Made by a program: the position numbers and the translations under genes. From NCBI GenBank assembly GCA_021813145.1, contig JAKALS010000002.1, positions 149,862 to 213,861 of the forward strand: a stretch of DNA of 64,000 nucleotides. Reading direction: 5' to 3'. The notes under the pieces were generated by a model. The model did no database searches. It was not told the origin of the DNA and worked only from the letters and a program-made list of their open reading frames with translations. Shown one piece after another: positions 1-64,000 of this stretch; within the stretch, counting starts at the first letter, position 1; every line of letters begins with the position of its first letter. Source of the DNA: a bacterium. Lineage in GTDB: Bacteria > Patescibacteriota > Microgenomatia > Levybacterales > UBA12049.

Positions 1-300
1 TTTTATTTCCGTATCGGAATTTAAAAACAAAACAAACTTTCCCGAAGCTTTTTTTACGGCCCTGTTATTCCCCTTCGAAAATCCCAAATTATCTTTATTC
101 TCCAGCAATCTGAAATTGGGAATTTGTAATTTGGGGTTTGAGATTGCAGCTACGCTTTCGTCGGTTGATGCGTTATCGGCCACAATTATTTCCATCTCTC
201 CTTTTTTCAATTCGTTTTCATAATTAGACGATATGGAGTTTATGCAGGAAAGGGTCAGCTCTTTTGTATTGAAGTTTAAGATTACGATGGAAAGCTTCAT
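1..300 (-). CDS. GT2-family glycosyltransferase, N-terminal part (gene continues beyond window start)
   Basis: Manual translation of the minus strand from ATG at 300..298 gives MKLSIVILNFNTKELTLSCI...IIVADNASTDES...NLGFSKGNNRAVKKASGKFVLFLNSDTEIK with no stop before position 1. This is the classic GT2 N-terminus: DxS..D and the 'NxGF..G.N' and 'D(S/A)D' region. Not in the ORF track because it is truncated. Confidence 0.7.
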   Translation of the reverse strand, partial: MKLSIVILNFNTKELTLSCINSISSNYENELKKGEMEIIVADNASTDESVAAISNPKLQIPNFRLLENKDNLGFSKGNNRAVKKASGKFVLFLNSDTEIK

Positions 301-352
301 ATCATTATAAAGTTAACGAATTCTTTAATTTTTGATTTATGACCCAATAGTC

Positions 353-904
353 TTAGCGAAACCATGCTGCACGTCCCAGTCTGTAGTTGAGGTTTCTGTT
401 TTGCCTTTCTCCGATTTCTCTTGCCGGTACTCCGCCCACCACCTTAAATTCTTCTACATCTTTTGTTACAACTGCTCCGGCTCCTATAACCGCACCCTTA
501 TGTAGGGTAACTCCCGGCAAAATTATTGCCCTCGGGCCTATAAATACATAATCTTCGATTATCACCGGAGCAAAAACCGCCCTAAAGGTTTCACTTGCTA
601 TATCATGTTCCCCGTTATAAATCATTACTTCCGAAGCGATATCAACGTGGCTTCCTATGGATAATTTATCCCTTCCGTCTAAAACTGCTTTTTCTCCGAT
701 AATGGTATCTTCTCCTATTTTTATGTTTCTAGGAAAATAAAAGGTTGCTCCCGTATGGATAGTTGAGCCGCTTCCGATTTTAATCCCCCAAAACCTGTAA
801 ACAAATCTTCTAAGATAATGCGAAGGAATTTTACCCGTCAGCGCCAGCTTAAAGCAGACTAATTCCCAAAAAACAGTTTTTAATCTCCTGATAACTTTAT
901 TCAT
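353..904 (-). CDS. hexapeptide-repeat (LbH) sugar O-acetyltransferase
   Basis: 183 aa with repeated [LIV]G..xx[IV] hexapeptides; C-terminal 'IGPRAIILPGVTLHKGAVIGAGAVVTKDVEEFKVVGGVPAR', typical of WbbJ/maltose-acetyltransferase-like enzymes. Confidence 0.8.
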   Translation of the reverse strand: MNKVIRRLKTVFWELVCFKLALTGKIPSHYLRRFVYRFWGIKIGSGSTIHTGATFYFPRNIKIGEDTIIGEKAVLDGRDKLSIGSHVDIASEVMIYNGEHDIASETFRAVFAPVIIEDYVFIGPRAIILPGVTLHKGAVIGAGAVVTKDVEEFKVVGGVPAREIGERQNRNLNYRLGRAAWFR

Positions 905-922
905 ATTTTTATTAAAAATTGG

Positions 923-2062
923 TTAATGCCTTGCAACGCTTTCCAGGATTTGCAAAGTCCTATCCGCCGCCTTTTCCCAGGAAAATTTCTTTACCTGTTC
1001 GTACCCCTTTTTTATTAGCTTATCTCGCAACTCCTCGTTCTGAATTATAGATTCCAAGCTCTTCGCAATATCGTCAGGATCATTAGGGTCAAAATATACC
1101 GCCGCATCTCCCCCCGCCTCGGGAAGACTTGAGACGTTACTTGTTGCCACCGGACATCCGTATTGCATAGCCTCAAGGACCGGCAGGCCGAATCCTTCAT
1201 ACAAACTTGGAAGACAAAAGCACACCGCATTTTTATATAAAGAAGGAAGGTCTTCGTCTGTTACGTTATCGAGGAATTTTACCCGGTTTTCAACCCCGTA
1301 TTTTTTCGGCGCATTAAGTATTTCTTCATATTGCCAGCCTTTCTTTCCCACAACCACTAATTCCAATTCTTTATTTTTTGCTCCATATTTTAATAATGAA
1401 AAGGCTTGAATAAGCTTTGCAATGTTTTTTCTCGGCTGAAGTGTTCCCACAAAGAGGATATATGGCGATGAAATTCCGAATTTTTTATTAAGTTCATCCA
1501 TGTTCTGATTTTTGAATTCCGGACCTTTGATTCCCGGGTAAACGACTTCTATTTTCCCCGCCGGGACTTTATACATTTTGATTATATCATTCTTGCTTGA
1601 ATTGCTGATAGTAATTATTTTTTTTGCCTTTCTTATGGAAAACCCTCCCCATGTTTTTAATTGGTATAAGTCTTTTTTCCTAAATAACTTTGGGAAGAAC
1701 AAATAAGAAACGTCAAGAATTGCAATAACAGAAGGCGCTTTTGTATACAGGGGAAGGTAATGCGTAGGAGAAAAGAAGACATCCAGATCGTAATTCATAA
1801 GCTTTTTTGACAACCCGAGCATTGTCCAGAGCTTTTTTGAGGAAAAAACTTCGTATTTCCAGTTCTCCCTCTCCTTGGGCATGTCAAAAGAAGGAGGAAC
1901 CGGAAGGAATAGAGAATATTCATTTCTATCGTCTCTTTTTGCCAATTCGCTAAGGATTCTGTAACCGAATTCGCTGCTTCCGACCCTATTGGGAAGTCCG
2001 GTTTCTTTATTAAAACCGAATCTGGGGACCACTGCTTCGTAACCGTTAATACCAATTTTCAT
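923..2062 (-). CDS. glycosyltransferase family 4 (GT-B, group 1)
   Basis: 379 aa; C-terminal 'EGFGLPVLEAMQYGCPVATSNVSSLPEAGGDAAVYFDPND' is the canonical GT4 E-x7-E region. Confidence 0.85.
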   Translation of the reverse strand: MKIGINGYEAVVPRFGFNKETGLPNRVGSSEFGYRILSELAKRDDRNEYSLFLPVPPSFDMPKERENWKYEVFSSKKLWTMLGLSKKLMNYDLDVFFSPTHYLPLYTKAPSVIAILDVSYLFFPKLFRKKDLYQLKTWGGFSIRKAKKIITISNSSKNDIIKMYKVPAGKIEVVYPGIKGPEFKNQNMDELNKKFGISSPYILFVGTLQPRKNIAKLIQAFSLLKYGAKNKELELVVVGKKGWQYEEILNAPKKYGVENRVKFLDNVTDEDLPSLYKNAVCFCLPSLYEGFGLPVLEAMQYGCPVATSNVSSLPEAGGDAAVYFDPNDPDDIAKSLESIIQNEELRDKLIKKGYEQVKKFSWEKAADRTLQILESVARH

Positions 2063-2631
2063 ATTCCTGGGTATACCACCTCCAGCCTGTCTTTTTCTAT
2101 TCCCAAAATTTCATTTGCGTCTTCTAAGGTTGCCTTAGATATACAAAAAATTTTGTCCGTTTCTTTTTTAACCCAATTTAATTTTCTTTTTTGTGAAGCC
2201 ACAATATTTGGCGAAATCAAAAGCTTAAAAGGGTTAAATTCTGTTTTTTTATGGGTTTCCTCAGGATATTTATAAACTATCAAATCATAAAGTATTGTCA
2301 CTTTTTTAGCTTTCTTTGCGGGCGGCTCCGTCCAGTCGGAGGTGATAAATACATCTATGTCTCCTATGAAATTTTCAACGGGTAAGATATGAAGCCTGTT
2401 CCAAAGAAAATCCAAAAATGTAGGGGGCAGACGAAACTCTTTAATTTTTACATTACTGCCGTTTTTAATTTTCAGATTTTGTCTATCAAGTTTATTCCTA
2501 AGAGATGAATAAAATAAGACAAACTCATCTTCATTATTTTTTTCTATTAAAGCCTTCACGAGGTTTAGAAGATAATTTGATACACCGGTATTTGGATAGG
2601 CCAGCTGAGAAATGTCTATTCCAATCTTCAT
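2059..2631 (-). CDS. GT4 N-terminal-domain-only protein (truncated paralog of downstream GT4)
   Basis: 190 aa starting MKIGID like the downstream gene (MKIGIN). It ends at '...RLEVVYPGI*', exactly the linker motif ('KIEVVYPGIKGPEF') where the C-terminal domain begins in the neighbour. 4-bp ATGA overlap with the downstream start. Confidence 0.55.
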   Translation of the reverse strand: MKIGIDISQLAYPNTGVSNYLLNLVKALIEKNNEDEFVLFYSSLRNKLDRQNLKIKNGSNVKIKEFRLPPTFLDFLWNRLHILPVENFIGDIDVFITSDWTEPPAKKAKKVTILYDLIVYKYPEETHKKTEFNPFKLLISPNIVASQKRKLNWVKKETDKIFCISKATLEDANEILGIEKDRLEVVYPGI

Positions 2632-2648
2632 ATCTTACTAAATATTGT

Positions 2649-3587
2649 TTATGAACTTGCATAACGAAGTTCATCTCGGTTTACAACTTCCCCGTTATTC
2701 TTTTCGGAGATATGCAATATCAAATCCGCCAAAAACCCCGTAAAAAACAATTGAAGCCCGGCAATAACCAAAAGTATTCCGAATGTCAAAAGAGGCCTGT
2801 CTCCAATAGTCTTTCCCTGAAAATGTAAAATTGTCAAATATATAAGGACAAAAAAACCTATCAAAGATGTTATTCCGCCTACGGCTCCGAAGAAATGAAG
2901 CGGCCTTTTTGCATAACGGGATAGAAAAAGAATGGTAAACATGTCGGGAACATCCCTGAAGATTTTTGAGAATCCGTACTTTGATTTTCCGTAAAGTCTC
3001 TTCTCGTGGGCTACCGGAATTTCGGTAACTTCAAATCCTCTTTCGGCCGCAAGAAGAGGAATAAATCTGTGCATTCCTCCGTAAAGGTTCAGGCTTTTTG
3101 CAGTTTCCTTTGTATAGAGTTTCAATCCGCAGTTGTAATCGTGAAGATGAACTCCCCAGAAAGAGCTCATCACAAAGTTGAATAATTTTGAAGACAGCCT
3201 TGTTTTTAAAGCGTCCTTTCTGTCTTTTCTCCAGCCCGAAACAAGGTCAAACCCTTCTTTGGATTTATCAAGAAGTTTTTTAATTTCCTCGGGCCTGTCC
3301 TGAAGATCCGCATCAAGGGTTACTACATAATCCCCTTTTGCCATTTTAAAACCGAGTGTTAAGGCTTCCGCCTTACCATGATTTTTCCTGAAGGAATAAA
3401 TCCTAATATGCTTGTCTTTAGCCTCAAGTTTCTTCAGAATATTGAATGAGGAATCTGTTGAGCCGTCGTCCACAAAAACAACTTCGTAGTCCTTATCCAA
3501 CTTAAAAAGGTTAGAGGCTAAAACAGGATAGAATTTTTCAAGGCTTTCCTCCTCGTTATATACGGGAACAACCGCGCTTATTAGCAT
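2649..3587 (-). CDS. GT2 polyprenyl-phosphate glycosyltransferase (GtrB/ArnC/Dpm1-like) with C-terminal TM helices
   Basis: 312 aa; 'ISAVVPVYNEEESL...VVFVDDGSTDSS...KNHGKAEAL...VVTLDADLQD' followed by two hydrophobic C-terminal helices, as in ArnC/GtrB. Confidence 0.85.
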   Translation of the reverse strand: MLISAVVPVYNEEESLEKFYPVLASNLFKLDKDYEVVFVDDGSTDSSFNILKKLEAKDKHIRIYSFRKNHGKAEALTLGFKMAKGDYVVTLDADLQDRPEEIKKLLDKSKEGFDLVSGWRKDRKDALKTRLSSKLFNFVMSSFWGVHLHDYNCGLKLYTKETAKSLNLYGGMHRFIPLLAAERGFEVTEIPVAHEKRLYGKSKYGFSKIFRDVPDMFTILFLSRYAKRPLHFFGAVGGITSLIGFFVLIYLTILHFQGKTIGDRPLLTFGILLVIAGLQLFFTGFLADLILHISEKNNGEVVNRDELRYASS

Positions 3588-4018
3588 AATTTATTTTTAC
3601 AATATAAGTATTAGCTTAGATTTAGCTTAATACTTGAATAATCTAACTAATGCAATTTTACCATTTCCTCTTCCTATAGTCTAATTGCGGAACGAGGCTT
3701 AATAAATTATAAAAACGGTTTTAAAAGGCAAAACCTAACTTAAGAAGCCTACAACCTAAACTTCCCTCTTATTTTTATCCTGCCTGCTAGGACAAATGCC
3801 AAAGCTAATCTTGGACAAAATTCGTGCGTAAATTCCATTTTATATTTCCTCTCTTTTCTATATAAATATATTATATAGAGGAAGGACGAATAAGCGAACA
3901 GAAAATAAGTCTTATGTTATAATTCCAGAAAATATCCTTAAATTAACCTGCCTCCATAAAACAACAAACTGCCGTTAAACTTTCTGCCTTTTAAAATTTC
4001 CAAGTATCAGTAATTAAG

Positions 4019-4876
4019 ATGTATTACAAAAACTTACCGGAGGTGACAAAGAAACAAGAAGAAATAATAAACTTTATCTTTAAGTTCAGGTTCGCGAATA
4101 GAATTCAGGTCCAAAAAGAGCTTAATCATAAAGATGCAAGACGAATTAATGCCTGGCTTAAGGACCTTGTTGACAAGAAATACCTGGGCAGGATTTACTC
4201 CCATAAGCTTTTGGAAAATACCAAACCTGCAATTTATTACCTCGAGAACAACGGAATAATTTATGTAAAAAGAGAAAAGGGGTTCCAATACAAAAGCCCC
4301 AACGATGAGTTAGAAACAAAACAAGTAAAAAAATTCTACGATGACAAAAAAGCTTCAAAAACTTTTATTGAACACTGCATTTGTGTTTGTAATGTCTATC
4401 TTGAAATAAAAAAAATTGAAAAAAATAGAAAGAATATTTCATATGATTTTCTGACAAAAACAGAAATATGGATACAAAAACAAATGGAGGAAAATTTTTG
4501 GGAAAGAAAAGTTTACATTCCCGATCTTTACATTGAAGCTGTTCAGCAAACAAAAATAAAAATTCAAATAGACCCTTTTTTTCTTGAAGTATTTGACCCT
4601 CAAGTCCCAAGATATGCAATAAGATATAAGATTAAAAAATACATACAATTTATCGAAGAAGAAATTTGGAAAAATGATTCTCTCATTGAGGATGATACCC
4701 CCTACTTTCTTCTGGTTATTTCGGATCAGAGGAAGCTCAGAAGTATTAAAAAATTTATCGAGAAAGAACTTGCTTACAGTCCTAGGGAAAATATTTTTTT
4801 TGCGCTTACTACAATTGATAAAGCAATAACTATTTCAACGGTAAAAAACCCTTGGGAAGAAATCAATAATGATTAA
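4019..4876 (+). CDS. replication-relaxation family (Replic_Relax-like) protein; plasmid/ICE-associated
   Basis: 285 aa. The N-terminal 'EEIINFIFKFRFANRIQVQKEL...ARRINAWLKDLVDKKYLGRI....KPAIYYLENNG' matches the winged-helix pattern of the replication-relaxation family as I remember it. One of only three plus-strand genes; sits in an AT-rich block flanked by a 430-bp AT-rich intergenic region. Confidence 0.5.
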   Translation: MYYKNLPEVTKKQEEIINFIFKFRFANRIQVQKELNHKDARRINAWLKDLVDKKYLGRIYSHKLLENTKPAIYYLENNGIIYVKREKGFQYKSPNDELETKQVKKFYDDKKASKTFIEHCICVCNVYLEIKKIEKNRKNISYDFLTKTEIWIQKQMEENFWERKVYIPDLYIEAVQQTKIKIQIDPFFLEVFDPQVPRYAIRYKIKKYIQFIEEEIWKNDSLIEDDTPYFLLVISDQRKLRSIKKFIEKELAYSPRENIFFALTTIDKAITISTVKNPWEEINND

Positions 4877-4908
4877 GGTAATTTAAATAATTTGACAATC
4901 AGTAAATT

Positions 4909-5964
4909 CTAGGAAAGAAGGCTTTTAAATTTTGTGCTTAAGAAAAAATATTTTTTTGAAAGATAACTGCCAAAAATTTTTTGTAAAAATTTATCATAAG
5001 TTAGAAGATTTCCTGGTTTTTTTCTATATTCTATTGCCGCTTGAAAAGTACCTATAACCAAAAAGAAATAAGTCCACATCGAAGAATTCTCTGCAATAAG
5101 ATTTAAATTAAAAATTAACAAGAAGGGAACAAGAATTAAAAAGGCTAATGCCAATAAAAATGAAACAGAACTTTCCAAACGGTAAAAAATAACAAGAAAA
5201 ATCCACAAAATTATTAAAGTTAATTCAACATCCCTGTTAATCTGTTGCATAAAAAATACAAAGGTTAATACTCCTAATAAAAATACTTCCACTAATATAT
5301 AATTTTGCGAAACTAGTAAGCTTTTTCTGAAAAATAACCAAACTAAATATAAAATTAATGGCAAAAGATAAATACTTGAAGAAACAGCAAAATTAATATC
5401 TGAAAAAGAATAAAAGATTTTTTTGATCAAAAATATAGGAATCCTTGTTTTGTTAGCCAATAGTTCGGACTTAGTAAACTGAAATTCTGTTACAAATGTA
5501 GGACTTAAAGAGCTTAATGCTATTGCATTACCAGGCTTTCCCTTTTGAGACTGAATTTCAAAAGTATAGTTTTTATTTTTAGAATTAGTTATTATCGGGA
5601 ACCCAAACGTAAAAAGTTCATTCGGTTGAAACTGATCAACCTTATAGGAATGTACATAATACCAATTTTTAGATGGGTTTTCCTTTATTCTAAATGTAAC
5701 AATATCCTGACTGATATTATCAAAATTAAAAAATCTTACCCCTACAATACCTAAATTATTTTCTTTCGACTTAAAGCTGCCAATAATTTTTTGCCCTTTT
5801 AAAAGTTCATTTGTATTAAAATTTTTTATATTAGATTGACCATAACCGTTTACAAAAACACTCAAGCTATAATTTGAGGCAAAAAATAAAGACATAAAAA
5901 GCCAAAACCCAACTAACAATAGAGGAATTAAAAACAAAGAAGTAGTCTTCTTTAAGCTATTCAT
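4909..5964 (-). CDS. membrane protein, unknown function (N-terminal TM, ~170-aa extracytoplasmic domain, C-terminal multi-TM)
   Basis: 351 aa, hydrophobic segments at N- and C-terminus; no recognisable catalytic motif. Confidence 0.5.
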   Translation of the reverse strand: MNSLKKTTSLFLIPLLLVGFWLFMSLFFASNYSLSVFVNGYGQSNIKNFNTNELLKGQKIIGSFKSKENNLGIVGVRFFNFDNISQDIVTFRIKENPSKNWYYVHSYKVDQFQPNELFTFGFPIITNSKNKNYTFEIQSQKGKPGNAIALSSLSPTFVTEFQFTKSELLANKTRIPIFLIKKIFYSFSDINFAVSSSIYLLPLILYLVWLFFRKSLLVSQNYILVEVFLLGVLTFVFFMQQINRDVELTLIILWIFLVIFYRLESSVSFLLALAFLILVPFLLIFNLNLIAENSSMWTYFFLVIGTFQAAIEYRKKPGNLLTYDKFLQKIFGSYLSKKYFFLSTKFKSLLS

Positions 5965-5982
5965 TTTTATTTATTATATCAG

Positions 5983-8244
5983 TTAATTGTATTTTCTTAA
6001 CCGTGAATTAATTTCTTGTAAAAGAGATGCCGCTATTAATAAAATAAAGAAAACCCCGGCAATTAATATTGCATAAGAATAATATATTTGTTTTTCATAA
6101 ACAATGACAATATAAATATCTTTGTTTTTCTTAAGATTATCTGGAATGTTGTTTGGATTAATTACCCATCCGTTACCAATGAAATTTCCCTCAAAATGAG
6201 TATTTATTGCAACAGGATTTCTGGATAAGAATTTAATATCACTTAAATTTATAATCGGGTCATTATATTGACATCTATTATTGTTAGTAATACTGAATTT
6301 TGCCCATTTGTCTTTACAGCTTGCCTGATTAAATTCACTTTCGTTACTGAAATATAATTTCCAATTAGTGTTAAATGATTGATTCATCTGAATTAGAAAA
6401 GGTTTATTAAAATCCACATCGGCAATTTTTACATAATATTTTGTAGAATTAAGAGGATCCGATTTGTACGAAATATTTGCGCTTTGATAATTCTTATTCA
6501 AGTTAATTTGATTGTTATCTACTACAACCGGTCTATCGTAAATATTTAAAGAGTTGTCAAAAATATCATTTAAATTTAACTTTCTGACAACCGTTTTTGG
6601 TGAATAAATATAAAAGTCATAGTCATTTTTGTTTTTAAAATAATAAAAATTGAAATTTGGATTTGGATTCAAGCTTAACAAGCTATTTTCGCTCAAAGCT
6701 ATATTCTCTTCTTTTATTTGTCGTATGTCCTCATTGTTTGTTAAAGGTCCCGGTCCTTTTGTTTTAACAATATCATTTGCAACAATAATATCTTTAAGGT
6801 TATGCGTTACCCTTAAATTATTTAAACTCGTTTTGTTATTTAGTAAAACCGATAAAAGATAATCTTTACCCGACAACAATCTTGGATTTGCAAAGGAAAT
6901 TGGCGAATAATGTAATCCAAAGTTTATACACATAGTAGGAACATCTGCTTTTTGCATGTATTCTGCTCTCCAACACGTTCCCGGAATATACTGTGTTGCT
7001 TCCGGAATTCCATAAAAAGGTTTAACGAAGTAATCAAGATATGGTTTTGGAATATCCGAAATTTTGTACTTTCTAAATTCAAATTGATTAAAATTAAGGA
7101 ACGGAATAATTGAAATTACAATTATAAAAACGGAAATAATGTAAATAAGTCTTTTACTTTCTCCAAAAACCAAACCTATTATTATGGGCAAAGAAAAGCT
7201 ACTTATAAAAAATGCCCAGTAGGGTCCATTAACAATTAAGGGAAAAAACGTTATTAATTTATTAAAAATAAAATTATTAAATATATTATTCAATCCATAT
7301 AGGGTAATTCCTGTTAAAAATATAAATAAGTTTAAAATTAACAGAGATGAAAATTTTTTATTCCTGACTAAACCAACAAAAATGATAATGAAAGTAATTA
7401 CTCCTAAAATAAAAAAATAATTATTTTCATAAGGAGTTACATTAAACGAATAAAAATAATTAAATGAATTTATAAAATTCACAAACTGTGAATGATTTGC
7501 AAATACTGTTGCGTAATTAAAAGCCGTATTACTTTTTTCAAGCAGTTGAGCGGCTAATGAAAATATAGATGGCAAAAATAGCAGGATATAAGCCAGAACA
7601 AAATAGAAGATTTTTTTAAGTGAAAGATTAATCTCCTTTTTAAGTAAAAAATAAATTCCATAGAATAAAATTATAATAAACCCAATTTCAATATATCTTA
7701 TATAAGACAAAATTAAATAACTCCCAATAATATTTAACAAAAGATAAATAAATCTAGTTTTGTCGTCTTTGGAGAAATATTTATAAAAAGAATAAAGAAA
7801 AAGAGGAATACCGGCAAATAATACAGTATACCCCTCTGCGCTAATAATTAATGGACTAAAAGTAAATAACAAAGATAAGACATATCTTATATTTTTATTT
7901 TCAAGGAGTATTCCTGAAAAAAAATAAAAGCTAAAAAAACTTACAACTAGCCCGATAATCGTAAACAAGGCTTGCGATAAAGATGATCCAAACAATATGA
8001 ATAATATAAATGATAAAAGTACAGAAATTATTCTTGTCGAACCAAATAGCCCAACGTCATATCCTAAATAGTATCCGTTATTCAATAATGGTAGTAGTTG
8101 CAAAGATAAACCACTCCATAATTCTTGATAATTTTTATACCAATAGGAGGTGTCTTGGAAAAACCATGAGCCTGGGCGTAGTAGGAAGAAATTTGAAACA
8201 AATATTATAAATAAAAAAAAACTGACCTTTATCAAATTTTTCAT
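5983..8244 (-). CDS. large polytopic membrane protein, YfhO/GT-C-like architecture (family unassigned)
   Basis: 753 aa; about 12 N-terminal TM helices, an Asn-rich soluble domain (NPNPNFNFYYFKNKNDYDF...) and a C-terminal TM anchor; extremely AT-rich coding sequence. Confidence 0.5.
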   Translation of the reverse strand: MKNLIKVSFFLFIIFVSNFFLLRPGSWFFQDTSYWYKNYQELWSGLSLQLLPLLNNGYYLGYDVGLFGSTRIISVLLSFILFILFGSSLSQALFTIIGLVVSFFSFYFFSGILLENKNIRYVLSLLFTFSPLIISAEGYTVLFAGIPLFLYSFYKYFSKDDKTRFIYLLLNIIGSYLILSYIRYIEIGFIIILFYGIYFLLKKEINLSLKKIFYFVLAYILLFLPSIFSLAAQLLEKSNTAFNYATVFANHSQFVNFINSFNYFYSFNVTPYENNYFFILGVITFIIIFVGLVRNKKFSSLLILNLFIFLTGITLYGLNNIFNNFIFNKLITFFPLIVNGPYWAFFISSFSLPIIIGLVFGESKRLIYIISVFIIVISIIPFLNFNQFEFRKYKISDIPKPYLDYFVKPFYGIPEATQYIPGTCWRAEYMQKADVPTMCINFGLHYSPISFANPRLLSGKDYLLSVLLNNKTSLNNLRVTHNLKDIIVANDIVKTKGPGPLTNNEDIRQIKEENIALSENSLLSLNPNPNFNFYYFKNKNDYDFYIYSPKTVVRKLNLNDIFDNSLNIYDRPVVVDNNQINLNKNYQSANISYKSDPLNSTKYYVKIADVDFNKPFLIQMNQSFNTNWKLYFSNESEFNQASCKDKWAKFSITNNNRCQYNDPIINLSDIKFLSRNPVAINTHFEGNFIGNGWVINPNNIPDNLKKNKDIYIVIVYEKQIYYSYAILIAGVFFILLIAASLLQEINSRLRKYN

Positions 8245-8263
8245 AAATTCTTTTTGAAAGGAA

Positions 8264-8785
8264 TTACACCCTTAAAGCTATTTTCCTTTTAGCCTCAGGA
8301 AACCTATATTTAATAAATTTTGCAGGTACCCCGCCCACAATACTAAATGCTTCAATATCTTTTGTTACAACAGCATTAGCACCAACTATCGCCCCTTTAT
8401 GTATTGTTACATTTGGCAAAACAGTCACATTTGCTCCAATCCAGACGTCATCCTCAATTGCAATTGGTCCGATTTCAATTCCCTGTAATGCAATTGGTTT
8501 TTTATAATCTGAAAATGCATGATTAACTGACATAATGTTACAATTCTGTCCTATTAAAACATATCTACCAATAGTTACTCCCCCTTGTCCATATATATCG
8601 GAGTTATGATTTATATAAGTATGATCTCCTATTACAACTTTTTTAGGATCAAGTATTCTAACTCCATGCATAAGCCTTACATCTTTTCCCATCTTATAAA
8701 CAAATAACCTCCAAAATAGAGCCCTAATAATTGCTCGTTTTAGAATTATAAAATTTGCAATTGATCTAATTTTTTCAACTAACAT
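8264..8785 (-). CDS. hexapeptide-repeat sugar O-acetyltransferase (AT-rich paralog of 353..904)
   Basis: 173 aa; 'TIHKGAIVGANAVVTKDIEAFSIVGGVPAKFIK' aligns with the C-terminus of the 353..904 product. Confidence 0.8.
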   Translation of the reverse strand: MLVEKIRSIANFIILKRAIIRALFWRLFVYKMGKDVRLMHGVRILDPKKVVIGDHTYINHNSDIYGQGGVTIGRYVLIGQNCNIMSVNHAFSDYKKPIALQGIEIGPIAIEDDVWIGANVTVLPNVTIHKGAIVGANAVVTKDIEAFSIVGGVPAKFIKYRFPEAKRKIALRV

Positions 8786-8786
8786 A

Positions 8787-11075
8787 TTAGAATTTACGCC
8801 TATTTACAAAAGAGTATAGCATGTAACTAATTATTGCCAATATCTCAAATGCAAAAATTATTATTCCAATATAAAAATATAATTGAGTTTTATAAAATAA
8901 AATTAAATATAAAGTGTAGGTTCCATCCGAATTCTTTTTTATTTCTCCAAGTTTTTTTAATTCATTTATATTTAAATTCCAACCATTAGCATATCCATTA
9001 ACCATCAAATGATAGTTATTATTGTAATTTTTATCCTTTAATAATTTTATCTCTTTAAAATTTTCAAGAAAACTACTAACAGTGTACTCATTTTTATTTT
9101 CATATTTTCCAGGAGGATTGCCATCTAAATAAAGGTTCCAATCATTGCTGAAATTATTTAAAAGAGCCAAAACTTCTCCGCCTTTAATGTTTGTAAGCTT
9201 TACCTTATATTCTACAGGGCTTACCATGCTGTATTCTACATTCTTTGATGAACTATTTAAGGTAATACTACTTGACTGTAGACATTTTTTATTTAAAGTG
9301 TAAATAGAAAAACCTAATTTACCTTTTTCGTAATAATCAATACGGGAAGATATATCTTTTGAATTATTAAGTAATGCAGTTATTTTATAAGGATTATCCT
9401 CGATCATAGAATTTAAAGCTATATCCTTCCTAACCATGATGTGAGTAATCCCTAAATTACTAGCTTCATTGCAAAAGCTTTTACCTTCTCGAATTAAGCT
9501 CATAACCTCATTCATTTTATTTTTATAAGGTAAATTTGGAGAATAAGCGGTACTATCAGGTACTAATTGTGAAAATTTCCAAATAAAATTAAGAAAATCA
9601 TATCCATAAAAATTATTAAAAATTGCATCATATGTCGGATATGTACCAAAAAAACCGGGTATTATTAAAATTTTGTTAACTTTCTTCTGTGTTAAATAAC
9701 CTTCTGCTTGATAGTACTGAACTGGAACATTAAATGGCGTTAATAGGGGAGTAAAGACAAAAATAGCCCAAAGATAAACTATGCTAACTGTTAATAAAAA
9801 ATATATAAGTATCTTACGCCATACTTTTCTACCTTTATCAACAAACAATTTTATGCCAATCATTCCAAGGGAAACCAAAGAAAATAAGTACACCCAGTAA
9901 AATTTACTCGCTGGACGGCGAAAAATCTGAAATCCAGGAAAATGATTATAGAGATATAAAAAAATACCTCCAAATGGCTCATTAGTTCCTTTAGAAATAA
10001 AAATTCCAGCGACAATAAACCCTAAAAGTGGAATTATAATTTTCTTATCTTTAATATTAAACAATCCATAAAACATAAATGCAATCAGTGAAATAGATAT
10101 TAGAAACATGAATGGAGAATCGTACAATGAATTTGGTAAATTGCTAAAAAGAAGACCTTCTCCTTTCCCAATAAACAGGTTCAAAACAGATGCTTTAGCA
10201 AGAGCTAGATCAAGAGTAAAAATTGTGGTACTTGATGATGCCTTATTTAACGCAATTGTGCTACTAAGATTGCTAAAAAACGGCAATAACCACCAAATAT
10301 TAGATAAAAACGGAAGTAAAATTATAATTATATATTTAGGAATATTCCTAAAAAATGATTTTGTAACAAATACAACTGCTAAATAATATATTGTAAGTAT
10401 TATTAAAGTCACATATATCATTCCAAAATTTGCAAATGAAGAAGCGTTAAGAAAAAATATTGCAAACAGATAAACAAAATTCTTAAGCTTATAATCAGTA
10501 TCCAATAAAATTTTTTTAATTATCAATAAGATTAAAGGCATGGTTGCGTAAGTTAAAAGCTCAAGAAAATGCCCGGGTTGAATCATTCCAATGACATACG
10601 AAGACAATGTATAGATTACGGCTCCGAACATGGACAGAGGGTACCTTGTATATCTATATTTAAACTGTTGGCTACCTAATAACTCTTTCAAATAAAGAAA
10701 CATCGAGATTTCTGAAAGTAAAAACAAAAAGAATAGAAATAACAAGGTTATCGCAGACGAAGATACACCTAAAAAATGAAGAACTACATAGTAAGCGTAA
10801 AACGGAAAAAGTTGTGCGATAAGAAATGATAAATCTATTCCTCCATAGATAAAAGGATTGTATGTAAACAACAAGCTGTATGTCTGTTGATGGAAGTTAA
10901 AGGGCGAAAGAAAATCTCCGGCACCTATGAAGTTATATCCAAAGACTCTAGTAAACCACATTAATGGAGCAGATGCAAAAAAGGAAATAATCAAAAGAAA
11001 AAATATAGCTTCGCGAAATTTATAATTACCAACATATTTCCTGTAACGGTTTCTAATAATAGAAAAATAACTCAT
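8787..11075 (-). CDS. large polytopic membrane protein, YfhO/AftD-like GT-C architecture (family unassigned)
   Basis: 762 aa; N-terminal multi-TM domain of about 430 aa, a soluble N/K/Y-rich domain and a C-terminal TM anchor. Confidence 0.5.
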   Translation of the reverse strand: MSYFSIIRNRYRKYVGNYKFREAIFFLLIISFFASAPLMWFTRVFGYNFIGAGDFLSPFNFHQQTYSLLFTYNPFIYGGIDLSFLIAQLFPFYAYYVVLHFLGVSSSAITLLFLFFLFLLSEISMFLYLKELLGSQQFKYRYTRYPLSMFGAVIYTLSSYVIGMIQPGHFLELLTYATMPLILLIIKKILLDTDYKLKNFVYLFAIFFLNASSFANFGMIYVTLIILTIYYLAVVFVTKSFFRNIPKYIIIILLPFLSNIWWLLPFFSNLSSTIALNKASSSTTIFTLDLALAKASVLNLFIGKGEGLLFSNLPNSLYDSPFMFLISISLIAFMFYGLFNIKDKKIIIPLLGFIVAGIFISKGTNEPFGGIFLYLYNHFPGFQIFRRPASKFYWVYLFSLVSLGMIGIKLFVDKGRKVWRKILIYFLLTVSIVYLWAIFVFTPLLTPFNVPVQYYQAEGYLTQKKVNKILIIPGFFGTYPTYDAIFNNFYGYDFLNFIWKFSQLVPDSTAYSPNLPYKNKMNEVMSLIREGKSFCNEASNLGITHIMVRKDIALNSMIEDNPYKITALLNNSKDISSRIDYYEKGKLGFSIYTLNKKCLQSSSITLNSSSKNVEYSMVSPVEYKVKLTNIKGGEVLALLNNFSNDWNLYLDGNPPGKYENKNEYTVSSFLENFKEIKLLKDKNYNNNYHLMVNGYANGWNLNINELKKLGEIKKNSDGTYTLYLILFYKTQLYFYIGIIIFAFEILAIISYMLYSFVNRRKF

Positions 11076-11171
11076 AACAATTTATATTGTAGGATTCTTA
11101 CTACTGTAATTTACCATTTCTGTTGTAAATTAATTTATTGTATTATAAATAAGATTTTAATAAACAAGTTT

Positions 11172-11771
11172 TTATTTTAACTTACTCATTGTAATTACTA
11201 CCTCAGTCGCACCTCCAACCCAGAAGCACCATACTCTTTCAAAAAACATTGGCGACAAATTAATCAGATAATTTAATATTCTTACAAATGGTCTTGCGAT
11301 ATGTGGACATTGATTTGGATGAACATATTTTTCGTAATCACCATCATTTGGATATAATCCAAAATATTTAATTTCTTTTTTTAAAATCTTAAACTCTTTG
11401 TCCGTATAAAAATGTTGATAATTATCCTTTTCAAAGCAATCAAAACTAGAATAGCCAAAAGGTCTAATATGAGTTATATCTGTAAAAGCTCCCATACTTG
11501 AAAAGTGAGGTACTCTTAAATAAAGCTTTCCACCTTTTTTTAAAATTCTGTGTATCTCTTCAATTTTTTTAATTGGTTCATTAAGATGTTCTAAGACATG
11601 ATACATATGAATTTCATCAATTGAGTCATTTTTAAACGGATAAGGAATAGTATCTAAATCATGAACTATGTCAACGTAGTTTTCTATTTTTACTCGATCA
11701 ACACCAATAGAATTTGGTATTCTAACCTTTCCACAACCTAAATTAACTACTATTTTTTTTATTTTTTTCAC
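11172..11771 (-). CDS. class I SAM-dependent methyltransferase
   Basis: 199 aa; 'VVNLGCGKVRIP...IDEIHMYHVLEHL' (motif I GxGxG and a post-I acidic residue). Confidence 0.7.
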   Translation of the reverse strand: MKKIKKIVVNLGCGKVRIPNSIGVDRVKIENYVDIVHDLDTIPYPFKNDSIDEIHMYHVLEHLNEPIKKIEEIHRILKKGGKLYLRVPHFSSMGAFTDITHIRPFGYSSFDCFEKDNYQHFYTDKEFKILKKEIKYFGLYPNDGDYEKYVHPNQCPHIARPFVRILNYLINLSPMFFERVWCFWVGGATEVVITMSKLK

Positions 11772-11772
11772 T

Positions 11773-12828
11773 TTATTTTATACTTTTATAAATGTCTAGT
11801 AATTGGTTAACACGATTATGATAAGTATGCTCTCTTAAGATACGTTTTCTACCGGCTTCAATAATTGGAATTCTTCTTTCTGGATGTTTAATGTAGTAGT
11901 CTATTTTATCGAACCAATCTTTTTTATCCTTAGCAAGGATAATTTCCTGACCAGTTTTAAAATATTTCTTTATACATTCAACATTATCAACTATTTCGAA
12001 TCCTCCAGCCATGGGAATTTTAAATGTTCTTTCATTACAATCCCCCCCAAATCTTCGCTGGTATTCTTCATGGACGTTAATGGAAATTATGGATGAAGCA
12101 TAAATATTTCCTTCATCTTCTAAAGAAAGTTTTGGTTTTTGAATTGATCTTAAAAAGGGAATATTAAAATATTGTCCACCCCTTTGTGCCCAACCCTGCA
12201 TTTTTTCTAAAAATGTCCAATCTTGTCCATATAACCTAATTTTATATTGCTCCCGCATGGAAAAAATATTCTTATCTAGATAATTTCGTCTTTCAGGAAG
12301 ATTTGTTCCAATAAAACTAATGTCGGAAGCAAATTTTCTCATAAATTTACTTTTTTCTAAAACCATTTTGTCTGCTGCCAAAGGAATCGTATAGTATTTA
12401 TAGCCTGTATGTTTTTCAAAACCATCCATACGAGGATCATTCTGTTCACAAATATTGTAATAAACATCTCCAAAATCTCCTGATTTTATAAACTTTATAT
12501 AATCATAGTTATCGGAAATGCTTTGTGCCTCGTTAATACGAAGTTTCGACATTGGCGATTTCCAAAAAGGAATATTTACGAAGATTTTAGCACCTTGTCC
12601 TTTATATGCTTTTATACTTTCTTTAGGAAAATATTTTAAATTATAATCATTAAGAGATGTAAAAACAATTTCCGGTCTAAATTCACTTAAGATTTTTTTC
12701 GGACTATCGTCTGCTGTTAATGCTTTAAATTCATGACCCAGATCTTCAAATGCATGCTTATATCCGTAATATATTGTTCTTCCCGCGTAAATTGTGTAGA
12801 GAGAAGGGATTTGAAAGAGAATTTTCAT
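11773..12828 (-). CDS. CgeB-family (DUF3880-type) glycosyltransferase
   Basis: 351 aa; C-terminal '...YYIKHPERRIPIIEAGRKRILREHTYHNRVNQLLDIY' resembles the conserved C-terminus of CgeB-like glycosyltransferases. Confidence 0.45.
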   Translation of the reverse strand: MKILFQIPSLYTIYAGRTIYYGYKHAFEDLGHEFKALTADDSPKKILSEFRPEIVFTSLNDYNLKYFPKESIKAYKGQGAKIFVNIPFWKSPMSKLRINEAQSISDNYDYIKFIKSGDFGDVYYNICEQNDPRMDGFEKHTGYKYYTIPLAADKMVLEKSKFMRKFASDISFIGTNLPERRNYLDKNIFSMREQYKIRLYGQDWTFLEKMQGWAQRGGQYFNIPFLRSIQKPKLSLEDEGNIYASSIISINVHEEYQRRFGGDCNERTFKIPMAGGFEIVDNVECIKKYFKTGQEIILAKDKKDWFDKIDYYIKHPERRIPIIEAGRKRILREHTYHNRVNQLLDIYKSIK

Positions 12829-13605
12829 TTATTTTTTTGTGAACAAAAACATTCCGCAACTATAGTCTGCTTGGCTATATTTCCTATAGTCAACATCCTC
12901 CATAAATCTACCTTTGTCATCTACTACTGAAAAAGAAACCAACGTCAAATCTTTAAAGAAATTTAAAATTATTTCTGGAGGCGTTACTCTATGGGCGTTA
13001 AAACAAATTCTTTCTTTTCCAATCGGAGTCGAAATATATAAATATCCTCCCTTAGCCAAAACCCTTGTTAACTCATGACAGGCTTTTTTTGTCCCATCCG
13101 GGTTAATAGCATCACCATATCTCCCTAATCCTATATGCTCTACAACATGCAAACAAGACAAAGACTTAACTGAATTATTTTTAAATCTCAAGTTCAATAT
13201 ATTTCCATCAATAACTGTTAAATTTTTTAATGATGTCCTTATCGGCCTAATATCAACAAAAGTAGTCTTAACAATTTTAGACAAATAACCACTCATTTCA
13301 TAAGTTGATGCAATATCCACATGTTCTTTTGGTTTATTTTTTAATACCTTTTCGAATGCCCACAACTGTTGATAAAAATAATGTGCATCAAAAGGAGTAT
13401 TTTTTACTTTTTCATTTAATATCGGGAATAAATCCAAGCCAATTTTTATTTTAGTTTTTGTTTTTGAGTTGTAATTAAAAAAGTCTTTTGCGTACCACAA
13501 ATAACCAGTTACCCCCTGATAAACATGTATCGGATCAATAACGGGAGAGATCAATCTGTACAAAAAATATAATGTATTTATTTTTTTTGATTTATAAACT
13601 CTCAT
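12829..13605 (-). CDS. methyltransferase-like protein (DUF268-like / class I SAM MTase fold)
   Basis: 258 aa; '...LSCLHVVEHIGLGRYGD...LAKGGYLYISTP', typical Methyltransf_11/23 core. Confidence 0.5.
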   Translation of the reverse strand: MRVYKSKKINTLYFLYRLISPVIDPIHVYQGVTGYLWYAKDFFNYNSKTKTKIKIGLDLFPILNEKVKNTPFDAHYFYQQLWAFEKVLKNKPKEHVDIASTYEMSGYLSKIVKTTFVDIRPIRTSLKNLTVIDGNILNLRFKNNSVKSLSCLHVVEHIGLGRYGDAINPDGTKKACHELTRVLAKGGYLYISTPIGKERICFNAHRVTPPEIILNFFKDLTLVSFSVVDDKGRFMEDVDYRKYSQADYSCGMFLFTKK

Positions 13606-13719
13606 AAAAAAAACTTTTTATACATTTAAATATCCTATCATAACTATGAAATTTCTAATTGAATATTTCTAAACAAAATAAAATTTACTATTGATTTAAT
13701 TTTCCAACAAAAAGAATAA

Positions 13720-14532
13720 TTATGGTTTAATAATAATTTTATTTTTATTTTGATTTAGCCAGGCACCCCACCAACTGAATGTGCTATTTGCTATTATATT
13801 ATGCTTACATTTGCTCATAAGCCACATGTCTTTATATGCATCTTTACCCTTATTATAATCAATAAAATATACCCTATTTTTAAGATCTTTAAAATTTTCC
13901 CTACACCATTCAATATCATCTGAAAATATAAAATAACTTGGATTCTGAACTAATCTATCAATTTTTTTAATGGCTTCTTTATAATAATTAATACCAATAA
14001 ATTTTAGTACCCTATCTTTATTAGTAATATAATCTCCCCTCCTTACGTGGACACTTACTGATTTATTTGTTTGTATTTTTTTAAGGATTTCATTATTTTT
14101 TCTATCTAATTTTTTTCTGGGAGTGAATTCTTCTATTAATACACTCTCTATTCCATTGAAATATCTTTCGTCTGCCCAAAAACCTTGTATGTATGAGCTA
14201 TCTTTAATAGATAAATAGTTTATATCAAAGTTATATGGATATCTCTGAGTTAAGATATTTCTGTTAACCTGAAACTTAAAACGTTCATCTAAAAGATATA
14301 AAACTCTATTGATTATCCTATTACTAAAAACGCCTAATCTATGAAGATCTTCTTTTGTTGCCAAATTTGCAGAAATATTAAAAACATCTAATTCAAAAGA
14401 TCTTTGGGTATTTAGCAATGCATTTGTATAATGAATTTTCAGACTTGTCTTACACTCCAAAGCGATTTTCTTACCAAATGCATATTGAAACATCTGATTG
14501 CCCAAGCCGCCTGTCAAATTAACAATAATCAT
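13720..14532 (-). CDS. alpha-1,2-fucosyltransferase (glycosyltransferase family 11)
   Basis: 270 aa; 'GGLGNQMFQYAF', 'HVRRGDY' and 'IANSTFSWWGAWL' correspond to the three conserved GT11 motifs (H. pylori FutC: GGLGNQMFQYAF / HIRRGDY / IANSTYSWWAAYL). Confidence 0.88.
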   Translation of the reverse strand: MIIVNLTGGLGNQMFQYAFGKKIALECKTSLKIHYTNALLNTQRSFELDVFNISANLATKEDLHRLGVFSNRIINRVLYLLDERFKFQVNRNILTQRYPYNFDINYLSIKDSSYIQGFWADERYFNGIESVLIEEFTPRKKLDRKNNEILKKIQTNKSVSVHVRRGDYITNKDRVLKFIGINYYKEAIKKIDRLVQNPSYFIFSDDIEWCRENFKDLKNRVYFIDYNKGKDAYKDMWLMSKCKHNIIANSTFSWWGAWLNQNKNKIIIKP

Positions 14533-14587
14533 ATAAATTCTAATCCCAACTAATTTGATACTAAAAGATTATAAAATATTTATTATC

Positions 14588-16353
<1,766 letters not shown>

Positions 16354-16398
16354 TCAATATAATATCATAAATTTCTATATTTTTATATATTCTAAAAA

Positions 16399-17139
16399 TT
16401 AGCGATCATAATAGTGAACAATTCTAAGTCTATAAAAAACAGCTATCGTATCCCAAAGCATAGACATCACTATTTCCCAGAAACTCAAAGAAGTTATAGA
16501 ACCTTGCTTAAAGTTTAATTTAATCGGGGATTCGTAAATTTTGTGGTAACCTAGTTGATACGCAACCGTTAAGACTTCTATATCAAATGCGTACCTTTTA
16601 ATTACAATCCTCGAAAATACATCGTGAGCCACCTTTTTTCTGAAAAATTTCATCCCTACTTGCGTATCCTTAACATTAAATCCAAAGAGTATATGTGTTA
16701 AGGTCCTGTATCCCCAGGAAAGGATTTTCCTCCACAAGGGATAATTAACCTTAGACTCCGGATGAAGTTTACTTCCGATAATGATGTCCGCATTGTTCCA
16801 GTCCATCAAATCAAGGGCGACCGAAATTTCCGAAGGGTCCAGATCCATTCCCGCGTCTATAAATCCTATTACGTCCCCCTGAGCTTTTAGCATTCCGTAC
16901 TTAACCGCATATCCCTTGCCGTGGTTCTTCTCATACCCGTATACTTTTAGTTCTTTGATCTTAGGTATTAGATCTTGGAGCTTTTGATAGGTCTTATCCA
17001 GGAAGCCGTCGACAACAACGATAACCTCGTATTTATAAGGGAGAGTGGATAAAGTTTTATTCAGATTTTTGATATCCGTAACAATTGTCTTTTCCTGTTT
17101 ATAAGCGGGCACTACAAGCGAGAGGGATTTAAATTTCAT
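16399..17139 (-). CDS. GT2 Dpm1-like polyprenyl-phosphate sugar synthase (no C-terminal TM)
   Basis: 246 aa; 'SLVVPAYKQEKTI...EVIVVVDGFLDKT...GKGYAVKYG...DAGMDLDP'. Confidence 0.7.
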   Translation of the reverse strand: MKFKSLSLVVPAYKQEKTIVTDIKNLNKTLSTLPYKYEVIVVVDGFLDKTYQKLQDLIPKIKELKVYGYEKNHGKGYAVKYGMLKAQGDVIGFIDAGMDLDPSEISVALDLMDWNNADIIIGSKLHPESKVNYPLWRKILSWGYRTLTHILFGFNVKDTQVGMKFFRKKVAHDVFSRIVIKRYAFDIEVLTVAYQLGYHKIYESPIKLNFKQGSITSLSFWEIVMSMLWDTIAVFYRLRIVHYYDR

Positions 17140-17252
17140 ACTTTTTTATGCTTAAAGAGGCAGAATTCATACTAAATTTATTTTAGCATAAATTTATTAA
17201 AGAGTTAACGTACTAGCGAATTAAGGATTTCTTTATTTCTTTAACCCATTAA

Positions 17253-18575
17253 TCAAATCGGGGGATTTGTTTCTATAAATGGTGTTCCTTTTACTCCCCT
17301 AAACGTTCCGAAATGGAAAACATAATAGGCAAGAAGAACAGTAAGGAGTCCTATGCTTACCGTAAGAGAAACGGAAATGACCTGATAAAAATTGTTATGG
17401 AATATACCGATAAAAAATGCCTGTAAAAGAGCGGCGATTACAACAGCGGGTACAATTTTCATTTTATTCAGGGAAAGGAAAAAGTTTATGCAGACATTAA
17501 CAAGGCTGAATACCGTAAGATATATTCCAAAAAACCCGAGATACGGGGTAATGCTTAAATAGTCTTTCCCCGAAAGAAAAAGTCTTACTATAAACGAAGG
17601 GAAAATAAAGTAAAAAACGGTTATTGCAACCGAAGGGAGTAAAACAAGCAAAAGCGCCAGATAAAATAATCCGTTAAAATTTTTTCCCGAACTGCTTCTT
17701 TTAATTATTAACGGAAACATTACCATAGGGATAGGGCTTGTAAAATAAAAAATTACCTTTCCGACCAAAGAAAGTCCTGCGTAAAACCCTGCCTGGTGAG
17801 GATTAAAAAAATGTTTTACCAGAATTACATCGGTAGAAGTAAAAGAGGTCATAAAAAATATGGCAAAGGAAGTAGGAAGAGCATATGTAAAGATTTCCTT
17901 GACCGGAATACCTGAGGAATTTTTTCTGATATCCTTGAATATAAACCTTAAAGGAATAAATCCCGTAATAAAAGTTGCGAAAGCCATTGCGAAAACTCCC
18001 CCTATTGCGCCGTAAATCCGAAATCCCAAGGTAATCAGCAAAACTCCCACCGCAAGCTTTGCTATTGCGGCAAAAATATTAATAAGCGCAAGCGCCTTAA
18101 ACTTTAAAATACTCTGGATGTATGAGGAGTTGACAAGGTTAAGGTAGAAAAAAGAAATCGTAAGTGCGGCAAAAATTACATACAGCGTATTATCTATATG
18201 TAAAAAGCTTTTAACAAAACCCGAAAAAAGCACAAAAAGAATAAATAATAATACCGTAATCAGTACTATAAACTGAGTCATCCTAAAATAAAGTCTTGCG
18301 GCTTTTTCTGTTTCGTTTTTTGCAAAGTAATCTGCCGCAAACTTTACTACAACCGGTCCTAAGGAAGAAACGGGTACGCCGACAAGAGTTATTACGGAAA
18401 GAAGGCTTCCATAAACCCCGTAATCTGCAGGGACAAGATTCTTTGCAAGATAAAGGTTATAGATAAATGCCAAAAAGTTGGCAACCATTCCCCCTGCAAA
18501 AAGATAAAAACTACCAGAAATCAATTCATGCCGGACTAGCCTAGTTATAATGTTTTTAAAGTTTGTGATATTCAT
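17253..18575 (-). CDS. oligosaccharide/polysaccharide flippase (Wzx/MOP superfamily)
   Basis: 440 aa, about 12-14 TM helices, N-terminal 'GSFYLFAGGMVANFLAFIYNLYLAKNLVPADYGVYG' typical of the PST family. Confidence 0.65.
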   Translation of the reverse strand: MNITNFKNIITRLVRHELISGSFYLFAGGMVANFLAFIYNLYLAKNLVPADYGVYGSLLSVITLVGVPVSSLGPVVVKFAADYFAKNETEKAARLYFRMTQFIVLITVLLFILFVLFSGFVKSFLHIDNTLYVIFAALTISFFYLNLVNSSYIQSILKFKALALINIFAAIAKLAVGVLLITLGFRIYGAIGGVFAMAFATFITGFIPLRFIFKDIRKNSSGIPVKEIFTYALPTSFAIFFMTSFTSTDVILVKHFFNPHQAGFYAGLSLVGKVIFYFTSPIPMVMFPLIIKRSSSGKNFNGLFYLALLLVLLPSVAITVFYFIFPSFIVRLFLSGKDYLSITPYLGFFGIYLTVFSLVNVCINFFLSLNKMKIVPAVVIAALLQAFFIGIFHNNFYQVISVSLTVSIGLLTVLLAYYVFHFGTFRGVKGTPFIETNPPI

Positions 18576-18643
18576 AATGTAATAATTTTTAGTTTTTAAA
18601 GTTTATAATGTTGACATTAATTGTTGCTAAAGTACTTTATGGA

Positions 18644-19711
18644 CTATTGGTTTAACACTTTTTGATAAACGTCAAGAGTGTCTTTGGCCGTCTTCTTCCA
18701 GGAAAATTCCTTTACTCTTTCCAGGCCTTTTTGGGAAAGTTCTTTTCGGAGTTTCTCGTCTTCAAATACTTTTTCTAAGCCCTCTGCTATATTTTCGGTT
18801 TTATAGGCGTCAACATAAAATGCCGCATCCCCGGCAACTTCGCCAAGGCTTCCTTCCTTTGTTGTTATAACAGGACACCCGCTTGCCATCGCCTCCAAAA
18901 CAGGAAGACCAAAGCCCTCATAAAGTGATGGCATTACAAAAATAGTGGCAAGGTTATAAATGGCTGCCAAATCCTCCGTAGGCACAAACCCCAGTTTAGT
19001 TACAAGTTCTTTATTCTTAGTAGTTAGTTCTTCGGTAATTTGATTCACGGTATTTAAGTCCTTGTTCCAGGGGTTATTTCTGTCGTAATCTTCCGACGCC
19101 AGAGCTTTTCCCACCATTACCAATGGGAGTCCTGCTGTTTTTACCGCTTCCATAAGCCTAGGCAGATTTTTATTCCAAGTTACATCCCCAACATATAAGA
19201 CAAATCTCTCGGGAAGTTTATATTTCTCCCTAACCATTTTAAGTCTTACATCTTCGGTTTTAAATCTTTGGAAATCCTCTCCTGCGGCAAGATATATTAC
19301 GTGGACCCTTGAAGCATTTACTCCGACATATTTAACAATATCTTTTTTTGAAGACTGTGAATCGGTAATAATCGCATTCGCTTTTTTTAAAGCATATCTT
19401 TGCATCTGCCATTTTATCTCCCCTTTTATTCCCCTTGGAAAGCGTTCTTTAAATACGATGGGGGTTAAATCATGAACCGTAACTACCGTTTTATATTTTT
19501 TATAAATCGGAAGGGCAAGAAAAAAGGGCTCGAAATAAGGAAAGTGCACAAGCTCTACCTTCCCCGGCAATTTATCTCCCCTGGTAAAAAAAGTATATTC
19601 GTTATTCGGAAAATACTTTTCCAAAGCCTTTTTTAAATTATCCAGATAAAATCCGGCACCTCTAACCTTGTGCCCTGTCTGAAGCGGAGAAATATCGATA
19701 GCGACACGCAT
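18644..19711 (-). CDS. glycosyltransferase family 4
   Basis: 355 aa; 'EGFGLPVLEAMASGCPVITTKEGSLGEVAGDAAFYVD'. Confidence 0.85.
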   Translation of the reverse strand: MRVAIDISPLQTGHKVRGAGFYLDNLKKALEKYFPNNEYTFFTRGDKLPGKVELVHFPYFEPFFLALPIYKKYKTVVTVHDLTPIVFKERFPRGIKGEIKWQMQRYALKKANAIITDSQSSKKDIVKYVGVNASRVHVIYLAAGEDFQRFKTEDVRLKMVREKYKLPERFVLYVGDVTWNKNLPRLMEAVKTAGLPLVMVGKALASEDYDRNNPWNKDLNTVNQITEELTTKNKELVTKLGFVPTEDLAAIYNLATIFVMPSLYEGFGLPVLEAMASGCPVITTKEGSLGEVAGDAAFYVDAYKTENIAEGLEKVFEDEKLRKELSQKGLERVKEFSWKKTAKDTLDVYQKVLNQ

Positions 19712-19726
19712 AATTCTTTATAAAAA

Positions 19727-20926
19727 TTAAAACTTAAAATTTCCTAAAAACTTTTTTAAGAATTTAAAAGCCTCAATCAAACCGTATATCGATATTACGT
19801 ATAAAACTGGTATTAGAATTACAAAATACCTAGAGGTTATTTCCCCGACGCTAAAAAATAAGAGATAAAATATGGACCAGATCATTAAGACTTCTATGTT
19901 TTTATTATGGGGAATTTTCTTAAAAATATAAAAAATAATTACAATAAGAGAAATTGAGGTAATAAACGGCCAAGTAATAGACCATTGAGAATCAGAAATT
20001 ACAGGTTTATTGCCAAACCACACATGCCATTGATTAAATAACAGCAGAGGCCAAATGGAGAATGGAAGAATTAAGAAACTTTTATGATATAAGAAAACCC
20101 ATTTTTGTATTCCTAAAAAAGCGTGAATATTATAACCAAATGCAAAAACTCTGACATAACTAAAAAGCAAAATAAAAATAGCCACAGGTAAAGAAAGCGA
20201 ATATTGAATTATTCTCTTTTTTTCTTTACTCAAAAATAAAACTAAATAGTAAGCTGCTACTATAACTAATCCCGTAACAAAAAACTTAGTAGAAATAAAT
20301 AAACCCAAGAATATATTAGAAAGCAAGAAAAGAAATAGTGAATTTTTTGATCTTAAAGCCTTATTGAAAAACAAAAAACCGCAAAGAAGAAACAATAGCT
20401 GAAATAAATCCAGAAGGGGAGTGTAAATGAACTGGTTTTTAAATATCTGCTCAAAACTCACAAAAAGAGGAGGCAAAAGCGACAAAGTCCTTGAACCATA
20501 GATCTGTAGGCTTAAGAAATATAATAAAACTAAAGAAAGAATTCCGCTTAAGGCGACAAATACTCCGGCATTATTAAAAATAATCGTAGATAATCCAATT
20601 ATATATTTTCCAAGCGGGGGAGCGTCAGGAACCACTAATACAGGATTTGTTCCTTTAATCAACTTTCCCCCCGCATAAGAAAATGCAACTTCATCCCTGA
20701 TCCAAACCGGGTGTTTATTAACATATTGGGAATTTAGAAATATTTTTTCAAGTTTCGGAAAATTAGACCAATAATTATATGTATAGAGCTGCCTATTTTG
20801 CCACAATACGCTTCCTACATTAAAAACTATAATTAAAACTAACAAAATCTGAATAATGGGGATTATTCTTTTTGTTTTTAAAAAAGTTATAATTTTATCA
20901 ATTTTTATTTGCTGTGCCATTTCCAA
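19727..20926 (-). CDS. polytopic membrane protein, small ArnT/GT39-like GT-C candidate
   Basis: 399 aa; first extracytoplasmic loop 'IRDEVAFSYAGGKLIKGTNPVLVVPDAPPLGKYIIG' (D-E pair plus P-P-L-gK-Y), reminiscent of ArnT/PMT loop 1. Confidence 0.4.
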   Translation of the reverse strand: MEMAQQIKIDKIITFLKTKRIIPIIQILLVLIIVFNVGSVLWQNRQLYTYNYWSNFPKLEKIFLNSQYVNKHPVWIRDEVAFSYAGGKLIKGTNPVLVVPDAPPLGKYIIGLSTIIFNNAGVFVALSGILSLVLLYFLSLQIYGSRTLSLLPPLFVSFEQIFKNQFIYTPLLDLFQLLFLLCGFLFFNKALRSKNSLFLFLLSNIFLGLFISTKFFVTGLVIVAAYYLVLFLSKEKKRIIQYSLSLPVAIFILLFSYVRVFAFGYNIHAFLGIQKWVFLYHKSFLILPFSIWPLLLFNQWHVWFGNKPVISDSQWSITWPFITSISLIVIIFYIFKKIPHNKNIEVLMIWSIFYLLFFSVGEITSRYFVILIPVLYVISIYGLIEAFKFLKKFLGNFKF

Positions 20927-21867
20927 GCAGTAGAAACTATTGTCTCTAAATCCGAGTATTTTGGAGAAAAATCCAATTCAGACTTAATTTTTGAAGGATC
21001 GGCAATTAATTCGTCTGCATCTCCCGGACGGCGTTGTGCAAATTTAATATTTACCTTCTCGCCCGAAACTTTTTCCACCATTTCCACCACTTCTTTATTC
21101 GAATATCCGTTTCCTGTTCCGACGTTATAAATATAATTTCCGGGTTTTTCATTAAGCCTTTTTATTGCCAAAAGATGTGCCTTGGCAAGGTCCAATACAT
21201 GGATATAATCCCGAACGCACGTCCCGTCCTTTGTTTTGTAATCATTCCCAAAAAGATTGAATTCCCGCTTTTCTAAAAGCGCTTTAATAATATTTGGAAT
21301 TATATGGCTTTCCGGTTTATGTTCTTCTCCCCTTTTTCCGTCCAAAGAAGCTCCAGCCGCATTAAAATAGCGAAGGGCTACAGTATGAAGGTTTTTTGTA
21401 ATTCCGTACCATTTCATTATTTTTTCTACCATTAGTTTACTCTCTCCGTACGGATTTTCAGGATTTGTTGGGTGATCTTCGGGAATCGGCAGCTTTACGG
21501 GGTTTCCGTAGACTCCCGCCGAGGAAGAAAATATAAAATTATCGTTTCCTGTTTTTGACATTTCTTCAAGAATTTTAAGGGAAGCAAAAACATTATTGTT
21601 AAAATAAAGCACGGGGTTTTCCATGGATTCGCCCATGGATATAAAACCGGCAAAGTGGATTACGGCATCAAATTTGTCTTTAAAAATCGATTGGACAAAT
21701 GAATCCTCCAAAAGGTTTCCCTGTAAAAACTTCGCCCTCGGGTCTACGGTTTCACGGTGGCCTCTTTCCAGACTGTCGGCAATAATAACCTCATTCCCTT
21801 CATCAAGAAGGGTTTGGGCCATAAATCCACCTATGTATCCTGCACCCCCTGTTACCAAAATTTTCAT
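20905..21867 (-). CDS. galE: UDP-glucose 4-epimerase
   Basis: 320 aa; 'MKILVTGGAGYIGGF...', 'SSSAGVYG', 'YGESK', 'RYFNAAGA' Rossmann/SDR-extended motifs of GalE. Confidence 0.85.
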   Translation of the reverse strand: MKILVTGGAGYIGGFMAQTLLDEGNEVIIADSLERGHRETVDPRAKFLQGNLLEDSFVQSIFKDKFDAVIHFAGFISMGESMENPVLYFNNNVFASLKILEEMSKTGNDNFIFSSSAGVYGNPVKLPIPEDHPTNPENPYGESKLMVEKIMKWYGITKNLHTVALRYFNAAGASLDGKRGEEHKPESHIIPNIIKALLEKREFNLFGNDYKTKDGTCVRDYIHVLDLAKAHLLAIKRLNEKPGNYIYNVGTGNGYSNKEVVEMVEKVSGEKVNIKFAQRRPGDADELIADPSKIKSELDFSPKYSDLETIVSTAWKWHSK

Positions 21868-21885
21868 AGTTTTCTAATTAAAAAA

Positions 21886-22662
21886 TTAAAGTCCGAAGGA
21901 CTTAACGTACGATACCGGAAATCTTAATGCCGAAAAGAATGAAAATACAAATCCTTGCCATCCGTCTACAAAACCCTTATGTCTTAAAAATGTCGTAAAA
22001 AGCCAATGCGTGGGTTTAATAAATAGATATCCTACCGCATAAAATAATTTTTGAAAAATATTTTTACCTTTTTGCTCTTCTTTGATCTGCCCTGCAAAAA
22101 GAATGTTGTATCTATTCCATTTATTAAGATAATGGGAAAAATTTTTGTAGGGATAATGTAAAAGTGCTGACTTTAAATAGCCTACCTTTCCATCGACCTG
22201 TGCCTGCTCGTGAACATCTTTTTGGGGAAGACGCCCTTTTCCGTTTTTATAAAGCCTTAAAGTGTAATCTGGGTATTGTCCGCCCTTCATTAAAAATCTT
22301 CCCAAAAACCAGTTTTTTCTTGGCATCCAATATCCATTGTACTGACCAGAGCCGTCTTCGAGGATCTTAAGGATTTCCTCCTTCATCTCAGGGCTAACCT
22401 GCTCGTCTCCGTCTAATTGAAGTATCCAATCTTTTGTTGCCATATCTATTGCCATTTGCTTGTTTATGTGGAAGTTGGGTTTATTCGTGGTAATTTTTAT
22501 TTTTGCCCCGTATTTTTTTGCTATTTCTACGGTTTTGTCCGTCGATGTTCCATCTACTATTACTATTTCGTCTGCAAGTCCCCTTACGCTGTCAAGACAG
22601 GCGGAAAGATTAGCCTCTTCGTTATATGTTGCAAGAACCACCGAAAGGGTTTTACGAGCCAT
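21886..22662 (-). CDS. GT2 glycosyltransferase, WaaE/KdtX-like
   Basis: 258 aa; 'LSVVLATYNEEANLSACLDSVRGLADEIVIVDGTSTDKTVEIAKKYGAKI...QLDGDE'; paralog of 42551..43306 and 45479..46390. Confidence 0.75.
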   Translation of the reverse strand: MARKTLSVVLATYNEEANLSACLDSVRGLADEIVIVDGTSTDKTVEIAKKYGAKIKITTNKPNFHINKQMAIDMATKDWILQLDGDEQVSPEMKEEILKILEDGSGQYNGYWMPRKNWFLGRFLMKGGQYPDYTLRLYKNGKGRLPQKDVHEQAQVDGKVGYLKSALLHYPYKNFSHYLNKWNRYNILFAGQIKEEQKGKNIFQKLFYAVGYLFIKPTHWLFTTFLRHKGFVDGWQGFVFSFFSALRFPVSYVKSFGL

Positions 22663-22686
22663 ACAGAGATTATAATAACAATAAAA

Positions 22687-24336
22687 TCACCTTTTTACAA
22701 ACCTGAAAGCGGCAAATCCCAAGAGAAAAATAAGGCTTACCGCGGAAATAATATCGGATATAAATCTTAACCTTGTTTCCCCATACTTTGCTTGGACTAT
22801 ATAGTTTCCGGGGGAAAGGTGAAAAGTCATTATTCCCCTGTATTGCATATTCTGAAATTGGATGTTAACAGGTACCCCGTTTGCTGTTATTGTCCAGCCG
22901 GGAAAGTATAAAGTGTTCTCGGCAAAATACGTATTTTTGGTAACCGTTACTTCGTAAACGTGTTCAACGGCAAGTCTTTTTACTTCTTTTACCGTTGCCT
23001 TACCGTCCAATACCTGCAAATGGTTTTTGGGTCTATGCTCCATAAATCTTACCGACCAGACAGGAGAACTTTCTCCTGTATCGGTAGTGCCGTTATATAT
23101 CCCGGTATAAAAACTCTCGGGCTTGATAAGATAACCTTTTGGCGCAAAATAATCCCTGCTTACAAAAACGACGATTAAAATAAAAATTAATGAAAGATAA
23201 AATATATATTTTTTGGGAAACTCGTCCATCAGGAATGCACCCAAAACGGCTGTTGAAAATACCGTAATAGCCAAAAATCTCCATGGGAATTGGAAATTCT
23301 GTAAAATCATCATCTTTGCCCACAAAAAATTTGAGACTTGAAGCATTATAAAAATTGCACCCAACGTATAGATAATCAATGACAAAACAAGAAGCCAGTT
23401 TTTATTTTTTAGCTTAATGGATTTCCAGATAAGATAAGGTGAAAAAATCAGCGCAAGCCACTGGAAAATTCCAAGCTGGAGAGTAAACTGATCATAATCC
23501 CAGGGACCGTAAATAAGTCCAGATAAAGTTGCGAATCTTCCAATATATATGTTTTTTGTAACGATATTTCGCAAAGTATATTTTCCTTCCAAAAGGCCGG
23601 GAACCCAGAAGAATGCCGAAACAGTAAAGCCTCCAATGATTAATAATAAAAGATTAATGATTAATTGCTTACGTTCTTTGGAAAGATATACCATATATAT
23701 CGAGTAGAAGAGTATAAAAGGAACGTAAATTAAAGCAATTGCATTATGTGCAAGAATTAAAAAAGCCAAAGACAAAGAGCCCCCTGCCAAATATTTATAA
23801 TCCGCCTTTTTATACAATTTATAAATGAAGAAAAGGGCAAGAGGCATAAATGCAAAAGCAAGGTTTTCCCCTATATCTCCCCTTACATATAAATCTATAA
23901 ATCTGTAAGGGGCGTATGTATATAAAAATGCCCCGAATAACGAAGCATATTTTGAAGAAAACTGCGAAAGCCATAAATACATCAAAATAAAAGAAAAAAC
24001 CATTCCTAAGCCGAATACTATTTTTGTACTATCTACGAAAGAAAAACCTACAAAATGGAAAAAAGAAGCTATATATGAAGGCAACGGATAAAGAAACTCA
24101 AGTACAGGATGTCCGTATCCCCAATTAAGGTTTGGCCCCCACCGTGGAATTATATTTCCCTGCGTAAGATTGATATAAAAATTTGCGATTCTTACAACAT
24201 GGTCCTGACCGTCATCCGTCCAGGGAAGCCCCGGATGCAACAACGAAATAACCGGCAGAATTAATAAAACGATAAATACTGCCCAAAATAAATACTTCAT
24301 TTTCATTTTATTTAGCCCCTGGAGCATAAACATCAA
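22687..24336 (-). CDS. polytopic membrane protein, GT-C-like paralog family B ('hDD..H' loop family)
   Basis: 549 aa; N-terminal loop 'LLHPGLPWTDDGQDHVVRIANFYINLTQGNIIPRWGPNLNWGYGHPVLEFLYPLPSY' is shared with the 48537..50279 and 50276..51799 products. Confidence 0.5.
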   Translation of the reverse strand: MMFMLQGLNKMKMKYLFWAVFIVLLILPVISLLHPGLPWTDDGQDHVVRIANFYINLTQGNIIPRWGPNLNWGYGHPVLEFLYPLPSYIASFFHFVGFSFVDSTKIVFGLGMVFSFILMYLWLSQFSSKYASLFGAFLYTYAPYRFIDLYVRGDIGENLAFAFMPLALFFIYKLYKKADYKYLAGGSLSLAFLILAHNAIALIYVPFILFYSIYMVYLSKERKQLIINLLLLIIGGFTVSAFFWVPGLLEGKYTLRNIVTKNIYIGRFATLSGLIYGPWDYDQFTLQLGIFQWLALIFSPYLIWKSIKLKNKNWLLVLSLIIYTLGAIFIMLQVSNFLWAKMMILQNFQFPWRFLAITVFSTAVLGAFLMDEFPKKYIFYLSLIFILIVVFVSRDYFAPKGYLIKPESFYTGIYNGTTDTGESSPVWSVRFMEHRPKNHLQVLDGKATVKEVKRLAVEHVYEVTVTKNTYFAENTLYFPGWTITANGVPVNIQFQNMQYRGIMTFHLSPGNYIVQAKYGETRLRFISDIISAVSLIFLLGFAAFRFVKR

Positions 24337-25672
24337 CTCCCTTCAATGACCACATATAATACCAATATATATAAGATTCGGGTACACCCACCTGAAACTG
24401 TATTCTTCTTCCCTGTTCTACTGCCAGCATGGCTGTTTTTTCTCTCTTTGCAAAATTTCCTTCGTCTTTATAAGGTAAATATGTTGTAACTCCAATGTAG
24501 CAATAAACAATAAGAGTAATAACAACCAAACCTTTTGCAAAAAGATATTTAAAATTCCACACTCTGAAAATAAAATAAGAAAGGATAATCAGGACAATAA
24601 ACCTATTGATTATAAAATAATAATCGCTTATTTCTCCGCTGTAAGTAGTAAATATTATCCAGGGAACCATAAACCAAAGAAAAACAAGATAAAGAAATTT
24701 TTTACTCTCGGAGTTAAAAGATTTATAAAGATAAACCACGAAAAAGAAAGGCAATAATATTAATTTAAAGGAGGAAATCCTGTCATTTAAAAGGTAAGGG
24801 TTAAACTGAATAAGGGCATCCCCCATTATCTGTCTCATCCTTACAAGGTGAAACCCATGGAAGTAGGTAGAAAAATACGATGTCGCCGTAGAGTTTGCAG
24901 TCATATTTGTAACCGAATAAATTATATTCGGTATCAGCCAAATTATAAAAAACGGCAATCCAAAAACAATATATTTAAGGGTTTCTTTTGTTCTGGGAAA
25001 AAGAGGTAAGGAAAGAATAATAATTATTGGAAAAAATATTGCAGTAAAATGTAAATTAAAAGCAATTCCTACCATAATTGCCAAGGGAATTATTTTTTTT
25101 ACCTCCCCCAACAACACCTTATACAATAAATAAAAAATAATAAGAGATACTGCAGGAAGGATCTGAACCGGCCATTGTATTCCGTCAAAGACAATTGTAT
25201 GAAAATTAAATGTATTAATAGCAACCGCTATTATTGCCATCTCGGTAGAAAAAAGCTTCTTAACAACATAATACAAAGTGAAAAAAGTGAATAAGGCACT
25301 TACTATTGAAATAACCTGAGATGCTGCTGGGTTAAGATTAAACAGCCAATAAAAAAGCGAAATAAAATAATAATAAGCGGGGCCTATATATACTCCGCTG
25401 TTTTCCTTGGCTACCATTCCAACAAGAGGAAACCAATGGTTAAAAACTATATTTTTTGCAGCCCATGCATTGTCTACCTGGTCATATCCGAATGGAAATT
25501 TGATATTTATCTGATATGTTCTTAAAAAAAGTTCAAAAGCAAAAATTAATAGTAATATCCAAAAAGAAGGCTTCTTTAACAAAGGCTTAAACCTTAGAAC
25601 TTTTGATATAAGAACTTTTTGAATTTCTAATCTTTGATTTTTTGATTTCTTGATTTTTTTATTCTTTTCCAT
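24308..25672 (-). CDS. polytopic membrane protein, GT-C-like paralog family D
   Basis: 454 aa; 'FPFGYDQVDNAWAAKNIV...GPAYYYFISLFYW' parallels 'FAFTYDVGRDMLALWNIV...GPWWYYLLTPFF' in the next gene. Confidence 0.45.
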   Translation of the reverse strand: MEKNKKIKKSKNQRLEIQKVLISKVLRFKPLLKKPSFWILLLIFAFELFLRTYQINIKFPFGYDQVDNAWAAKNIVFNHWFPLVGMVAKENSGVYIGPAYYYFISLFYWLFNLNPAASQVISIVSALFTFFTLYYVVKKLFSTEMAIIAVAINTFNFHTIVFDGIQWPVQILPAVSLIIFYLLYKVLLGEVKKIIPLAIMVGIAFNLHFTAIFFPIIIILSLPLFPRTKETLKYIVFGLPFFIIWLIPNIIYSVTNMTANSTATSYFSTYFHGFHLVRMRQIMGDALIQFNPYLLNDRISSFKLILLPFFFVVYLYKSFNSESKKFLYLVFLWFMVPWIIFTTYSGEISDYYFIINRFIVLIILSYFIFRVWNFKYLFAKGLVVITLIVYCYIGVTTYLPYKDEGNFAKREKTAMLAVEQGRRIQFQVGVPESYIYWYYMWSLKGVDVYAPGAK

Positions 25673-25745
25673 AATCTATATTAAACAGTTAACGGATTAA
25701 CTCACTAACAAATTCATTAATATTTTAATACTTTAACCAGTAATC

Positions 25746-27239
25746 TTAATGAACTCTTGTCTGTACCGTTATTCCGCTAGGCAAGGTAATACTTTTTATA
25801 ATTTTACCGTCTCCAGCCCTCTGTTTCAGCCAATCCGTTAACCTTGAGGGATTCTGGTAATCAGGCTCCAAAATAAAATAAGCAAGATTTGACTGAACCG
25901 AGGGAGAATAATGATATTTTTGCGGACCATACCATAAATAAAGATATTGGTAAGTGTAATCATAAACAGGAGGAGTATAGACTACATATTTAAAATTCTT
26001 TCCGTTTGCCTGTCTGTATGTATAATCAATTACCGCCAGTTGATTCCTGTAAACAGACGCATCCCCTATCCACAATGGTCCTGTAACCGTTTTATATAAA
26101 ACAATAGGGTTAAGATTTATAAAAAAAATTACAATTGCTACTGCGGTGGGAATAAGTAAAGAAGTCTTTTTACCAAGAAGATAAAGGGAAATTGCAAAAA
26201 GCAAAACGTAAAATACGGGAACTCCTACAAGGTAATGCGGCCAGATATCATGACTGAAAAATATAGTTCCTGCTATAAACACAAAAATTACAATTAGGGA
26301 TGTGTTAATAAAATTTTTAATCGTTTTATCCGATTTTTTATAAAAAAGAACTAGACAAATAACAGTAAATAATAAACAAAGAGCTCCCAAGGCTAGATTA
26401 CCTCCCGCAAGGGTTGAATTAAACTGATCGAATAAAATTCCCAATCTGTTGAAAAACTCAAAGATCGAAAGAGAAGTTCCGGACGAAGAAGTATGGGAGA
26501 AAAAGCCGATAAATGCCTTTGTCATTAAAAACTGGTGCCTTAATTCAAAAAGAATTCGCGGAGCAAAAATTATTAACGCCCCTATAATAAAAAACAAAAT
26601 ATTTTTTAACAAGATTTTTCTCTTCATAGTAAAAATGACCGACAGCACAATTCCCGCAGAAAATAAAAGGCCAAAAACAATTTCGAGATCTATATTAAAA
26701 GCCAGAAGGATTCCTAAAAGGAAATAATAAAGTTGACTGTTCCTTTTTTCTCCTTTATAAATCTTAAAAAGTACTAAAAGAACAAAAATAACAAAAAGAG
26801 GAGCAATATTAGGATTCCAAATTTGCGAAGAAAGAGAGATAAGGTTTGGCGAAATGCTTATTAATGCTGCCATAATTAAGCCCAACAATTCTCCTCCAAG
26901 CCGTTTCCCAAAATAATATCCCAAGATAATTGAGGCAATTCCAATCAAAGCCATCAGAAATGCGATGCCTTGCGGATTTCCGGAAAAAATAATGAAAAAC
27001 GGGGTAAGTAAGTAGTACCACCATGGTCCGTAAAAAATTCCGGGAAGTCCCGTAGTTGCGCCTATTAATGGAAGCTTATGCAAATGGACTATATTCCAAA
27101 GGGCAAGCATGTCTCTTCCCACATCATAGGTAAAGGCAAATGAATTGGTGTAAACTCCCCAAAGACGCAAAAAAGCTCCGACAATAATTACCAGATACAA
27201 CAAAATTAACTCTTTTTTAAGAAACTTCTTAAAATCCAT
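25746..27239 (-). CDS. polytopic membrane protein, GT-C-like paralog family D (ArnT/GT39-like)
   Basis: 497 aa; acidic loop-1 motif YDVGRD, more than 10 TM helices. Confidence 0.45.
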   Translation of the reverse strand: MDFKKFLKKELILLYLVIIVGAFLRLWGVYTNSFAFTYDVGRDMLALWNIVHLHKLPLIGATTGLPGIFYGPWWYYLLTPFFIIFSGNPQGIAFLMALIGIASIILGYYFGKRLGGELLGLIMAALISISPNLISLSSQIWNPNIAPLFVIFVLLVLFKIYKGEKRNSQLYYFLLGILLAFNIDLEIVFGLLFSAGIVLSVIFTMKRKILLKNILFFIIGALIIFAPRILFELRHQFLMTKAFIGFFSHTSSSGTSLSIFEFFNRLGILFDQFNSTLAGGNLALGALCLLFTVICLVLFYKKSDKTIKNFINTSLIVIFVFIAGTIFFSHDIWPHYLVGVPVFYVLLFAISLYLLGKKTSLLIPTAVAIVIFFINLNPIVLYKTVTGPLWIGDASVYRNQLAVIDYTYRQANGKNFKYVVYTPPVYDYTYQYLYLWYGPQKYHYSPSVQSNLAYFILEPDYQNPSRLTDWLKQRAGDGKIIKSITLPSGITVQTRVH

Positions 27240-27247
27240 AAATTAGT

Positions 27248-28987
27248 TCAAGTTCCTGCTATTCTTATTGCTGGTGTTCCGTTTAGGTTATAAATTGTTT
27301 TAGAAGCCGCGCTTTGGGGAATCTCCTGCGGAGTACCGATAAAGAGTATTCCTTTTTGTTTAGACTCTTGCGCCCAATTTATGGGTTTAAATACGTATTT
27401 ACCGAAACTGTGATGGGATGCAAAACCTCCCGAGCTTGTCTCTCCCACCTTTTGATAAAGGGCGGGCGGATATTTTAGATAGAACAGGAAGAACATATAG
27501 GATTTATCCATGGGCTGGTTGTCTGATACTCTTATTTCCTTATAATTGTTGCCTACAAGTTTTGCCTCTTCAACAGCCTGCTGGTAACCGTACTGCCAAT
27601 CCTGAGAAGTATAGTAATTAAGCTGAACAAAATACTGGTCAAGATAATAAATAAAATTAAGAGTGGCAAGTAGTATGAATAAAGTATAAAGCACCGGCTT
27701 AAAGTAAGCTAAATATTTAATACCTGATACTTTATACTGTTTAATCAGCAGGTACCCGCTGATTAAACCCAGGGCCGAAAGGATTTGCCAGGTGGGAAGA
27801 AAATTAAGGGTTCTTACCGCGTGAGGAACTCCGCTTGTAATAGAAGCCGGGACAGGCGCTAATAACATCCAGCCAAAAACCGTAAGCTTCGTCTTTCTGT
27901 CAAAAGGTCCGAATAGAAGCATGTAAATACCAAGAAGTATTAAAGGAAGCTCAAACAGATATATTAATCCCATATTTGGGGCATGGTGCCTTGATATATC
28001 GCCCGTAACAAAAAGCCAGTTGGGGTCAAAATGGACAATGTACCCCGAAATAATAGCTTTTGCGTACGTGATCCTTCTGTTATCTACTATTAATCCCAAG
28101 ATGTCGTGATTTGCTATGTCCCTTTGCAGTTTAGGTATGTCGTTGGAAAGAAGAACCGTCTGATGGGAAAATACGCTTGTCCCCGTAACCCTTAAAAGGG
28201 CCGCTCTATTTGTTAATATGAATACCACCATGGGAGTTACAACAATAAGCCCGAATATTACAACCGAAACTATATATTTTTTAGGAATCGAAAATAGTTG
28301 TTTACGGTATATAAGAGCAAGCGCCAAAACAAGAAGAGGTGTAAAAACTTTTTCGCTCTGGTAAACATAAATATCAAGGCCCGCAAAGAAAGCCGAAAGG
28401 AATAACATCCAACGGTTTTTTAAGCCCTTGATAAAAAACAAAGCCGTAAAAATATTAAAGGCATCCCCCGTATTTGCCTCAAATCCTACTCTTGAAAATT
28501 GTATAGACCAGGGAGAAATCGCCATGAACCCTGCCGAAAGCAAAGCTAATAGGTCGATATTTAGGACTTTGTATTTGGTGAATAGGGTTCCTTTTTCCTC
28601 TTCCTCTCCGGCTTTAAGTCCTACTTTTTCAGTCTTGCTTACCGAAAAGAGTTCTTTAACCAGGAAATACGTGGCTAAAACCGCAAGTGTTCCGAATATT
28701 GCAGACGGAAGACGGACGGCAAAAACATTAAGACCGAATATAAAAACCGTAGGTATTGCAAGATAAGCATAGAGGGCAGGTTTATAATCGTCAAAAGACC
28801 TAAGAACTACAGGCAAGAATTTCCCGAATTCGTCTCTTCCGGTGTGGATTATGGAATAGGCATCATACCCCAAGGCAACTTCATCCCAATCGGGAGAGGG
28901 AGGAACGTGTCCCAGCATCCAAAGCCTAAGGACTGCAGCCAAAATGACAATTCCCGCTAATATTAACCAAACAAGTTTCCTATTCAT
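27248..28987 (-). CDS. PMT_2/GT39-like phospholipid-carrier-dependent glycosyltransferase (tandem paralog 1 of 3)
   Basis: 579 aa; 'PSPDWDEVALGYDAYSIIHTGRDEFGKFLPV' loop-1 with the D-E motif; multi-TM. Confidence 0.6.
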   Translation of the reverse strand: MNRKLVWLILAGIVILAAVLRLWMLGHVPPSPDWDEVALGYDAYSIIHTGRDEFGKFLPVVLRSFDDYKPALYAYLAIPTVFIFGLNVFAVRLPSAIFGTLAVLATYFLVKELFSVSKTEKVGLKAGEEEEKGTLFTKYKVLNIDLLALLSAGFMAISPWSIQFSRVGFEANTGDAFNIFTALFFIKGLKNRWMLFLSAFFAGLDIYVYQSEKVFTPLLVLALALIYRKQLFSIPKKYIVSVVIFGLIVVTPMVVFILTNRAALLRVTGTSVFSHQTVLLSNDIPKLQRDIANHDILGLIVDNRRITYAKAIISGYIVHFDPNWLFVTGDISRHHAPNMGLIYLFELPLILLGIYMLLFGPFDRKTKLTVFGWMLLAPVPASITSGVPHAVRTLNFLPTWQILSALGLISGYLLIKQYKVSGIKYLAYFKPVLYTLFILLATLNFIYYLDQYFVQLNYYTSQDWQYGYQQAVEEAKLVGNNYKEIRVSDNQPMDKSYMFFLFYLKYPPALYQKVGETSSGGFASHHSFGKYVFKPINWAQESKQKGILFIGTPQEIPQSAASKTIYNLNGTPAIRIAGT

Positions 28988-28992
28988 AACCT

Positions 28993-30690
28993 CTATATGG
29001 TATACGCTACCAGCGCCGGCTGGCCGTCAAGCAAATAAAATGTTTTTTGAATTTTGATATTTTTCGGCAAATTATAAGGCGTATTTATATATAAGACTTT
29101 CTTTGTTTTGCTTAAATTATAGTTATAATTCTCCGGAAAAAGGTATTTGCCAAAACCCAGGATTGTTACAAATCCGAATGCATCTCTATGGATTATTGCG
29201 GTTTTTCTATAAACCTCGGGATTTGTTTTTGTATAAAAAAGATAATATATATAAGGTCTTCCCAAAGCATGCGTCATCTGTATGTAATCGTATTTGTTTT
29301 GCACCGACATTACATAATCTATAGATTGCTTATAGCCGTACTGCCATTCTCCGGAATATTCATAAGGATATTGATAAAAATATTCATGATAAAAGTAAAC
29401 AAAGTTCATAAAAAGTAAAACAAATAATACAACCGGTAAAAGAATTCCCATATTAAAGCTATATATTTTAAGTTTTAGGTCTTGCCTTTTTGTCCAGTCC
29501 AAAAAGGCAGCAAACCCGTAAGCCGTAAAAATCTGGAATGTTGGAAGAGTTGCCTCTATTCTTAGCGCATGAGGTGTCTGCTGTGCTGTTGCAGCGGGAA
29601 TTATTCCTACTAAAAGCCACAAGGGAACAAGCCACCAATTTCCCTCTTTTTTCCTTAACAAAAGAAGAATTCCCCCCACAAAAAATACGATATCCCAGAT
29701 ATACATCTGTCCGGTACTTTGAGTGGAAAACTTAGGATTACCGTCGCCTTTTATAAACAAGAACGAAGGGCTCAGGTTATCGAAATAATGCTGGGCAAAA
29801 TCCACAGAATATAAAAGCCTTCTGTTATGGATTATCTTTGACCAAAAAGCATTATTATCGTTAGCGATTTCCTGATTTGCAGTTTTGACTACATTTATGT
29901 CGCTGAATATATTTACTTCTTGAAACCTTAGTCCCGCTTGCGGAGTTAGCAAAAATCTGAATGTCGGAAGAAAGATAATAATTCCAACAACGGCCGATAT
30001 TATAGCCACTTTTTTCATCTTCCATAGTTTTTTCCAAAATGCCAGAGCCAGCAAAATTACCAAAAGCGGGGATACTATCCTTTCGGTATTAAAGGTATAC
30101 ATGGTAAGGGTAAAAGAAATAGCGGAAACAACAAGAAGCCACCTCTCGTAGCTTCTACGTCCGCTCAACTCTGCAGCTTGAACGGACGCAAGAAATGCCC
30201 ACACTCCCAATACAACAAAAAATGAAGCGACATTTGCTTCAAAAGCCGCACGCGAAAGCATAATGTGCCAGGGGGAAATAGCTAAAAATAAAGCAGCCAA
30301 AATACCTATAACATTTCTATTTTTTGAGGTATTAAATATTCTTCGGACAAGAAAGAAGGTAAGAAGGACCGTAAGGGTTCCGAAGAATGCCGAAGGGAAT
30401 CTTGTCGCGGTTTCGTTTAAACCTAAAATCTTAACGGGCAAAACATCAAGATATGCATACAAAGGAGGTTTAAAATCCCCGAAAGACTCCAGATAATCGT
30501 GAGGTAAAAATCTTCCGAATTCGTCTTTGCCGTTTACTCCCAAAGAATATGCATTATATCCCCAGGCTGCTTCGTCCCATGTCAAAGAAGGAGGATTACT
30601 CCCCAATTGATAAAATCTTAAAAATGCTGCGAGTAAAACTATCAGGAGCAATAATAGTTTCCAGTTAAATAATTTACGTACTACTAACAT
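28993..30690 (-). CDS. PMT_2/GT39-like glycosyltransferase (tandem paralog 2 of 3)
   Basis: 565 aa; 'PPSLTWDEAAWGYNAYSLGVNGKDEFGRFLPH'. Confidence 0.6.
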   Translation of the reverse strand: MLVVRKLFNWKLLLLLIVLLAAFLRFYQLGSNPPSLTWDEAAWGYNAYSLGVNGKDEFGRFLPHDYLESFGDFKPPLYAYLDVLPVKILGLNETATRFPSAFFGTLTVLLTFFLVRRIFNTSKNRNVIGILAALFLAISPWHIMLSRAAFEANVASFFVVLGVWAFLASVQAAELSGRRSYERWLLVVSAISFTLTMYTFNTERIVSPLLVILLALAFWKKLWKMKKVAIISAVVGIIIFLPTFRFLLTPQAGLRFQEVNIFSDINVVKTANQEIANDNNAFWSKIIHNRRLLYSVDFAQHYFDNLSPSFLFIKGDGNPKFSTQSTGQMYIWDIVFFVGGILLLLRKKEGNWWLVPLWLLVGIIPAATAQQTPHALRIEATLPTFQIFTAYGFAAFLDWTKRQDLKLKIYSFNMGILLPVVLFVLLFMNFVYFYHEYFYQYPYEYSGEWQYGYKQSIDYVMSVQNKYDYIQMTHALGRPYIYYLFYTKTNPEVYRKTAIIHRDAFGFVTILGFGKYLFPENYNYNLSKTKKVLYINTPYNLPKNIKIQKTFYLLDGQPALVAYTI

Positions 30691-32383
30691 TTATTCTTTG
30701 CTCCTTATAATATTTTAACAAATCCGAAGCATTAATTCCTTCAAACAAAATGTTTCCTAATTTATCTTTAATTGTAAATAGAGGCTTAAGAGTTTTTGGA
30801 AAATCAACAGGATTGGAAATAAAAAGAGCCGTATAATTCATTTGAGCAGAAAAAGTTGAAATTGTAGGTAAGTTTTGCACAAAGTATATATTATCAATCT
30901 TATCTACCGAAATCCAGCCGTCAGAGGCCTCATGAAATGACACATTCACTTTTTTTTGGAAATTACTAGGAGAATACTTATTGTAGAATAAATAATAAAC
31001 ATATTGTTTTGTATCATTAAGGTGGCGGGAAATATAGATTCTATCGTATTTATTTCTTTGACTAAAAACTGTTTTCATCAAATCTTCATATCCGTATTGC
31101 GAATAAAGAGAGTAATAATTTTTAAAATAGGTTGTATAATTTATCCAAAAAATAAACACAGAGAAAAAAACTATAAAAGAAATAAAAATATAGGAAAGTT
31201 TTTTGAGATATTTATAATCAGGCCTGGAGATAAGTTCAATGAGATAAAATAGGCCTATTCCCTCAATAATCAGGAGGAAGGGAATCATTATTGAAGCTCT
31301 TCCATAATGCCCTGCCCCTGTCAAAGAATCGGGTATAGGAGCTATCAAAAGTAACAAAATAATCAAAAATCCGTTTTTATCCCTATATTTAAGGATTCTA
31401 AATAGACCTAAAATCAATAATAAAACACCAAAAACGTAATCAAGTCCCCTCTGTGGAAGTATTGAATACTGTGTTTCGGTACCATTGTTATAAAGAAAAT
31501 TTATATTAAAGTGTGCAGTATAATTCTTTGCGAAAGTAGAAGTAAAAAGGAAAACCTTATTATCGGCTATTTTACAAATAAGTGAAATATAAGTCTTTTG
31601 ACACGCTCCTCTTTCATCATTAAGGGTATTTATTAAACCTATACTGTTAACATTGTTTATGATTCCCACCTGTGTGAAACGGACACCGGCAGTAGTATCT
31701 TTCGTAAGAAAATTTGGTATTAAAACTATTACAAACAAAATGAATGCTATTAGATATTGTTTATAATTTTTAAAAACTATTTTCTTGTTCCAGAACAGCA
31801 ACAAAACGGCAACCAAAGGAAGAAAAAGGACATAAGCGGAATAGGTATATAAAACCAGGGCAAACAGTAACACTGAAATATATAAATAGTTTATTTTTTT
31901 AAGGGAATGCAAATAAATAAAAAAAGAAAAAAGAAAAATGGTTATGGCAATATTTGGCTCTATTGTCACTCTACTCAAGCCAATAGCCCAAGGAGAAATC
32001 GCAAGCAAAAATGATGCAAATAAACCTATTTTTTCATTAAATAATTTTTTTCCCAAAAAAAATAGCAACAGTACGGAAATAACCCCGAAAAGGGCAGAAG
32101 GAAATCTCACCGAAAAACTGTTCAATCCAAAAAACAAAATAGACGGAACTGTTAGATATCTTAGTAAGGGGGCAGGATAATCTCCAAAAGCGATAAAATG
32201 TAGCGGTAGAAATTGATTCCATTGGTCTCTTCCGGTTAAAAGTATTGAATATGCATCCCAACCGACTCCTGCTTCGTCATTTGTTAATCCTGACGGAATG
32301 CTTCCAAGCATATAAAACCTTAAAAATGCTGCAAGTAAGATTATAAAGATTAATGAAAGTCTCCAATTAAATATTTTTTTCAT
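30674..32383 (-). CDS. PMT_2/GT39-like glycosyltransferase (tandem paralog 3 of 3)
   Basis: 569 aa; 'PSGLTNDEAGVGWDAYSILLTGRDQWNQFLPL'. Confidence 0.6.
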   Translation of the reverse strand: MKKIFNWRLSLIFIILLAAFLRFYMLGSIPSGLTNDEAGVGWDAYSILLTGRDQWNQFLPLHFIAFGDYPAPLLRYLTVPSILFFGLNSFSVRFPSALFGVISVLLLFFLGKKLFNEKIGLFASFLLAISPWAIGLSRVTIEPNIAITIFLFSFFIYLHSLKKINYLYISVLLFALVLYTYSAYVLFLPLVAVLLLFWNKKIVFKNYKQYLIAFILFVIVLIPNFLTKDTTAGVRFTQVGIINNVNSIGLINTLNDERGACQKTYISLICKIADNKVFLFTSTFAKNYTAHFNINFLYNNGTETQYSILPQRGLDYVFGVLLLILGLFRILKYRDKNGFLIILLLLIAPIPDSLTGAGHYGRASIMIPFLLIIEGIGLFYLIELISRPDYKYLKKLSYIFISFIVFFSVFIFWINYTTYFKNYYSLYSQYGYEDLMKTVFSQRNKYDRIYISRHLNDTKQYVYYLFYNKYSPSNFQKKVNVSFHEASDGWISVDKIDNIYFVQNLPTISTFSAQMNYTALFISNPVDFPKTLKPLFTIKDKLGNILFEGINASDLLKYYKEQRINVSST

Positions 32384-32955
32384 TTATTACCAGTAAACCA
32401 CATGTTTAAGCCCATTTCAAAATATCCGCTTTTTATGTTTCTGAAATTGTCATTTTTTAAATAATCTCTGATTATTTTTGACGTCAGATTATGTTTGTGT
32501 TCGTGTATTTCTTCTTTACTTACAAAGCCAGTCCTTGCCATAATTTTTAATATTTTATCTGACCAGGGCGCGGGAGTTGTCATTACCAGAACTCCTCCCT
32601 TTTTTAATACCCTATTAACTTCTTTTAAAACAAAAGAGATTTTTTTATGGTCAAGGTGTTCAAAAACCGCAAGCATTGTTACTGCATCAAAAAAATTATC
32701 CCTAAAAGGTAACTTTTGTTTTGTAATATCTCCTTTTTTAAGTTTTAAGTTTTCTATTTTAAGTTTTGTCAGCGACGGATCTATACCGTATCTTTCCTTA
32801 AATTTTGTGTTTAGAAGAAAATAAGGAGAAGATCCGCATCCTACATCCAGTACTCTTTCTTTTTTTGTCTTTCTTAAAAGAATGTTTGCCCTTTGCGCTC
32901 TTTTTTTTGACAAAAATCCTTCAAGTAATCCCGTTCCTCTTGTTACGTTTGCCAT
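32380..32955 (-). CDS. class I SAM-dependent methyltransferase
   Basis: 191 aa; 'RVLDVGCGSSPYF...AVTMLAVFEHL...LKKGGVLVMTTP'. Confidence 0.75.
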   Translation of the reverse strand: MANVTRGTGLLEGFLSKKRAQRANILLRKTKKERVLDVGCGSSPYFLLNTKFKERYGIDPSLTKLKIENLKLKKGDITKQKLPFRDNFFDAVTMLAVFEHLDHKKISFVLKEVNRVLKKGGVLVMTTPAPWSDKILKIMARTGFVSKEEIHEHKHNLTSKIIRDYLKNDNFRNIKSGYFEMGLNMWFTGNK

Positions 32956-32956
32956 A

Positions 32957-33664
32957 TTAATTTGTAAACCTGTATTTGAATAAATACCAAAGTGCTTTTG
33001 AACCGTCCCTTACCGTATTGAGCTTTTTACCTTCTTCGTATCCCCTGGGAGTTGCTTTTATGGATACCTCTTTTATTTTATAGCCCTGCTTTAATAATTT
33101 GGATGTAATTTCGGGCTCGAACTCGAATCCTCTTGCGTTAATTTTTATAAGAGAAACCGCTTTTTTGGGAAAAAGCTTATAACACGTTTCCATATCGGTA
33201 AGCCATTGCCCGTAAAGAACACTTGTAACAAGGCTTAAAAATCTGTTGCCGAAATAATGGAGTATGAAAAGATGTTTTGCTTCTTCTTTATTCAAATGAG
33301 GCATTCTGTTTAATCTTGTTCCGTATACGACTTCTGCCTTTTTTTCCATAATTGGTTTTAAAAGATTTTTTATCTGGTTAGGGTGATATTCCAAATCCGC
33401 ATCCTGAATTAAAATATATTCTCCCTTTGCCGATTTTATACCTGTTTTTACTGCTGCTCCCTTGCCCTGATTTTTGGAATGAGTTAAAACTTTAACCCTT
33501 GTACTCTTTAATTTTTTAATAAGATTTGCCGTGGAATCAGTTGAGCCGTCATTTACAACAATTACTTCATAAATAACAGGTATATCGGCTTTTTTAAGCC
33601 TTCCTAAGATTTGAAGGATTGTTTTTTCCTCGTTATATACGGGAACTATTACAGATAATTTCAT
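32957..33664 (-). CDS. GT2 Dpm1-like polyprenyl-phosphate sugar synthase (soluble)
   Basis: 235 aa; 'LSVIVPVYNEEKTI...EVIVVNDGSTDST...GKGAAVKTG...QDADLEY'. Confidence 0.75.
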   Translation of the reverse strand: MKLSVIVPVYNEEKTILQILGRLKKADIPVIYEVIVVNDGSTDSTANLIKKLKSTRVKVLTHSKNQGKGAAVKTGIKSAKGEYILIQDADLEYHPNQIKNLLKPIMEKKAEVVYGTRLNRMPHLNKEEAKHLFILHYFGNRFLSLVTSVLYGQWLTDMETCYKLFPKKAVSLIKINARGFEFEPEITSKLLKQGYKIKEVSIKATPRGYEEGKKLNTVRDGSKALWYLFKYRFTN

Positions 33665-35605
33665 TTATATTTTATAAAGAGCGGATTCTCCTTTACCATT
33701 AATTAACTTCAGTTTTATAAACTTATCGGCGCAAGTATTCTTTTTTAAAAGTAAAAGGTATTGATTATTACTTTCTTCCATCAAATTTATTATGTTATGT
33801 TCAGCAGTTTTTGGATTACTACAATTTACCATATTTTCAGCTATTTTATCTATAATCATTTTTCTTTTATCTACAACATTATTTAAACCTTGAAATTGCG
33901 CTATTTCTTCTTCGTAATAAACGGGGTGTCCGCTTATACCAGCAATTAACGGGCTGCTGTATAAAGTTTCATACGTTCCTTTTATTATTGGCCTATTTAT
34001 TACTATAATTCCCGTTCTTGAAGGCAAATTTCTTATTATTTTTGTTTTTTCTACTAGCCCGGAATCTATAAATGTAGGGTCTATGGAATAAGTCATAAAA
34101 GTTTTAAAAAAATCTGGAAAGAATAAAACAAAAAATATTACTAGGCTAATGATAAAAAGTTTTCTGTTTTTGTCTATTACGTTCCCTATGACATAAGCGG
34201 TAGGAACCAAAAGTATTATATAACCGGCCCAAAAAAACTGGATGTTTTGAAATGTTGAACTGCTCTGTACAAAAAGGCTTGGAATAATGAATGAAATTAA
34301 TATAGTAGTTAGCCAAAATATATTATTTAGGCTATAAAACTTTTTACTAAACAATTTTTTAAACTTTAAAAAAACTACCACTCTTATTCCTAAGCTTGTA
34401 AACAAAAATATAAATATTGCTACTGCATAAAAAAAGGCAATATGAATGTAATTATGCGACTGAACATAAATAGGGAAATTAACATTCCAATGCCAGTTAT
34501 TAAAAATCCAAGCGCTATCGATAAAGTTTTTATAAATAAGAAAGGGGGCAAAAACAAGACTTCCTGCACCAAAATTAATCGGTAAAAAAACAATTGAGGA
34601 AATAATTCCTGATAAGATAAAGGTTTTTAATAATTGGAAATTTCTTTTTTTATATAAGTCCCATAATGCAATAATTCCAAAACCAGTATAAAAAATAATT
34701 GATGGATAAATTTTTACTTCGGGAAGAATGCCTATTATAAGGGCTGGTAAAAAGAAAGCCCACTTTTTTCCTTTTGAAAACAGCAATATAAAGCCTATAA
34801 AAAAGAATCCTACGGAAATAATTACCGTAGGATCAAGCATATTTGCTATAGACTGCATGATTCCTGCCGAGTTGTAATAATAATTAAATAACCTGTAAAT
34901 ATAATAAGCGTAAAAATCAAAACTCTGTGCAAAATACATTAGGATAATAAAAATTATAAGTGTAAAATTTTTCCATTTTAAAAATCTTCCGAGTGAGAGA
35001 GATGAAATTCCATAAAGAACAGATATAAATAAAGCAAAATCCCTAAAGAATAAATCAAAAACATTCAAATGATAAAATTTAGAGAATTCTGCAATGAGAA
35101 AATCATAAAAAATATGATAGCCTCTTAAGGGAACACCCGCCAAACCTGGATGAACAGGAGGAAAGCCGGAAATAAGGCTGTAAATTAATGACGTATTAAA
35201 CAGCGAGTCTGCCGAATTAATTCCATAAAAGACCAATTTACCGTTATCGTATAATCCCGAACGCAAAGTCAAATATGACATGGAAAGAGAACCAATAATA
35301 ATAAGAAGATACTCGGGAGAAACTATTTTTCTTATCTCAACCTTTTCTTTTAACTCAAGGTAAGACTTCTTTCCCTCAAAAAGTAACGCAAAAGGAATAA
35401 CAAGATTGAATAGATAATCAAGCTTTATAAAAGACAAAATAAATGTCAAAAATAAGAATAGGGAAATACCGATAATCAAAGAGGAGGTAAATGTAATTAT
35501 AAAATCTCCAAATTTATAACCGGAAATCCTTAAGGTAAATCTTCCGGGAAGATAAAAAACAATAAATGCAAGGAAAAAGAATAAAAGCAAATTTAATAAC
35601 TGCAT
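33665..35605 (-). CDS. large polytopic membrane protein, unknown (GT-C/polymerase-like architecture)
   Basis: 646 aa; about 14 predicted TM segments followed by a C-terminal soluble domain of about 150 aa; no motif I can name. Confidence 0.45.
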   Translation of the reverse strand: MQLLNLLLFFFLAFIVFYLPGRFTLRISGYKFGDFIITFTSSLIIGISLFLFLTFILSFIKLDYLFNLVIPFALLFEGKKSYLELKEKVEIRKIVSPEYLLIIIGSLSMSYLTLRSGLYDNGKLVFYGINSADSLFNTSLIYSLISGFPPVHPGLAGVPLRGYHIFYDFLIAEFSKFYHLNVFDLFFRDFALFISVLYGISSLSLGRFLKWKNFTLIIFIILMYFAQSFDFYAYYIYRLFNYYYNSAGIMQSIANMLDPTVIISVGFFFIGFILLFSKGKKWAFFLPALIIGILPEVKIYPSIIFYTGFGIIALWDLYKKRNFQLLKTFILSGIISSIVFLPINFGAGSLVFAPFLIYKNFIDSAWIFNNWHWNVNFPIYVQSHNYIHIAFFYAVAIFIFLFTSLGIRVVVFLKFKKLFSKKFYSLNNIFWLTTILISFIIPSLFVQSSSTFQNIQFFWAGYIILLVPTAYVIGNVIDKNRKLFIISLVIFFVLFFPDFFKTFMTYSIDPTFIDSGLVEKTKIIRNLPSRTGIIVINRPIIKGTYETLYSSPLIAGISGHPVYYEEEIAQFQGLNNVVDKRKMIIDKIAENMVNCSNPKTAEHNIINLMEESNNQYLLLLKKNTCADKFIKLKLINGKGESALYKI

Positions 35606-36528
35606 TCTTCTATAACTTCTTTATCCGACAAAACAAAGCTTTTCTGGTACCTTAAACTGGATTTTATTACTTTGGGAAGTAAAATAAAAGCACTAAAAAA
35701 CCCTAAAAAGAACTGCCAATCCAATCTAAACAATGCTTTTATTAAATGGTAAGGGAGCCAAATGCATTCCCCGATCTGTAAATTTGTATCGGTTGCGTTT
35801 TCCCAGGCAAAAATAAACTGGTTTCTGTATGCAATCCTTTTTACCTGACCTGAAGAATATTTACTTTTTATCGAACCTTTTTCGTGATAATGTTCGACCA
35901 CACTCTTAGGTTCAAAAACTATTTTATATCCAGACTTTAACGCTCTATAAGAAAGGTCTATGTCTTCATAATAAAAGGGGTTGTAGAGCTCGTTTAGTCC
36001 CCCAAGTTTTTCCCATATCCATTTCCTGAATGCTCCCGAGCCCCCGCTCACCCAAAGGGTGTTTGTCTTATTTACCTCCCCTTTCCTGTGGACAAGAAAG
36101 CCCCTTTTCCATTCCCCGAGGCCTCTTCCCCTAAGAATTATCTCGTCTTTTTCTATGCTTTTGTCCATGCAGCCCACCGCAAATACTTTTTCATCTTTAA
36201 AATGCTCAAGAAGCGGATTTAAAAAATCTTTTTCCGGAACCACATCGGTATTCAAAAGAATCACTATTTCTCCCCTTGCCTCTTTTACCCCCTTATTTAC
36301 AGTTGAAGAAAACCCCAAATTTTTCTCATTCTCTATCAATTTTAAATTTGTAATCTGTGATTTGAAATTTGAAATTACATCTTTGCTCCCATCCGAAGAT
36401 GCATCATCTACTATTATTATTTCCGTTTTTCCGCCTTTATACCCTGAAAGAGCTTCCATTACCTTTGGAATATTTTTTTCAATAAGTTTTTCTCCGTTAT
36501 AATTTGGAATTACTATCGAAATATCCAT
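35593..36528 (-). CDS. GT2-family glycosyltransferase
   Basis: 311 aa; 'ISIVIPNYNGEKLI...IIIVDDASSDGS...LNTDV...WVSGGSGAFRK'. Confidence 0.8.
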   Translation of the reverse strand: MDISIVIPNYNGEKLIEKNIPKVMEALSGYKGGKTEIIIVDDASSDGSKDVISNFKSQITNLKLIENEKNLGFSSTVNKGVKEARGEIVILLNTDVVPEKDFLNPLLEHFKDEKVFAVGCMDKSIEKDEIILRGRGLGEWKRGFLVHRKGEVNKTNTLWVSGGSGAFRKWIWEKLGGLNELYNPFYYEDIDLSYRALKSGYKIVFEPKSVVEHYHEKGSIKSKYSSGQVKRIAYRNQFIFAWENATDTNLQIGECIWLPYHLIKALFRLDWQFFLGFFSAFILLPKVIKSSLRYQKSFVLSDKEVIEECSY

Positions 36529-36571
36529 ATCATTAAAAAAATCCTAGACCCTAATAAATTCTAAACTTATG

Positions 36572-36595
36572 TTCTAATGATTAGAATCATTAGAA
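36572..36595. promoter_or_regulatory. perfect 11-bp inverted repeat with 2-nt spacer (ttctaatgatt-ag-aatcattagaa) between the YfhO-like gene and the downstream GT2 gene
   Basis: Read directly from sequence at 36572..36595; overlaps the stop codon of 36590..38863; no adjacent U-run on the transcribed strand. Confidence 0.4.
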
Positions 36596-38863
36596 CAGTG
36601 TGTCGTAAAATTCTATCGTGTGTTCCCCCTTGGGAACTATTACTCCCCTAAAATTATAATCCGTTCTGAATATCTTTGTTTGCTTTCCGTCTATTTTTGC
36701 GTGCCAGGTGGGATAATAGCTGTCCGTTAAAACCATAAAAGCTTTTCCCGCCGTTAATGTTTTAATGACCACTTTATTTTCCCCGTAATAACTTATTTGC
36801 GCCTGTCCTCCGCTCCAATTTGTCGTAAATTTATTTACTCCTTCGACAACTGCCCTGTTATTAAGAAGAAAATTGGGGTCGAACATCTTATTTATTGCAT
36901 CCTGCTTTGAGGTTGCAACAACCGTAGTAGGTACAAAAAATGCTCTGGGCAAAGCGTTTTTGTTTGCGTAAACATTTACGGTCCCGTCGGAGAATACGGG
37001 AGTAAGATTGGGATCTTTTATGTTCTCGAGGCTTAATACATAAACAACATTCATAAAAGAAATAAGACGCGAAGAATAATTTTGGGGTGTAATTATCCTG
37101 TTAAAACCAAACGGAGTAGAGATATCGGGTTTATTCCTTCCAACGGCTGCCATTAACTCTCCGTAGCGCTGAAGATACAAGGGATCGTATCCGTCCAATG
37201 TCTGGATTTTATACATATCCGAAAAGTTAGGAGGCAGAATTTTGGAATCCAGGGACATCACCCTAAAAGGTCCGCCCGAGTTTTGCTGCTCTAAAAAAGT
37301 CATTACCGCCTGGGAAGGAAAAAGATAAGCTTTGTTTGTAAAAGGCTCAAATTTCCACCCGAATCGGAAAAGGTCAAATAAAGATACAAGAATTAAAAGA
37401 TAAGAAATAATAAGTATGTAAGGAAATTTGCCAAGCTTCCCTTTTAAAAATACGGAAACAACAAGAATTAAAGTAACAACTGCAAATATGACAGAAGGCA
37501 AAATAAGATTTTGTTTTGCAACGCTTAAATCTGCAGGAGCAAGAATATGCCCGTGAAGGAATAGGACAAAAGTCCAAAGACCCGCAAAAGCCAGAGCAAA
37601 GATTCCAAGAATATATAGAATTGGTTTTTTGTTTTTTAAAGAAACGTAATAGTCCATTCCAAGGGCCGCCAAAACACTCAGGGAAAAATCAATTAAAAAC
37701 AACAGTCTTGTCGGCTGTGCCGTAGAAATAAACGGAATGTTCAGTTTAAAAGGAATTTTTGCAAAAATAGTCGGGAGGGCAAAAAATAAAGAAACGAAAA
37801 ATACCGTACCGAAAAATAAAGTCTTTTTGTCGCGCCTGAAAAATAGAGCAAAAAAAGCGGTTATAAGAGGAAAAATTCCGATGTATCCGATAAACTCCGC
37901 ATAGTTCCACACCCCGAAATAATTAAGGGTGGCGGGGTTCCCGAAAAAGTCCGGGGCCAAAAACTGCACCAGATTTTGCCATGGAATAAACCAGCCTGCC
38001 TGGGTATATCCGGGAAGGTCAACGTTTCTTGCCGAAAGGAGAATAAATCGTAGAGTAGGCAGCCACTGGACCAACGTCAGAATTAAGAATAAAAAAGTAA
38101 GAATTAAGAATAATAACAAAGATTTTAATTTTTTTCCCTGTTGGAAGAGCCTTGCGAGAAAATACGCAAGAGATATAAGTGAAAGGTAGAAAAAAGTTTG
38201 AAGGTGTCCCGCAAAAAAGGAAAAAACCAATGATAAAACGAATATGCTTCCCCAGATAATTATTGATTTTTGATTGCCGATTTTTCTTTTTTCAAATATT
38301 TTGTCTATGGATAACAAAACCAGCGGTAGCCACAAAGCGGTATTTCCAATTGTTCCCCATTCAAGCCATGCAATTGAAAAACCGCAAAAAGCAAACGCCG
38401 AAGCACCCAAAAAAGAAGCCTCTTTTCTAATCTTTAAATTTGTTAGATACAAATAAAGGAACAGTCCGGCTAAAATTGGCTGGATAATAATTAGAAGGCT
38501 CCAGGAAAAAGAAAAAGGCAAGACAAAAAACAGTAAGTTAAAGGGATAAAAAACAGCCGACTGGAAATTAGCCAGTAAGGGATAACCCGCAAAGTTATAC
38601 GGATTCCACAAAGGCAAACTCAAATTCTTTTCCGCCTGAATTACAAGATTTCTCCAGGGATATTGCTGTCTAACCGGATCCGTTACGAGAAAATTTTTAT
38701 ATGGTACTCCGTTTGGGTTTGTCTTTTGGTAAATTTCCCTGAAAGGATAATAAAGGCCGACTATTGTATCGGAAGGAATTGGCAAAAGCCCTTTTAGCAA
38801 AAACTGCCAGAAAAATACCAAAACAGCAAGAACTATTATTAATAAATAAAAATATCTTTTCAT
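36590..38863 (-). CDS. YfhO-family membrane glycosyltransferase-like protein (paralog 1 of 3)
   Basis: 757 aa; N-terminal 'DPVRQQYPWRN...LPLWNPYNFAGYPLLANFQSAVFYPFNLLFF', then about 13 TM helices, a soluble C-terminal domain and a terminal TM. Confidence 0.55.
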   Translation of the reverse strand: MKRYFYLLIIVLAVLVFFWQFLLKGLLPIPSDTIVGLYYPFREIYQKTNPNGVPYKNFLVTDPVRQQYPWRNLVIQAEKNLSLPLWNPYNFAGYPLLANFQSAVFYPFNLLFFVLPFSFSWSLLIIIQPILAGLFLYLYLTNLKIRKEASFLGASAFAFCGFSIAWLEWGTIGNTALWLPLVLLSIDKIFEKRKIGNQKSIIIWGSIFVLSLVFSFFAGHLQTFFYLSLISLAYFLARLFQQGKKLKSLLLFLILTFLFLILTLVQWLPTLRFILLSARNVDLPGYTQAGWFIPWQNLVQFLAPDFFGNPATLNYFGVWNYAEFIGYIGIFPLITAFFALFFRRDKKTLFFGTVFFVSLFFALPTIFAKIPFKLNIPFISTAQPTRLLFLIDFSLSVLAALGMDYYVSLKNKKPILYILGIFALAFAGLWTFVLFLHGHILAPADLSVAKQNLILPSVIFAVVTLILVVSVFLKGKLGKFPYILIISYLLILVSLFDLFRFGWKFEPFTNKAYLFPSQAVMTFLEQQNSGGPFRVMSLDSKILPPNFSDMYKIQTLDGYDPLYLQRYGELMAAVGRNKPDISTPFGFNRIITPQNYSSRLISFMNVVYVLSLENIKDPNLTPVFSDGTVNVYANKNALPRAFFVPTTVVATSKQDAINKMFDPNFLLNNRAVVEGVNKFTTNWSGGQAQISYYGENKVVIKTLTAGKAFMVLTDSYYPTWHAKIDGKQTKIFRTDYNFRGVIVPKGEHTIEFYDTLF

Positions 38864-39912
38864 TTAATAAGTTCGTTGACCTCCCTGCAAAACCTTTCTT
38901 TCCCGAACGTTTTTGCAAACTCCGACGAATTTTTAGAGATCTTTAATAAAAGCTTCGGATCTTTTGCCAACTTTAAAGTCTTTGATTTTAGCTGCTCCAG
39001 CGTATCCCACAAGAAACCTGTCTCGCCCTCTTTTACTATCTCTTTTTGCCCTCCCGCGTTTATTACAACCGGAACAGCTCCCGCGCTCATTGCTTCTACC
39101 GTTGAAATTCCGAAGTGTTCTGCAAAATGTGGATTTTCTTCCAGATTCTCTCCGAATCCGGATGCATGCCAGTAAATTTTTGCTTTTGAATAAATCTTTC
39201 CCAAATCATCATTTGAGGAGTTTACTATAAAGTCTACAGGATAACCTTTAACGGAATTTTTTACTTCTTCAAATTTTTCCAAATCGCCCTCTCTTATACT
39301 TACAGCCATTACCAGTTTCCACCCTTTAAATCCATTGTCCACCATATCCTTAAAAGCCTTTACCATGACAAATTGTTTTTTAAAGTCGTCTATTCCTGTT
39401 ACATTTTTTATTCTGAATCTCCCCACGTGAAGTATTATATTTTCTTTGTTTTTAGAAAAAGGATAAAGACTTACGGGAGGGTATATTACGGATGATTTTA
39501 CGGGTAAATTTTTACCGTTATAATTTTTTGTATACAAAGAGTTGTAAAAGACACCGCTTATTCTTGAAAGTTTAATCCTTGATTTTTCTATATTTTTAAG
39601 AGGCTGTTGGATATGAAGAAAAGTTTTTTTTGAAAAAAGAAAAGGCAAGCTTCCGTCGCTTAGTACTATTATTGCGTCGTATTTTCTGCTTTCTTTAAGT
39701 TTATCTATAAAACCCAGGGCAAATATATTTTTTGTAATTTTTACTTTTGATAGGTCTATCGTAAAGCGTTTAAGAAGCTCATCCAAATCCTCCCTCCTGT
39801 CCCAGAACACGCTTACATCGTTTTCCCCGGACAGACACTGGGCAAGCGTCATCATATACTTTTCCCCGCCGCCGAGGTCATCCAAATAAGGGTCGAAAAT
39901 CCCTACTTTCAC
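38860..39912 (-). CDS. glycosyltransferase family 4
   Basis: 350 aa; 'ISTVEAMSAGAVPVVINAGGQKEIVKEGETGFLWD'. Confidence 0.75.
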   Translation of the reverse strand: MKVGIFDPYLDDLGGGEKYMMTLAQCLSGENDVSVFWDRREDLDELLKRFTIDLSKVKITKNIFALGFIDKLKESRKYDAIIVLSDGSLPFLFSKKTFLHIQQPLKNIEKSRIKLSRISGVFYNSLYTKNYNGKNLPVKSSVIYPPVSLYPFSKNKENIILHVGRFRIKNVTGIDDFKKQFVMVKAFKDMVDNGFKGWKLVMAVSIREGDLEKFEEVKNSVKGYPVDFIVNSSNDDLGKIYSKAKIYWHASGFGENLEENPHFAEHFGISTVEAMSAGAVPVVINAGGQKEIVKEGETGFLWDTLEQLKSKTLKLAKDPKLLLKISKNSSEFAKTFGKERFCREVNELIK

Positions 39913-39940
39913 ACTCTTATTCTATCAAGTTTGCCCTCTA

Positions 39941-40213
39941 TTGCAAAGTTATCCATTAAGATTTAAAATCAAATTAATGAATAGTTTTTATAACCTTGCA
40001 CAAATTCCCCCTTATGTACTTTTTATTCTATTTATCTGGTCCCTTATCTGGAAAGGCTTGGCTCTTTGGAGAGCCGCAAAACTCGGGCAAAAAAACTGGT
40101 TTGTAGTTATGCTTGTTGTAAACTCTATAGGAATTCTTGAAATCGTATATCTTTTTTACTTTGCAAAAAAGAGAATGAAGCTTAAAGAACTTATGTTCTG
40201 GGAATCAAAATAA
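39941..40213 (+). CDS. small membrane protein (DUF5652-like)
   Basis: 90 aa; 'WSLIWKGLALWRAAKLGQKNWFVVMLVVNSIGILEIVYLFYF', two TM helices; resembles a small-protein family I associate with Patescibacteria. Confidence 0.45.
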   Translation: MQSYPLRFKIKLMNSFYNLAQIPPYVLFILFIWSLIWKGLALWRAAKLGQKNWFVVMLVVNSIGILEIVYLFYFAKKRMKLKELMFWESK

Positions 40214-42547
40214 ATAGTCTTTTTTTCTAAGGAAAAGCATTCCCCCAATCATCATAATTACCCCTGCAGCAAAACCCGCTACTCCCAAATTAAAACTCAT
40301 AGGTTGGTAGCTAAAAGTTACCGTATGGCTACCCTTCGGAACCGAAACCGCCCTGAATGCATAGTCCGCACGGTAAATCGGAGTCTGTTTTCCGTCTACG
40401 GATGCGGTCCAGCCGGGATAATAGGTATCGGAAAGAAAAAGCATGGAATTACCGTCAGAATCGGTATTTATTACGACTTCATCCGGAGTATAAGAAGCAA
40501 TTTTTGCATTTCCCGTAGTAGCGGTCAATTTGATACCCGGGTTCTTCTCGAGAACTACACCGTTTCGTAAATCAAACTTCGAAGAAAACATGGTATTTAG
40601 AATTTTTTGCGGATTGCTTTCTACCGTAAAACTCTTAACCATAAAAGCCCTCGGGTATACATTTTTATTTTCATAAACCTGATATACTCCGTCGTCATAA
40701 ATCTTTAAATATTGCCCGGGCTCGGTCCAGAAGGGGAAAGTCCAGGAAGCATGGTCATCCGCTATTTTGTGAACCACGTATTTTACTCCCAATAAGTTTA
40801 CCGCTTTTTTTGAATCCAGTCCGCTCTTTGGAAAGGATACTACCGACCTTGCGGATTCCGTCAGGTCTCCGTTTTCAAGCGATGCAATAAATTCACCGTA
40901 CCTTTTTATATAAACCGCATCATAGCCCTCTATGGATGGGAGTTTATAATACGTAGTCGCTTCCCCTCCCATATTGCTTACTATCCTTTCGTACCCTGAA
41001 ATATTTTTAAACTCCGAAACTACCGGAACATTAGGATACATAAGACTTTTAGGGTCAAACGGCATCCATTTTGCCGAAAATCTGAGCATATCAAAAGATA
41101 CTAATACGATAATTACTAAAGATAAAAGATTAAAGATTAAAGATTTTTTCAAGTGAACTAAAAAAATACCCGCAAATAATACTAAAGAGAAAGCAAGAAG
41201 CATTACGGTTGGAAGGATAAGATTTTGCCTTGCTATTACAATCTTATCCAAAGGCATGAAAAGTTTTAGGATTACAACGGCCCAGAGGATCGCAAAAACC
41301 GCAAAAGACAATAACAGGAATAGCAATATATTCTTATTCTTATTTTCTTTTAAATCCAGGATTATTTTTTCAAACCCGAACGCCGATAAAACAGCCATGG
41401 AAAAACTGAAAAGAACAATTATTCTACTGGCTGCGCTTGTCGAGAGAACGGGAACTTTAAGCATTATCAAAAGGTTCAAAAAAGGTGTCTGGAAAGAAAA
41501 AAGTATGGCAATGACGGCCATTAGTGCAAAGAATAAAACTTCTTTTGTTTTTTTGGTCAACGAATATAATCCCAAAAGGATAGGAATAAGCCCTATATAT
41601 GCATTCCACTCCGCATAGTGGCCGAACCAGTCATTTCTTGTTACCGGATTGCCCAAATAATCGGGGGCCACAAAAGTAGAAAGGTATCCCCAGGGAATTA
41701 CTTCCAGTTTTTCAAATATTGCGCTTCTTAGAGTTTGTGTATAAAGCTCTATCGAGGGAAGAATCTGGGGAAGCGTAAAGAGAAAACCAATAATTGTATA
41801 CAGCAAAACGAATATTGTATTTTGTAAATTTTTGGTCTGATAAAACTTAAACAGAATATACGCCGCAACAAAGAGGGAAAAGTAGATACTTATCTGAAAA
41901 TGACCCGAAAAAAATGAAAGAGGAACGGTGAGGGAAAATAGAATAAGAAACCTGAATTTTTTTGAAGAATAAAACTTTTCCAAAGAGTAAAGAGCAAGGG
42001 GCAAAAAAAGAATAGCGTATCCAAGAGTCGCATAAGCCATCCAGGTTGTAATAAATCCGCAAAACATAAAAGCTATTGAGCCCAAAAGTGAAGATTCTTC
42101 TTTAAGCTTTAAACTTCTTAAGAAGAGATACATGAAAATTCCCGCAAGAAGAGGCTGGAAAAGAACTAAAAGACTCCAGGCGTCAATAAAAGGAAGAATA
42201 AAAAACAAAATATTAAAAGGAGATAAAACCGCAGACTGATAATTTGCAAGATGAGTAGTTCCCGAAAAACTGTAAGGGTTCCAAAAGGGAATTTGCCCGC
42301 TTTTTAAAGTATCTATAGTAAAAGTTTTCCAGGGATATATCTGGTCTATGACATCGGGCATTGCGTTGTTTTTGACCGGAGATGTATAGCCCGGATACGC
42401 ATTCCAGGGAGAGAAGAAATTAACGAGGTAAGTCGAGGAAAAAGGGACATCGTGTTTTAAAAAATAGGGATTTGAGAAAATTAGCCAGACAAGAAAAATG
42501 AATAAGACCGGCCAGAGCTTTTTTGTAAATAATTTCAAAATTTTCAC
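40205..42547 (-). CDS. YfhO-family membrane glycosyltransferase-like protein (paralog 2 of 3)
   Basis: 780 aa; 'DVIDQIYPWKT...IPFWNPYSFSGTTHLANYQSAVLSPFNILFF'. Confidence 0.55.
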   Translation of the reverse strand: MKILKLFTKKLWPVLFIFLVWLIFSNPYFLKHDVPFSSTYLVNFFSPWNAYPGYTSPVKNNAMPDVIDQIYPWKTFTIDTLKSGQIPFWNPYSFSGTTHLANYQSAVLSPFNILFFILPFIDAWSLLVLFQPLLAGIFMYLFLRSLKLKEESSLLGSIAFMFCGFITTWMAYATLGYAILFLPLALYSLEKFYSSKKFRFLILFSLTVPLSFFSGHFQISIYFSLFVAAYILFKFYQTKNLQNTIFVLLYTIIGFLFTLPQILPSIELYTQTLRSAIFEKLEVIPWGYLSTFVAPDYLGNPVTRNDWFGHYAEWNAYIGLIPILLGLYSLTKKTKEVLFFALMAVIAILFSFQTPFLNLLIMLKVPVLSTSAASRIIVLFSFSMAVLSAFGFEKIILDLKENKNKNILLFLLLSFAVFAILWAVVILKLFMPLDKIVIARQNLILPTVMLLAFSLVLFAGIFLVHLKKSLIFNLLSLVIIVLVSFDMLRFSAKWMPFDPKSLMYPNVPVVSEFKNISGYERIVSNMGGEATTYYKLPSIEGYDAVYIKRYGEFIASLENGDLTESARSVVSFPKSGLDSKKAVNLLGVKYVVHKIADDHASWTFPFWTEPGQYLKIYDDGVYQVYENKNVYPRAFMVKSFTVESNPQKILNTMFSSKFDLRNGVVLEKNPGIKLTATTGNAKIASYTPDEVVINTDSDGNSMLFLSDTYYPGWTASVDGKQTPIYRADYAFRAVSVPKGSHTVTFSYQPMSFNLGVAGFAAGVIMMIGGMLFLRKKDYLF

Positions 42548-42550
42548 TTT

Positions 42551-43306
42551 TTACTTTTTAACCTCATGTCCTTTTTGCATTTCCCAAAGCCTTGCATAGG
42601 TTATAAACATGCTGAATGACTGGTAAATACTCTCTATAAGACCTGCCGTTCCGGCTTTATATCCTTTTTGTTTCACATATGAATTTAAAAAACCCGAAAT
42701 CATAACTCTTGGAAATCTCCACCAGGTCATTCTGGGATGGTTTGCGTTAAAACGAAGCTGTGCCTCAACTCCCGACCACTGTGCCGTCTTTTCTACCATA
42801 GAAGTAAGGTCCCTATGGGTATAATGCAAAAGAAAACCTTCAAGTTCCCCTATTTTCCCGTCTACAACCGGACTTTCGTGGAGCTCTCCGCGCCACCCTT
42901 TAAGATCAGCTTTTTTAAAAAACCTTTCCAGCTTTTCGATATACGGCCATTCGTGATTTCCAAGATAAAAATTTTTTCTTAATACTTTATATGCGGAAAA
43001 AACAGAATCGGATTCAGTTGTTTTTTTTATACTTTTTTGAAGCTCTTCACTGACTCTTTCATCAACATCAACATATAAAATCCATTCCCCCTCGGCTTTT
43101 TCCAACCCTAGATTTCTTATTTTTGAAAAATCGGAGAAATTATGCTCAATAATTTTAGCGTTGTGCTTTTTTGCAATCTCCAGGGTTTTATCGCTAGAGC
43201 CTGCGTCAACAACTAAAATCTCATTGCAGAAGGAAAGGCTTTTAAGACAATCCTCTATTAAATCAGCACCGTTTTTTGTTATAACGATTCCCGTAATTTT
43301 TGTCAT
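42551..43306 (-). CDS. GT2 glycosyltransferase, WaaE/KdtX-like
   Basis: 251 aa; 'ITGIVITKNGADLIEDCLKSLSFCNEILVVDAGSSDKTLEIAKKHNAKI...YVDVDE'. Confidence 0.75.
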   Translation of the reverse strand: MTKITGIVITKNGADLIEDCLKSLSFCNEILVVDAGSSDKTLEIAKKHNAKIIEHNFSDFSKIRNLGLEKAEGEWILYVDVDERVSEELQKSIKKTTESDSVFSAYKVLRKNFYLGNHEWPYIEKLERFFKKADLKGWRGELHESPVVDGKIGELEGFLLHYTHRDLTSMVEKTAQWSGVEAQLRFNANHPRMTWWRFPRVMISGFLNSYVKQKGYKAGTAGLIESIYQSFSMFITYARLWEMQKGHEVKK

Positions 43307-44565
43307 ACCAAATCCTTAAATCTTGCAATAGCGAAAGGAATTTTCATCTCGTCCTCAGACATTCCTCCGTGATGACCCTTAAACTCGACCAGTTCTCCTT
43401 TTATATGTTCGAACCAGACGGTCTTTCCTTTATAGGGTAATAATATAATGTTTCCGATTCTTTGTAAAAACTCATCGCTTCCGTTACCGAAAATTCCCAT
43501 TTTAATTGCTTCTTCGGTTTTTATAGCCTTACATATTTTCCCGTACTTTTTATTTATATATATAATAGTATCTTCGATTTTGTCTTTTTTTACCCTTAAA
43601 AAAACGTCTCTGGGGCTTCCCCAGGGAAGAATTATATTTCCGTTGAGTCCCGTTTCCAAGGCTTCCAAGATAACGCTGTCTTTATTTAGATAAACTGTTT
43701 CTTTGGGGTTTATCTCCACCTGTCCGTGGTCTGATGTTAAGGCAAACAAAATATTATTGGCTTTTTCCGGGGGAACTCTTTTTATTAAATCATTGTATAT
43801 ACTTTCAAAAAAAATTCTTGCCTCCACTTCGTATTGAAGGGAATCAGGCCCGAATTTATGACCTTCGCTGTCTATTCCTGACCAGTAAACGTATAAAAAA
43901 GCTGGGCCCTTTTCCCTGACTAATACGTTATAAATAGAAACTATCAAGTCCGATAAATAACGGTAATCGATTTTTTCAGCACCGTTGGAGACAAGATTTG
44001 AATAAACGGTATTGGCCAGTGACTGGTTGTGGAATATGTAAGAATTTACTCCGTTATCCTCCAGTATCTTAAATATTCTGTCCTTATTTATAATAAGCTT
44101 AGGATCTGCTCCTTTTTCCAAAAGACTTCCCTCTTTGGCCCTTCTTCCCATTGGCGAAAAGGGAATGGTCTGTATAACTTCAGCGAGCTCGTCGAAGTAG
44201 AGATTCCATTCAAAAAGTCCGTGGTCTCTTGGAGTAAGCCCCGTTGCAACGGTTGTAAGGGAAGCCGCGGTTGTCGACGGAAATCCGGAGGTTATGGGAA
44301 AAACTTTTCCTTTTTTTGAAAGAAGCCTCAAAAAAGGAATATTTTTTTCTATATTTTTATACTGGTTATAACCGAAACCGTCCGTAAGAAAAAAAACAAC
44401 TTTATTATTTTTTTCAATAAATTCATTCAGATCGAAATTTAATGGCTTGTTTGCGCTTTTTATTCCGAATAAGCTCAACAACGTGTAGATTGAGTTATAT
44501 AAGGAGTATCCGTTGTAATTGGGAAGAAGGAAATCCTCATATCTTTTAAAATATTTTCCACTCAT
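43303..44565 (-). CDS. alkaline-phosphatase-superfamily protein (type I phosphodiesterase/nucleotide pyrophosphatase-like)
   Basis: 420 aa; 'LTDGFGYNQ', 'TSGFPSTTAASLTTVATGLTPRDHGL' (Thr nucleophile region of the Phosphodiest family), 'LTSDHGQ' metal-binding region. Confidence 0.65.
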   Translation of the reverse strand: MSGKYFKRYEDFLLPNYNGYSLYNSIYTLLSLFGIKSANKPLNFDLNEFIEKNNKVVFFLTDGFGYNQYKNIEKNIPFLRLLSKKGKVFPITSGFPSTTAASLTTVATGLTPRDHGLFEWNLYFDELAEVIQTIPFSPMGRRAKEGSLLEKGADPKLIINKDRIFKILEDNGVNSYIFHNQSLANTVYSNLVSNGAEKIDYRYLSDLIVSIYNVLVREKGPAFLYVYWSGIDSEGHKFGPDSLQYEVEARIFFESIYNDLIKRVPPEKANNILFALTSDHGQVEINPKETVYLNKDSVILEALETGLNGNIILPWGSPRDVFLRVKKDKIEDTIIYINKKYGKICKAIKTEEAIKMGIFGNGSDEFLQRIGNIILLPYKGKTVWFEHIKGELVEFKGHHGGMSEDEMKIPFAIARFKDLV

Positions 44566-45482
44566 TTAAAACTTCCCTTCCCAAAGCGGCCGAGGTAATA
44601 GTCAAAAACTCCTTTACGCTGCCATCTCCTGCCAATGAGTAAAAATTTTATACTTTCTCTAAAAAGAGCAAGTTTTGTCCTCAAAGATGCATAAGTCATT
44701 CCGTATAACATCCTGTTTCTTGTAATATAGTAATCCTGAAGTGAAGAGCCCGAGCCTCCGACAGAGCCGGCATTTTTATGCCACATGATTGCCCCAGGTT
44801 CAAAGACGATTCCAAAACCCTTCTCCCTGGCCCTTTGGCTTAAATCGTTATCTTCGTAATAAAGAAAATACCTCTCGTCAAAGTCTCCGGTTTTTTCGAC
44901 TACTTCTTTTTTTATAAGCATGCAACAACCGCTTGCAAAATCCGTTTCTTTTCTTTTTGAAAATTGGCCTTTATCCACCTCGTCCACTCCCTCGTGCTCT
45001 CCTATCACGTTATTCCAGTCCATATTTCCCCCGGCATACCATATAATTTTCCCAAGCTCGTTTTCCTTATATCTGTCTTTATGGAATTCAAACCCTTTTG
45101 CAAAATAAATTTTTGGCGAAATAAGACCGGCATTGTTATCGTTTTTTGCGGACTTTACGAGTTCTTTTATAAGACTCTTATCCAGGATAACATCATTATT
45201 AAGAACAATTATGTATTCTGCACCATTTTCCAGGGCATATTTTATCCCGACGTTATGACCGCCCGAAAACCCGAGATTATCTTCATTCTTAATTAATTTG
45301 AAATTTGAATTTTGAAGTTTAAAATTTGAAATTTCAGTAAAGCTTTCGTCAGTTGAGGCATTATCTACGACTACAACCGTAAGATTTATGTCAGAAATAT
45401 CGAGTCTGTCTATTGAGTTAAGGCAATCTATGGTATCTTTAACTCCGTTAAAGTTTACTATCGTTATAAAAACATTTGTCAT
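44562..45482 (-). CDS. GT2-family glycosyltransferase
   Basis: 306 aa; 'FITIVNFNGVKDT...VVVVDNASTDES...LNNDV...GGNMDW...CCMLIKKEV'. Confidence 0.8.
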   Translation of the reverse strand: MTNVFITIVNFNGVKDTIDCLNSIDRLDISDINLTVVVVDNASTDESFTEISNFKLQNSNFKLIKNEDNLGFSGGHNVGIKYALENGAEYIIVLNNDVILDKSLIKELVKSAKNDNNAGLISPKIYFAKGFEFHKDRYKENELGKIIWYAGGNMDWNNVIGEHEGVDEVDKGQFSKRKETDFASGCCMLIKKEVVEKTGDFDERYFLYYEDNDLSQRAREKGFGIVFEPGAIMWHKNAGSVGGSGSSLQDYYITRNRMLYGMTYASLRTKLALFRESIKFLLIGRRWQRKGVFDYYLGRFGKGSFK

Positions 45483-46390
45483 ATGCGGATCTTTTGGGAA
45501 ACTCTGTAGATGTTTTTCTTTATCGGGTTTTTAGTGCCCTTTTTCTTTTCGTTAAAAAACCAGAATCTTAAATCTTTGTCCGCCTTTTTAAACTCTTCCT
45601 CCGCTTTTTGCAGGAATTCTTCCCCGTTTTCTTTTATGAAACCCATCTTCTCCCAGATGTATGCAAATACCAAAAATCTGTAAAAGGCCATAAGTATTGA
45701 AAGCATTAAGCCGTGAAGTCCGTCTTTGTATCCTTCCCTTGCAAAAAAACGGTTGACAAATTCATCAAAAGGAAATCTTATTGCGTCAAAAGAAGAAAAT
45801 TTATATCCGTTTGACAAAAGAAAATCTGCTTCGTTGGGGCAATAAACATCTACTGCCCTATGCATAAACTGCAAAATGGTTTCGTAGTTGTCGTGAAGTA
45901 TGTCGTTTTTAAGTTTTCCCGTTTCTCCCTCAACTTTTAATTTCTCGTGTACGTGTTTTTCTAGAAATTTCCCCTTACCTTTCCTAAACAACCTTAACTG
46001 ATAATCAGGATACCATCCGGCATGTTCTATCCATTCCCCGAAAATATAATTTTTTCGAGGTATCAGATAACCATTTTCTTTTACATTTTTGGCTAACGTT
46101 TCCTTAATTTCTTCTGCGAGTTCCCCACTTACGGTTTCGTCGGCATCAAGGCTTAAAATCCAGTCACCCGTTGCTTTTTCGAATCCGAAGTTTTTTTGAA
46201 GGTCGATTTGGGCCGGGTTATTTTTTTGTGTATATATATTCTTTGTATATTTAGAAGCAATTTTTGAAGTATTATCCGTTGAGGAGTTATCGATAACAAC
46301 TATCTCATCCGCAAATTTTGCCGACTCCAGGCATTTTGCAATTTTTTGCTCCTCGTTATATGCAGAAATAACTACGGATAATTTTGCCAT
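45479..46390 (-). CDS. GT2 glycosyltransferase, WaaE/KdtX-like
   Basis: 303 aa; 'LSVVISAYNEEQKIAKCLESAKFADEIVVIDNSSTDNTSKIASKY...SLDADE'. Confidence 0.75.
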   Translation of the reverse strand: MAKLSVVISAYNEEQKIAKCLESAKFADEIVVIDNSSTDNTSKIASKYTKNIYTQKNNPAQIDLQKNFGFEKATGDWILSLDADETVSGELAEEIKETLAKNVKENGYLIPRKNYIFGEWIEHAGWYPDYQLRLFRKGKGKFLEKHVHEKLKVEGETGKLKNDILHDNYETILQFMHRAVDVYCPNEADFLLSNGYKFSSFDAIRFPFDEFVNRFFAREGYKDGLHGLMLSILMAFYRFLVFAYIWEKMGFIKENGEEFLQKAEEEFKKADKDLRFWFFNEKKKGTKNPIKKNIYRVSQKIRI

Positions 46391-46392
46391 AT

Positions 46393-47847
46393 TTATCTTT
46401 TAAGGTTATCCCTTACCATCTGGATGTCCGACAATATCTCATTTTTTGCCAAAGCAAACATCGTTAAGAAGTATAGCACAGCTCCAAACCCTATAACAAA
46501 AATAACGCCTATTATATTCTTTGCCAGGAATCCGCTTAAAAAGTAAACCGCAACTCCCATAAGAAGAGTCGCTATCAGAGGGTTTAAGACTACCCTTAAA
46601 AGGCTAAACTGCATATACCTTTTTACGACAAATACGACCAATACAACGGAAGCCGCTATAAGAGCCGAAGCATATGCGACTCCGTTAAAGCCGAACCAGA
46701 CGATAAAAAGAGGAGTTATCGCCCAGTTTGCAACGGTCCAAAAAACCATAAGATAGAGCGTTACTTTTATCTTTCCTATTGCACTTAGGGCATTCGTTAA
46801 AGGAGTTGATATCGAAGAAAAAGCGGCGTTAAGGGCAAAAAACACCAAAGATATTATTGCCGGTTCCCATTTAAGGTATTTGGGTATTATGTGGACAAAA
46901 TAAGGCGCTAAAACTACCAATCCCATAAGGCTTGGGAAGATGAGGAAACACGCGGCAAAAATAGATTTTTCAACGGCTTTTCTAAGTATATTTTTGTCCT
47001 CCTGAAGCCTAGAAAAAGAAGGAAATGTAATCCTTATTACGTTATCCATAATAAGTCTTAAGGGAACAAAAGCCCATTTCTGGGCAAACCCTATATAGCC
47101 GACCTGAGCCAAGGGTAATACTTTACCAAGATACGCAATAAACAAATCGTCTTTTATAAGAGCTAAAAAGCTGTTTGTCTGGAAAGGTATCCCGAAAGAA
47201 AGGAGTTTTTTTGCCGCATTTTTCTGGAAACCTATTCCGATTCTCCATGGGTTTATTATATATATGGCAATTACGCCTCCAATCCCTCTTGCCAAAACCG
47301 CATACGTAAAGCTTGCTACGCCAAAACCTTTTGCGGCAAGAATTACGGCAACAAGACTAAAGACAAGATTTTCGACTATTTGAGGGATAACCAATTTTTC
47401 AAAATGCAAATCTCTCTCCAAAAGTATAGAGGGGATTGTTTTTAACGAGGACAGGAAAAAGGAAATAACAAGGGCTTGAAATAAAAGCACCCCATCGGCG
47501 TCAAGATGATAAAAAGATTTGACAAAGCCAGACAAAAGAAGGGCAATAGCTACCACTGAGATTACGAGAATCTGTTGTATGGTAAAAGTAGTTCTAAGCT
47601 CTTCTTCGGTTATCGGTTCCTTTTTCTGTATTAAAGCGGCGGCAAGACCGATGTCCGAGAAATACTGAAGAAACGCAATGGCTGCTGAAACGACAAAATA
47701 TACTCCGAATACGGATGGGGAAAGAAAAATCGTAAGTAAAAGATTTGCGATAAGTCCTATTACCTGTATCGCAAATGTCCTTGAAACAAGAGCAAACACT
47801 CCCCGTATAGATTTTCTTGTTACGGCCTCTATATCAATTTCTTCCAT
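46393..47847 (-). CDS. oligosaccharide flippase (Wzx/MOP superfamily)
   Basis: 484 aa; about 14 TM helices; N-terminal cytoplasmic region 'RKSIRGVFALVSRTFAIQVIGLIANLLLTIFLSPSVFGVY'. Confidence 0.65.
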   Translation of the reverse strand: MEEIDIEAVTRKSIRGVFALVSRTFAIQVIGLIANLLLTIFLSPSVFGVYFVVSAAIAFLQYFSDIGLAAALIQKKEPITEEELRTTFTIQQILVISVVAIALLLSGFVKSFYHLDADGVLLFQALVISFFLSSLKTIPSILLERDLHFEKLVIPQIVENLVFSLVAVILAAKGFGVASFTYAVLARGIGGVIAIYIINPWRIGIGFQKNAAKKLLSFGIPFQTNSFLALIKDDLFIAYLGKVLPLAQVGYIGFAQKWAFVPLRLIMDNVIRITFPSFSRLQEDKNILRKAVEKSIFAACFLIFPSLMGLVVLAPYFVHIIPKYLKWEPAIISLVFFALNAAFSSISTPLTNALSAIGKIKVTLYLMVFWTVANWAITPLFIVWFGFNGVAYASALIAASVVLVVFVVKRYMQFSLLRVVLNPLIATLLMGVAVYFLSGFLAKNIIGVIFVIGFGAVLYFLTMFALAKNEILSDIQMVRDNLKR

Positions 47848-48544
47848 AATTTAAATTCTTCCAAAGAAGCAGGCTTTCTTTTACCGCTCTTATAATTACC
47901 CTTATGTTTCCTCCGCTTTGATCTCCATAAACTCTTGGATAATGGTTTACCTCAACCTGAATAATTTTAAGTTTTTTCTTTTTTGCTCTTGCAAGAATTT
48001 CTGTTGTAATCATTGCTCCCTCCGATTTTAAAGGAGAGATCTTTTTGATTGCCTCTTTTCTAAAAAGCTTAAATCCGCAGTCGATGTCTCTAAAATAAAA
48101 TCCGAAAAATACAAAATCCCATATTTTTAACATATTCATCAGAAGATGCCTGAATGGATTATCCAGTCTTTTTTTTCTGTAGCCTATTACCATATCCGCC
48201 TTGTCTATTTTATCCAAAAACTCTGAAACTTGGGAAAAATCGAACTGTCCGTCCCCGTCGTTAAAAACGATATATTTATACTTTGCCTTTTCAAAACCGC
48301 TCTTAAGCGCCGCTCCGTATCCCCTGTTTCTTTGATGAGATACAACGGTAAGATTCGGATTAACTTTTGCAAGTTTTTGGGCAATACTTAAAGTATTATC
48401 CGAAGAACCGTCGTCAACCATTATTATTTCCCATTTTGATGCAACTTTTTTTGCAACGGGGATGGCTTTTTTTACAACATTCTCTATGTTTTTTTCTTCA
48501 TTCCAGAAAGGAAAGAAAACAGATAATTCCGTGATTTTACTCAT
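47834..48544 (-). CDS. GT2 Dpm1-like polyprenyl-phosphate sugar synthase (soluble)
   Basis: 236 aa; 'LSVFFPFWNEEKNI...EIIMVDDGSSDNT...NRGYGAALKSG...FNDGDGQ'. Confidence 0.75.
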   Translation of the reverse strand: MSKITELSVFFPFWNEEKNIENVVKKAIPVAKKVASKWEIIMVDDGSSDNTLSIAQKLAKVNPNLTVVSHQRNRGYGAALKSGFEKAKYKYIVFNDGDGQFDFSQVSEFLDKIDKADMVIGYRKKRLDNPFRHLLMNMLKIWDFVFFGFYFRDIDCGFKLFRKEAIKKISPLKSEGAMITTEILARAKKKKLKIIQVEVNHYPRVYGDQSGGNIRVIIRAVKESLLLWKNLNYGRN

Positions 48545-50279
48545 ACCTTTTTCGGGCTGAAAGAATTATACCAGCAATAAGTGCCGCTATTCCAGCAACA
48601 GAAATTAAATCGGATAAAAGCTCTACGGGAGTCTGCGAGTATTTGAGTTGTATTTGATGAATTCCCGGAGAAACTTTAATCCCGACGCCGTTATCCAAAA
48701 CCGACAATTTATAGATATTGCCGTCAATATACGCACTCCAGAATGGGAAATAGGCAACGGGAATAACGATTGAAGAAAGATTTTTGCTTTCGGCGGTAAA
48801 CGCATACTTAACGGGAGTGCGGGTAATATTTTTTATGTTTACGTTGCCCTTTTTTACTATTACTTTTCCGTTTGAGATTTGAGAAGGATTTTCGGGCACC
48901 AAAAAATCCGAAGGCATATACTCGTGCGTAAGATTAGAGGCAAACCAGGAAATTGCATACTTTGTTGTGTATTTCCCGGAATTTTCGGAGTATATTCCGC
49001 TATATTCTCCGGAAGCCGTAGGAAGGATAGGAGAAGTTATAAAGTATTTCGAACTTACAAAAATTAAAAAGGCTAAAAGTACTGTTGCAACTCCAAAATC
49101 TAGATAAGAAGCATATTTTTTAAAGGGAAAAAATCGAAAAAACCATACAGAAGAGCCTGCCAAAAGAGAGGAAAAAAATGAAGCCATTACAAGAAATCTC
49201 CAGGGAAACTGGAAAAATGCCATAAGTCTTATTGAGTCCCACAAGGGTTTTGAAATCTGAAGCGTTAAAACTGCGGAAAAAACAAACCCCAGAAACAATA
49301 ATAAAATTATATAAAAATTTTCAGAATCTTTTCTGAATTTTTTTATCAAAAGTAATATAAAGGCGGAAACTGCCGAGGCAAAAGAAAGAATTATATGAAG
49401 TTTACCTATCATAAAAGACAAACCGTCGTTGCATCCGGGAACCGAACCGCCAAATCCCCACGGGCTTGTCCAAAGCTGCCCGGGACATACAAAATTATCC
49501 CAGTAACTAAAGCCGCCCTGTCCTATCTGCGAGAGGACATTTGTATATTTCATTTCCGAAAGTGCGGGCAACCAGTAAAAACAGGAAATAAGAGCTCCGA
49601 ATATCAAAACCCAAAAGGGGTTAAAAGAAACTTTTTTTTCTTTTTTAAAAGAAGCCAGAAATAAAACCAGGATTAAAAGCAATAGAAAAGGAGACACCAT
49701 CATCGCGGTAAGATTATGTGAAAGAATTATTCCCGCAAAGCCCAGCGCTCCTATAGCCGCATTTTTAAAATTATTTTCCTTATATGTTTTTATAACCCCA
49801 TAAAAAGCAAGAGGAATAAATGCGTATGCCCAAAATTCCGCAACATCCCCTCTTACATATATATCGACCGCATGGTACGGTGCATAAACATAAAATAAAG
49901 CCGCAACAACTCCTGCGGCTTTTCCGAAGAGCTCCTTTCCCAATAAATACATGAAAATGCCGGAAAGAAGTATTCCCAGCCCCATCATAAGTTTTGCCGA
50001 AATAAGCACATTAAATCCCAAAAGATTAAAAAATGAACCCGAATAGTAGGCAAGAGGCGCGTAGAAATTAAAAATCGGATAACCGAAGCCGAACCCTAGA
50101 TCCATTGACCATCTTACGGGAAACATGCCGGCATTCAGGGATTTGGTCATTTCAAAAACTCTTTGAACCTGGGTATCGTCGTGTACTGGGAAAAGGCCCG
50201 GCGAAAGCAAAGGCCTTATTGCCCAGAAAGAAAGAACCAATACGATTATTATAGGCAAAATTATTTTTACAACTTTCAT
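48537..50279 (-). CDS. polytopic membrane protein, GT-C-like paralog family B
   Basis: 580 aa; 'LLSPGLFPVHDDTQVQRVFEMTKSLNAGMFPVRWSMDLGFGFGYPIFNFYAPLAYY'. Confidence 0.5.
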   Translation of the reverse strand: MKVVKIILPIIIVLVLSFWAIRPLLSPGLFPVHDDTQVQRVFEMTKSLNAGMFPVRWSMDLGFGFGYPIFNFYAPLAYYSGSFFNLLGFNVLISAKLMMGLGILLSGIFMYLLGKELFGKAAGVVAALFYVYAPYHAVDIYVRGDVAEFWAYAFIPLAFYGVIKTYKENNFKNAAIGALGFAGIILSHNLTAMMVSPFLLLLILVLFLASFKKEKKVSFNPFWVLIFGALISCFYWLPALSEMKYTNVLSQIGQGGFSYWDNFVCPGQLWTSPWGFGGSVPGCNDGLSFMIGKLHIILSFASAVSAFILLLIKKFRKDSENFYIILLLFLGFVFSAVLTLQISKPLWDSIRLMAFFQFPWRFLVMASFFSSLLAGSSVWFFRFFPFKKYASYLDFGVATVLLAFLIFVSSKYFITSPILPTASGEYSGIYSENSGKYTTKYAISWFASNLTHEYMPSDFLVPENPSQISNGKVIVKKGNVNIKNITRTPVKYAFTAESKNLSSIVIPVAYFPFWSAYIDGNIYKLSVLDNGVGIKVSPGIHQIQLKYSQTPVELLSDLISVAGIAALIAGIILSARKRYE

Positions 50280-51799
50280 TTAATTAGTATTTTCCTATCT
50301 TTTACAAGTAAAATCAAAATTAAAATCAATCCCAGAAAAGATAGCATGTCCGAAAATAATCTTAGGGGTGTTTCGGTAAAATAAATTTCTATATTGTGAT
50401 TTCCTTTGTTAACGGTAAATCTTATAAGTCCGTTAGTTTTATAATCTATAGCTGTTTTCATATTATCAACCTTTACTACCCATCCCGGAAAATAAACCGA
50501 GTTATACTGAAGAACCGAATACGAAGATGTGTTGATAAAAAGGGTAGTTTTGTTTCCGTTTGTAAAAAGATTCTGTACCTTTGCGTTTCCTTTTATAACC
50601 GTTATTTTTGAGGTTTGGTCTGTTGGGATATTCTTAACCCATTTTGGCATATATTCGTTTTTTACGGTTGTCGTATCCTGATTGGTGGAATAAAAAGTAT
50701 CCGGGTAATACTGGTAATTTTGAGGAACAAGAAAATCCTTTGCCGAATAAAGAATCACCCCTATAAATAAAACGGCAAAAAGTATTTTTATTTTGCCTTT
50801 GAGTAAATTAATCTGAGAAGCCGCAAGAAAAGAAGCTCCCAAAAGCACATAAGATATTAACCTGAACGGAAACTGTATATACGATGTAAAAGGGAAATAT
50901 TTCCAAAAAAGCGAAGTTACTGGAAATACAAACAGAGCAGTTATTAATGTTGTTGTCAAAAAATAAATAGTCTCTTTTTTCCTGTCGAAATAAAGAAGAG
51001 CAAAAGAACATAAAACGATTACAAAAAATACGGGACCCAAAAGATTCAGGTCTTTTAAGTTTAAAAAATATCCGGAGAAATCGGAAACGGGAGTTTTGTC
51101 AAAAACCGTAAACTGCTTATCGTATAAAGCGGGCAGCCAGAAAAAGGCAGATAATAAAAGTCCCAAGACAAAAGACTTAAACATAAAAAGAATCTCTTTT
51201 TTTAAGAGCATGTAAAGGATTAAAAACGGGAAAAAGATAAAAGCAAGAGTGTTATGCGCAGTGACAAGAAGCGCTATGCCAAGACCTGTAAATATATAAT
51301 TTTTTCTCTCGGTCTGCCAAAATATAAAAGGCGCAATAGATAGAGCAAGAACTTCACCGACAGATCCTCTTTTATAAACATCGTAAAGGTGATAAGGAAA
51401 AAGAGTGTAAAGAGTTGCTCCGACAAACGAAGAGATATTATCAAAAAATTTCCTAAGCCATAGATAGGTAAAGACAGAAGAAAACAGTAAAGAAAGACCA
51501 AGTATGACCTTTATCGTATCAACAAAATTAAATCTTAGGATATGAATCAAAACGCCGATATACATAAAAAGCGGATACAAAAAATCGGCGACGGGATAAC
51601 CGAAACCGTCATTAAGCCTCGGAAGATATCTTACGGGAAACTGTCCGTTGCGCAAAGCCTCGTAAAAAGCCGAAAACCTTATTACCATCCAGTTTCCGTC
51701 ATCTGTTGCAAAGAAACCCGGATGCAACAGTCCGATAAGAGCCGGAACGACAAAAATTAACGAGAGACATAAAAAAATAATATTACTTCTTTTTTTCAT
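50276..51799 (-). CDS. polytopic membrane protein, GT-C-like paralog family B
   Basis: 507 aa; 'LLHPGFFATDDGNWMVIRFSAFYEALRNGQFPVRYLPRLNDGFGYPVADFLYPLFMY'. Confidence 0.5.
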   Translation of the reverse strand: MKKRSNIIFLCLSLIFVVPALIGLLHPGFFATDDGNWMVIRFSAFYEALRNGQFPVRYLPRLNDGFGYPVADFLYPLFMYIGVLIHILRFNFVDTIKVILGLSLLFSSVFTYLWLRKFFDNISSFVGATLYTLFPYHLYDVYKRGSVGEVLALSIAPFIFWQTERKNYIFTGLGIALLVTAHNTLAFIFFPFLILYMLLKKEILFMFKSFVLGLLLSAFFWLPALYDKQFTVFDKTPVSDFSGYFLNLKDLNLLGPVFFVIVLCSFALLYFDRKKETIYFLTTTLITALFVFPVTSLFWKYFPFTSYIQFPFRLISYVLLGASFLAASQINLLKGKIKILFAVLFIGVILYSAKDFLVPQNYQYYPDTFYSTNQDTTTVKNEYMPKWVKNIPTDQTSKITVIKGNAKVQNLFTNGNKTTLFINTSSYSVLQYNSVYFPGWVVKVDNMKTAIDYKTNGLIRFTVNKGNHNIEIYFTETPLRLFSDMLSFLGLILILILLVKDRKILIK

Positions 51800-54158
51800 A
51801 AAATCTTGTAATAAAAAATATTATAAGCAATAAGCCTAAGGATGCGCCCGAAAGAGCTATTCCCCGTACAAAACTAACCGGGTCGTAAGAAAAGACAACG
51901 TTATGTTCTCCTTTTGGAACGGCAACGGCCCTAAACGAATAGTCGGCCCTTAATAAATTTGTCTTAACCCCGTCTACGTATGCGCTCCATTCGGGGTAAT
52001 AATTATCCGAGAGAAAGAGCAAAGAATTCCCGTTTGTTTTTACCGAAAAGCTTACTTCGTTTGCAGTATATGACAAAAGCCGTACGCCGCCTTTTGAATT
52101 TTTATCTATCTTAATACCGGGACTCTTCTCCAAAAGTAAAGTTTTTCTCAAGTCTATCCCACTGTAAATTGAGCTTAGGATATGACTCCTATTTTCTACT
52201 TTAAAGTTATTTGCAAGAAAAAATCTCGGGAGAGCATTTTTATTTTCGTAGACTTGCCAGGGATAAACTTTGTAAACAAGCGAATATTCTTTTTCGGGGA
52301 AGGTCGTCAAATCTGGTTGTTCCCATGCTCCTAAAAGCTGCTGTTTTTGAAGAACATATTTAACTCCCAGAAGGTTAAGAACAGTTTGCCTGAAACCGTT
52401 ATTTTTTAAATCGTCAGGTCCGTAACCCGGCGCTATATTAGCATCGGGCCTTGGTAAAACTTCAGGAAGTGTTCCGGTTTTTGAAGAAGCCAAAAGCTCG
52501 GTATAGGCTGCAATATGTAAAGGGTCGTTTCCCTCGGGCGAATAAGTCCCGTCGACACTTTGGTAATTTGCAGGTATATAGCCGGAACCGTAACCCCAGA
52601 ATCTGTTTATTCCCGCGGTTTCTTTTATATAAGAGATTATGGGCGTGTTCGGATAAGTAAGCTGCGCCGGTGAGAAAGGCGTAATTTTATTGAAAAAATA
52701 AAAAAGGTCAAAGCTTACCAATAACAAGACAATAATAAAAGCCAGATTCTTATTTACTCTTTTAAGGTAAAAAGCAACCAGAATGCCAAAGGCCAGAACA
52801 GTAGGCAGAATCAGGTTATGCTTTGTTACCGAGATATTTGAAGGATCAATAGCAATAAATTTAGGAAGTAAAAATACTACGCCCCAGATAAGAGCATAAA
52901 AAATAACAAAAAATACAGGGAAAAGCGATTTATAATTTTTTTCTTTTAACCAGTTGTCTATCCCCAAAGCCCCCAAGATTATTACCGAAAAAATAAATAT
53001 ATTAAGTTCTCTTGTCGGAACAGTTGTCGAGACCATCGGGATAGGCAAAAGGTATAAAAATTTTATTCCCGGTAAATTTGAGGCGATTATCAAAGATAAA
53101 AACGCAAGGACAGAAAAGAAAAATTTTTCCGGATTTTTGGATTTGAAAACAGAATAAATCGCAAAAAACAAAATCCCAACTCCGGCGTACATAACTGTTT
53201 CTATATATGTACCGTTATACCAATAGTTCCTTGTTGCAGGATTTCCGAAAAAGTCCGGAACAAAAGCTGTTATCCAATAATAAAAAGGGGCGAGCATTTT
53301 TGATATCTGGCCAAGAGTATAAGCTCCCCTTGTGGAATCGGAAAACAACACAAGCGTTGGGTAAAGTTGAAAAAAAGTCAAAGCTATGGGAAATATTAAC
53401 GAAACAGCAAAGAGAAAGTTTCTTTTATGTTTTAAGGTTCTTTTTTTATCCCTAAAAAATAGAAACAGGAAATAAAGAAAGCTTATTACATAAATATAAA
53501 AAACTCCCTGTATGTATCCAGCAAGAAATGAAACCGAAATAATAAGTGTTAGTATTAAAAAATCAAGAGACGAAAATTTTTCGTAAAGCCTTTTTACAAA
53601 AAGCAAAATAAACGGAAGCCATAAAAGAGTACTCCCGATATTGCCGTACTCTATCCAGACAGTCATATATGAAGAGAAAGCAAAGGCAATACCCCCTATA
53701 ATAGATGCCTGTTTTGAAAGCGACAATCCCCTGCAAAGAAAAAGGTACATAAAAATAGCGGCAAGAAAAGGCTGGAGCATAATAATAATTGTCCAGGCAA
53801 GATTAAAAGGCAGGCCAAGGTACAAAAGATTGAAAGGATAAAAAAGACCTGTCTGGAAATTGGCAAGCTGCGGATTGCCGGAAAAATTATGCGGGTTCCA
53901 GAAAGGAATGCTTCCTCCTTTAACCTGACTAATAGAAAAATAACGCCAGGGGTATATCTCGTTTATTACATCCGGGCCCTGAGCTTTATTGGGATACCCA
54001 CCGGGAGGAAAACCCAGATAAGACTGTGTATTATAAGGATTTTCGCTTACCAGAAGGTCTCCGGGAAAAGGAATTTGTCCCTTAAAAACAGGATAAAAAA
54101 ATAGGCAGACGACAACGGATATCAGAAGAAAAGACCAGAACTTTTTTATCTTATTCAT
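51783..54158 (-). CDS. YfhO-family membrane glycosyltransferase-like protein (paralog 3 of 3)
   Basis: 791 aa; 'DVINEIYPWRY...IPFWNPHNFSGNPQLANFQTGLFYPFNLLYL'. Confidence 0.55.
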   Translation of the reverse strand: MNKIKKFWSFLLISVVVCLFFYPVFKGQIPFPGDLLVSENPYNTQSYLGFPPGGYPNKAQGPDVINEIYPWRYFSISQVKGGSIPFWNPHNFSGNPQLANFQTGLFYPFNLLYLGLPFNLAWTIIIMLQPFLAAIFMYLFLCRGLSLSKQASIIGGIAFAFSSYMTVWIEYGNIGSTLLWLPFILLFVKRLYEKFSSLDFLILTLIISVSFLAGYIQGVFYIYVISFLYFLFLFFRDKKRTLKHKRNFLFAVSLIFPIALTFFQLYPTLVLFSDSTRGAYTLGQISKMLAPFYYWITAFVPDFFGNPATRNYWYNGTYIETVMYAGVGILFFAIYSVFKSKNPEKFFFSVLAFLSLIIASNLPGIKFLYLLPIPMVSTTVPTRELNIFIFSVIILGALGIDNWLKEKNYKSLFPVFFVIFYALIWGVVFLLPKFIAIDPSNISVTKHNLILPTVLAFGILVAFYLKRVNKNLAFIIVLLLVSFDLFYFFNKITPFSPAQLTYPNTPIISYIKETAGINRFWGYGSGYIPANYQSVDGTYSPEGNDPLHIAAYTELLASSKTGTLPEVLPRPDANIAPGYGPDDLKNNGFRQTVLNLLGVKYVLQKQQLLGAWEQPDLTTFPEKEYSLVYKVYPWQVYENKNALPRFFLANNFKVENRSHILSSIYSGIDLRKTLLLEKSPGIKIDKNSKGGVRLLSYTANEVSFSVKTNGNSLLFLSDNYYPEWSAYVDGVKTNLLRADYSFRAVAVPKGEHNVVFSYDPVSFVRGIALSGASLGLLLIIFFITRFYEKKK

Positions 54159-55690
54159 TATTGCGGCAAAATCTGATAAACCCTATAAAGATAATTACTG
54201 TTTCCTTCTGACACTTGAAATATTAATTTAAGCGGAAAATTTTGAGGAATTACCTGGTGCTCGGGCTGGTAGAAAATGAAATAGGAGGGCATCTTTTTTG
54301 CATATGCCAAAGCCTCGGCAGGCAACTGGTTTCCGATAGGCCAAAATCCTTTTATTGTTACATTCGGATTTTGTATAAGGTACAATTCCATGGATTCGGG
54401 CATAAGACCGAAGGTGCCTTCTGTCCCTATAAATATTTTTCCGCTCATGGCTTTCTGACTGAAGAATTCTACGCTTTTTCTTACTCCCCAACCCGCAGAC
54501 CAGCTTCCTATATACTGGTTGTAATCGCTGTCTGCGATTGAAGCTTTTACGGGGTTTTGGGCAAATACAAAAGAAACGTATCCCGAATAAGCTACAAAGA
54601 TCAAAACAATAATAAAACTAAGGATTATTTTTGAACTTAAAGTTTTTAAATTCAGTTTTTCAATAATATAAACGGTTATATAATCCAATGACCAGGCCGC
54701 CAAAGGAAGAAGAAAAAGGCTCATAAAATATATAAACCTCGGAAATATAACTCTTCCGAAAAGCGCCAGTCCTACAAACGGAAATGCAAAATATGCCAAT
54801 AAAAGCAATTTTTCCCTCGGATACCTAAAGATAAAAACAATCGAAAAAAGAATAAGAAGAATATACGGAAGCTTAAGATATTGGACAAGCCAACTGAAAA
54901 GCCCGTGAAGATTTCCCACAAAAAACGTAAACGGGTGGTGTATCCACTGCGAGAATGGATAGACAAATACGGCATTTTTTGCCGATATCATTTCAAAAAG
55001 CGGAGAAAGCCTTAGAACAGAATACAGAATCTGGGAAATAACAACCGCAAATAATAAATAGAGAATTAATCTTATAATCCTGTTCTTTAAAAACTTGGAT
55101 TTAAAATCAAATAAAAGGACAAGAAAAGGCATTGAATATATGCTGAAAAAATCGGAGGTTTTGGTAAGAGTTCCTGCACCTATAACAAAACCCAGGGTAT
55201 AGGCTATATCCAGCCTTATTCTCCTTACAAGAAGAACAGAAAAATATAATGCCCAAACAGCAAGAGTTCCGACCATTCCATCCATCAAGGCCATTCTGTC
55301 GTATACCTGGGCAAAAGGATAAAAAACGTAAAGTATTGCGGTAAAAAAAGCTATTTTTCTGTTTTTAAAAAGCTCAAAGCTCAACAGCCAAAGCCCTGTC
55401 ATTGTAAAAAAACCCGAAAGCACAGAAACGAGTCTTCCGGCAAGTAGCGGATCTTTTATAAACTTCATAAAAACCATCATGAACCAGACAAAAAGAGGCT
55501 GCTTACCGTCCGTTAATGAAATAAACCTCCAGGAAGAGTCATGAAGGGCAATCTGAGCCCAACGAAGATATATTGCCTCGTCGGTGAACATGGGAAGAGT
55601 TTCCAGAAAAACCAGCCTTAATATGAAATATGCCGCGGAAATCAAAAGAGCAAGAATGATTTCGTTTCTGAATTTTGAAATCAAATTCAT
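54158..55690 (-). CDS. GT39/GT83 (ArnT/PMT-like) glycosyltransferase
   Basis: 510 aa; 'LETLPMFTDEAIYLRWAQIAL' (loop-1 D-E-A motif), more than 10 TM helices. Confidence 0.6.
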   Translation of the reverse strand: MNLISKFRNEIILALLISAAYFILRLVFLETLPMFTDEAIYLRWAQIALHDSSWRFISLTDGKQPLFVWFMMVFMKFIKDPLLAGRLVSVLSGFFTMTGLWLLSFELFKNRKIAFFTAILYVFYPFAQVYDRMALMDGMVGTLAVWALYFSVLLVRRIRLDIAYTLGFVIGAGTLTKTSDFFSIYSMPFLVLLFDFKSKFLKNRIIRLILYLLFAVVISQILYSVLRLSPLFEMISAKNAVFVYPFSQWIHHPFTFFVGNLHGLFSWLVQYLKLPYILLILFSIVFIFRYPREKLLLLAYFAFPFVGLALFGRVIFPRFIYFMSLFLLPLAAWSLDYITVYIIEKLNLKTLSSKIILSFIIVLIFVAYSGYVSFVFAQNPVKASIADSDYNQYIGSWSAGWGVRKSVEFFSQKAMSGKIFIGTEGTFGLMPESMELYLIQNPNVTIKGFWPIGNQLPAEALAYAKKMPSYFIFYQPEHQVIPQNFPLKLIFQVSEGNSNYLYRVYQILPQ

Positions 55691-55721
55691 ACAACGATTA
55701 TAGTAAAATCCCCCTCTTCAA

Positions 55722-56900
55722 TCAACGCCTTAAAAGATTTTGCCAAAGGAAATAAAAAGAGGTTAAAACTATCAAAACAATAACACCGGCAACTTCTATA
55801 TTAAAAATTACAAAAGGATAACCTTTTGCGTAATCCGTCATATAAACATACGCTATATAAATAAATGTAGAAAATAGGGAAGCAGCAGCGGAAGGGATAA
55901 AAACATAGTACTTTTTAGGAACAAAAGAAGCCATGGATAAAGGCAAAAGCATGTACCAAGGCTGATAGGTTGTTCTAACCGAAGCAAGTATTACGGTCAA
56001 AAGTGAAAGGAAAAAAGAATAAATAAAAATCTTCTCCCAATCTACCTTCTTTTTTATCTTTTCCAAATACATGAGATAAAAAATTATGGGAACAAACACT
56101 CCCGTTGAAAATTTAACGCCTACGGAAAGTAAATAGAAAATCCCGGAAGCAATTCTTTTCCGCATAAGATACAAATAAACAGACAGAAGAAAAAGAAAAA
56201 TCATCGGAATATCGTTATGGGCCGAGACAAGAGATTCTATTATTACGAGCGGATTAAAAGCGAAAAACGAAAGGTTGATGAACTTATTTTCCGGAAAAAG
56301 CTTATCCGAAATTTTATAGATAAAATAACAGCTTCCAAGATAAGAAAGCCCCATTAAAATTTTGAACATAAAAAAAGTCGGAAGAAAAATATTCATTCCC
56401 AAAAAAGATAAAGGAACGGTAAGCAAAAGCCAGGTCGGACCGTACGGATAAGTCCTATGCGTCCAACGCATAAAGTTAAGCATCGGGTCGCCGGGAAAAT
56501 CCGAGGCCTTGTGGATATAGGGATTTTGGGCGTAATGGGTTATTATTTTTGCGTCGAAAATATAATTAAAAAGATCGTAAGAAAAGGCATTATAGGAAAA
56601 AACAAGAATTATGAAAGTTACGGGGATAAGAATCTTAAAATATTTTAGATTCAATTTATTTTTTAAGGACAAATATAACGTTAAAATATAACACGCAAAT
56701 AAGACCAAAAGTATTATTGTAAAAATTTCCGAGGACAACGGCCTTTGAAAAAAACCAATATACTGGAAATTTTTCTCTATAGTCTGATATATCGAAGCCC
56801 TTGAGAGAGTAAGGCTTAAATCGACTTGAGTAAAAGAATAGAAAAAAAGAACTATTAATGCCGTAACATAAGAGGCAGAAAGAAGCCACAACTTTTTCAT
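55722..56900 (-). CDS. polytopic membrane protein, GT-C-like (family unassigned)
   Basis: 392 aa, about 10 TM helices; immediately downstream of and overlapping a Dpm1-like GT2 gene. Confidence 0.4.
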   Translation of the reverse strand: MKKLWLLSASYVTALIVLFFYSFTQVDLSLTLSRASIYQTIEKNFQYIGFFQRPLSSEIFTIILLVLFACYILTLYLSLKNKLNLKYFKILIPVTFIILVFSYNAFSYDLFNYIFDAKIITHYAQNPYIHKASDFPGDPMLNFMRWTHRTYPYGPTWLLLTVPLSFLGMNIFLPTFFMFKILMGLSYLGSCYFIYKISDKLFPENKFINLSFFAFNPLVIIESLVSAHNDIPMIFLFLLSVYLYLMRKRIASGIFYLLSVGVKFSTGVFVPIIFYLMYLEKIKKKVDWEKIFIYSFFLSLLTVILASVRTTYQPWYMLLPLSMASFVPKKYYVFIPSAAASLFSTFIYIAYVYMTDYAKGYPFVIFNIEVAGVIVLIVLTSFYFLWQNLLRR

Positions 56901-57673
56901 AAATTATTGTATTTTCCCTTTATCGCATTAACCTTTATATTTATTAAATCTGTAAAAGCGCTTAAGGAATCTTTAACGGGGCTTACTCTTCTTGATTCGA
57001 CATAAAGCCAGTTAACGGGTACCTCTTTTATCTTATAACCCTCCTTTTGGGCAAGAAAAAGAAGTTCAACATCAAAACCGGCTTTAACTGCCGAACCGGA
57101 AATTGTTTTAAAACCGTGATGAAACTTTTTAAGCTTTTCAAAAAGGTTCAGGGATGATTTTTGGCTGAAAATTTTGAATCCGCACTGGGTATCCGTAACT
57201 CCCTCTATGTTTCCCACAATTACTCTTCTTAAAAATATCATGCCTCTGCCCATTAAAGCTCTTGTCCAGGGAGCTCCTTTTCTTTGGGAGCTTCTGCTTC
57301 CTATTACAATATCATAATCCTTTAAAAAAGGGCTTAATTTGTCTAATTCTTCTATAGGAGTTGCCTGGTCCATATCGGTAAAAAGCCTGTAGTCTCCCTG
57401 AGCTTTTAACATTCCCGCCGTCACTGCGCCCGCTTTTCCCGTATGCGAGTTTTCAAGAAGTATAAAATTATTATTATCTTTTACAAATTTTCTTAAAAAC
57501 TCCTGGCTTCCGTCTGTTGAGCCATCGTCTACGATTATTACCTCGTATTGATATTTTTGCTTTCCCAAAAAATGTCCGACTTTATCGAGTACGCCCTTTT
57601 GGAGATTTGCCATTTCGTTATAACACGGGATTATTACGGAAAGATATATTTTATTCACAAAAGAATTATACAA
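56897..57673 (-). CDS. GT2 Dpm1-like polyprenyl-phosphate sugar synthase (soluble)
   Basis: 258 aa; 'LSVIIPCYNEMANL...EVIIVDDGSTDGS...GKAGAVTAG...FTDMDQA'. Confidence 0.75.
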   Translation of the reverse strand: MYNSFVNKIYLSVIIPCYNEMANLQKGVLDKVGHFLGKQKYQYEVIIVDDGSTDGSQEFLRKFVKDNNNFILLENSHTGKAGAVTAGMLKAQGDYRLFTDMDQATPIEELDKLSPFLKDYDIVIGSRSSQRKGAPWTRALMGRGMIFLRRVIVGNIEGVTDTQCGFKIFSQKSSLNLFEKLKKFHHGFKTISGSAVKAGFDVELLFLAQKEGYKIKEVPVNWLYVESRRVSPVKDSLSAFTDLINIKVNAIKGKYNNL

Positions 57674-57700
57674 GAAATAAAAAGTCTTAACAAATAAGGA

Positions 57701-57729
57701 TTGACAAAAAAATTCCTATGATTTATAAA
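57701..57729 (+). promoter_or_regulatory. sigma70-type promoter: TTGACA - 17 nt - TATAAA
   Basis: Read directly: ttgaca(57701-06) aaaaaattcctatgatt tataaa(57724-29); 31 nt upstream of the ATG at 57761. Confidence 0.55.
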
Positions 57730-57760
57730 AGTATTTTGTATGTCTCTGCCCTAAAAATTT

Positions 57761-58981
57761 ATGTCGGCAGAAAAACCTATTAATTGGCCTATCGAAGATC
57801 CCCGGGATGGAAGAGGATTTCACTTTAAATACGAGAAACGACAAATACCCGATAGCTCCCTTAACTGGCCCATAGAAGACCCTCTCGATGGGAGGGGATT
57901 CCGTTTTGCAAGAGAAGAAAACTCAATACCTCCCGACTATATTAAAAGAAACCAATCATTTTGGAGAAAAGCGCAAAGAGGAATTTTTTCAAGACCGGCA
58001 GAACTTGGAATGAGCGCAACTTTTTTACACAGGAGAATAGTAGAAACTTTTAACCTTGAAAACGCACAAGAGTCTATTTTAGTCTGGTCAACTCTATTTG
58101 ATAAACCAAAAACTCCCTCCTCGGAATTTGTATATGCGGAGAGATTTCCGTCAAACATAAAAGAAGAAGATAGACAATATTGGACTGCGGGAATGGTAAA
58201 TATTACCGAATTTGCCACCAATTATGCTACCAGAGAATTTTTCAAAAAAAATGCCGATTTACCAATTGCAAGAAGTATTGCCGAGGTTTACGGCGAATTA
58301 GCGGATATGGCCACTTATAAAATCATGATAGGAGGCACTTATTACAGAATGCATGCAATCGAGGAGCAGGCAGTTCTAAGCGGGAAAGATTTTAAAGCTG
58401 CTATTTTTAAAGCTCTTTTTCAGCATGATTTCAATCCTATTAATAGTATCATTTCTGACACAAGCGGTTACTCCGGTTGCTCCAACATCGACGAACTGGC
58501 AATACAAATAGGAAAAAACAGGTTCAGAAAACCTGACTTGGGGAAGTGGCTGGGAAAATTGGAGATAGGAAATAAAGACGGGAAAATAAAGTCTAATTTA
58601 AAAAATTCCATTACCTCACTCGCAGCAGGGGGTGTATATCGAAATCCCGGGGTAACAGAAATTTCCGGAGCAATACCTTCTCTTTTTTACTTAGAAACAG
58701 GAGCAGTTTCGGGCCTAGAATTAAGTAGCATATTAAAAAATCCTCACTTTTCGCACATATTATCCTCTTTTCAATTTGACTCTCTTTTTGCTCTTGCTAC
58801 AAGCAAAGAATTAATGGCTTCTTTGGCACCCATTTTTTTAATCTATCCGTTTATTGCCGTTCATGAAAGCATACACAGTTATTCCTCGAATAAAGAATTT
58901 ATGGGTCTTCTCCCCGCAAGGATAGTAAGAAGAGAAAAAACTCCGGGGTTAATAGCATTAGAACCGGCAAGAAGAGCCTAG
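57761..58981 (+). CDS. hypothetical protein with N-terminal tandem 18-aa repeat (NWPIEDPxDGRGFxF x2)
   Basis: 406 aa; no TM-rich region, no motif I can assign; two imperfect ~45-bp DNA repeats at about 57779-57823 and 57851-57895. Confidence 0.5.
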   Translation: MSAEKPINWPIEDPRDGRGFHFKYEKRQIPDSSLNWPIEDPLDGRGFRFAREENSIPPDYIKRNQSFWRKAQRGIFSRPAELGMSATFLHRRIVETFNLENAQESILVWSTLFDKPKTPSSEFVYAERFPSNIKEEDRQYWTAGMVNITEFATNYATREFFKKNADLPIARSIAEVYGELADMATYKIMIGGTYYRMHAIEEQAVLSGKDFKAAIFKALFQHDFNPINSIISDTSGYSGCSNIDELAIQIGKNRFRKPDLGKWLGKLEIGNKDGKIKSNLKNSITSLAAGGVYRNPGVTEISGAIPSLFYLETGAVSGLELSSILKNPHFSHILSSFQFDSLFALATSKELMASLAPIFLIYPFIAVHESIHSYSSNKEFMGLLPARIVRREKTPGLIALEPARRA

Positions 58982-58982
58982 A

Positions 58983-60518
58983 TTACATCATACCTTCTCC
59001 GGGCTCCATTTTCGAAGCTGCAGCTCCCATTTCACTTGATGTTTCCTTAAGGAACATTGCCGAAATTGCACCCAAAAAAGTGACAAAGGAGGCCGCAAGG
59101 AAAACTGTGTTAAAAGACACAATATTTGCCTTTAATGCCATAAGATAGGCGATTTTAGCCAAAGTAGCAGGATCTGTCGTATTTATTACCGTGTATTTTT
59201 GTACATCAAAAATTGCGGAATTGGCGCTGTTGGTTAAAATAGTTGCAAAAATTGCTACTCCGAATGCACCGGCAATATTTCTAAAAAGTGCCAGTACCGA
59301 AGAGGCAACTCCAACTTCATGCATAGGGACTTTAGCTATAGCTGCATTTGTTAAGGGGGCAAAAGTCATTCCAAGGCCTAAAGCCAAGGCAAAAAGCAGA
59401 AGAGCAAGATGGAAGAAAGACCAAGTTAGATCTATTCCCGAAAATAGAAAAAGGGCAAAAGAAGCCCATATAAGGCCGGCGGCAACAACGTATCTTGGCT
59501 GGTATTTTATGGAAAGCCTTGCTCCTACTTGAGCCGCAGGAAGCATACCTAAAGCCATCGGAATAAAAAGATAACCTGTTTTGGTTACGTCATATTGTAA
59601 ATAACCCTGTACAAAAATAGGGAGTAGAAACAATCCGCCGATGAGACCCATAAATGTAATAAAAGACGCTATCATTGAAATCGTAAACTCCGGTATCTTA
59701 AAGAATTTAAGATCCACCACGGGCTCTATCTGCCTTTTTTCAATGAATATAAAAAGGATGAACGAAGACACAGATACAAGGAAAGTTAAAATGCTGTTAA
59801 AACTCGTCCATCCCCAAGATTGACCCTGATCCAAAACATATACTAAAGAACCAAGAGCAAGACCTAAGATTATTGAGCCGAAAACATCGAAATTTTTTAT
59901 TCCCTTTATCTTCTGAACGGGTTCCTCTATAAATCTCCATGCCATAAAAGTAGCTACTATCCCGAAGGGCACATTAATATAAAAGACCGATCTCCAGGAA
60001 AATGTGTCTATTAAAGGTCCACCTACTAAAGGCCCAAAAACAGCCGCAACGCCGAAAACCGCAGACCAAAGACCCATAGCCTGTGCCCTTTTTGCCTTGT
60101 CTTCAAAAGTAAAGGCAATGATGGAAAGCGCAAGAGGATAATCTATCGAAACGGTAATAGCCTGCAAAATCCTGAAAATTATCATCTGGGGAAGACTTGT
60201 GGAAAGTCCTGCAAAAACCGATGCGATAACAAAACCGACAATGCCAAAAAGGTATAAAGGCTTTTTTCCGATTAAATCACCGAGTTTTCCAAAAACAGGT
60301 ACAAAGATAGCGTTGGCAATAATATAGGCTGTAGATATCCAGCTTGCCTGGGAAACCGTAATTCCAAAATCCGAAATCATCTTAGGAAGGGCAAGGTTAA
60401 CAACCGTTCCGTCAAGTCTTCCCAAAAAACTTGCCAACATCACCGTTATAAGAATAATCCACTCATGCGGATGGAAACCCCCTCTTGGAGTTGATTTTTT
60501 AGAAACCGTCTTTACCAT
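58983..60518 (-). CDS. MFS transporter, DHA2 (EmrB/QacA-like, 14-TM) drug:H+ antiporter
   Basis: 511 aa; 'LASFLGRLDGTVVNLALPKMISDFG', 'GKLGDLIGKK', about 14 hydrophobic segments. Confidence 0.75.
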   Translation of the reverse strand: MVKTVSKKSTPRGGFHPHEWIILITVMLASFLGRLDGTVVNLALPKMISDFGITVSQASWISTAYIIANAIFVPVFGKLGDLIGKKPLYLFGIVGFVIASVFAGLSTSLPQMIIFRILQAITVSIDYPLALSIIAFTFEDKAKRAQAMGLWSAVFGVAAVFGPLVGGPLIDTFSWRSVFYINVPFGIVATFMAWRFIEEPVQKIKGIKNFDVFGSIILGLALGSLVYVLDQGQSWGWTSFNSILTFLVSVSSFILFIFIEKRQIEPVVDLKFFKIPEFTISMIASFITFMGLIGGLFLLPIFVQGYLQYDVTKTGYLFIPMALGMLPAAQVGARLSIKYQPRYVVAAGLIWASFALFLFSGIDLTWSFFHLALLLFALALGLGMTFAPLTNAAIAKVPMHEVGVASSVLALFRNIAGAFGVAIFATILTNSANSAIFDVQKYTVINTTDPATLAKIAYLMALKANIVSFNTVFLAASFVTFLGAISAMFLKETSSEMGAAASKMEPGEGMM

Positions 60519-60524
60519 AGTAAA

Positions 60525-61172
60525 TTAAGGAGTTTTGGTATAGACTGTCATTTTGGCAGACATACCGTTTAAAATCTGCGGATATTTTGAAGCATCAAAT
60601 TTTGCATATACGACAAACTGCTGGGTAGGTCTTTCGCTAGAAACCGAAAATTGAAGTTGGGTAACTTTAGCCGTAGGGCTTATTTCGTCTACATAGCCCC
60701 AGAAAGTTTTTCCGGGCAAAGCGTCAACCGTAAAGGAAACAGGCTGACCGATTTTAACCTGGTTTAGGCCCTTATTTTCGTCTATAGTTCCCGCTACTCT
60801 CATATCCGATAAATTTATCATTTGAACTACCGGAGTCTGAGCCGTTGCCATACTTCCGATAGCCTGGTCCGTAGAAACAACCAATCCATCCTCGTATGCA
60901 ACAAGACTCTGGGTTCCGACAATTGCGACAACATCTCCTTTTTTGACGTGTTCTCCTTCATAAACCCTCATCTGGTATAAAGTTCCCGGAGTCGAAGGCG
61001 CAATTGTTACGATCGGAGCATCTATTAAGGACGTATCTATACTTACCCTATCCCTTAACTTTTCGTAAAATACATATCCGCCTATTAACGCCACTGCTAC
61101 CACCACTATTATGAGAATCCTCATAACCTTAGGATTTCTTATCCTTTTTATTAAAGCTTGTATTTTTTTCAT
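60525..61172 (-). CDS. HlyD/EmrA-family membrane fusion protein (short)
   Basis: 215 aa; N-terminal TM anchor then beta-barrel/lipoyl-like segments ('YQMRVYEGEHVKKGDVVAIVG', 'VKIGQPVSFTVDALPGKTFWGYVDEISP'). Confidence 0.6.
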   Translation of the reverse strand: MKKIQALIKRIRNPKVMRILIIVVVAVALIGGYVFYEKLRDRVSIDTSLIDAPIVTIAPSTPGTLYQMRVYEGEHVKKGDVVAIVGTQSLVAYEDGLVVSTDQAIGSMATAQTPVVQMINLSDMRVAGTIDENKGLNQVKIGQPVSFTVDALPGKTFWGYVDEISPTAKVTQLQFSVSSERPTQQFVVYAKFDASKYPQILNGMSAKMTVYTKTP

Positions 61173-62332
61173 ATAATGTTATAGAGTTTAGAAATTACCG
61201 ATTCGGGATTTGTAATAACCTTATCGCTTGCCGAAAGTCCGCTAAGAATTTCCGTTTGACCATTGGATGTATTTCCTATAGTTACCTCTTTAATTACAGG
61301 TTTTCCATTTTCAAGTACCCATACATAATTGTCGGATAGCACGGTCCACGAAGGGACAAGCATTACTTTTTGGGTAAAATTACTTTTTATAAGAACTGTT
61401 CCGGATTGTCCAAGTATTGCCGTATCCGGATTTAGACCGTTTGCCTTAATGTCAACCCTGTATACGCTTTCTCCCGTTGGAAGAATAGTTCTTTGCGGAT
61501 AGATTTTATCGACTACTCCCGAAATTACCTGCCCCTTTTGGCTGTCCAGCATTATTTTTGCGCTGTTACCGACACTTATAAAGGGGATATCCTGTTCTCT
61601 TACGTTTGCTGAAAATACCATAGAGGAAGGATCTGCTATTACAATTGTTGTAGCCGGAGTAACATTAACGCCGGATGAGGTAACATCTTCATGCATTACC
61701 ACCCCGTTTATCGGCGATGTTAAATTTGCAAGCTGCAGGGCATAATTTGCAATATTAATATTTATCTGAGCCGAGTTTTGGGCTATTAAGGCATTATCCA
61801 CAATTCTTTTTACGTTATCGTAAATTACATTTGTCTCGGGGACTGCCGAATATCCCTGTTTGTTTGTTTGGTCAAGAGAGGTTCTTTGCTGTCCTTCCAA
61901 GACTCCTGCCTGTTGACTTTGCTGAGCCTGATCTGCGGAATTTTTAGCAATCTGATAATTATTTGCCATTAGCTGGAGTTGCTGCTGTAAATCATAGGTA
62001 TCAAGACTTGCAATTGTTTCTCCCTGGTAAACAGCGTCTCCCTCTTTAACCCCAAGGTACGCAAGTTTTCCTCCTGTTAAGAAATTCAAATTAGCGGTAT
62101 TTTGAGCATTTGTATAACCGGAGGCAAGAATTTGCGAACCTACCACCTGGACATTTGCGGTCTCTGTTTTAGGCAATTGGTAAGCACTTGCCAAGAAGGT
62201 AACCGAAAAAATACCTGCTAGGGTCACTACCAAAGTTACAAGAAAATACTTAAGCAAATTCATTCTTCGTGAATTTTGTTTTTCATTTTTATTTTTTAAA
62301 CTTTTACTTTTCATAATTGTCGGATTTTTCAA
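61169..62332 (-). CDS. HlyD-family efflux periplasmic adaptor (membrane fusion protein)
   Basis: 387 aa; TM anchor, coiled-coil 'LDTYDLQQQLQLMANNYQIAKNSADQAQQ', C-terminal beta-barrel/MPD domain. Confidence 0.65.
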   Translation of the reverse strand: MKNPTIMKSKSLKNKNEKQNSRRMNLLKYFLVTLVVTLAGIFSVTFLASAYQLPKTETANVQVVGSQILASGYTNAQNTANLNFLTGGKLAYLGVKEGDAVYQGETIASLDTYDLQQQLQLMANNYQIAKNSADQAQQSQQAGVLEGQQRTSLDQTNKQGYSAVPETNVIYDNVKRIVDNALIAQNSAQININIANYALQLANLTSPINGVVMHEDVTSSGVNVTPATTIVIADPSSMVFSANVREQDIPFISVGNSAKIMLDSQKGQVISGVVDKIYPQRTILPTGESVYRVDIKANGLNPDTAILGQSGTVLIKSNFTQKVMLVPSWTVLSDNYVWVLENGKPVIKEVTIGNTSNGQTEILSGLSASDKVITNPESVISKLYNII

Positions 62333-62741
62333 TCAATGTTTCCAAAATCCTAAGCATATCTTGCTTATCTTTTAATGAAAGTGAAGAGAGAAGAATATTT
62401 ATTTTTGTTTCTCTTTGCTTCATTGCTTCCTGGAATAGTTTTTCTCCGTGTTTTGTCAGGTTTATTTTTACTATTCTTCTGTCTTTAATGTCATTTTTTC
62501 TCTGGGCATAACCCATTTCTATAAGTTTGTCCATTAAAGAAGTTGCGCTCGGCATCGTAATCGAAAAATATTCCGAAATATCTTTCATTTGCGCGTCTTT
62601 GTTATGTTTAAGAAAAATTAACGCCTCAAATTGAACCATTGTAAGGTTTGAGGTTTTTGAATGGAAAGACATTGTAGGCTTCATGGATTTAAAAAACCTA
62701 AACATCGTTTCCAAAATCCTGTCATTTATTTCATCTTTCAT
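62304..62741 (-). CDS. MarR-family transcriptional regulator
   Basis: 145 aa; winged-helix 'LTMVQFEALIFLKHNKDAQMKDISEYFSITMPSATSLMDKLIEMGYAQRKNDIKDRRIVKINLTKHGEKL'. Confidence 0.8.
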   Translation of the reverse strand: MKDEINDRILETMFRFFKSMKPTMSFHSKTSNLTMVQFEALIFLKHNKDAQMKDISEYFSITMPSATSLMDKLIEMGYAQRKNDIKDRRIVKINLTKHGEKLFQEAMKQRETKINILLSSLSLKDKQDMLRILETLIEKSDNYEK

Positions 62742-62819
62742 ACCTTTTGAAAAACTAATGATTAGATAGTATAACTAATTCTCTTAAAATTGTCAACGTT
62801 TAAGTTTCTCTCTTAAAAA

Positions 62820-62828
62820 TGATATAAT
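62820..62828 (+). promoter_or_regulatory. extended -10 promoter element (TGaTATAAT) for the tRNA
   Basis: Read directly at 62820..62828; ends 9 nt before the tRNA 5' end. Confidence 0.45.
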
Positions 62829-62837
62829 TAGATACGA

Positions 62838-62911
62838 GCCGCGTTCGTCTAGTGGCCCAGGACGCCGGGTTCTCATCCCGGAAATCAGGGGTTCAACTCC
62901 CCTACGCGGTA
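62838..62911 (+). tRNA. tRNA-Glu (anticodon CUC)
   Basis: Manual cloverleaf. Acceptor GCCGCGT/ACGCGGT (G1-U72 wobble). D-stem GTCT/GGAC with D-loop AGTGGCCCA. Anticodon stem CCGGG/CCCGG with loop TTCTCAT, giving CUC. T-stem AGGGG/CCCCT with T-loop TTCAACT. Discriminator A; CCA not encoded. Confidence 0.8.
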
Positions 62912-62925
62912 CAGAAACTTTTTAT

Positions 62926-62944
62926 GTGATTTAAATCACTTTTG
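62926..62944 (+). terminator. putative intrinsic terminator after the tRNA (gtgat-ttaa-atcac + TTTTG)
   Basis: Perfect palindrome gtgatttaaatcac immediately followed by a T-run; the stem is AT-rich, so stability is modest. Confidence 0.35.
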
Positions 62945-63029
62945 CCTCTTTACAACTCCCAAATTTTTTTGTTAGAATTTTCAGCTAATGGGAGAAAAAG
63001 AACCTAAAATAACAACCGATAGGAAGCTC

Positions 63030-63056
63030 ATAAAAGCCGGACACGTTTGCTCCGGC
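63030..63056 (-). terminator. putative intrinsic terminator downstream of lon (GCCGGA-9nt-UCCGGC + UUUUAU on the minus strand)
   Basis: Plus-strand 'ataaaa gccgga cacgtttgc tccggc'. On the minus strand this is a 6-bp GC-rich hairpin followed by a U-run, about 100 nt past the lon stop. Confidence 0.45.
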
Positions 63057-63153
63057 TATTGCATGCCCGACAGCGGAATGTCACCTACCCAAGCAAGGCT
63101 TTTAACCATAGATCGATCCCAACACTCGTCACATTTCGAAGAAAGAAGAGAAA

Positions 63154-64000
63154 CTAGTCTGCCTGGGGCGGATTTGCATACAAAACAGGCCTCGTCGGAA
63201 CCTCGGTAGTCACTTTTGTTTTTATAGGTTTTTTAAGGGCTACTCCTAACACCTCGTCCATATGGGAAACAAACACGAATTTGAGATCTTTTAATACTTC
63301 TTTAGGCACATCCTCCAAGTCTTTTTTATTATCTTTTGGAATTATTATTGTCTTAAGTCCCGCCCTATGAGCGGCTATTACTTTTTCCTTAAGGCCTCCG
63401 ATCTCAAGAACTCTTCCGCGCAAGGTTACTTCCCCCGTCATTCCGACTTTTCTGTCTACGGGTATTTTTGTAAGGGCAGAAACCATTGCAGTCGTGATTG
63501 CGATTCCCGCGGAAGGGCCGTCTTTGGGCACTGCTCCTTCAGGAACATGAATATGAATGTCCAGTTTCTGGTAGAATTTTTCGGAAAGACCCAAAGCCTG
63601 TGCTCTTGCGCGTATATATGAAAGTGCTGCCTGACAGGATTCTTTCATCACGTCTCCTAACTGTCCCGTAAGTATTAAGCTTCCTTTTCCGGGCATAAGA
63701 GCCACCTCTATAAACAGTATGTCTCCTCCGGCTTCCGTCCAGGCAAGGCCGGTAGACATACCTACCTCATCCTTTTTCTCTATCAGGGTTGAGCTAACTT
63801 TAATGGGGCCTAAGAATTTCGGAACATTTTTATCCGTCACTATGACTTTCTGTTTTTTGCCCTCTGCTACCATTTTTGCCACTTTTCTAAAAATTGCCGC
63901 AAACTGTCTCTCGAGGCTTCGCACACCTGCTTCTCTCGTGTAATGATCAATTACAAATCTTATAGCATCATCTTTTACTTCAATGTTTGAGGAGGTTAAC
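63154..64000 (-). CDS. lon: ATP-dependent Lon protease, C-terminal (S16 proteolytic) part; gene continues past window end
   Basis: 'PKDGPSAGIAITTAMVSALT', 'MTGEVTLRGRVLEIGGLKEKVIAAHRAGLKTIIIP'. The ORF-track start at 63924 is an internal GTG; manual translation upstream stays open to 64000 ('...DHYTREAGVRSLERQ...'), matching the Lon 'YTREAGVR.LER' region. Confidence 0.85.
   Translation of the reverse strand, partial: LTSSNIEVKDDAIRFVIDHYTREAGVRSLERQFAAIFRKVAKMVAEGKKQKVIVTDKNVPKFLGPIKVSSTLIEKKDEVGMSTGLAWTEAGGDILFIEVALMPGKGSLILTGQLGDVMKESCQAALSYIRARAQALGLSEKFYQKLDIHIHVPEGAVPKDGPSAGIAITTAMVSALTKIPVDRKVGMTGEVTLRGRVLEIGGLKEKVIAAHRAGLKTIIIPKDNKKDLEDVPKEVLKDLKFVFVSHMDEVLGVALKKPIKTKVTTEVPTRPVLYANPPQAD

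Follow-up and report, generated by a model that had tools for sequence, protein, structure and literature searches.

A gene block dense in candidate GT-C membrane glycosyltransferases in a Candidatus Levybacteria genome

What might an uncultured bacterium with a small genome build with a locus so crowded with membrane glycosyltransferase genes? The window analysed here (64,000 nucleotides; genes are named by their first position in it) belongs to a 219-kb metagenome contig of a Candidatus Levybacteria (Patescibacteria/CPR) genome. An earlier note on this DNA had described a 58-kb locus dense in GT-C candidates and built from repeated donor-transferase modules, and had proposed a glycosylation system of a kind not known to its author to be described.

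Extent and gene content of the block

Positions 1-57673 of the window are 96.7% coding with just nine intergenic gaps of at least 60 bp, and the ORF listing contains 46 ORFs of at least 150 aa, all on the minus strand except 4019-4876; the second plus-strand gene is a 90-aa DUF5652 ORF (39941-40213). The interval holds 17 GT-C genes (30.3 kb, 52.6% of its length), five GT2 donor synthases, two Wzx flippases, 12 cytoplasmic GT-A/GT-B glycosyltransferases, GalE, an Fcl-like enzyme beside a GT11, three methyltransferases and two acetyltransferases (Table 1), and thus bears out the described density of GT-C genes. The locus had been taken to begin at position 1; it continues to the left for at least 10 kb, where a 1023-aa Wzy_C-like protein, one more PMT_2 protein and additional GT2/GT4 genes are encoded. 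The single-strand, nearly gap-free block measures at least 68 kb, of which the window covers part. Judged from its sequence, the block serves cell-surface sugar chemistry and is for the most part conserved across the lineage.

Table 1. Features of window positions 1-57673 with the matches behind each assignment.
Position	Strand	Assignment	Evidence
353..904	-	WcaF-like hexapeptide-repeat sugar O-acetyltransferase	Pfam Hexapep; NCBIfam WcaF E 6e-34, below cut-off
923..2062	-	GT4 (GT-B) cytoplasmic glycosyltransferase	Pfam Glycos_transf_1 E 4e-41
2059..2631	-	190-aa ORF, GT4 N-terminal domain only	Pfam Glyco_transf_4
2649..3587	-	ArnC/GtrB-type polyprenyl-phosphate glycosyltransferase	PDB ArnC E 1e-46 full length, GtrB E 4e-30
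4019..4876	+	Replication-relaxation family ORF	Pfam Replic_Relax E 4e-10
4909..5964	-	Membrane protein of unknown family	
5983..8244	-	AftD-like GT-C, no Pfam family; 11 TM helices, beta-rich outer domain, C-terminal TM anchor	
8264..8785	-	WcaF-like hexapeptide acetyltransferase	Pfam, NCBIfam
8787..11075	-	AftD-type GT-C; 12-14 TM helices, outer domain, C-terminal TM	own Pfam match just E 0.043
11172..11771	-	SAM-dependent methyltransferase	Pfam Methyltransf_11
11773..12828	-	GT-B-type glycosyltransferase	Pfam Glyco_trans_1_2 E 6e-25
12829..13605	-	DUF268-type methyltransferase	Pfam
13720..14532	-	GT11 (alpha-1,2-fucosyltransferase family)	Pfam Glyco_transf_11 E 3e-34
14588..15427	-	GT2 glycosyltransferase	Pfam
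15406..16341	-	GDP-L-fucose-synthase-like epimerase/reductase	NCBIfam Fcl E 1e-86, below cut-off
16399..17139	-	DPMS-like polyprenyl-phosphate glycosyltransferase candidate, soluble, beside Wzx	PDB DPMS E 7e-14 (residues 5-207), GtrB
17253..18575	-	Wzx-type MOP flippase, 10 TM helices	Pfam Polysacc_synt + Polysacc_synt_3
18644..19711	-	GT4 glycosyltransferase	Pfam
19727..20926	-	PMT_2/GT39-like GT-C, short (399 aa)	own PMT match E 0.0024, below cut-off
20905..21867	-	UDP-glucose 4-epimerase GalE	NCBIfam TIGR01179, 396 bits vs cut-off 262
21886..22662	-	GT2, GmaR/SunS-like group, paralogue of 42551 + 45479	Pfam, NCBIfam, paralogue comparison
22687..24336	-	PTPS_related-type GT-C	Pfam E 4e-5, below cut-off
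24308..25672	-	PMT_2 GT-C	Pfam; weak EpsG match as well
25746..27239	-	PMT_2 GT-C	Pfam
27248..28987	-	PMT_2 GT-C, tandem paralogue 1/3, loop-1 motif D-W-D-E	Pfam, paralogue comparison
28993..30690	-	PMT + PMT_2 GT-C, tandem paralogue 2/3, loop-1 motif W-D-E	Pfam
30674..32383	-	PMT_2 GT-C, tandem paralogue 3/3	Pfam, paralogue comparison
32380..32955	-	SAM-dependent methyltransferase	Pfam
32957..33664	-	DPMS/AglJ-like polyprenyl-phosphate glycosyltransferase candidate, soluble	NCBIfam AglJ E 2e-36; PDB DPMS, GtrB, ArnC
33665..35605	-	GT-C without Pfam family; STT3/AftA-like overall architecture, C-terminal globular domain	
35593..36528	-	GT2 glycosyltransferase	Pfam
36590..38863	-	YfhO-family GT-C	Pfam YfhO 75.5 bits vs cut-off 28.5
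38860..39912	-	GT4 glycosyltransferase	Pfam
39941..40213	+	DUF5652 small membrane protein, 2 TM helices	Pfam E 1e-23; L025 has one at same position
40205..42547	-	YfhO-family GT-C	Pfam YfhO 97.7 bits
42551..43306	-	GT2, GmaR/SunS-like group	Pfam, NCBIfam, paralogue comparison
43303..44565	-	Alkaline-phosphatase-superfamily phosphodiesterase/pyrophosphatase	Pfam Phosphodiest E 8e-29
44562..45482	-	GT2 glycosyltransferase	Pfam
45479..46390	-	GT2, GmaR/SunS-like group, one TM helix	best PDB match GmaR E 1e-17, then SunS
46393..47847	-	Wzx-type MOP flippase, directly downstream of 47834 synthase	Pfam Polysacc_synt_3 E 6e-49
47834..48544	-	ArnC-like polyprenyl-phosphate glycosyltransferase candidate, soluble	PDB ArnC E 3e-16 (residues 4-217), GtrB, DPMS
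48537..50279	-	PTPS_related GT-C, invariant D34	Pfam 41.9 bits vs cut-off 26.4
50276..51799	-	PTPS_related GT-C	Pfam
51783..54158	-	YfhO-family GT-C (791 aa)	Pfam YfhO 93.6 bits
54158..55690	-	PMT_2 GT-C, invariant D37-E38	Pfam
55722..56900	-	MptA-like (GT87-type) GT-C, invariant D27	NCBIfam TIGR03459 E 2e-15, far below curated cut-off
56897..57673	-	DPMS-like polyprenyl-phosphate glycosyltransferase candidate, soluble; block's first gene	PDB DPMS E 2e-14, GtrB, ArnC

GT-C proteins and their lipid-sugar donors

A hydropathy scan detected 20 polytopic membrane proteins in positions 1-57673: the 17 GT-C proteins, the Wzx flippases 17253 and 46393, and the ORF 4909-5964. The latter was rejected as a GT-C, since one N-terminal TM helix, a 158-aa outer loop and 3-4 C-terminal TM helices do not make a GT-C-like architecture; it is conserved as the downstream neighbour of the 5983-type GT-C, and in the related locus L022 its homologue (E 6e-36) likewise lies beside that of 5983. 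Pfam, NCBIfam, hhalign and fold searches assigned the 17 proteins to PMT_2 (seven), PTPS_related (three), YfhO (three), AftD-like (two) and MptA-like (one) types, with one outside any Pfam family, which makes six sequence families in all. Pfam matches to PMT_2, PMT, PTPS_related or YfhO were obtained for 12 of the 17, most of them above the curated cut-off (22687 below it); 28993 exceeded the cut-offs of both PMT (40.5 bits) and PMT_2 (44.1 bits). The calls of 22687, 19727 and 8787 combine sub-threshold direct Pfam matches with paralogy or homologue annotation: 22687 is a strong paralogue of 48537 and 50276 (E 1e-61 to 1e-64), PF13231 is present in about half of the 120 closest 19727 homologues, and 8787 has 1909 representative relatives, with PF11847 (GT-C_AftD) above cut-off in five of nine sampled. 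The call of 55722 derives from its far sub-threshold NCBIfam MptA match. Apart from the two Wzx flippases, no transporter or permease family was encountered among the membrane proteins of the interval, nor a Wzy family among the 17. The earlier assignments of GT-C candidates, YfhO-type proteins, Dpm1/GtrB-like synthases, Wzx flippases and about a dozen cytoplasmic glycosyltransferases are upheld.

In every GT-C family, an Asp or Asp-Glu just past the canonical first TM helix is invariant or present in at least 94% of the sequences. The N-terminal tails are rich in K/R with few or no acidic residues, so that by the positive-inside rule the acidic motif is predicted to face outward and not the cytoplasm, in agreement with the acidic first extracytoplasmic loop already described.

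The five Dpm1/GtrB-like synthases (2649, 16399, 32957, 47834 and 56897) were identified by PDB and NCBIfam comparison, and their closest solved relatives are DPMS, GtrB and ArnC; the control GT2 45479 matched GmaR and SunS, with DPMS, GtrB and ArnC absent among its matches. Two C-terminal TM helices (236-254 and 269-287) were found in 2649, which matches NCBIfam ArnC at E 1.5e-53 (47834: E 2e-21); the hydropathy scan detected no TM helices in the other four, and no GacJ-like partner was found among the ORFs of the interval. Four synthase genes had been reported to abut or overlap a GT-C gene, which is correct for 47834/48537 (8-bp overlap), 56897/55722 (4-bp overlap) and 32957/33665 (0-bp gap); in the fourth case, 16399/17253, the partners are a synthase and a Wzx, with a 113-bp gap between them. 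Each of the two Wzx flippases adjoins one donor synthase. The proposed repetition of synthase plus GT-C modules accordingly applies to three conserved pairs; with five synthases for 17 GT-Cs, most GT-Cs lie outside one-to-one modules, and the donor logic is one of few lipid-sugar donors and many transferases.

Conservation across related Levybacteria

Orthologues of the 791-aa YfhO protein were found in 15 GTDB genomes at 47-73% identity, the best relatives being Candidatus Levybacteria/Patescibacteria MAGs. The gene order of window 16.4-57.7 kb recurs in related Levybacteria genomes and reaches down to the 16399 synthase, beyond which the loci diverge; this part is a lineage-conserved backbone. 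The synthase/GT-C pairs are kept wherever a related locus extends far enough to include them (14 of 14 and 13 of 13 loci, plus L024 and L025), 56897/55722 being the pair kept in all 14 and 32957/33665 the one kept in L024 and L025, and the 16399 synthase-Wzx adjacency is kept in L026 and L027. The 43303 phosphodiesterase is not universal: of the related loci, L009 and L011 alone have it.

To the left of this backbone, window 1-16.4 kb is a variable cassette of low GC (26-30% across 4-16 kb) and serotype-like character, the split GT4 arrangement at 2059-2631 recurring in L020 and L022. At the edge of the low-GC part, 4019-4876 is a mobile-element remnant and not a glycosylation gene; L022 carries an rve transposase at the matching spot.

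A putative assembly line and its alternatives

We consider it probable that the genes of the block form an assembly line, active mostly at the outer face of the membrane, for a glycan of the cell surface. The five synthases would use nucleotide sugars to charge polyprenyl phosphate with single sugars on the inner side of the membrane, and the Wzx proteins would flip the lipid-linked sugars, a GacK-type variant suggested by the lack of a GtrA-like ORF in the interval; on the outer side, the GT-Cs would then attach the sugars to an envelope glycan as it grows and possibly to surface proteins too. In parallel, the cytoplasmic enzymes may build and decorate a lipid-linked oligosaccharide that would be flipped and passed to the 1023-aa Wzy_C-like protein for polymerisation or ligation. 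A Wzx beside a synthase could instead flip Und-PP-oligosaccharides. Donors, acceptor and product of this pathway are given as we infer them; an initiating phosphoglycosyltransferase, an LCP-type ligase, a chain-length regulator and a candidate acceptor protein were not found within the ~74 kb examined.

The block might mainly serve protein O-glycosylation, which we regard as possible but unlikely: PMT_2/PMT-like GT-Cs, and perhaps the STT3/AftA-like 33665, would use polyprenyl-P-sugars to modify Ser/Thr-rich regions of S-layer, pilin or other surface proteins, with actinobacterial Pmt and streptococcal GtrB/PgtC2 and Pgf as precedents (10.1101/2024.05.05.592596). The D-E loop-1 motif is found in four of the seven PMT_2-type GT-Cs, the PMT cut-off is exceeded by 28993, 2649 resembles PgfS (E 5e-43, below cut-off), 46393 matches NCBIfam MOP flippase and 'O-glycosylation flippase' (the latter at E 2e-29; both below cut-off), and three cytoplasmic GT2 enzymes resemble the protein/peptide glycosyltransferases GmaR and SunS. 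The left-flank protein has a Wzy_C domain, which occurs in PglL-type O-oligosaccharyltransferases too. However, no candidate acceptor protein lies in or beside the locus (~74 kb examined), 33665 does not contain the oligosaccharyltransferase motif WWDYG, members of the AftD-like, MptA-like and YfhO families are known to act on glycans or teichoic acids, a carbohydrate-binding module is present in one relative of 8787, and 17 transferases far exceed the need of any known protein O-glycosylation system. Protein O-glycosylation is compatible with the envelope-glycan assembly line. We find it rather improbable that the block only decorates a teichoic-acid-like or rhamnan-like polymer of other origin, one side-chain sugar per GT-C as in CsbB/GtcA/YfhO and GacI-L, with the paralogues as alternative or phase-variable decorations for phage or host evasion. 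The three YfhO-family proteins above the Pfam cut-off, the variable left cassette, the differing number of tandem PMT_2 paralogues per genome (3 to 5 or more), and a pair layout identical to that of known decoration modules (PMC8035078; PMC5836110) would fit. Yet within the ~74 kb examined no genes for a teichoic-acid or rhamnan backbone were seen, neither TagB/F-type enzymes nor an ABC exporter, and across the lineage most GT-C genes keep their order at 47-73% identity, which speaks for a fixed multi-step pathway and against interchangeable options. Moreover, the AftD-like and MptA-like families act as chain builders in mycobacteria.

An ordinary Wzx/Wzy cluster for O-antigen, EPS or capsule, with Wzy polymerases, ligases or transporters as its large membrane proteins, could account for the two Wzx, the many GT2/GT4 enzymes, the acetyl- and methyltransferases, GalE, the Fcl-like enzyme beside GT11, the Wzy_C-like protein of the left flank and the weak EpsG match of 24308. 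The families and folds assigned to the 17 GT-Cs, none of which is a transporter or Wzy, largely refute this reading, and the lack of an initiating phosphoglycosyltransferase and a chain-length regulator in the examined region also makes it very improbable. The metagenomic origin of the contig, the drop in GC and the breaks of a second sample's contigs near the block might hint at a chimeric contig or at collapsed or expanded repeats. We attach hardly any probability to such an artefact, as the same genes lie on four contigs of more than 200 kb, the gene order recurs at the above protein identities in independent MAGs of other studies, the low-GC part is syntenic with L022, and the paralogues in the window are diverged, without identical repeats.

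As to the novelty claimed for the glycosylation system, its presumed mechanism class of polyprenyl-P-sugar synthase, flippase and GT-C is already known: multi-component transmembrane glycosylation has been reviewed, including a variant with a soluble GT-A, a Wzx flippase and a GT-C (PMC8035078), and mycobacterial GT-C pathways share the donor logic. What seems to be undescribed is the scale, the single-locus GT-C density and the CPR host, on which nothing was found in the literature searched. With five donors for 17 transferases, the logic of the locus is closer to mycobacterial arabinogalactan/LM-LAM assembly, where few donors likewise supply many GT-Cs, than to single-sugar decoration systems.

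Layout and boundaries of the locus

Within positions 1-57673 lie 46 of the 51 open reading frames of at least 150 aa listed for the window. All genes of this block (named below by their start coordinates) are encoded on the minus strand, except for a Replic_Relax ORF (4019-4876) and a 90-aa DUF5652 membrane ORF (39941-40213). The block has a coding density of 96.7%, with only nine gaps of 60 bp or more and none of them between 57673 and 40205, and its GC content is 35-38% over most of its length and 26-30% at 4-16 kb. Genes for membrane glycosyltransferases of the GT-C fold occupy 30.3 kb, i.e. 52.6% of it.

An earlier note on this DNA, made from the sequence alone, had described positions 1-57673 as a glycosylation super-locus. 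The right end at 57673 held, and the left end has to be moved outwards: the block continues for at least 10 kb outside the window, and its left boundary lies beyond the stretch examined. The left flank encodes a GT2, a 1023-aa Wzy_C-like protein, another PMT_2 protein, a GT4, a GT2, RmlC and two further GT4 enzymes. The Wzy_C-like membrane protein (11455-14526 of L019, which covers this flank; about 146.3-149.3 kb of the record) contains an O-antigen-ligase/Wzy_C domain scoring 30.8 bits, just under the Pfam cut-off of 31.7, and is conserved as a protein of 1024 aa in the related locus L022. Since a PMT_2 GT-C gene and GT2/GT4 genes follow beyond it, the locus reaches past the window. To the right of 57673, an EmrAB-like operon precedes a tRNA-Glu gene and Lon; the presence of HlyD as two ORFs in it recurs in related genomes and is thus not a frameshift. 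The tRNA-Glu was the only hit of tRNA and Rfam scans, and it lies outside the locus. Between the block and the operon, a 406-aa ORF (57761-58981, plus strand) begins with two tandem copies of the repeat NWPIEDPxDGRGFxF; it has neither a Pfam or NCBIfam match nor a TM helix, and among the related loci a homologue was found in L015 only.

Membrane proteins of the block and features to its right, with the basis of each assignment and the conserved acidic residues that follow the canonical first TM helix
Feature	Position	Strand	Basis	Acidic residues
PMT_2	24308, 25746, 27248, 28993 (also PMT), 30674, 54158		Pfam, above cut-off	D39-E40, D37-E38, D39 (PMT_2 groups)
Short PMT_2	19727		own PMT match weak (E 0.0024); PF13231 in about half of the 120 closest homologues	
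PTPS_related	48537, 50276, 22687		Pfam; 22687 sub-threshold but a strong paralogue	D34
YfhO (PF09586)	36590, 40205, 51783		Pfam, 75.5, 97.7 and 93.6 bits (cut-off 28.5)	D34 (94%), D63
MptA-like	55722		NCBIfam MptA, E 2e-15, far under the curated cut-off	D27
AftD-type	8787		own AftD match marginal (E 0.043); support from relatives	
AftD-like GT-C, without Pfam family	5983			D31, D63
GT-C without Pfam family	33665			D133, after three extra N-terminal helices
Wzx flippases	17253, 46393		Pfam	
MarR regulator, two consecutive HlyD-family ORFs (387 and 215 aa), MFS transporter (EmrAB-like operon)	58983-62741	-		
tRNA-Glu(CTC), followed by the C-terminal part of Lon	62838-62912	+		

GT-C transferases and candidate lipid-sugar synthases

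A hydropathy scan identified 20 polytopic membrane proteins in 1-57673: 17 GT-C proteins with 7-14 TM helices depending on the threshold, two Wzx flippases and one other. The earlier note had counted 17-18 GT-C candidates, and 17 could be assigned by Pfam and NCBIfam profile searches, paralogy, homologue annotation and fold comparison. Eleven proteins passed the Pfam cut-offs for PMT_2, PMT, PTPS_related or YfhO. For 22687, 19727 and 8787 the direct matches were sub-threshold, and the GT-C assignment is backed by paralogy or homologue annotation: some homologues of 19727 are named 'glycosyltransferase family 39' or 'ArnT-like' by their sources, and among the 1909 representative relatives of 8787, five of nine sampled carry PF11847 (GT-C_AftD) above cut-off, one of them together with a CBM_4_9 module. 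Neither 5983 nor 8787 itself reached the curated cut-off of this model, and a Pfam scan of the unassigned membrane proteins relaxed to E <=10 yielded the marginal AftD match of 8787 and nothing else. Local HMMs built from window paralogues and orthologues did not link 5983, 8787, 33665, 4909 or 19727 to other families; with hhalign, 5983 alone was linked, to the PTPS family. Because PDB sequence searches returned nothing for 28993 or, even at E up to 1, for 5983, 8787 and 33665, a fold comparison was needed. In fold alignments, 5983 is AftD-like and 33665 has an AftA-like fold, with 8-12% identity to the mycobacterial enzymes, and AF2 models of 5983 and 33665 show a secondary structure consistent with a polytopic membrane module.

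Two candidate assignments were rejected. The overall fold of 33665 (33665-35605) is STT3/AglB-like, but its sequence has no WWDYG-like, DxD, ExD or TIxE/SVSE motif, and despite this fold its tight pairing with a monosaccharide-type synthase also speaks against an oligosaccharyltransferase of the STT3/AglB/PglB kind. The product of 4909-5964 is not GT-C-like, having one N-terminal TM helix, a 158-aa loop and three to four C-terminal TM helices; a gene of this type recurs (E 6e-36) directly downstream of a 5983-type gene in L022, a locus of another genome.

An acidic residue or D-E pair after the canonical TM1 was invariant or near-invariant (>=94%) among paralogues and orthologues in each family examined, i.e. 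YfhO, PTPS, three PMT_2 groups, MptA-like, 5983 and 33665. The N-terminal tails of the GT-C proteins contain 2-11 Lys/Arg and 0-2 acidic residues, except for 54158 and 33665, which have no such tail. By the positive-inside rule, these Lys/Arg-rich tails predict that the acidic loop faces outward. The acidic first extracytoplasmic loop proposed earlier is matched by conserved residues in the examined families, and its outward orientation is a prediction of that rule.

For all five Dpm1/GtrB-like GT2s counted in the earlier note, the best solved relatives include DPMS (5mlz), GtrB (5ekp) and ArnC, so that by homology they are candidate polyprenyl-phosphate-monosaccharide synthases. The match of 2649 to ArnC (E 1e-46) covers the full length including two TM helices, and 47834 matches ArnC with E 3e-16; 32957, 56897 and 16399 match DPMS with E of about 1e-14 to 1e-16. 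The hydropathy scan found no TM helix in four of the five. NCBIfam returned AglJ, ArnC, PgfS and PpgS, every score being under the equivalog cut-off. As a control, the cytoplasmic GT2 45479 (paralogues 21886 and 42551) was compared, and its PDB matches were GmaR (E 1e-17) and then SunS, with no DPMS, GtrB or ArnC among them.

The synthase genes had been proposed to form four pairs with GT-C genes. Three of these stand and are conserved in related genomes: 47834 and 48537-50279 overlap by 8 bp, 56897 and 55722-56900 by 4 bp, and 32957 abuts 33665 with zero gap. The fourth, 16399/17253, is separated by 113 bp, and 17253 is a Wzx flippase. With 46393 directly following synthase 47834, both of the predicted Wzx genes adjoin a synthase, an adjacency conserved in related loci for both. 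No GtrA- or GacJ-like small membrane ORF was detected in the block; the only small membrane ORF is that of DUF5652 on the opposite strand, which lies between a GT4 and a YfhO gene, a position conserved in the related locus L025.

Cytoplasmic glycosyltransferases number 12, in agreement with the dozen or so GT-A/GT-B enzymes expected, and comprise five GT-B (four GT4 and 11773), six GT2 and one GT11. The GT11 gene adjoins one for an Fcl-like enzyme; GalE (above the NCBIfam cut-off), three methyltransferases, two WcaF-like acetyltransferases and one alkaline-phosphatase-superfamily phosphodiesterase are also encoded. A 190-aa ORF (2059-2631) with a GT4 N-terminal domain only lies directly upstream of a complete GT4 gene (923-2062), overlapping it by 4 bp, and the same split arrangement (188-190 plus 376-379 aa) is present in the related loci L020 and L022. 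Three GT2 paralogues (21886-22662, 42551-43306 and 45479-46390) have as closest solved or curated relatives GmaR, a flagellin O-GlcNAc transferase, and SunS and ThuS, which like GmaR are protein/peptide glycosyltransferases. The gene at the position of 21886 encodes 760 aa in two related loci (L026 and L027), compared with 258 aa in the window.

Conserved backbone and variable cassette

By exact protein matching, the window lies on the 219,008-bp ENA metagenome contig ERZ27237538 k141_642433, whose coordinates are those of the window plus 149,875. Three similar contigs of more than 200 kb also carry genes of the block. Orthologues of the 791-aa YfhO-like protein occur in 15 species-level genomes with 47-73% identity, mostly labelled Candidatus Levybacteria/Levyibacteriota or Patescibacteria group, and including four TPA assemblies labelled 'uncultured Gammaproteobacteria' and two labelled only 'bacterium'; the Levybacteria lineage is part of the Microgenomates group within Patescibacteria. 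As far as each contig reaches, the related Levybacteria loci share one gene order. Its first part runs synthase, MptA-like, PMT_2, YfhO, PTPS, PTPS, synthase, Wzx, GT2, GT2, (phosphodiesterase), GT2, and continues with YfhO, GT4, YfhO, GT2, the 647-aa GT-C and a synthase; PTPS and four to five PMT_2 genes with a methyltransferase follow, then an epimerase, the short PMT_2, GT4, Wzx and a synthase, past which the content diverges. Extra PMT_2 paralogues are inserted in three related loci, and L015 and L025, parts of one NCBI contig, jointly hold at least 14 GT-C genes in 39 kb. From the order shared down to the synthase beside Wzx, window positions 16.4-57.7 kb constitute a lineage-wide backbone, and the retention of this order over most of the block across the lineage indicates strong selection.

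Window positions 1-16.4 kb, the low-GC stretch included, are a variable cassette. The Replic_Relax ORF lies at the border of a 12-kb block of 26-30% GC that carries rare gene families, and L022 has an rve transposase fragment at its position. The 4-16 kb block resembles a hotspot of insertion or a cassette exchanged horizontally. In L022, the stretch between the 8787-type and 5983-type genes (3780-7304) encodes two pairs of split transketolase-like genes, an NTP transferase and two epimerases, which may make an unusual and perhaps branched-chain sugar that the window lacks.

Proposed assembly route and comparison with known systems

We favour the view that the block encodes an assembly line by which an envelope glycan is built outside the cytoplasm. 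The five GT-A synthases would load sugars onto polyprenyl phosphate, a flippase would move the products across the membrane, and the GT-C proteins would transfer the sugars outside. With five synthases for 17 GT-C proteins, most of the latter must share donors. In parallel, a conventional cytoplasmic branch may operate with GT2, GT4 and GT11 enzymes, GalE, the Fcl-like enzyme, methyl- and acetyltransferases, Wzx and the Wzy_C-like protein.

Protein O-glycosylation by the PMT_2 members is plausible and compatible with an envelope glycan: synthase 2649 is PgfS-like, flippase 46393 resembles O-glycosylation flippases, the GmaR/SunS-like GT2s are present and streptococci provide a precedent (10.1101/2024.05.05.592596), but no acceptor gene is visible. 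It is possible that the block decorates a polymer made elsewhere; against this, an examination of about 74 kb revealed no recognisable backbone-synthesis genes, and a gene order as fixed as this points to a pathway. An ordinary Wzx/Wzy O-antigen, EPS or capsule cluster is effectively excluded: Wzx is present twice, but neither an initiating phosphoglycosyltransferase of the Bac_transf/WecA type nor Wzz was found in the window or in the 10 kb to its left, and the one Wzy-like protein, which scores below cut-off, is encoded in that flank and not in the window. LCP ligase and ABC exporter genes were not seen either, and an assembly artefact is likewise effectively excluded.

The assembly-line reading can be extended to a bolder proposal, which we put forward as doubtful: in Levybacteria, and perhaps other Microgenomates, the main envelope polymer would be a new heteropolysaccharide or lipoglycan made almost entirely outside the membrane by at least 18 GT-C proteins, including the 5983 and 33665 types that have no Pfam model, by a logic resembling that of mycobacterial arabinogalactan/LAM but evolved independently, and this coat, together with the variable left cassette, would decide host attachment or phage exposure of small-genome, probably host-dependent cells. 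To our knowledge, the cell envelope of CPR/Patescibacteria has hardly been characterised; it is the interface with hosts in those few CPR members that are in culture. Related genomes reach 0.94 Mb or more in one contig, and in a genome of such size the block of at least 68 kb would take up roughly 5-7%. It offers as targets five candidate lipid-sugar synthases and 17 GT-C proteins, two of which represent Pfam-less families with high-confidence structure models, and heterologous expression of these enzymes could reveal the glycan displayed by Levybacteria. We know of no single bacterial locus described with this many GT-C genes, which is a statement of our knowledge and not a measured record, and a literature search (of incomplete coverage) combining CPR, Patescibacteria, Levybacteria and Microgenomates with GT-C, YfhO, mannosyltransferase, S-layer and glycosylation found no such loci.

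The sharing of donors would fit the logic of mycobacterial and corynebacterial arabinogalactan and LM/LAM assembly, as would the AftD-like (5983, 8787), AftA-like (33665) and MptA-like (55722) members. There, too, few polyprenyl-phosphate-monosaccharide donors (Ppm1 products, DPA) serve many GT-C enzymes (AftA-D, EmbA-C, MptA/B, PimE, Pmt), and the polymer is built and branched outside the membrane. Sequence identity to the mycobacterial enzymes is low, and the direct Pfam AftD matches are sub-threshold (8787) or absent (5983). In mycobacteria the genes are scattered around the chromosome, at most a handful being clustered, and YfhO and PTPS_related families are, as far as we know, foreign to that pathway.

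Like the block, the lactococcal and streptococcal loci for rhamnose-rich cell-wall polysaccharides with extracytoplasmic side-chain modules (PMC9574508, PMC10821137) are large monoderm loci, mix cytoplasmic glycosyltransferases, flippases and GT-C modules, and have a conserved and a variable part; they contain, however, one to three GT-C genes, an ABC exporter and rhamnan-synthesis genes, whereas the window has no ABC exporter and RmlC, in the left flank only, represents the rhamnose genes. Streptococcal protein O-glycosylation by GtrB/PgtC2 and the Pgf system, directed at extracytoplasmic Ser/Thr-rich regions, likewise combines an Und-P-sugar synthase (2649 resembles PgfS) with a GT-C enzyme, but with far fewer transferases (10.1101/2024.05.05.592596). 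Three-component pentofuranose systems (PMC11127046) also place a polyprenyl-phosphate-sugar synthase and a GT-C beside a conventional polysaccharide cluster, and add a single side-chain sugar to O-antigens or capsules of Gram-negative bacteria.

The closest mechanistic relatives are multi-component transmembrane glycosylation systems, in which a GT-A attaches a sugar to C55-P, a flippase translocates the product and a GT-C bearing an acidic motif in an outer loop passes the sugar on to a polymer; the review of this class expressly includes a form whose GT-A is soluble and whose flippase is of the Wzx type (GacI/GacK), and the predicted components of the block would match that form (PMC8035078). 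With GtrA/B/V, CsbB/GtcA/YfhO and GacI/J/K/L (PMC8035078; PMC5836110) the block shares the acidic-loop GT-C, the adjacency of synthase and GT-C genes and YfhO-family members and, as candidates by homology, a DPMS/GtrB/ArnC-class GT-A and a flippase, but it has no GtrA- or GacJ-like component and its host is a small-genome CPR bacterium. The suggestion that the locus is of an undescribed kind thus does not extend to the mechanism class, which is known (PMC8035078). Three features seem to be undescribed: the density, the fact that it is conserved across a CPR lineage, and the two GT-C families without Pfam model. Compared with the one to three dispersed modules of the known systems, a single locus here unites five candidate synthases and two flippases with 17 GT-C proteins of six families in 58 kb, the number of GT-C proteins rising to at least 18 over 68 kb or more.

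Follow-up and report, generated by a model that had tools for sequence, protein, structure and literature searches.

In the solved GT-C families an acidic residue in the first external loop is essential and lipid-phosphate-linked donors are used at the outer face of the membrane. Some GT-C enzymes pair with catalytically reduced paralogous partners. Among the smaller enzymes of this type, GtlB from Listeria transfers galactose. It has a DxxD motif in its first external loop, both Asp residues of which are required (PMC5836110), as well as eight predicted helices and an annotation as PMT_2 (PMC8035078). The characterised members of the YfhO family (PF09586), namely YfhO of B. subtilis, S. aureus and Listeria and the streptococcal PgtC2, PgfM1 and PgfM2, move single sugars from Und-P-sugar (PMC8035078, PMC5836110, PMC12041528). 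There is precedent for multi-component systems in which YfhO-type enzymes act on teichoic acids or on proteins (PMC8035078, PMC12041528). A further family, PTPS_related (PF10131), has been placed in the GT-C clan and is given as function unknown (PMC7801869). No biochemical or genetic characterisation of any PF10131 member was found in the searchable literature, and a broader search for surveys of new GT-C families returned nothing on PF10131.

We analysed three genes in one stretch of 64,000 nucleotides (the window; contig JAKALS010000002.1, positions 149,862 to 213,861) from a member of the Levybacterales. The characterised YfhO proteins are from Firmicutes, whereas the window proteins belong to Levybacteria-type CPR bacteria. 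At a probability of roughly 70%, the three genes encode PF10131 glycosyltransferases of the GT-C fold, sisters of YfhO, that would move a sugar from a polyprenyl-phosphate-sugar to a surface acceptor.

All three ORFs lie on the minus strand, at the positions and in the arrangement reported in the initial annotation, the start of ORF1 aside: one solitary copy and, about 25 kb off, a tandem pair. ORF1 (22687..24306) encodes 539 aa from an ATG at 24306. Its open frame does extend to a TTG at 24336, as first annotated, but this codon is probably not the true start, which is likely the ATG at 24306, one base past an upstream stop codon. A database protein of 539 aa (P0001) is 100% identical to ORF1 read from this ATG, and an alternative gene call begins at the ATG at 24327 (546 aa). 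In the tandem pair, ORF3 (50276..51799, 507 aa) is the upstream and ORF2 (48537..50279, 580 aa) the downstream member, with an overlap of 4 nt.

The three proteins are clear paralogues, with 28-31% pairwise identity over nearly their full length (blastp; ORF1-ORF3, E 4e-70; ORF1-ORF2, E 2e-64; ORF2-ORF3, E 6e-47). A profile of the three detected 19,850 representative 50%-identity clusters at E ≤ 1e-3 and 6,112 at E ≤ 1e-30. A chance or compositional likeness of unrelated hydrophobic ORFs could draw on the AT-richness of the genome (G+C content approximately 36%) and on general hydrophobicity, and on nothing more. This explanation has a negligible probability and is refuted by the paralogy (pairwise E 1e-47 to 1e-70), by the 19,850 clusters reached by the profile, by a motif that persists at 23-49% identity, and by high-confidence structural models.

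The N-terminal block common to the three proteins in a three-way alignment comprises residues 24-78 of ORF1 (HPGLPWTDDGQDHVVRIANFYINLTQGNIIPRWGPNLNWGYGHPVLEFLYPLPSY; 24073..24237, minus strand), 25-80 of ORF2 (LSPGLFPVHDDTQVQRVFEMTKSLNAGMFPVRWSMDLGFGFGYPIFNFYAPLAYYS; 50040..50207, minus strand) and 26-80 of ORF3 (51560..51724, minus strand). In the AlphaFold model of ORF1 it sits between helices at residues 3-23 and 74-85. Across representatives of 142 clusters (50% identity), which share 23-49% identity with ORF1 (numbering of the 539-aa protein), conservation was highest at D32, R55, P67 and P74 (each 99%), followed by R39 and G65 (98%), F71 (97%), L60 (95%) and Y78 (94%). Judged by this conservation, the shared block, which had been noticed from the three ORFs, is a family signature and not a product of chance. 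It is one among several conserved extracytoplasmic motifs, and the near-invariant residues of the family are all kept in ORF1, ORF2 and ORF3.

Within the block, Asp32 of ORF1 (codon 24211..24213, minus strand) aligns with Asp34 of ORF2 (50178..50180, minus strand) and Asp34 of ORF3 (51698..51700, minus strand). It lies nine residues past helix 1, is present in 144 of the 145 sequences aligned and was invariant in two further family alignments, one of them of ORF1-type orthologues. On GT-C precedent, we propose a catalytic role for this residue. The residue before it was His in 99 of the 145 sequences (~68%) and Asp in 36 (~25%). The sampled ORF1-type orthologues nearly always had His there (Gln in one), so the Asp of the ORF1 in the window is a local substitution. 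Thus, of the Asp pair originally described, the second is conserved but the first is most often replaced by His, and the alignments indicate a family motif of [H/D]-D in which the second Asp alone is invariant. The residue at position 34 varies between D, E and N across the family; ORF1-type proteins read H-D-G-Q-D, that is D-x-x-D. GtlB, compared by description, is likewise a small GT-C protein with an acidic motif a few residues past helix 1. It is, however, annotated as PMT_2 and not as PF10131, a family in which its second Asp has no conserved counterpart.

The gathering score of PF10131 (26.4 bits) was exceeded by ORF2 (41.9 bits) and by ORF3 (30.8 bits) and narrowly missed by ORF1 (22.7 bits). 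P0001, identical to ORF1, has a precomputed PF10131.16 match, and nearly all of the 240 homologues listed have a precomputed PF10131 match. The alignments covered profile positions 1-171 (ORF2), 5-309 (ORF1) and 6-384 (ORF3) of 621, corresponding to the transmembrane core. On these profile matches and, for ORF1, on its paralogy with the other two (E 1e-64 to 1e-70), ORF1, ORF2 and ORF3 are members of PF10131, in agreement with the suggestion in the initial annotation that they are GT-C-like and possibly PTPS-related. The match begins at residue 70 in ORF2 and at residue 83 in ORF1. The Pfam model therefore starts past most of the first-loop block, which explains why the block could not at first be placed; the [H/D]-D...R...G..P.RW...G-Y-G-Y-P signature with its putative catalytic Asp falls outside the PF10131 model.

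Other families were tested with the same proteins. Neither DUF2142 (PF09913) nor DUF2079 (PF09852), both named at the outset, was matched at E ≤ 1, and membership of either can be discarded. PMT/GT39 membership was rejected, with PMT_2 (PF13231) at 16.1 bits for ORF1 and 22.9 bits for ORF2 against a threshold of 26.1, and the Pfam scan gave no match to PF02366 or MIR for the three ORFs. AftD-type membership was likewise rejected on an AftD model score below threshold. For STT3/PglB/AglB there was no PF02516 match at E ≤ 1 and TIGR04154 reached 10.2 bits against a cut-off of 450; the W[WY][DN][YWF]G motif and an STT3-like C-terminal domain are absent from ORF1, ORF2 and ORF3. NCBIfam held no model for any of the three, and PDB sequence and profile searches with the family gave no meaningful sequence-level match to any chain. 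Finally, no 6-pyruvoyl-tetrahydropterin synthase domain was detected at E ≤ 1 in these polytopic membrane proteins and, as this enzyme domain is absent, the name PTPS_related is a misnomer. Public labels for the homologues are inconsistent ('PTPS-related', 'YfhO family', 'GT39', 'hypothetical'), and the label 'glycosyltransferase family 39' on some of them is an over-annotation because the PMT models were not matched above threshold.

The AlphaFold models of ORF1 (pLDDT 88.5, pTM 0.90) and ORF2 (pLDDT 90.2, pTM 0.92) had 14 and 17 Foldseek matches in the PDB at E ≤ 1e-3, respectively, and for both models all of these were GT-C proteins (STT3, AglB, ArnT, PglB, Emb), in agreement with the GT-C reading of the initial annotation, which had proposed such a structure comparison. 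STT3/AglB/PglB, ArnT, AftD, EmbA/B/C, Pmt4 and AftA were the sole significant structural matches of both, AftD, Pmt4 and AftA standing just short of the E ≤ 1e-3 threshold. Similarity to the solved enzymes was moderate (TM-score 0.38-0.49, identity 12-16%). The modelled multi-helix membrane fold matches solved GT-C enzymes and the first-loop acidic residue is conserved, in keeping with GT-C clan CL0111, and the models thus show the paralogues to have a predicted GT-C fold. What these proteins have in common with the solved enzymes is a membrane helix at the N-terminus and, after it, a long first external loop with an acidic residue. In contrast to the latter, they have no WWDxG motif, MIR domains or carbohydrate-binding modules, and their soluble portion, a small beta-sandwich, is held to the membrane by an additional C-terminal helix.

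In ORF1 this beta-sandwich spans residues 430-508 (22783..23019, minus strand; DSSP strands of the model) and carries the conserved Y467-F-P469-G-W471; its equivalent in ORF2 resembles glycoside hydrolase beta-sandwiches. The final transmembrane helix, residues 512-538 (22693..22773, minus strand; model helix and hydropathy), anchors it. The short loops assigned to the inside are all rich in Lys/Arg and the invariant polar residues are all in loops assigned to the outside, a positive-inside pattern suggesting that the first-loop Asp faces outward. The N-terminus would be cytoplasmic and followed by 11 membrane helices, an extracytoplasmic segment of about 130 residues ending in the beta-sandwich, and a twelfth helix bringing the C-terminus back to the cytoplasm. 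The outward-facing active site would combine residues of the first external loop ([H/D]-D32, R39, R55-W, G-Y-G-Y/H-P) with further outward-facing invariants (Y-V-R142-G..G-E147, H187-N188, P236..E240 and Q-F-P-W-R343).

The top Foldseek ranks were oligosaccharyltransferases, STT3, AglB and PglB being the best matches of both models. This would suit en-bloc transferases or polymerases that use polyprenyl-diphosphate-linked oligosaccharides for protein glycosylation or surface polysaccharide, a reading that we consider rather unlikely. The E-values and TM-scores of ArnT, AftD and Pmt4 were close to those of STT3, and the matches of the models do not tell monosaccharide transferases (ArnT, Pmt, AftD) from oligosaccharyltransferases. 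The lack of a WWDxG-type motif, of an STT3-like C-terminal domain and of any STT3 model match also speaks against en-bloc transfer, as does the fact that the closest family is demonstrably YfhO, whose characterised members use single sugars.

The relationship to YfhO was detected by comparing the family profile with the three YfhO paralogues of the window (hhalign; probability 99.2%, E 2.3e-19, 351 columns). One of these is a YfhO-family GT-C directly upstream of ORF3 (51783..54158, minus strand; PF09586, 93.6 bits), and the other two are its paralogues by blastp (40205..42547 and 36590..38863). blastp also links the N- and C-terminal regions of the PF10131-type and YfhO proteins of the window. 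The YfhO model itself (PF09586) was not matched by ORF1 or ORF2 at E ≤ 1, and for ORF3 only by the C-terminal 75 residues (model positions 755-829 of 835) at 25.7 bits, below the gathering score of 28.5. The 'YfhO family protein' label given by NCBI to some homologues is consequently loose, as PF09586 is not matched above threshold. The two families have in common a homologous transmembrane core, the second half of the first loop (G-x-I-P-x-W-x-P...G-x-P...F-Y-P) and a Y-[FY]-P-x-W...D-G beta-sandwich followed by the last membrane helix. The layout also agrees with the published YfhO topology in that a large outer loop separates the last two helices, although the outer segment is about 130 aa here compared to the 389-aa loop of B. 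subtilis YfhO (PMC5836110). The PF10131-type proteins are shorter (507-580 aa compared to 757-791 aa for the window YfhO paralogues), and their first loop is shorter than that of YfhO, with [H/D]-D directly past helix 1. On these comparisons the PF10131 family is a compact sister of YfhO, related at the superfamily level. The first-loop block, which could not at first be assigned to PMT, ArnT, YfhO or PglB, can thus be placed beside YfhO.

The gene next to ORF2 encodes a GT2 with a polyprenyl-phosphate sugar synthase catalytic domain of the ArnC/GtrB/DPM1/PpgS type (47834..48544, minus strand; Pfam GT2, 100 bits), which overlaps the 3' end of ORF2 by 8 nt. The NCBIfam models ArnC, AglJ, PgfS and PpgS align over most or all of this domain below their cut-offs. 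Of the solved structures, ArnC (E 3e-16, residues 4-217), GtrB and DPMS are the closest to it, and it has four paralogues in the locus. Beyond it lies a MOP/Wzx-family flippase (46393..47847, minus strand; Polysacc_synt_3, 167 bits), for which the NCBIfam MOP flippase model gave 129.6 bits, under its cut-off of 273. MOP flippases classically move diphosphate-linked oligosaccharides, a substrate that counts against the proposed monophosphate-sugar pathway. ORF1 is followed directly by a GmaR/SunS-like GT2 (21886..22662, minus strand; Pfam), the best solved relatives of which are GmaR (E 1.2e-19) and SunS. As these are not ArnC/DPM1, this GT2 was rejected as a CsbB-like donor synthase, leaving ORF1 with no adjoining dedicated donor synthase. 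A UDP-glucose 4-epimerase, GalE, follows (20905..21867, minus strand; TIGR01179 galE, 396.5 bits against a cut-off of 262.3).

This company was conserved in a synteny sample of approximately 80 Levybacteria-type loci from GTDB genomes. An ORF3-type gene precedes an ORF2-type gene in 22 loci. The next gene past the ORF2-type gene is a GT2 of the 47834 type or of the type of its 56897 paralogue in 16 of 20 loci, and a MOP flippase lies within two genes of the ORF2-type gene in all 20. In 41 of 47 loci a GT2 follows the ORF1-type gene, and in 35 of these 41 GalE lies within two genes past that GT2. The pairing with GT-A/GT2 enzymes, flippases and a 4-epimerase is that of CsbB/YfhO and PgfS/PgfE/PgfM1 (PMC8035078, PMC12041528). 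The recurrence of an ArnC/DPM1-like GT2 and a MOP flippase beside these genes is an indirect pointer to a polyprenyl-phosphate-linked donor. For en-bloc transfer, the locus does offer two MOP/Wzx flippases, classically devoted to diphosphate-linked repeat units, and numerous soluble GT4 and GT2 enzymes by which those units could be assembled; set against these are the ArnC/DPM1-type GT2 as the conserved immediate neighbour and the lack of any recognised initiating phosphoglycosyltransferase in the window.

PF10131-type genes recurrently adjoin YfhO-type genes, and a GtrA-type flippase was not seen in the window (ORFs of at least 120 aa and one intergenic gap), which also counts against the proposed monophosphate-sugar pathway. 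Both observations would accord with non-catalytic or differently acting GT-C scaffolds, serving as polyprenyl-P-sugar flippases or as acceptor-binding partners of YfhO/PMT_2 enzymes, for which the catalytically reduced paralogous partners of other GT-C enzymes are a precedent. Rismondo et al. have also raised the possibility that YfhO itself flips the lipid intermediate (PMC5836110). We regard such a role as very unlikely, given that the outward Asp, a Glu, a His-Asn pair and several Arg persist in the three paralogues and in approximately 98-99% of the 142 representatives, as would be expected for an active site, that two MOP flippases are already present in the locus, and that in some loci the PF10131-type gene is the sole GT-C gene beside a GT2.

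For the favoured reading of the three proteins as sugar transferases, the CsbB/GtcA/YfhO, GacI/GacK/GacL and PgfS/PgfE/PgfM1 systems provide the mechanistic analogies. The cytoplasmic ArnC/DPM1-like GT2 (47834..48544) or a paralogue would charge polyprenyl phosphate with a sugar, the MOP-family flippase (46393..47847) would carry the polyprenyl-phosphate-sugar across the membrane, and ORF2 and ORF3 would pass the sugar to an extracytoplasmic acceptor, which may be a glycopolymer of the cell surface or else surface proteins rich in Ser/Thr. ORF1 would perform the same transfer in a module of its own, where the conserved GalE neighbour makes galactose or GalNAc a possible sugar; galactose would parallel the transfer by GtlB.

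A bolder version of this reading, which we consider unlikely taken as a whole, would set PF10131 apart as a 'mini-YfhO' class of GT-C enzymes whose first loop has a His-Asp dyad, with ORF3 and ORF2 as an obligate heterodimer and, together with a dozen or more other GT-C genes of the locus, extensive extracytoplasmic O-glycosylation of surface proteins in CPR bacteria. The heterodimer would be hinted at by fused representatives (P0241, P0242), of which P0241 is a single polypeptide with an ORF3-type half followed by an ORF2-type half, in the order of the tandem; Pmt1-Pmt2 and EmbA-EmbB are precedents. To our knowledge, extracytoplasmic O-glycosylation of surface proteins has not yet been described in CPR bacteria.

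As paralogues of a large, catalogued but never characterised family, the three genes make a finding that is correct but fairly ordinary: the initial suggestion that the family may be uncharacterised was right for the function and not for the family as such, which is already catalogued and very large. CPR genomes are smaller than approximately 1 Mb, and the role of some 17 GT-C-like genes in one 57-kb locus of such a small genome is a wider and interesting question that three genes alone do not answer. The results suggest that the boundaries and the name of the Pfam PF10131 model could easily be mended. For a very large family with no assigned function found in the literature and inconsistently labelled members, the signature Asp, the kinship with YfhO and the company of a GT2 and a flippase offer concrete residues and partners for a first biochemical test.

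The three open reading frames grouped as one membrane-protein family in the initial annotation were present, all on the minus strand: the solitary ORF1 (22687..24336; 549 aa counted from a TTG) and the tandem pair ORF2 (48537..50279; 580 aa) and ORF3 (50276..51799; 507 aa), with the ORF3 and ORF2 reading frames overlapping by 4 nt. A blastp comparison of all window ORFs linked the three mutually (E 4e-70, 2e-64 and 6e-47) at 28-31% identity over nearly their full length. The start codon of ORF1 is ambiguous, with several candidates. An ATG at 24306, 1 base past the upstream gene's stop codon, gives a 539-aa product identical to database entry P0001, and an ATG at 24327 is an alternative public gene call (546 aa); ORF1 residue numbers follow the 539-aa version.

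A three-way alignment displayed the proposed common N-terminal first-loop block in all three proteins, and translation placed it at 24073..24237 in ORF1, 50040..50207 in ORF2 and 51560..51724 in ORF3 (all minus strand). The block was kept across 142 single-domain representatives, 23-49% identical to ORF1, with conservation of 99% for D32, R55, P67 and P74, 98% for R39 and G65, 97% for F71, 95% for L60, 94% for Y78 and 91% for G26, and by sequence it is a family signature. G50 and G63 fell just below 90% (129 and 113 of 145 sequences, respectively), and position 56 was mostly Trp or Phe across the family alignment. From the 'DD' pair originally described, the second Asp (D32) stood and the first did not: at position 31, 99 of 145 sequences have His, 36 have Asp and 5 have Gln. 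Sampled ORF1-type orthologues nearly always carried His there (T-H-D-G-Q-D-H; one had Gln), so the T-D-D-G-Q-D-H of the window is a local substitution. We correct the motif here to [H/D]-D, with one invariant Asp; judged on the aligned sequences, the signature is better given as G-[FL]-x-x-x-[HD]-D-x(5,6)-R-x(10)-G-x-x-x-x-R-[WF]-x(3)-L-x-x-G-[YF]-G-[YH]-P-x(3)-F-x-x-P-x(3)-Y. Near-invariant downstream motifs, with residues present in ORF1, ORF2 and ORF3 alike, were Y129..P133-Y134..Y140-V-R142-G143..G146-E147, H187-N188, P236..E240..T244, S325..W329..Q339-F-P341-W-R343, E412-Y-x-P415 and Y467-F-P469-G-W471 (ORF1 numbering).

The Pfam scan that had been proposed returned PF10131 (PTPS_related) at 22.7 bits for ORF1, 41.9 for ORF2 and 30.8 for ORF3, against a gathering score of 26.4 that ORF1 does not reach. 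PMT_2 and the AftD GT-C domain gave sub-threshold matches only, a sub-threshold YfhO match was limited to the ORF3 C-terminus, and DUF2142, DUF2079, STT3 and the PTPS enzyme domain had no Pfam match in the three proteins, which argues against the DUF2142-type alternative; no NCBIfam model matched them either. PF10131 is a GT-C clan member listed as 'function unknown' in the one paper found to name it (PMC7801869), and other literature searches found no characterisation of it, in agreement with the earlier description of the proteins as GT-C-like, probably PTPS-related and uncharacterised. The three proteins belong to a known, functionally uncharacterised family that is already catalogued in the GT-C clan of Pfam and very common in CPR metagenomes. 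The Pfam match starts at ORF2 residue 70 and ORF1 residue 83 (profile positions 1-6), so that only the terminal F-x-F-Y-x-P-L of the block lies within the model and the part with the invariant Asp falls outside. This position, newly observed here, explains why the initial annotation could not assign the block to a known family.

Homologue searches with ORF1 and with ORF2 each yielded over 1,500 relatives from the scored candidates, with named source organisms nearly always Levybacteria/Levyibacteriota or 'Patescibacteria group'. A profile of the three window proteins, searched against 1.84 billion representatives, matched 19,850 clusters at E<=1e-3, of which 6,112 also reached E<=1e-30. Public labels of the homologues disagree ('PTPS-related', 'YfhO family', 'GT39', 'uncharacterized membrane protein'). 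Five representatives from outside the window (P0241, P0242, P0243, P0251, P0303) are long polypeptides with at least two PF10131-type units; P0241 has an ORF3-type half and then an ORF2-type half, the order of the window's tandem pair, and P0303 an ORF3-type unit and then a unit related to window gene 19727. Such polypeptides may represent genuine fusions or else frameshift artefacts arising in metagenome assembly. Many GTDB records with clear Levybacteria-type loci (L005, L008, L009 and others) are named 'uncultured Gammaproteobacteria bacterium', and individual loci bear the titles Eisenbacteria, Saccharimonadales or Pacearchaeota; such names probably reflect placeholders or mis-binning and not true taxonomic spread.

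AlphaFold2 models built from family alignments, both new here, were confident for ORF1 (pLDDT 88.5, pTM 0.90) and ORF2 (pLDDT 90.2, pTM 0.92). The two models share a layout of an N-terminal helix, a ~50-residue loop containing one helix (ORF1 residues 35-48), a helical bundle to ~residue 382, a segment of partly low confidence, a beta-sandwich (residues 430-508) and a long final helix (residues 512-538). The suggested comparison with GT-C structures, made using Foldseek against the PDB, returned GT-C enzymes only at E<=1e-3 (yeast and human STT3, AglB, ArnT, PglB, EmbC), with AftD, Pmt4 and AftA slightly past this threshold; probabilities were 1.00, TM-scores 0.38-0.49 and identities 12-16%. 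The ORF2 beta-sandwich was also similar to accessory beta-sandwiches of glycoside hydrolases. No PDB sequence was matched in profile searches, so no close relative has a solved structure. Model helices and hydropathy together suggest 12 membrane helices in an N-in arrangement. The inside-assigned loops are short and basic (..YKLYKKADYKY.., SKERKQ, KSIKLKNKN, PKK and the C-terminal VKR), and all invariant polar residues are located in outside-assigned loops. The predicted layout would fit what is established for the GT-C enzymes PglB, ArnT and PMT, whose active site faces outward and depends on an acidic residue near the start of the first external loop. In GtlB, a D-x-x-D was demonstrated to be required (PMC5836110). 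The conserved E412-Y-x-P415-x-W, whose Glu is present in 137 of 145 sequences, lies in ORF1 residues 408-420 (window ~23047..23085). This is the only long stretch of that model with pLDDT <50, which is reminiscent of the mobile catalytic external loop in PglB. The ORF2 equivalent, H-E-Y-M-P, lies C-terminal to the low-confidence segment of the ORF2 model (417-428), apparently where the prediction is better.

The window also encodes three YfhO-family paralogues (36590..38863, 40205..42547 and 51783..54158; all minus strand) that match PF09586 at 75-98 bits. An hhalign comparison of these with a 78-sequence PF10131-type alignment gave a probability of 99.2% (E 2.3e-19, 351 columns). The aligned columns take in the latter half of the first loop (G-x-I-P-x-W-x-P...G-x-P...F-Y-P), and a Y-[FY]-P-x-W...D-G beta-sandwich with a terminal helix is likewise common to both groups. 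Bacillus subtilis YfhO, with 13 helices and a 389-aa outer loop between the final two (PMC5836110), resembles the PF10131-type plan at larger scale. We read PF10131 as a compact sister of YfhO, a relationship newly suggested here by profile similarity; PF10131-type proteins are not PF09586 members, because the PF09586 model is unmatched above threshold. PF10131-type and YfhO-type genes are recurrent neighbours.

The window belongs to a metagenomic contig of 219 kb (ENA ERZ27237538). From 353 to 57673 (~0.35-57.7 kb) it is a near-continuous super-locus of almost exclusively glycosylation genes, which with one exception lie on the minus strand and which frequently overlap by a few bases; such a locus is a striking investment for a CPR genome. 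It holds ~17 polytopic GT-C-like genes (three PF10131, three YfhO, six PMT_2-type, one MptA-like, one faint PMT and three large without Pfam), 11 GT2s, several GT4s, a GT11, two MOP flippases, GalE, a GDP-fucose-synthase-like gene, methyltransferases and acetyltransferases. Three tandem PMT_2-type paralogues (27248..28987, 28993..30690 and 30674..32383; E 1e-56 to 1e-94) form a second three-member GT-C family, kept 5' of ORF1-type genes in other Levybacteria. The large polytopic proteins at 33665..35605, 5983..8244 and 8787..11075 (646, 753 and 762 aa; 11-14 hydrophobic segments) had no Pfam match, nor the first an NCBIfam match, and are candidate divergent GT-C or polymerase-like proteins. 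Markedly lower G+C at 4000..16000 (26-30% vs ~36%) and the locus's only plus-strand gene, a Replic_Relax (replication-relaxation) protein at 4019..4876, suggest a horizontally acquired or mobile-element-derived insertion with additional glycosylation genes. A 190-aa ORF with only the GT4 N-terminal domain (2059..2631) overlaps by 4 nt a 379-aa ORF with both GT4 domains (923..2062), and the pair may be a split or remnant GT4 gene.

Conserved gene modules surround ORF1 and ORF2/ORF3, an observation new here. Five mutually paralogous ArnC/GtrB/DPM1-type GT2s start at 2649, 16399, 32957, 47834 and 56897. The one at 47834..48544 overlaps the ORF2 3' end and aligns with the solved ArnC (E 3e-16) over the entire catalytic domain, with GtrB and DPMS also matched; the next gene is a MOP/Wzx flippase. 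In GTDB genomes, chiefly of Levybacteria and other Microgenomates, we compared 80 related loci, with neighbours identified by blastp against window ORFs. An ORF3-type gene preceded an ORF2-type gene in 22 loci, a 47834- or 56897-type GT2 followed ORF2-type genes in 16 of 20, and a MOP flippase lay at most two genes from ORF2-type genes in all 20. ORF1-type genes were followed by a 21886-type GT2 in 41 of 47 loci, with GalE after that GT2 in 35 (window GalE 20905..21867, minus strand; TIGR01179 396.5 bits vs a cut-off of 262.3). The GT2 at 21886..22662 and its paralogues (45479..46390 and 42551..43306) are closest among solved structures to Listeria GmaR (E 1.2e-19) and SunS, protein- and peptide-modifying GT2s that act as a flagellin O-GlcNAc transferase and a peptide S-glycosyltransferase, respectively. 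Being nearest these and not ArnC/DPM1, the 21886-type GT2 is probably not the donor synthase of ORF1; such GT2s hint that the locus encodes cytoplasmic protein or peptide glycosylation. At 43303..44565 the window carries an alkaline-phosphatase-superfamily phosphodiesterase (PF01663), and no phosphodiesterase-type ORF was detected in the matching slot of related loci L026, L033, L037, L041, L043 and L048. Related genomes have the 42551-type GT2 and 40205-type YfhO in reverse order relative to the window, and carry a fourth PF10131-type gene, which shares 41-50% identity with ORF1, between a 44562-type GT2 and the 40205-type YfhO.

Among characterised multi-component transmembrane glycosylation systems, CsbB/GtcA/YfhO modify lipoteichoic acid and GacI/GacK(Wzx)/GacL a rhamnose polysaccharide (PMC8035078), and GtrB/PgtC2 and PgfS/PgfE(epimerase)/PgfM1 act on Ser/Thr-rich protein regions (PMC12041528). 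By analogy, the ArnC/DPM1-like GT2 would load polyprenyl phosphate with a sugar, the MOP flippase would translocate the lipid-linked sugar, and ORF2 and ORF3 would transfer the sugar outside the membrane, with Asp34 of both (Asp32 in ORF1) the likely catalytic or metal-binding residue. A mechanism in which diphosphate-linked glycans are transferred en bloc is less well supported, given the ArnC-like GT2 neighbours, as is a non-catalytic or flippase role for proteins that have a MOP flippase nearby. Under the stepwise transfer mechanism, ORF1 would carry out the same reaction within its own module, and its conserved GalE neighbour hints at Gal or GalNAc as the sugar. A heterodimeric 'mini-YfhO' system that O-glycosylates proteins in CPR bacteria is conceivable if improbable (roughly 0.15), and the fused ORF3-type and ORF2-type polypeptides hint at it. 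Candidate acceptors are the two classes known for YfhO-type enzymes, namely anionic wall polymers and Ser/Thr-rich proteins.

Follow-up and report, generated by a model that had tools for sequence, protein, structure and literature searches.

Three head-to-tail glycosyltransferase genes on one stretch of Levybacteria DNA (64,000 nucleotides, the window) raise the question of whether they arose by a recent tandem triplication and which reaction their products carry out. Cell envelopes of candidate phyla radiation (CPR) bacteria are almost uncharacterized, and their surface glycans probably govern host attachment and phage evasion. Our analysis divides the three genes, termed A3, A2, and A1 in the order of transcription, into an ancient fixed pair and an optional neighbor. 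The locus is thus split into an invariant, tightly coupled A2-A1 core and a hypervariable adjoining GT-C slot, which corrects the view that GT-C arrays of this type arose by recent duplication or form foreign islands.

Three homologous GT-C genes in a glycosylation locus

Coordinates and lengths of the three open reading frames, all on the minus strand, agreed with those in the original prediction (Table 1). The gene that it counted as the third copy, A3, is transcribed ahead of the other two. The codirectional frames overlap or nearly abut: the first 17 nt of A2 lie within the 3' end of A3, and A2 and A1 are separated here by 5 nt, with a GAGG overlapping the A2 stop codon. Pairwise BLASTP aligned the proteins over their full length, with identities of 35% for A1/A2 (E = 1e-95), 31% for A2/A3 (E = 4e-69), and 29% for A1/A3 (E = 4e-58). 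Their similarity therefore goes far beyond generic transmembrane (TM) composition.

Table 1. Positions of the trio, its motifs, and neighboring genes in the window
Feature	Coordinates	Strand	Description or basis
A3	30674-32383	-	ORF, 569 aa; GT-C (PMT_2) glycosyltransferase, transcribed first of the three
A2	28993-30690	-	ORF, 565 aa; GT-C glycosyltransferase, core pair, gene 1
A1	27248-28987	-	ORF, 579 aa; GT-C glycosyltransferase, core pair, gene 2
A1 loop-1 motif PPSPDWDEVALGYDAYSIIHTGRDEFGKFLP	28811-28903	-	D35-E36 codons 28880-28885; translation
A2 loop-1 motif PPSLTWDEAAWGYNAYSLGVNGKDEFGRFLP	30502-30594	-	D39-E40 codons 30571-30576; translation
A3 loop-1 motif PSGLTNDEAGVGWDAYSILLTGRDQWNQFLP	32204-32296	-	D36-E37 codons 32273-32278; translation
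A3-specific CX8C (C261...C270), TM7-TM8 outer loop	31574-31603	-	Conservation
SAM-dependent methyltransferase	32380-32955	-	191 aa; Methyltransf_11, E = 4e-16
GT2	32957-33664	-	235 aa, no TM segments; Glycos_transf_2, E = 2e-35
Polytopic membrane protein	33665-35605	-	646 aa; no family match; GC 28.8%, lowest of the block
Three GT-C genes directly downstream of the trio	22687-27239	-	497-aa PMT_2, 454-aa PMT_2, 549-aa PTPS_related

The trio lies in a cell envelope glycosylation locus of about 55 kb that contains many polysaccharide genes (Wzx, GT4, GT2, and YfhO) and encodes at least 12 GT-C proteins, i.e., at least nine beyond the trio. The three GT-C genes directly downstream belong to its conserved backbone. 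On the upstream side, the methyltransferase gene, conserved in many loci, overlaps the start of A3 by 4 nt. The gene for the 646-aa protein is accessory and part of the same variable region as A3, with orthologues (at least 40% identity) in three loci only; in a profile comparison its product was unrelated to the A family (probability, 17%). A product encoded at 54158-55690 had been proposed for comparison, but it shares with the A family only the N-terminal catalytic module (residues 1 to 216; hhalign probability, 74%) and is not a fourth member. Promoter and terminator scans between 21.5 and 41 kb returned 70 and 17 hits against shuffled expectations of 66 and 17.6, respectively, and are therefore uninformative.

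All three proteins scored above the gathering threshold of Pfam PMT_2 (PF13231; 26.1 bits), with 28.0 bits for A1 (E = 3e-6), 44.1 bits for A2 (E = 3e-11), and 53.5 bits for A3 (E = 4e-14), in keeping with the PMT_2-type identity first assigned to them. No NCBIfam family matched A1 or A2 at an E value of 1e-3 or below, and no equivalog matched any of the three; A3 matched the Agl23 "flippase activity-associated" model weakly (E = 1.6e-9), with a score well short of its cutoff. The three are ordinary proteins with existing annotation from a very large family (6,197 clusters at 50% identity with E values of 1e-30 or below), in which they represent an uncharacterized subfamily. A literature search found no paper on this Levybacteria cluster. 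A2 has more than 3,175 homologues, the best 120 of which are 65 to 80% identical. Its median identity over 83 loci is 59%, above that of the other GT-C genes of the locus and as high as that of the soluble enzymes encoded there. Among the matches listed, A1 orthologues are 60 to 74% identical, and the A3 orthologous group spans 42 to 85%. A dN/dS comparison, which had been suggested as a check, was informative in part: even in comparisons with the nearest relatives, synonymous sites had reached saturation (pS, 0.63 to 0.84), so that only dN is usable and comparing one paralogue with another is meaningless. The dN values of 0.12 to 0.25 against these relatives, combined with saturated dS, indicate purifying selection on A1, A2, and A3.

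Conserved residues, predicted fold, and family assignment

The proposed loop-1 motif is real, and its Asp-Glu (D-E) pair is present in all three proteins and in at least 90% of 127 members of the family, drawn from 80 further genomes. The proposed pattern was one residue off register for A3: the residue preceding D-E is W in A1 and A2 and N in A3, and A3 reads GWDAYS, not GYDAYS. In A2, each of the residues D39, E40, D56, and P63 is either invariant or conserved to at least 90%. The D-E pair lies where the first outer loop begins, 12 to 13 residues past the end of TM1, in register with the FDEVHFG of Pmt4, although this alignment segment is statistically weak. The D(F/Y)KPP that follows aligns with EKPP of ArnT in the sequence profile. 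Both observations support the earlier equation of this loop with that of PMTs and ArnT.

D-E and other residues in EL1, EL2, and EL5 are conserved across all clades. Identity between paralogues reaches 46 to 62% in EL1 and EL2 and 44 to 71% in TM1 and TM2-3. The statement that the rest of the proteins diverges holds for the remaining regions (12 to 34%), the TM7-TM8 loop among them, but not for TM1 and TM2-3, and the alignment runs from end to end. Divergence and fixed differences are concentrated in the large TM7-TM8 outer loop, which is 66 to 80% conserved within clades but only 23 to 28% identical between paralogues. Together with the separate conserved orthologous groups, these fixed differences make the copies look functionally diverged, as predicted.

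AlphaFold2 models of A2 and A3 (pLDDT, 88.5 and 89.9) both displayed GT-C folds with 11 TM helices followed by a C-terminal alpha/beta domain. Their top Foldseek matches were all GT-C enzymes (probability, 1.00) and ranked in the order ArnT, then AglB/STT3/PglB, then Pmt4 and Pmt1-2, then Emb, with 5ezm as the best match of A2 (E = 4e-8) and 5f15 as that of A3 (E = 9e-9). It should be noted that the best matches reached TM-scores of only about 0.5 and that ArnT, oligosaccharyltransferases (OSTs), and PMTs are nearly equidistant; structure therefore does not fix whether the donor is P- or PP-linked. ArnT was also the sole significant sequence-profile match in the PDB, a marginal one (E = 8e-4), and a PDB search with A2 alone as the query found nothing. 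Directly past the last TM helix, a WQYGY motif resembles the WWDYG of OSTs. This idea is without sequence support because a profile built from the last 215 residues retrieved only noise, and no OST, from the PDB.

NCBI names these proteins GT39, and one alternative is that all three are true protein O-mannosyltransferases whose substrates are secreted or surface proteins. A2 matches Pfam PMT (PF02366) over residues 17 to 248 (E = 3e-10; 40.5 bits against a cutoff of 22.7), the register of D-E and the predicted 11-TM topology are PMT-like, and there is bacterial precedent in Cbes_1864, a 556-aa GT39 enzyme needed for protein glycosylation in Caldicellulosiruptor (PMC6151902). PF02366 was not detected in A1 or A3 at E values of 0.01 or below in our Pfam search, but precomputed matches to it exist for some orthologues of A3 and A1. 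None of the three proteins had a Pfam match to PMT_4TMC or MIR. ArnT and OSTs outrank PMTs by fold, equivalog matches are lacking in NCBIfam, and the polysaccharide genes of the locus also speak against this reading, which we consider possible but somewhat unlikely. The GT39 name was rejected as a functional assignment, given that the three proteins lack defining domains and are structurally no closer to PMTs than to ArnT and OSTs.

An ancient A2-A1 pair

Synteny was compared across 80 related Levybacteria loci, one of them on a Roizmanbacteria contig; the taxonomic placement is likewise based on these loci. A1 directly followed A2 in 73 of the 74 loci with enough downstream sequence, and in the single scripted miss A1 still adjoins A2 in the locus listing. 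The most frequent arrangement was a 4-nt overlap of the two frames, and the gap was 20 nt or less in 69/80 loci. A2 and A1 are thus an ancient fixed pair found in essentially all 80 loci.

Such coupling invites the explanation that A2 and A1 form an obligate hetero-oligomer like Pmt1-Pmt2 or EmbA-EmbB, with A3 either substituting for a partner or working by itself. Strict co-occurrence, the modal start/stop overlap, the conservation of both proteins with their catalytic residues, and the dimers among the nearest solved relatives (Pmt1-Pmt2, the Pmt4 homodimer, and EmbA-EmbB) are consistent with it. However, the synteny is also explained if the two enzymes act in turn on one acceptor, and no A2-A1 fusion occurs among the 360 A2, A3, and A1 homologues listed, all of which have 604 aa or fewer. 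Gene adjacency and overlap are not proof of a physical complex, and we regard the obligate hetero-oligomer as doubtful.

An optional A3 gene in a variable slot

A true A3 orthologue is present in only 9/80 loci, always directly upstream of A2. This slot is occupied by 17 gene types, and where A3 is missing, other GT-C genes are found there. GC content decreases from A1 (40.6%) through A2 (37.2%) to A3 (30.5%), and GC3 follows the same order (39.0, 35.3, and 26.3%). The low GC of A3, confirmed by these values, had been taken as a hint of separate origin, and a horizontal gain of A3 and the 646-aa neighbor from a lower-GC donor outside the lineage would account for the low GC of both genes relative to A2 and A1. 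It would also fit the hypervariable slot and the patchy distribution of A3, which is missing in the closest relatives (loci L002 to L007) and present in more distant ones. Nevertheless, every detected A3 orthologue resides in a Levybacteria-type locus at the same place, and A3 orthologues are about 4 GC points under the neighboring A2 in 9/9 other genomes (Wilcoxon P = 0.004), with a deficit of 1.9 points for other GT-C genes of the slot (P = 6e-12). Since the low GC recurs in orthologues, it is a trait of an accessory gene lineage and no evidence of recent foreign origin. Its persistence among accessory genes is better explained by exchange within the lineage, or by relaxed selection under AT-biased mutation, than by a one-off import, which we judge to be quite unlikely.

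In addition to its composition, A3 is distinguished by a CX8C motif in the TM7-TM8 outer loop. Both cysteines are 100% conserved in 118 A3 orthologues, and the A1 and A2 clades have no conserved cysteine. In the A3 model, C261 and C270 are located on adjacent short helices (residues 245 to 262 and 267 to 273), and the motif may be a disulfide staple.

A3 also differs at the lysine aligned with K85 of ArnT, which is clade conserved in A1 (DYKPA) and A2 (DFKPP), absent from A3 (DYPAP), and variable across the A3 clade. K85, within EKPP, reportedly binds undecaprenyl phosphate. The missing lysine and the weak Agl23 match of A3 could suggest that at least one copy has lost catalysis and serves as a scaffold or carrier-binding protein. 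This is very unlikely, as all three clades keep D-E, D56, R97, SPW..SR..E, NRR/NK, and the H..R motif and all copies are under purifying selection.

The event originally proposed, in which a gene was recently triplicated in tandem within this lineage and the copies then subfunctionalized, would produce homologous neighbors with a common motif, but it is highly improbable for copies that are so dissimilar, that each have their own orthologous group elsewhere, that include a universally adjacent A2-A1 pair, and of which A3 clusters outside the A1+A2 group. Even as a label, "triplication" is misleading for a universal pair plus an optional member of a more distant clade.

Proposed mechanism and acceptor

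Taken as a whole, the best explanation is that A1, A2, and A3 are anciently diverged paralogues of one GT-C subfamily, large in Levybacteria and other Patescibacteria, that would carry out polyprenyl-P-sugar-dependent envelope glycosylation outside the membrane. We consider this probable. From the observed homology, fold, motif conservation, synteny, and composition, we infer the following route.

The GT2 enzyme, whose gene is kept upstream of the A2-A1 pair at 57 to 80% identity, is a candidate polyprenyl-phosphate-sugar synthase and source of the lipid-linked donor. Its best NCBIfam matches are AglJ, PgfS, PpgS, ArnC, and a Dol-P-hexose transferase; because it scores below every cutoff, lipid-phosphate specificity is a family-level inference only. 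GT2 would load the sugar onto polyprenyl phosphate at the inner membrane face, and the lipid-linked sugar would then be flipped outward. Two Wzx-type genes are present (17253-18575 and 46393-47847), neither of which adjoins the trio; no GtrA-sized gene fits the gaps of the window, and no GtrA-type flippase is encoded in it. Each GT-C enzyme would move the sugar to an outer-face acceptor, with the loop-1 Asp-Glu acting as base or metal ligand and the conserved EL1, EL2, and EL5 residues holding polyprenyl phosphate. A2 and A1 would be a translationally coupled pair that serves one conserved acceptor, by sequential action or as a hetero-oligomer. A3 may be an optional enzyme, encoded in the variable slot, through which a strain-specific decoration is added and whose specificity is set by the differing TM7-TM8 outer loop with CX8C. 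By rough estimate, a cell wall or surface glycopolymer is the acceptor with a likelihood approaching an even chance; Ser/Thr of a surface protein is plausible to a lesser degree, and a glycolipid is improbable.

A bolder proposal, which we hold to be speculative and unlikely, is that A2 and A1 are two subunits of an obligate heteromeric GT-C enzyme found throughout Levybacteria and equivalent, in these bacteria, to Pmt1-Pmt2 or EmbA-EmbB, that the slot genes including A3 are interchangeable specificity modules, and that together with at least nine further GT-C proteins they build most of the surface glycan outside the membrane. If true, a mycobacterium-like extracytoplasmic assembly line would operate from a genome of probably about 1 Mb and could set host or phage recognition. 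A2, A1, and the neighboring GT2 present a concrete target for heterologous reconstitution.

Comparison with known systems

ArnT of Cupriavidus metallidurans (GT83; PDB 5EZM/5F15) is the top fold match of the A2 and A3 models, with TM-scores of 0.52 to 0.55. The KPP/EKPP alignment, a size of about 550 aa, and a C-terminal extracytoplasmic domain are common to ArnT and the trio. In contrast, sequence identity is about 11%, the trio has no NCBIfam ArnT match, and 11 TM helices are predicted in the models compared with, reportedly, 13 in ArnT. The acceptor of ArnT is lipid A, whose synthesis is not expected in monoderm-like CPR bacteria.

PMTs (GT39: yeast Pmt1-Pmt2 and Pmt4, bacterial Cbes_1864) share with the trio the loop-1 D-E register, the 11-TM topology, and the large TM7-TM8 outer loop, and the bacterial enzymes are also similar in size. 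They work as paralogue dimers, a possible parallel to the A2/A1 pair. Unlike PMTs, the trio has an alpha/beta C-terminal domain with WQYGY in place of MIR or PMT_4TMC, and most PMT entries can be superposed on the models over only about 270 residues (TM-score, about 0.3). GT66 OSTs gave the second-best fold matches, but the trio shows WQYGY rather than WWDYG.

Mycobacterial embC-embA-embB (GT53) likewise comprises three head-to-tail GT-C paralogues in one operon, of which EmbA and EmbB form a heterodimer (PDB 7BVF) and the third acts alone; all of them draw on polyprenyl-P-sugars as donors on the outer side of the membrane. The parallel is no more than an analogy: Emb proteins have about 1,050 to 1,100 residues with carbohydrate-binding domains, belong to another CAZy family, and match the A2 and A3 models weakly (E = 7e-4 to 6e-2).

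In Gram-positive systems (GtlA/GtcA/GtlB, CsbB/GtcA/YfhO, GacI/J/K/L, and PgfS/PgfM1/PgfM2), a GT-A enzyme making C55-P-sugar is encoded with at least one GT-C protein. The present locus differs in having no GtrA and far more GT-C genes. The streptococcal Pgf operon also contains two GT-C paralogues, but the PgfM proteins are YfhO-type, not PMT_2-type. Listeria GtlB, like the trio, is a PMT_2-type GT-C protein, and multicomponent transmembrane glycosylation with soluble GT-A enzymes, Wzx-type flippases, and PMT_2-type GT-C proteins has precedent (PMC8035078).

Relationship of the three proteins and their loop-1 motif

The GT-C glycosyltransferases A3, A2, and A1, listed in the order of their transcription, aligned with each other by BLASTP over essentially their whole length. 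Identities were 35% for A1/A2 (E = 1e-95), 31% for A2/A3 (E = 4e-69), and 29% for A1/A3 (E = 4e-58). The kinship claimed in the original prediction thus holds and, because the alignments are full length, points to true paralogy rather than to transmembrane composition. Each of the three proteins scored above the Pfam gathering threshold for PMT_2, as did A2 for PMT (PF02366). The predicted loop-1 motif was present, but its pattern was shifted by one residue in A3, which has GWDAYS; the residue preceding the invariant D-E is W in A1 and A2 and N in A3. Since all clades of the family alignments retained D-E along with the remaining invariant polar positions, no clade of the trio looks catalytically dead. 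The protein encoded at 54158-55690, which looks unrelated and had been proposed for alignment with the trio, likewise has D-E and the K after it, but its match to the family profile was confined to the N-terminal 216 residues (hhalign probability, 74%). The motif is thus a signature of PMT_2-type enzymes generally, not one special to the trio.

Features of the window
Feature	Position	Strand	Remarks
A3	30674-32383	minus	569 aa; ORF; first in transcription direction
A2	28993-30690	minus	565 aa; ORF; second in transcription direction
A1	27248-28987	minus	579 aa; ORF; third in transcription direction
WQYGY of A2	29332-29346	minus	residues 449-453
Charged insertion of A1	28580-28642	minus	residues 116-136
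GT2	32957-33664		235 aa; two genes upstream of A3
Membrane protein	33665-35605	minus	646 aa; ~11 predicted TM segments; lowest GC of block
Glycosylation super-locus	353-57673		one-strand; takes up almost the whole window
Low-GC island	4019-15400
Replic_Relax family protein	4019-4876	plus	replication-relaxation; only plus-strand gene of the region
YfhO paralogue triplet	36590-38863, 40205-42547, 51783-54158
PTPS_related paralogue triplet	22687-24336, 48537-50279, 50276-51799
Small ORF	39941-40213	plus	90 aa as listed; one hydrophobic segment
D-E-containing protein	54158-55690
ORF with N-terminal repeat	57761-58981	plus	406 aa
tRNA-Glu (CTC)	62838-62912	plus	only tRNA of the window

A fixed A2-A1 pair and an accessory A3

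Homologues of A2 numbered more than 3,175 (best 120 at 65 to 80% identity), those of A1 2,353 (best 120 at 60 to 74%), and those of A3 395 (best 120 at 42 to 85%). The best 120 for A2 come from Patescibacteria or Levybacteria and bear the names "glycosyltransferase family 39 protein" or "ArnT-like." A scan restricted to one genome per species yielded 80 related loci, nearly all from Candidatus Levybacteria/Levyibacteriota. Many clearly Levybacteria-type loci (among them L005, L010, L015, and L017) come from third-party assemblies under the title "uncultured Gammaproteobacteria bacterium," and one A1 homologue is labeled Actinobacteria; these taxonomic labels are probably wrong.

ORFs were called in the related loci, and each was assigned to the window genes by BLASTP. 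The conserved backbone reads YfhO, GT4, YfhO, GT2, GT2 (235 aa), (methyltransferase), a variable slot, A2, A1, PMT_2 (497), PMT_2 (454), PTPS_related (549), GT2, and epimerase; independent contig look-ups, including an 863-kb contig, repeated this order. A1 directly follows A2 in 73 of the 74 loci with enough downstream sequence, the single exception being an ORF-filter artefact, as the BLASTP assignment of the ORFs has A1 at that locus. The slot directly upstream of A2 is occupied by 17 different kinds of gene. A true A3 orthologue (48 to 67% identity) fills it in nine loci only (L008, L009, L012, L014, L015, L019, L021, L026, and L054), always directly upstream of A2. In the closest relatives of the window (A2 identity, 70 to 80%), it holds a different, 29 to 33%-identical family member. 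Distance clustering of 244 family members placed A2 (84 sequences), A1 (73), and A3 (9) in separate clades, with A1 and A2 joining first and at least 10 further clades present. The tandem triplication of the original prediction was therefore not borne out. Homologue ranges, synteny, and clade structure argue instead that A2 and A1 are an old, fixed pair and A3 an accessory lineage in a variable slot.

Between the A2 stop and the A1 start, the most frequent and the median distance were both -4 nt, and in 69 of 80 cases the distance did not exceed 20 nt. In the window it is a 5-nt gap, with GAGG spanning the A2 stop; A3 and A2 overlap by 17 nt, AAGGAG precedes the A2 start, and the upstream methyltransferase gene overlaps the A3 start by 4 nt. 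Strict adjacency with 4-nt overlaps suggests stoichiometric coexpression of A2 and A1, which could serve a heteromer, by analogy to Pmt1-Pmt2 and EmbA-EmbB, or two consecutive steps. No A2-A1 fusion protein was seen among the homologues listed. Among the GT-C enzymes of the locus, A2 is conserved best, on par with the soluble enzymes: its median identity across loci was 59%, compared with 53% for A1 and 52 to 56% for the other GT-C genes.

Base composition

The GC content of A3 (30.5%) is well below that of A1 (40.6%) and A2 (37.2%), as originally noted, and it is lower at all three codon positions. That this hinted at a separate origin of A3 did not stand, as the A3 orthologues showed the same deficit relative to the neighboring A2 in nine of nine other genomes (mean difference, 4.0 points; Wilcoxon P = 0.004). 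Divergent GT-C genes of the slot averaged 1.9 points below A2 (P = 6e-12, n = 72), and A1 and A2 did not differ across genomes. Because these deficits recur, low GC is a standing property of these accessory genes and not a mark of recent foreign entry here. It fits either a loosened constraint with mutation biased toward AT or an exchange of these genes among AT-rich Levybacteria. In this block of the window, A3 and the neighboring gene of the unassigned 646-aa membrane protein (28.8%) had the lowest GC. This protein gave no Pfam or NCBIfam match, and profile comparison with the A family revealed no similarity. With orthologues of at least 40% identity in only 3 of 83 loci, it is accessory like A3.

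Fold and active site

The structures modeled with AlphaFold2 for A2 (pLDDT, 88.5; pTM, 0.89) and A3 (pLDDT, 89.9; pTM, 0.90) share an N-terminal TM helix, a structured outer loop EL1 that opens with D-E, and ten more TM helices. They also share a helical, 85-residue EL4 between TM7 and TM8 and an alpha/beta domain of ~120 residues at the C-terminus, with a predicted location outside the membrane. High-probability Foldseek matches in the PDB were GT-C enzymes only. With either model, ArnT was the top match (E = 4e-8 and 9e-9; TM, 0.52 to 0.55), followed by the oligosaccharyltransferase (OST) catalytic subunits AglB, STT3, and PglB and then by Pmt4, Pmt1-Pmt2, ALG9, ALG12, and Emb proteins. A 40-sequence profile matched ArnT (E = 8e-4), aligning the family's D(F/Y)KPP to EKPP of ArnT. 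A 127-sequence N-terminal profile placed LRFYqLG..P....DE..G against ARFYKIW-YPKEVVFDEVHFG of yeast Pmt4; this segment, statistically weak alone, agrees with the Pfam PMT match over residues 17 to 248. Because of these fold matches, profile alignments, and the Pfam match, the earlier assignment of D-E to the catalytic or metal motif of GT-C loop 1 can be accepted at the level of sequence and models.

Two local features were observed besides. WQYGY of A2, directly after the last TM helix and conserved in most clades, bears a resemblance, and only that, to WWDYG of OSTs, which rank next after ArnT by fold; when the PDB was searched with a profile of the C-terminal region, no OST was retrieved. 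In A1, the loop between TM2 and TM3, predicted to be cytoplasmic, contains a charged insertion of 21 residues, VSKTEKVGLKAGEEEEKGTLF; this insertion is missing from essentially all 244 aligned family members.

Divergence of the paralogues and selection

The family alignment was mapped onto the A2 topology and compared region by region. EL1, EL2, and EL5 had within-clade conservation of 0.62 to 0.96 and identities among the window paralogues of 46 to 62% (EL5, 25 to 50%). The corresponding values were 0.66 to 0.80 and 23 to 28% for EL4 and 0.57 to 0.74 and 12 to 34% for TM10-11 plus the C-terminal domain. Of all regions, EL4 has the largest number of clade-fixed A1/A2 substitutions, e.g., NPKFSTQ in A2 versus xRHHAP in A1. 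C261 and C270 of A3 (CX8C) were 100% conserved in 118 orthologues; proteins of the A1 and A2 clades have 0.6 Cys on average, none conserved. In the A3 model the two residues lie on adjacent short helices of EL4, which fits a candidate disulfide staple of a loop outside the cytoplasm. Taken together, the regions show a conserved donor or catalytic face and an outer loop specific to each clade. Such a pattern would be expected if the acceptor specificities differ, and the subfunctionalization proposed earlier is thereby supported in substance. The proposed dN/dS comparison proved unusable because synonymous sites were saturated even against the nearest relatives (pS, 0.63 to 0.84), but dN of 0.12 to 0.25 against these relatives indicates purifying selection.

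The surrounding locus

The trio lies in a super-locus whose backbone order is conserved across Levybacteria. It holds at least 12 genes with Pfam support as GT-C (six PMT_2, three YfhO, and three PTPS_related), as well as five small GT2s, GT4s, epimerases, acetyltransferases, methyltransferases, and some six polytopic proteins with no family assignment. The low-GC island (26 to 31% versus ~37% elsewhere) contains GT11, GT2, and GT4-like genes and two ~760-aa membrane proteins; that it begins next to the Replic_Relax gene hints at a mobile-element origin. At the position of the small ORF between YfhO and GT4 genes, a 79-aa DUF5652 gene was called in the related loci L001 and L002. The 406-aa ORF, which had no Pfam match, has two tandem copies of NWPIEDP(R/L)DGRGF(H/R)F in its N-terminal part, and the tRNA gene lies between HlyD-like genes and a Lon protease fragment.

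Family assignment and comparison with known systems

When 1.84 billion cluster representatives were searched with a family profile, 40,802 matched at E ≤ 1e-3, of which 6,197 reached E ≤ 1e-30; the best 150 were nearly all full length (~510 to 600 aa), with three partial. The family is thus very large, named but uncharacterized, and literature searches brought up no publication about either the family or the Levybacteria cluster. The finding is ordinary and was correctly spotted in the original prediction; the most fitting description is that of a large locus for envelope glycosylation in which a conserved pair of GT-C genes is joined by an accessory paralogue. By sequence and models, strict GT39 or GT83 membership is not established. 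The trio lacks PMT_4TMC and MIR domains, none of its members matched the ArnT model, and ArnT, OST, and PMT are roughly equidistant from the trio models by fold. ArnT has 13 TM helices, whereas 11 are predicted in the trio.

The 235-aa GT2 is syntenic with the A2-A1 pair in other genomes (57 to 80% identity). Its best NCBIfam matches, all below curated cutoffs, were polyprenyl-phosphate glycosyltransferases (AglJ, PgfS, PpgS, ArnC, and Dol-P-hexose transferase). Among glycopolymer, protein, and lipid acceptors, a glycopolymer may be slightly favored because the locus content is of the polysaccharide type. Protein acceptors have related precedents in the PgfS/PgfM1/PgfM2 and GtrB/PgtC2 systems of streptococci (PMC12041528) and in the 556-aa GT39 of Caldicellulosiruptor (PMC6151902).

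In Gram-positive multicomponent transmembrane glycosylation, a GT-A enzyme makes a C55-P-sugar, a GtrA- or Wzx-type flippase translocates it, and a GT-C enzyme, sometimes of the PMT_2 type as in Listeria GtlB, transfers the sugar to a polymer outside (PMC8035078). The combination of GT2 and GT-C genes would match such a scheme, with a C55-P-sugar being made, flipped, and transferred outside. In the window, no gene has the size of GtrA, but two Wzx-type flippase genes are present, both within the super-locus.
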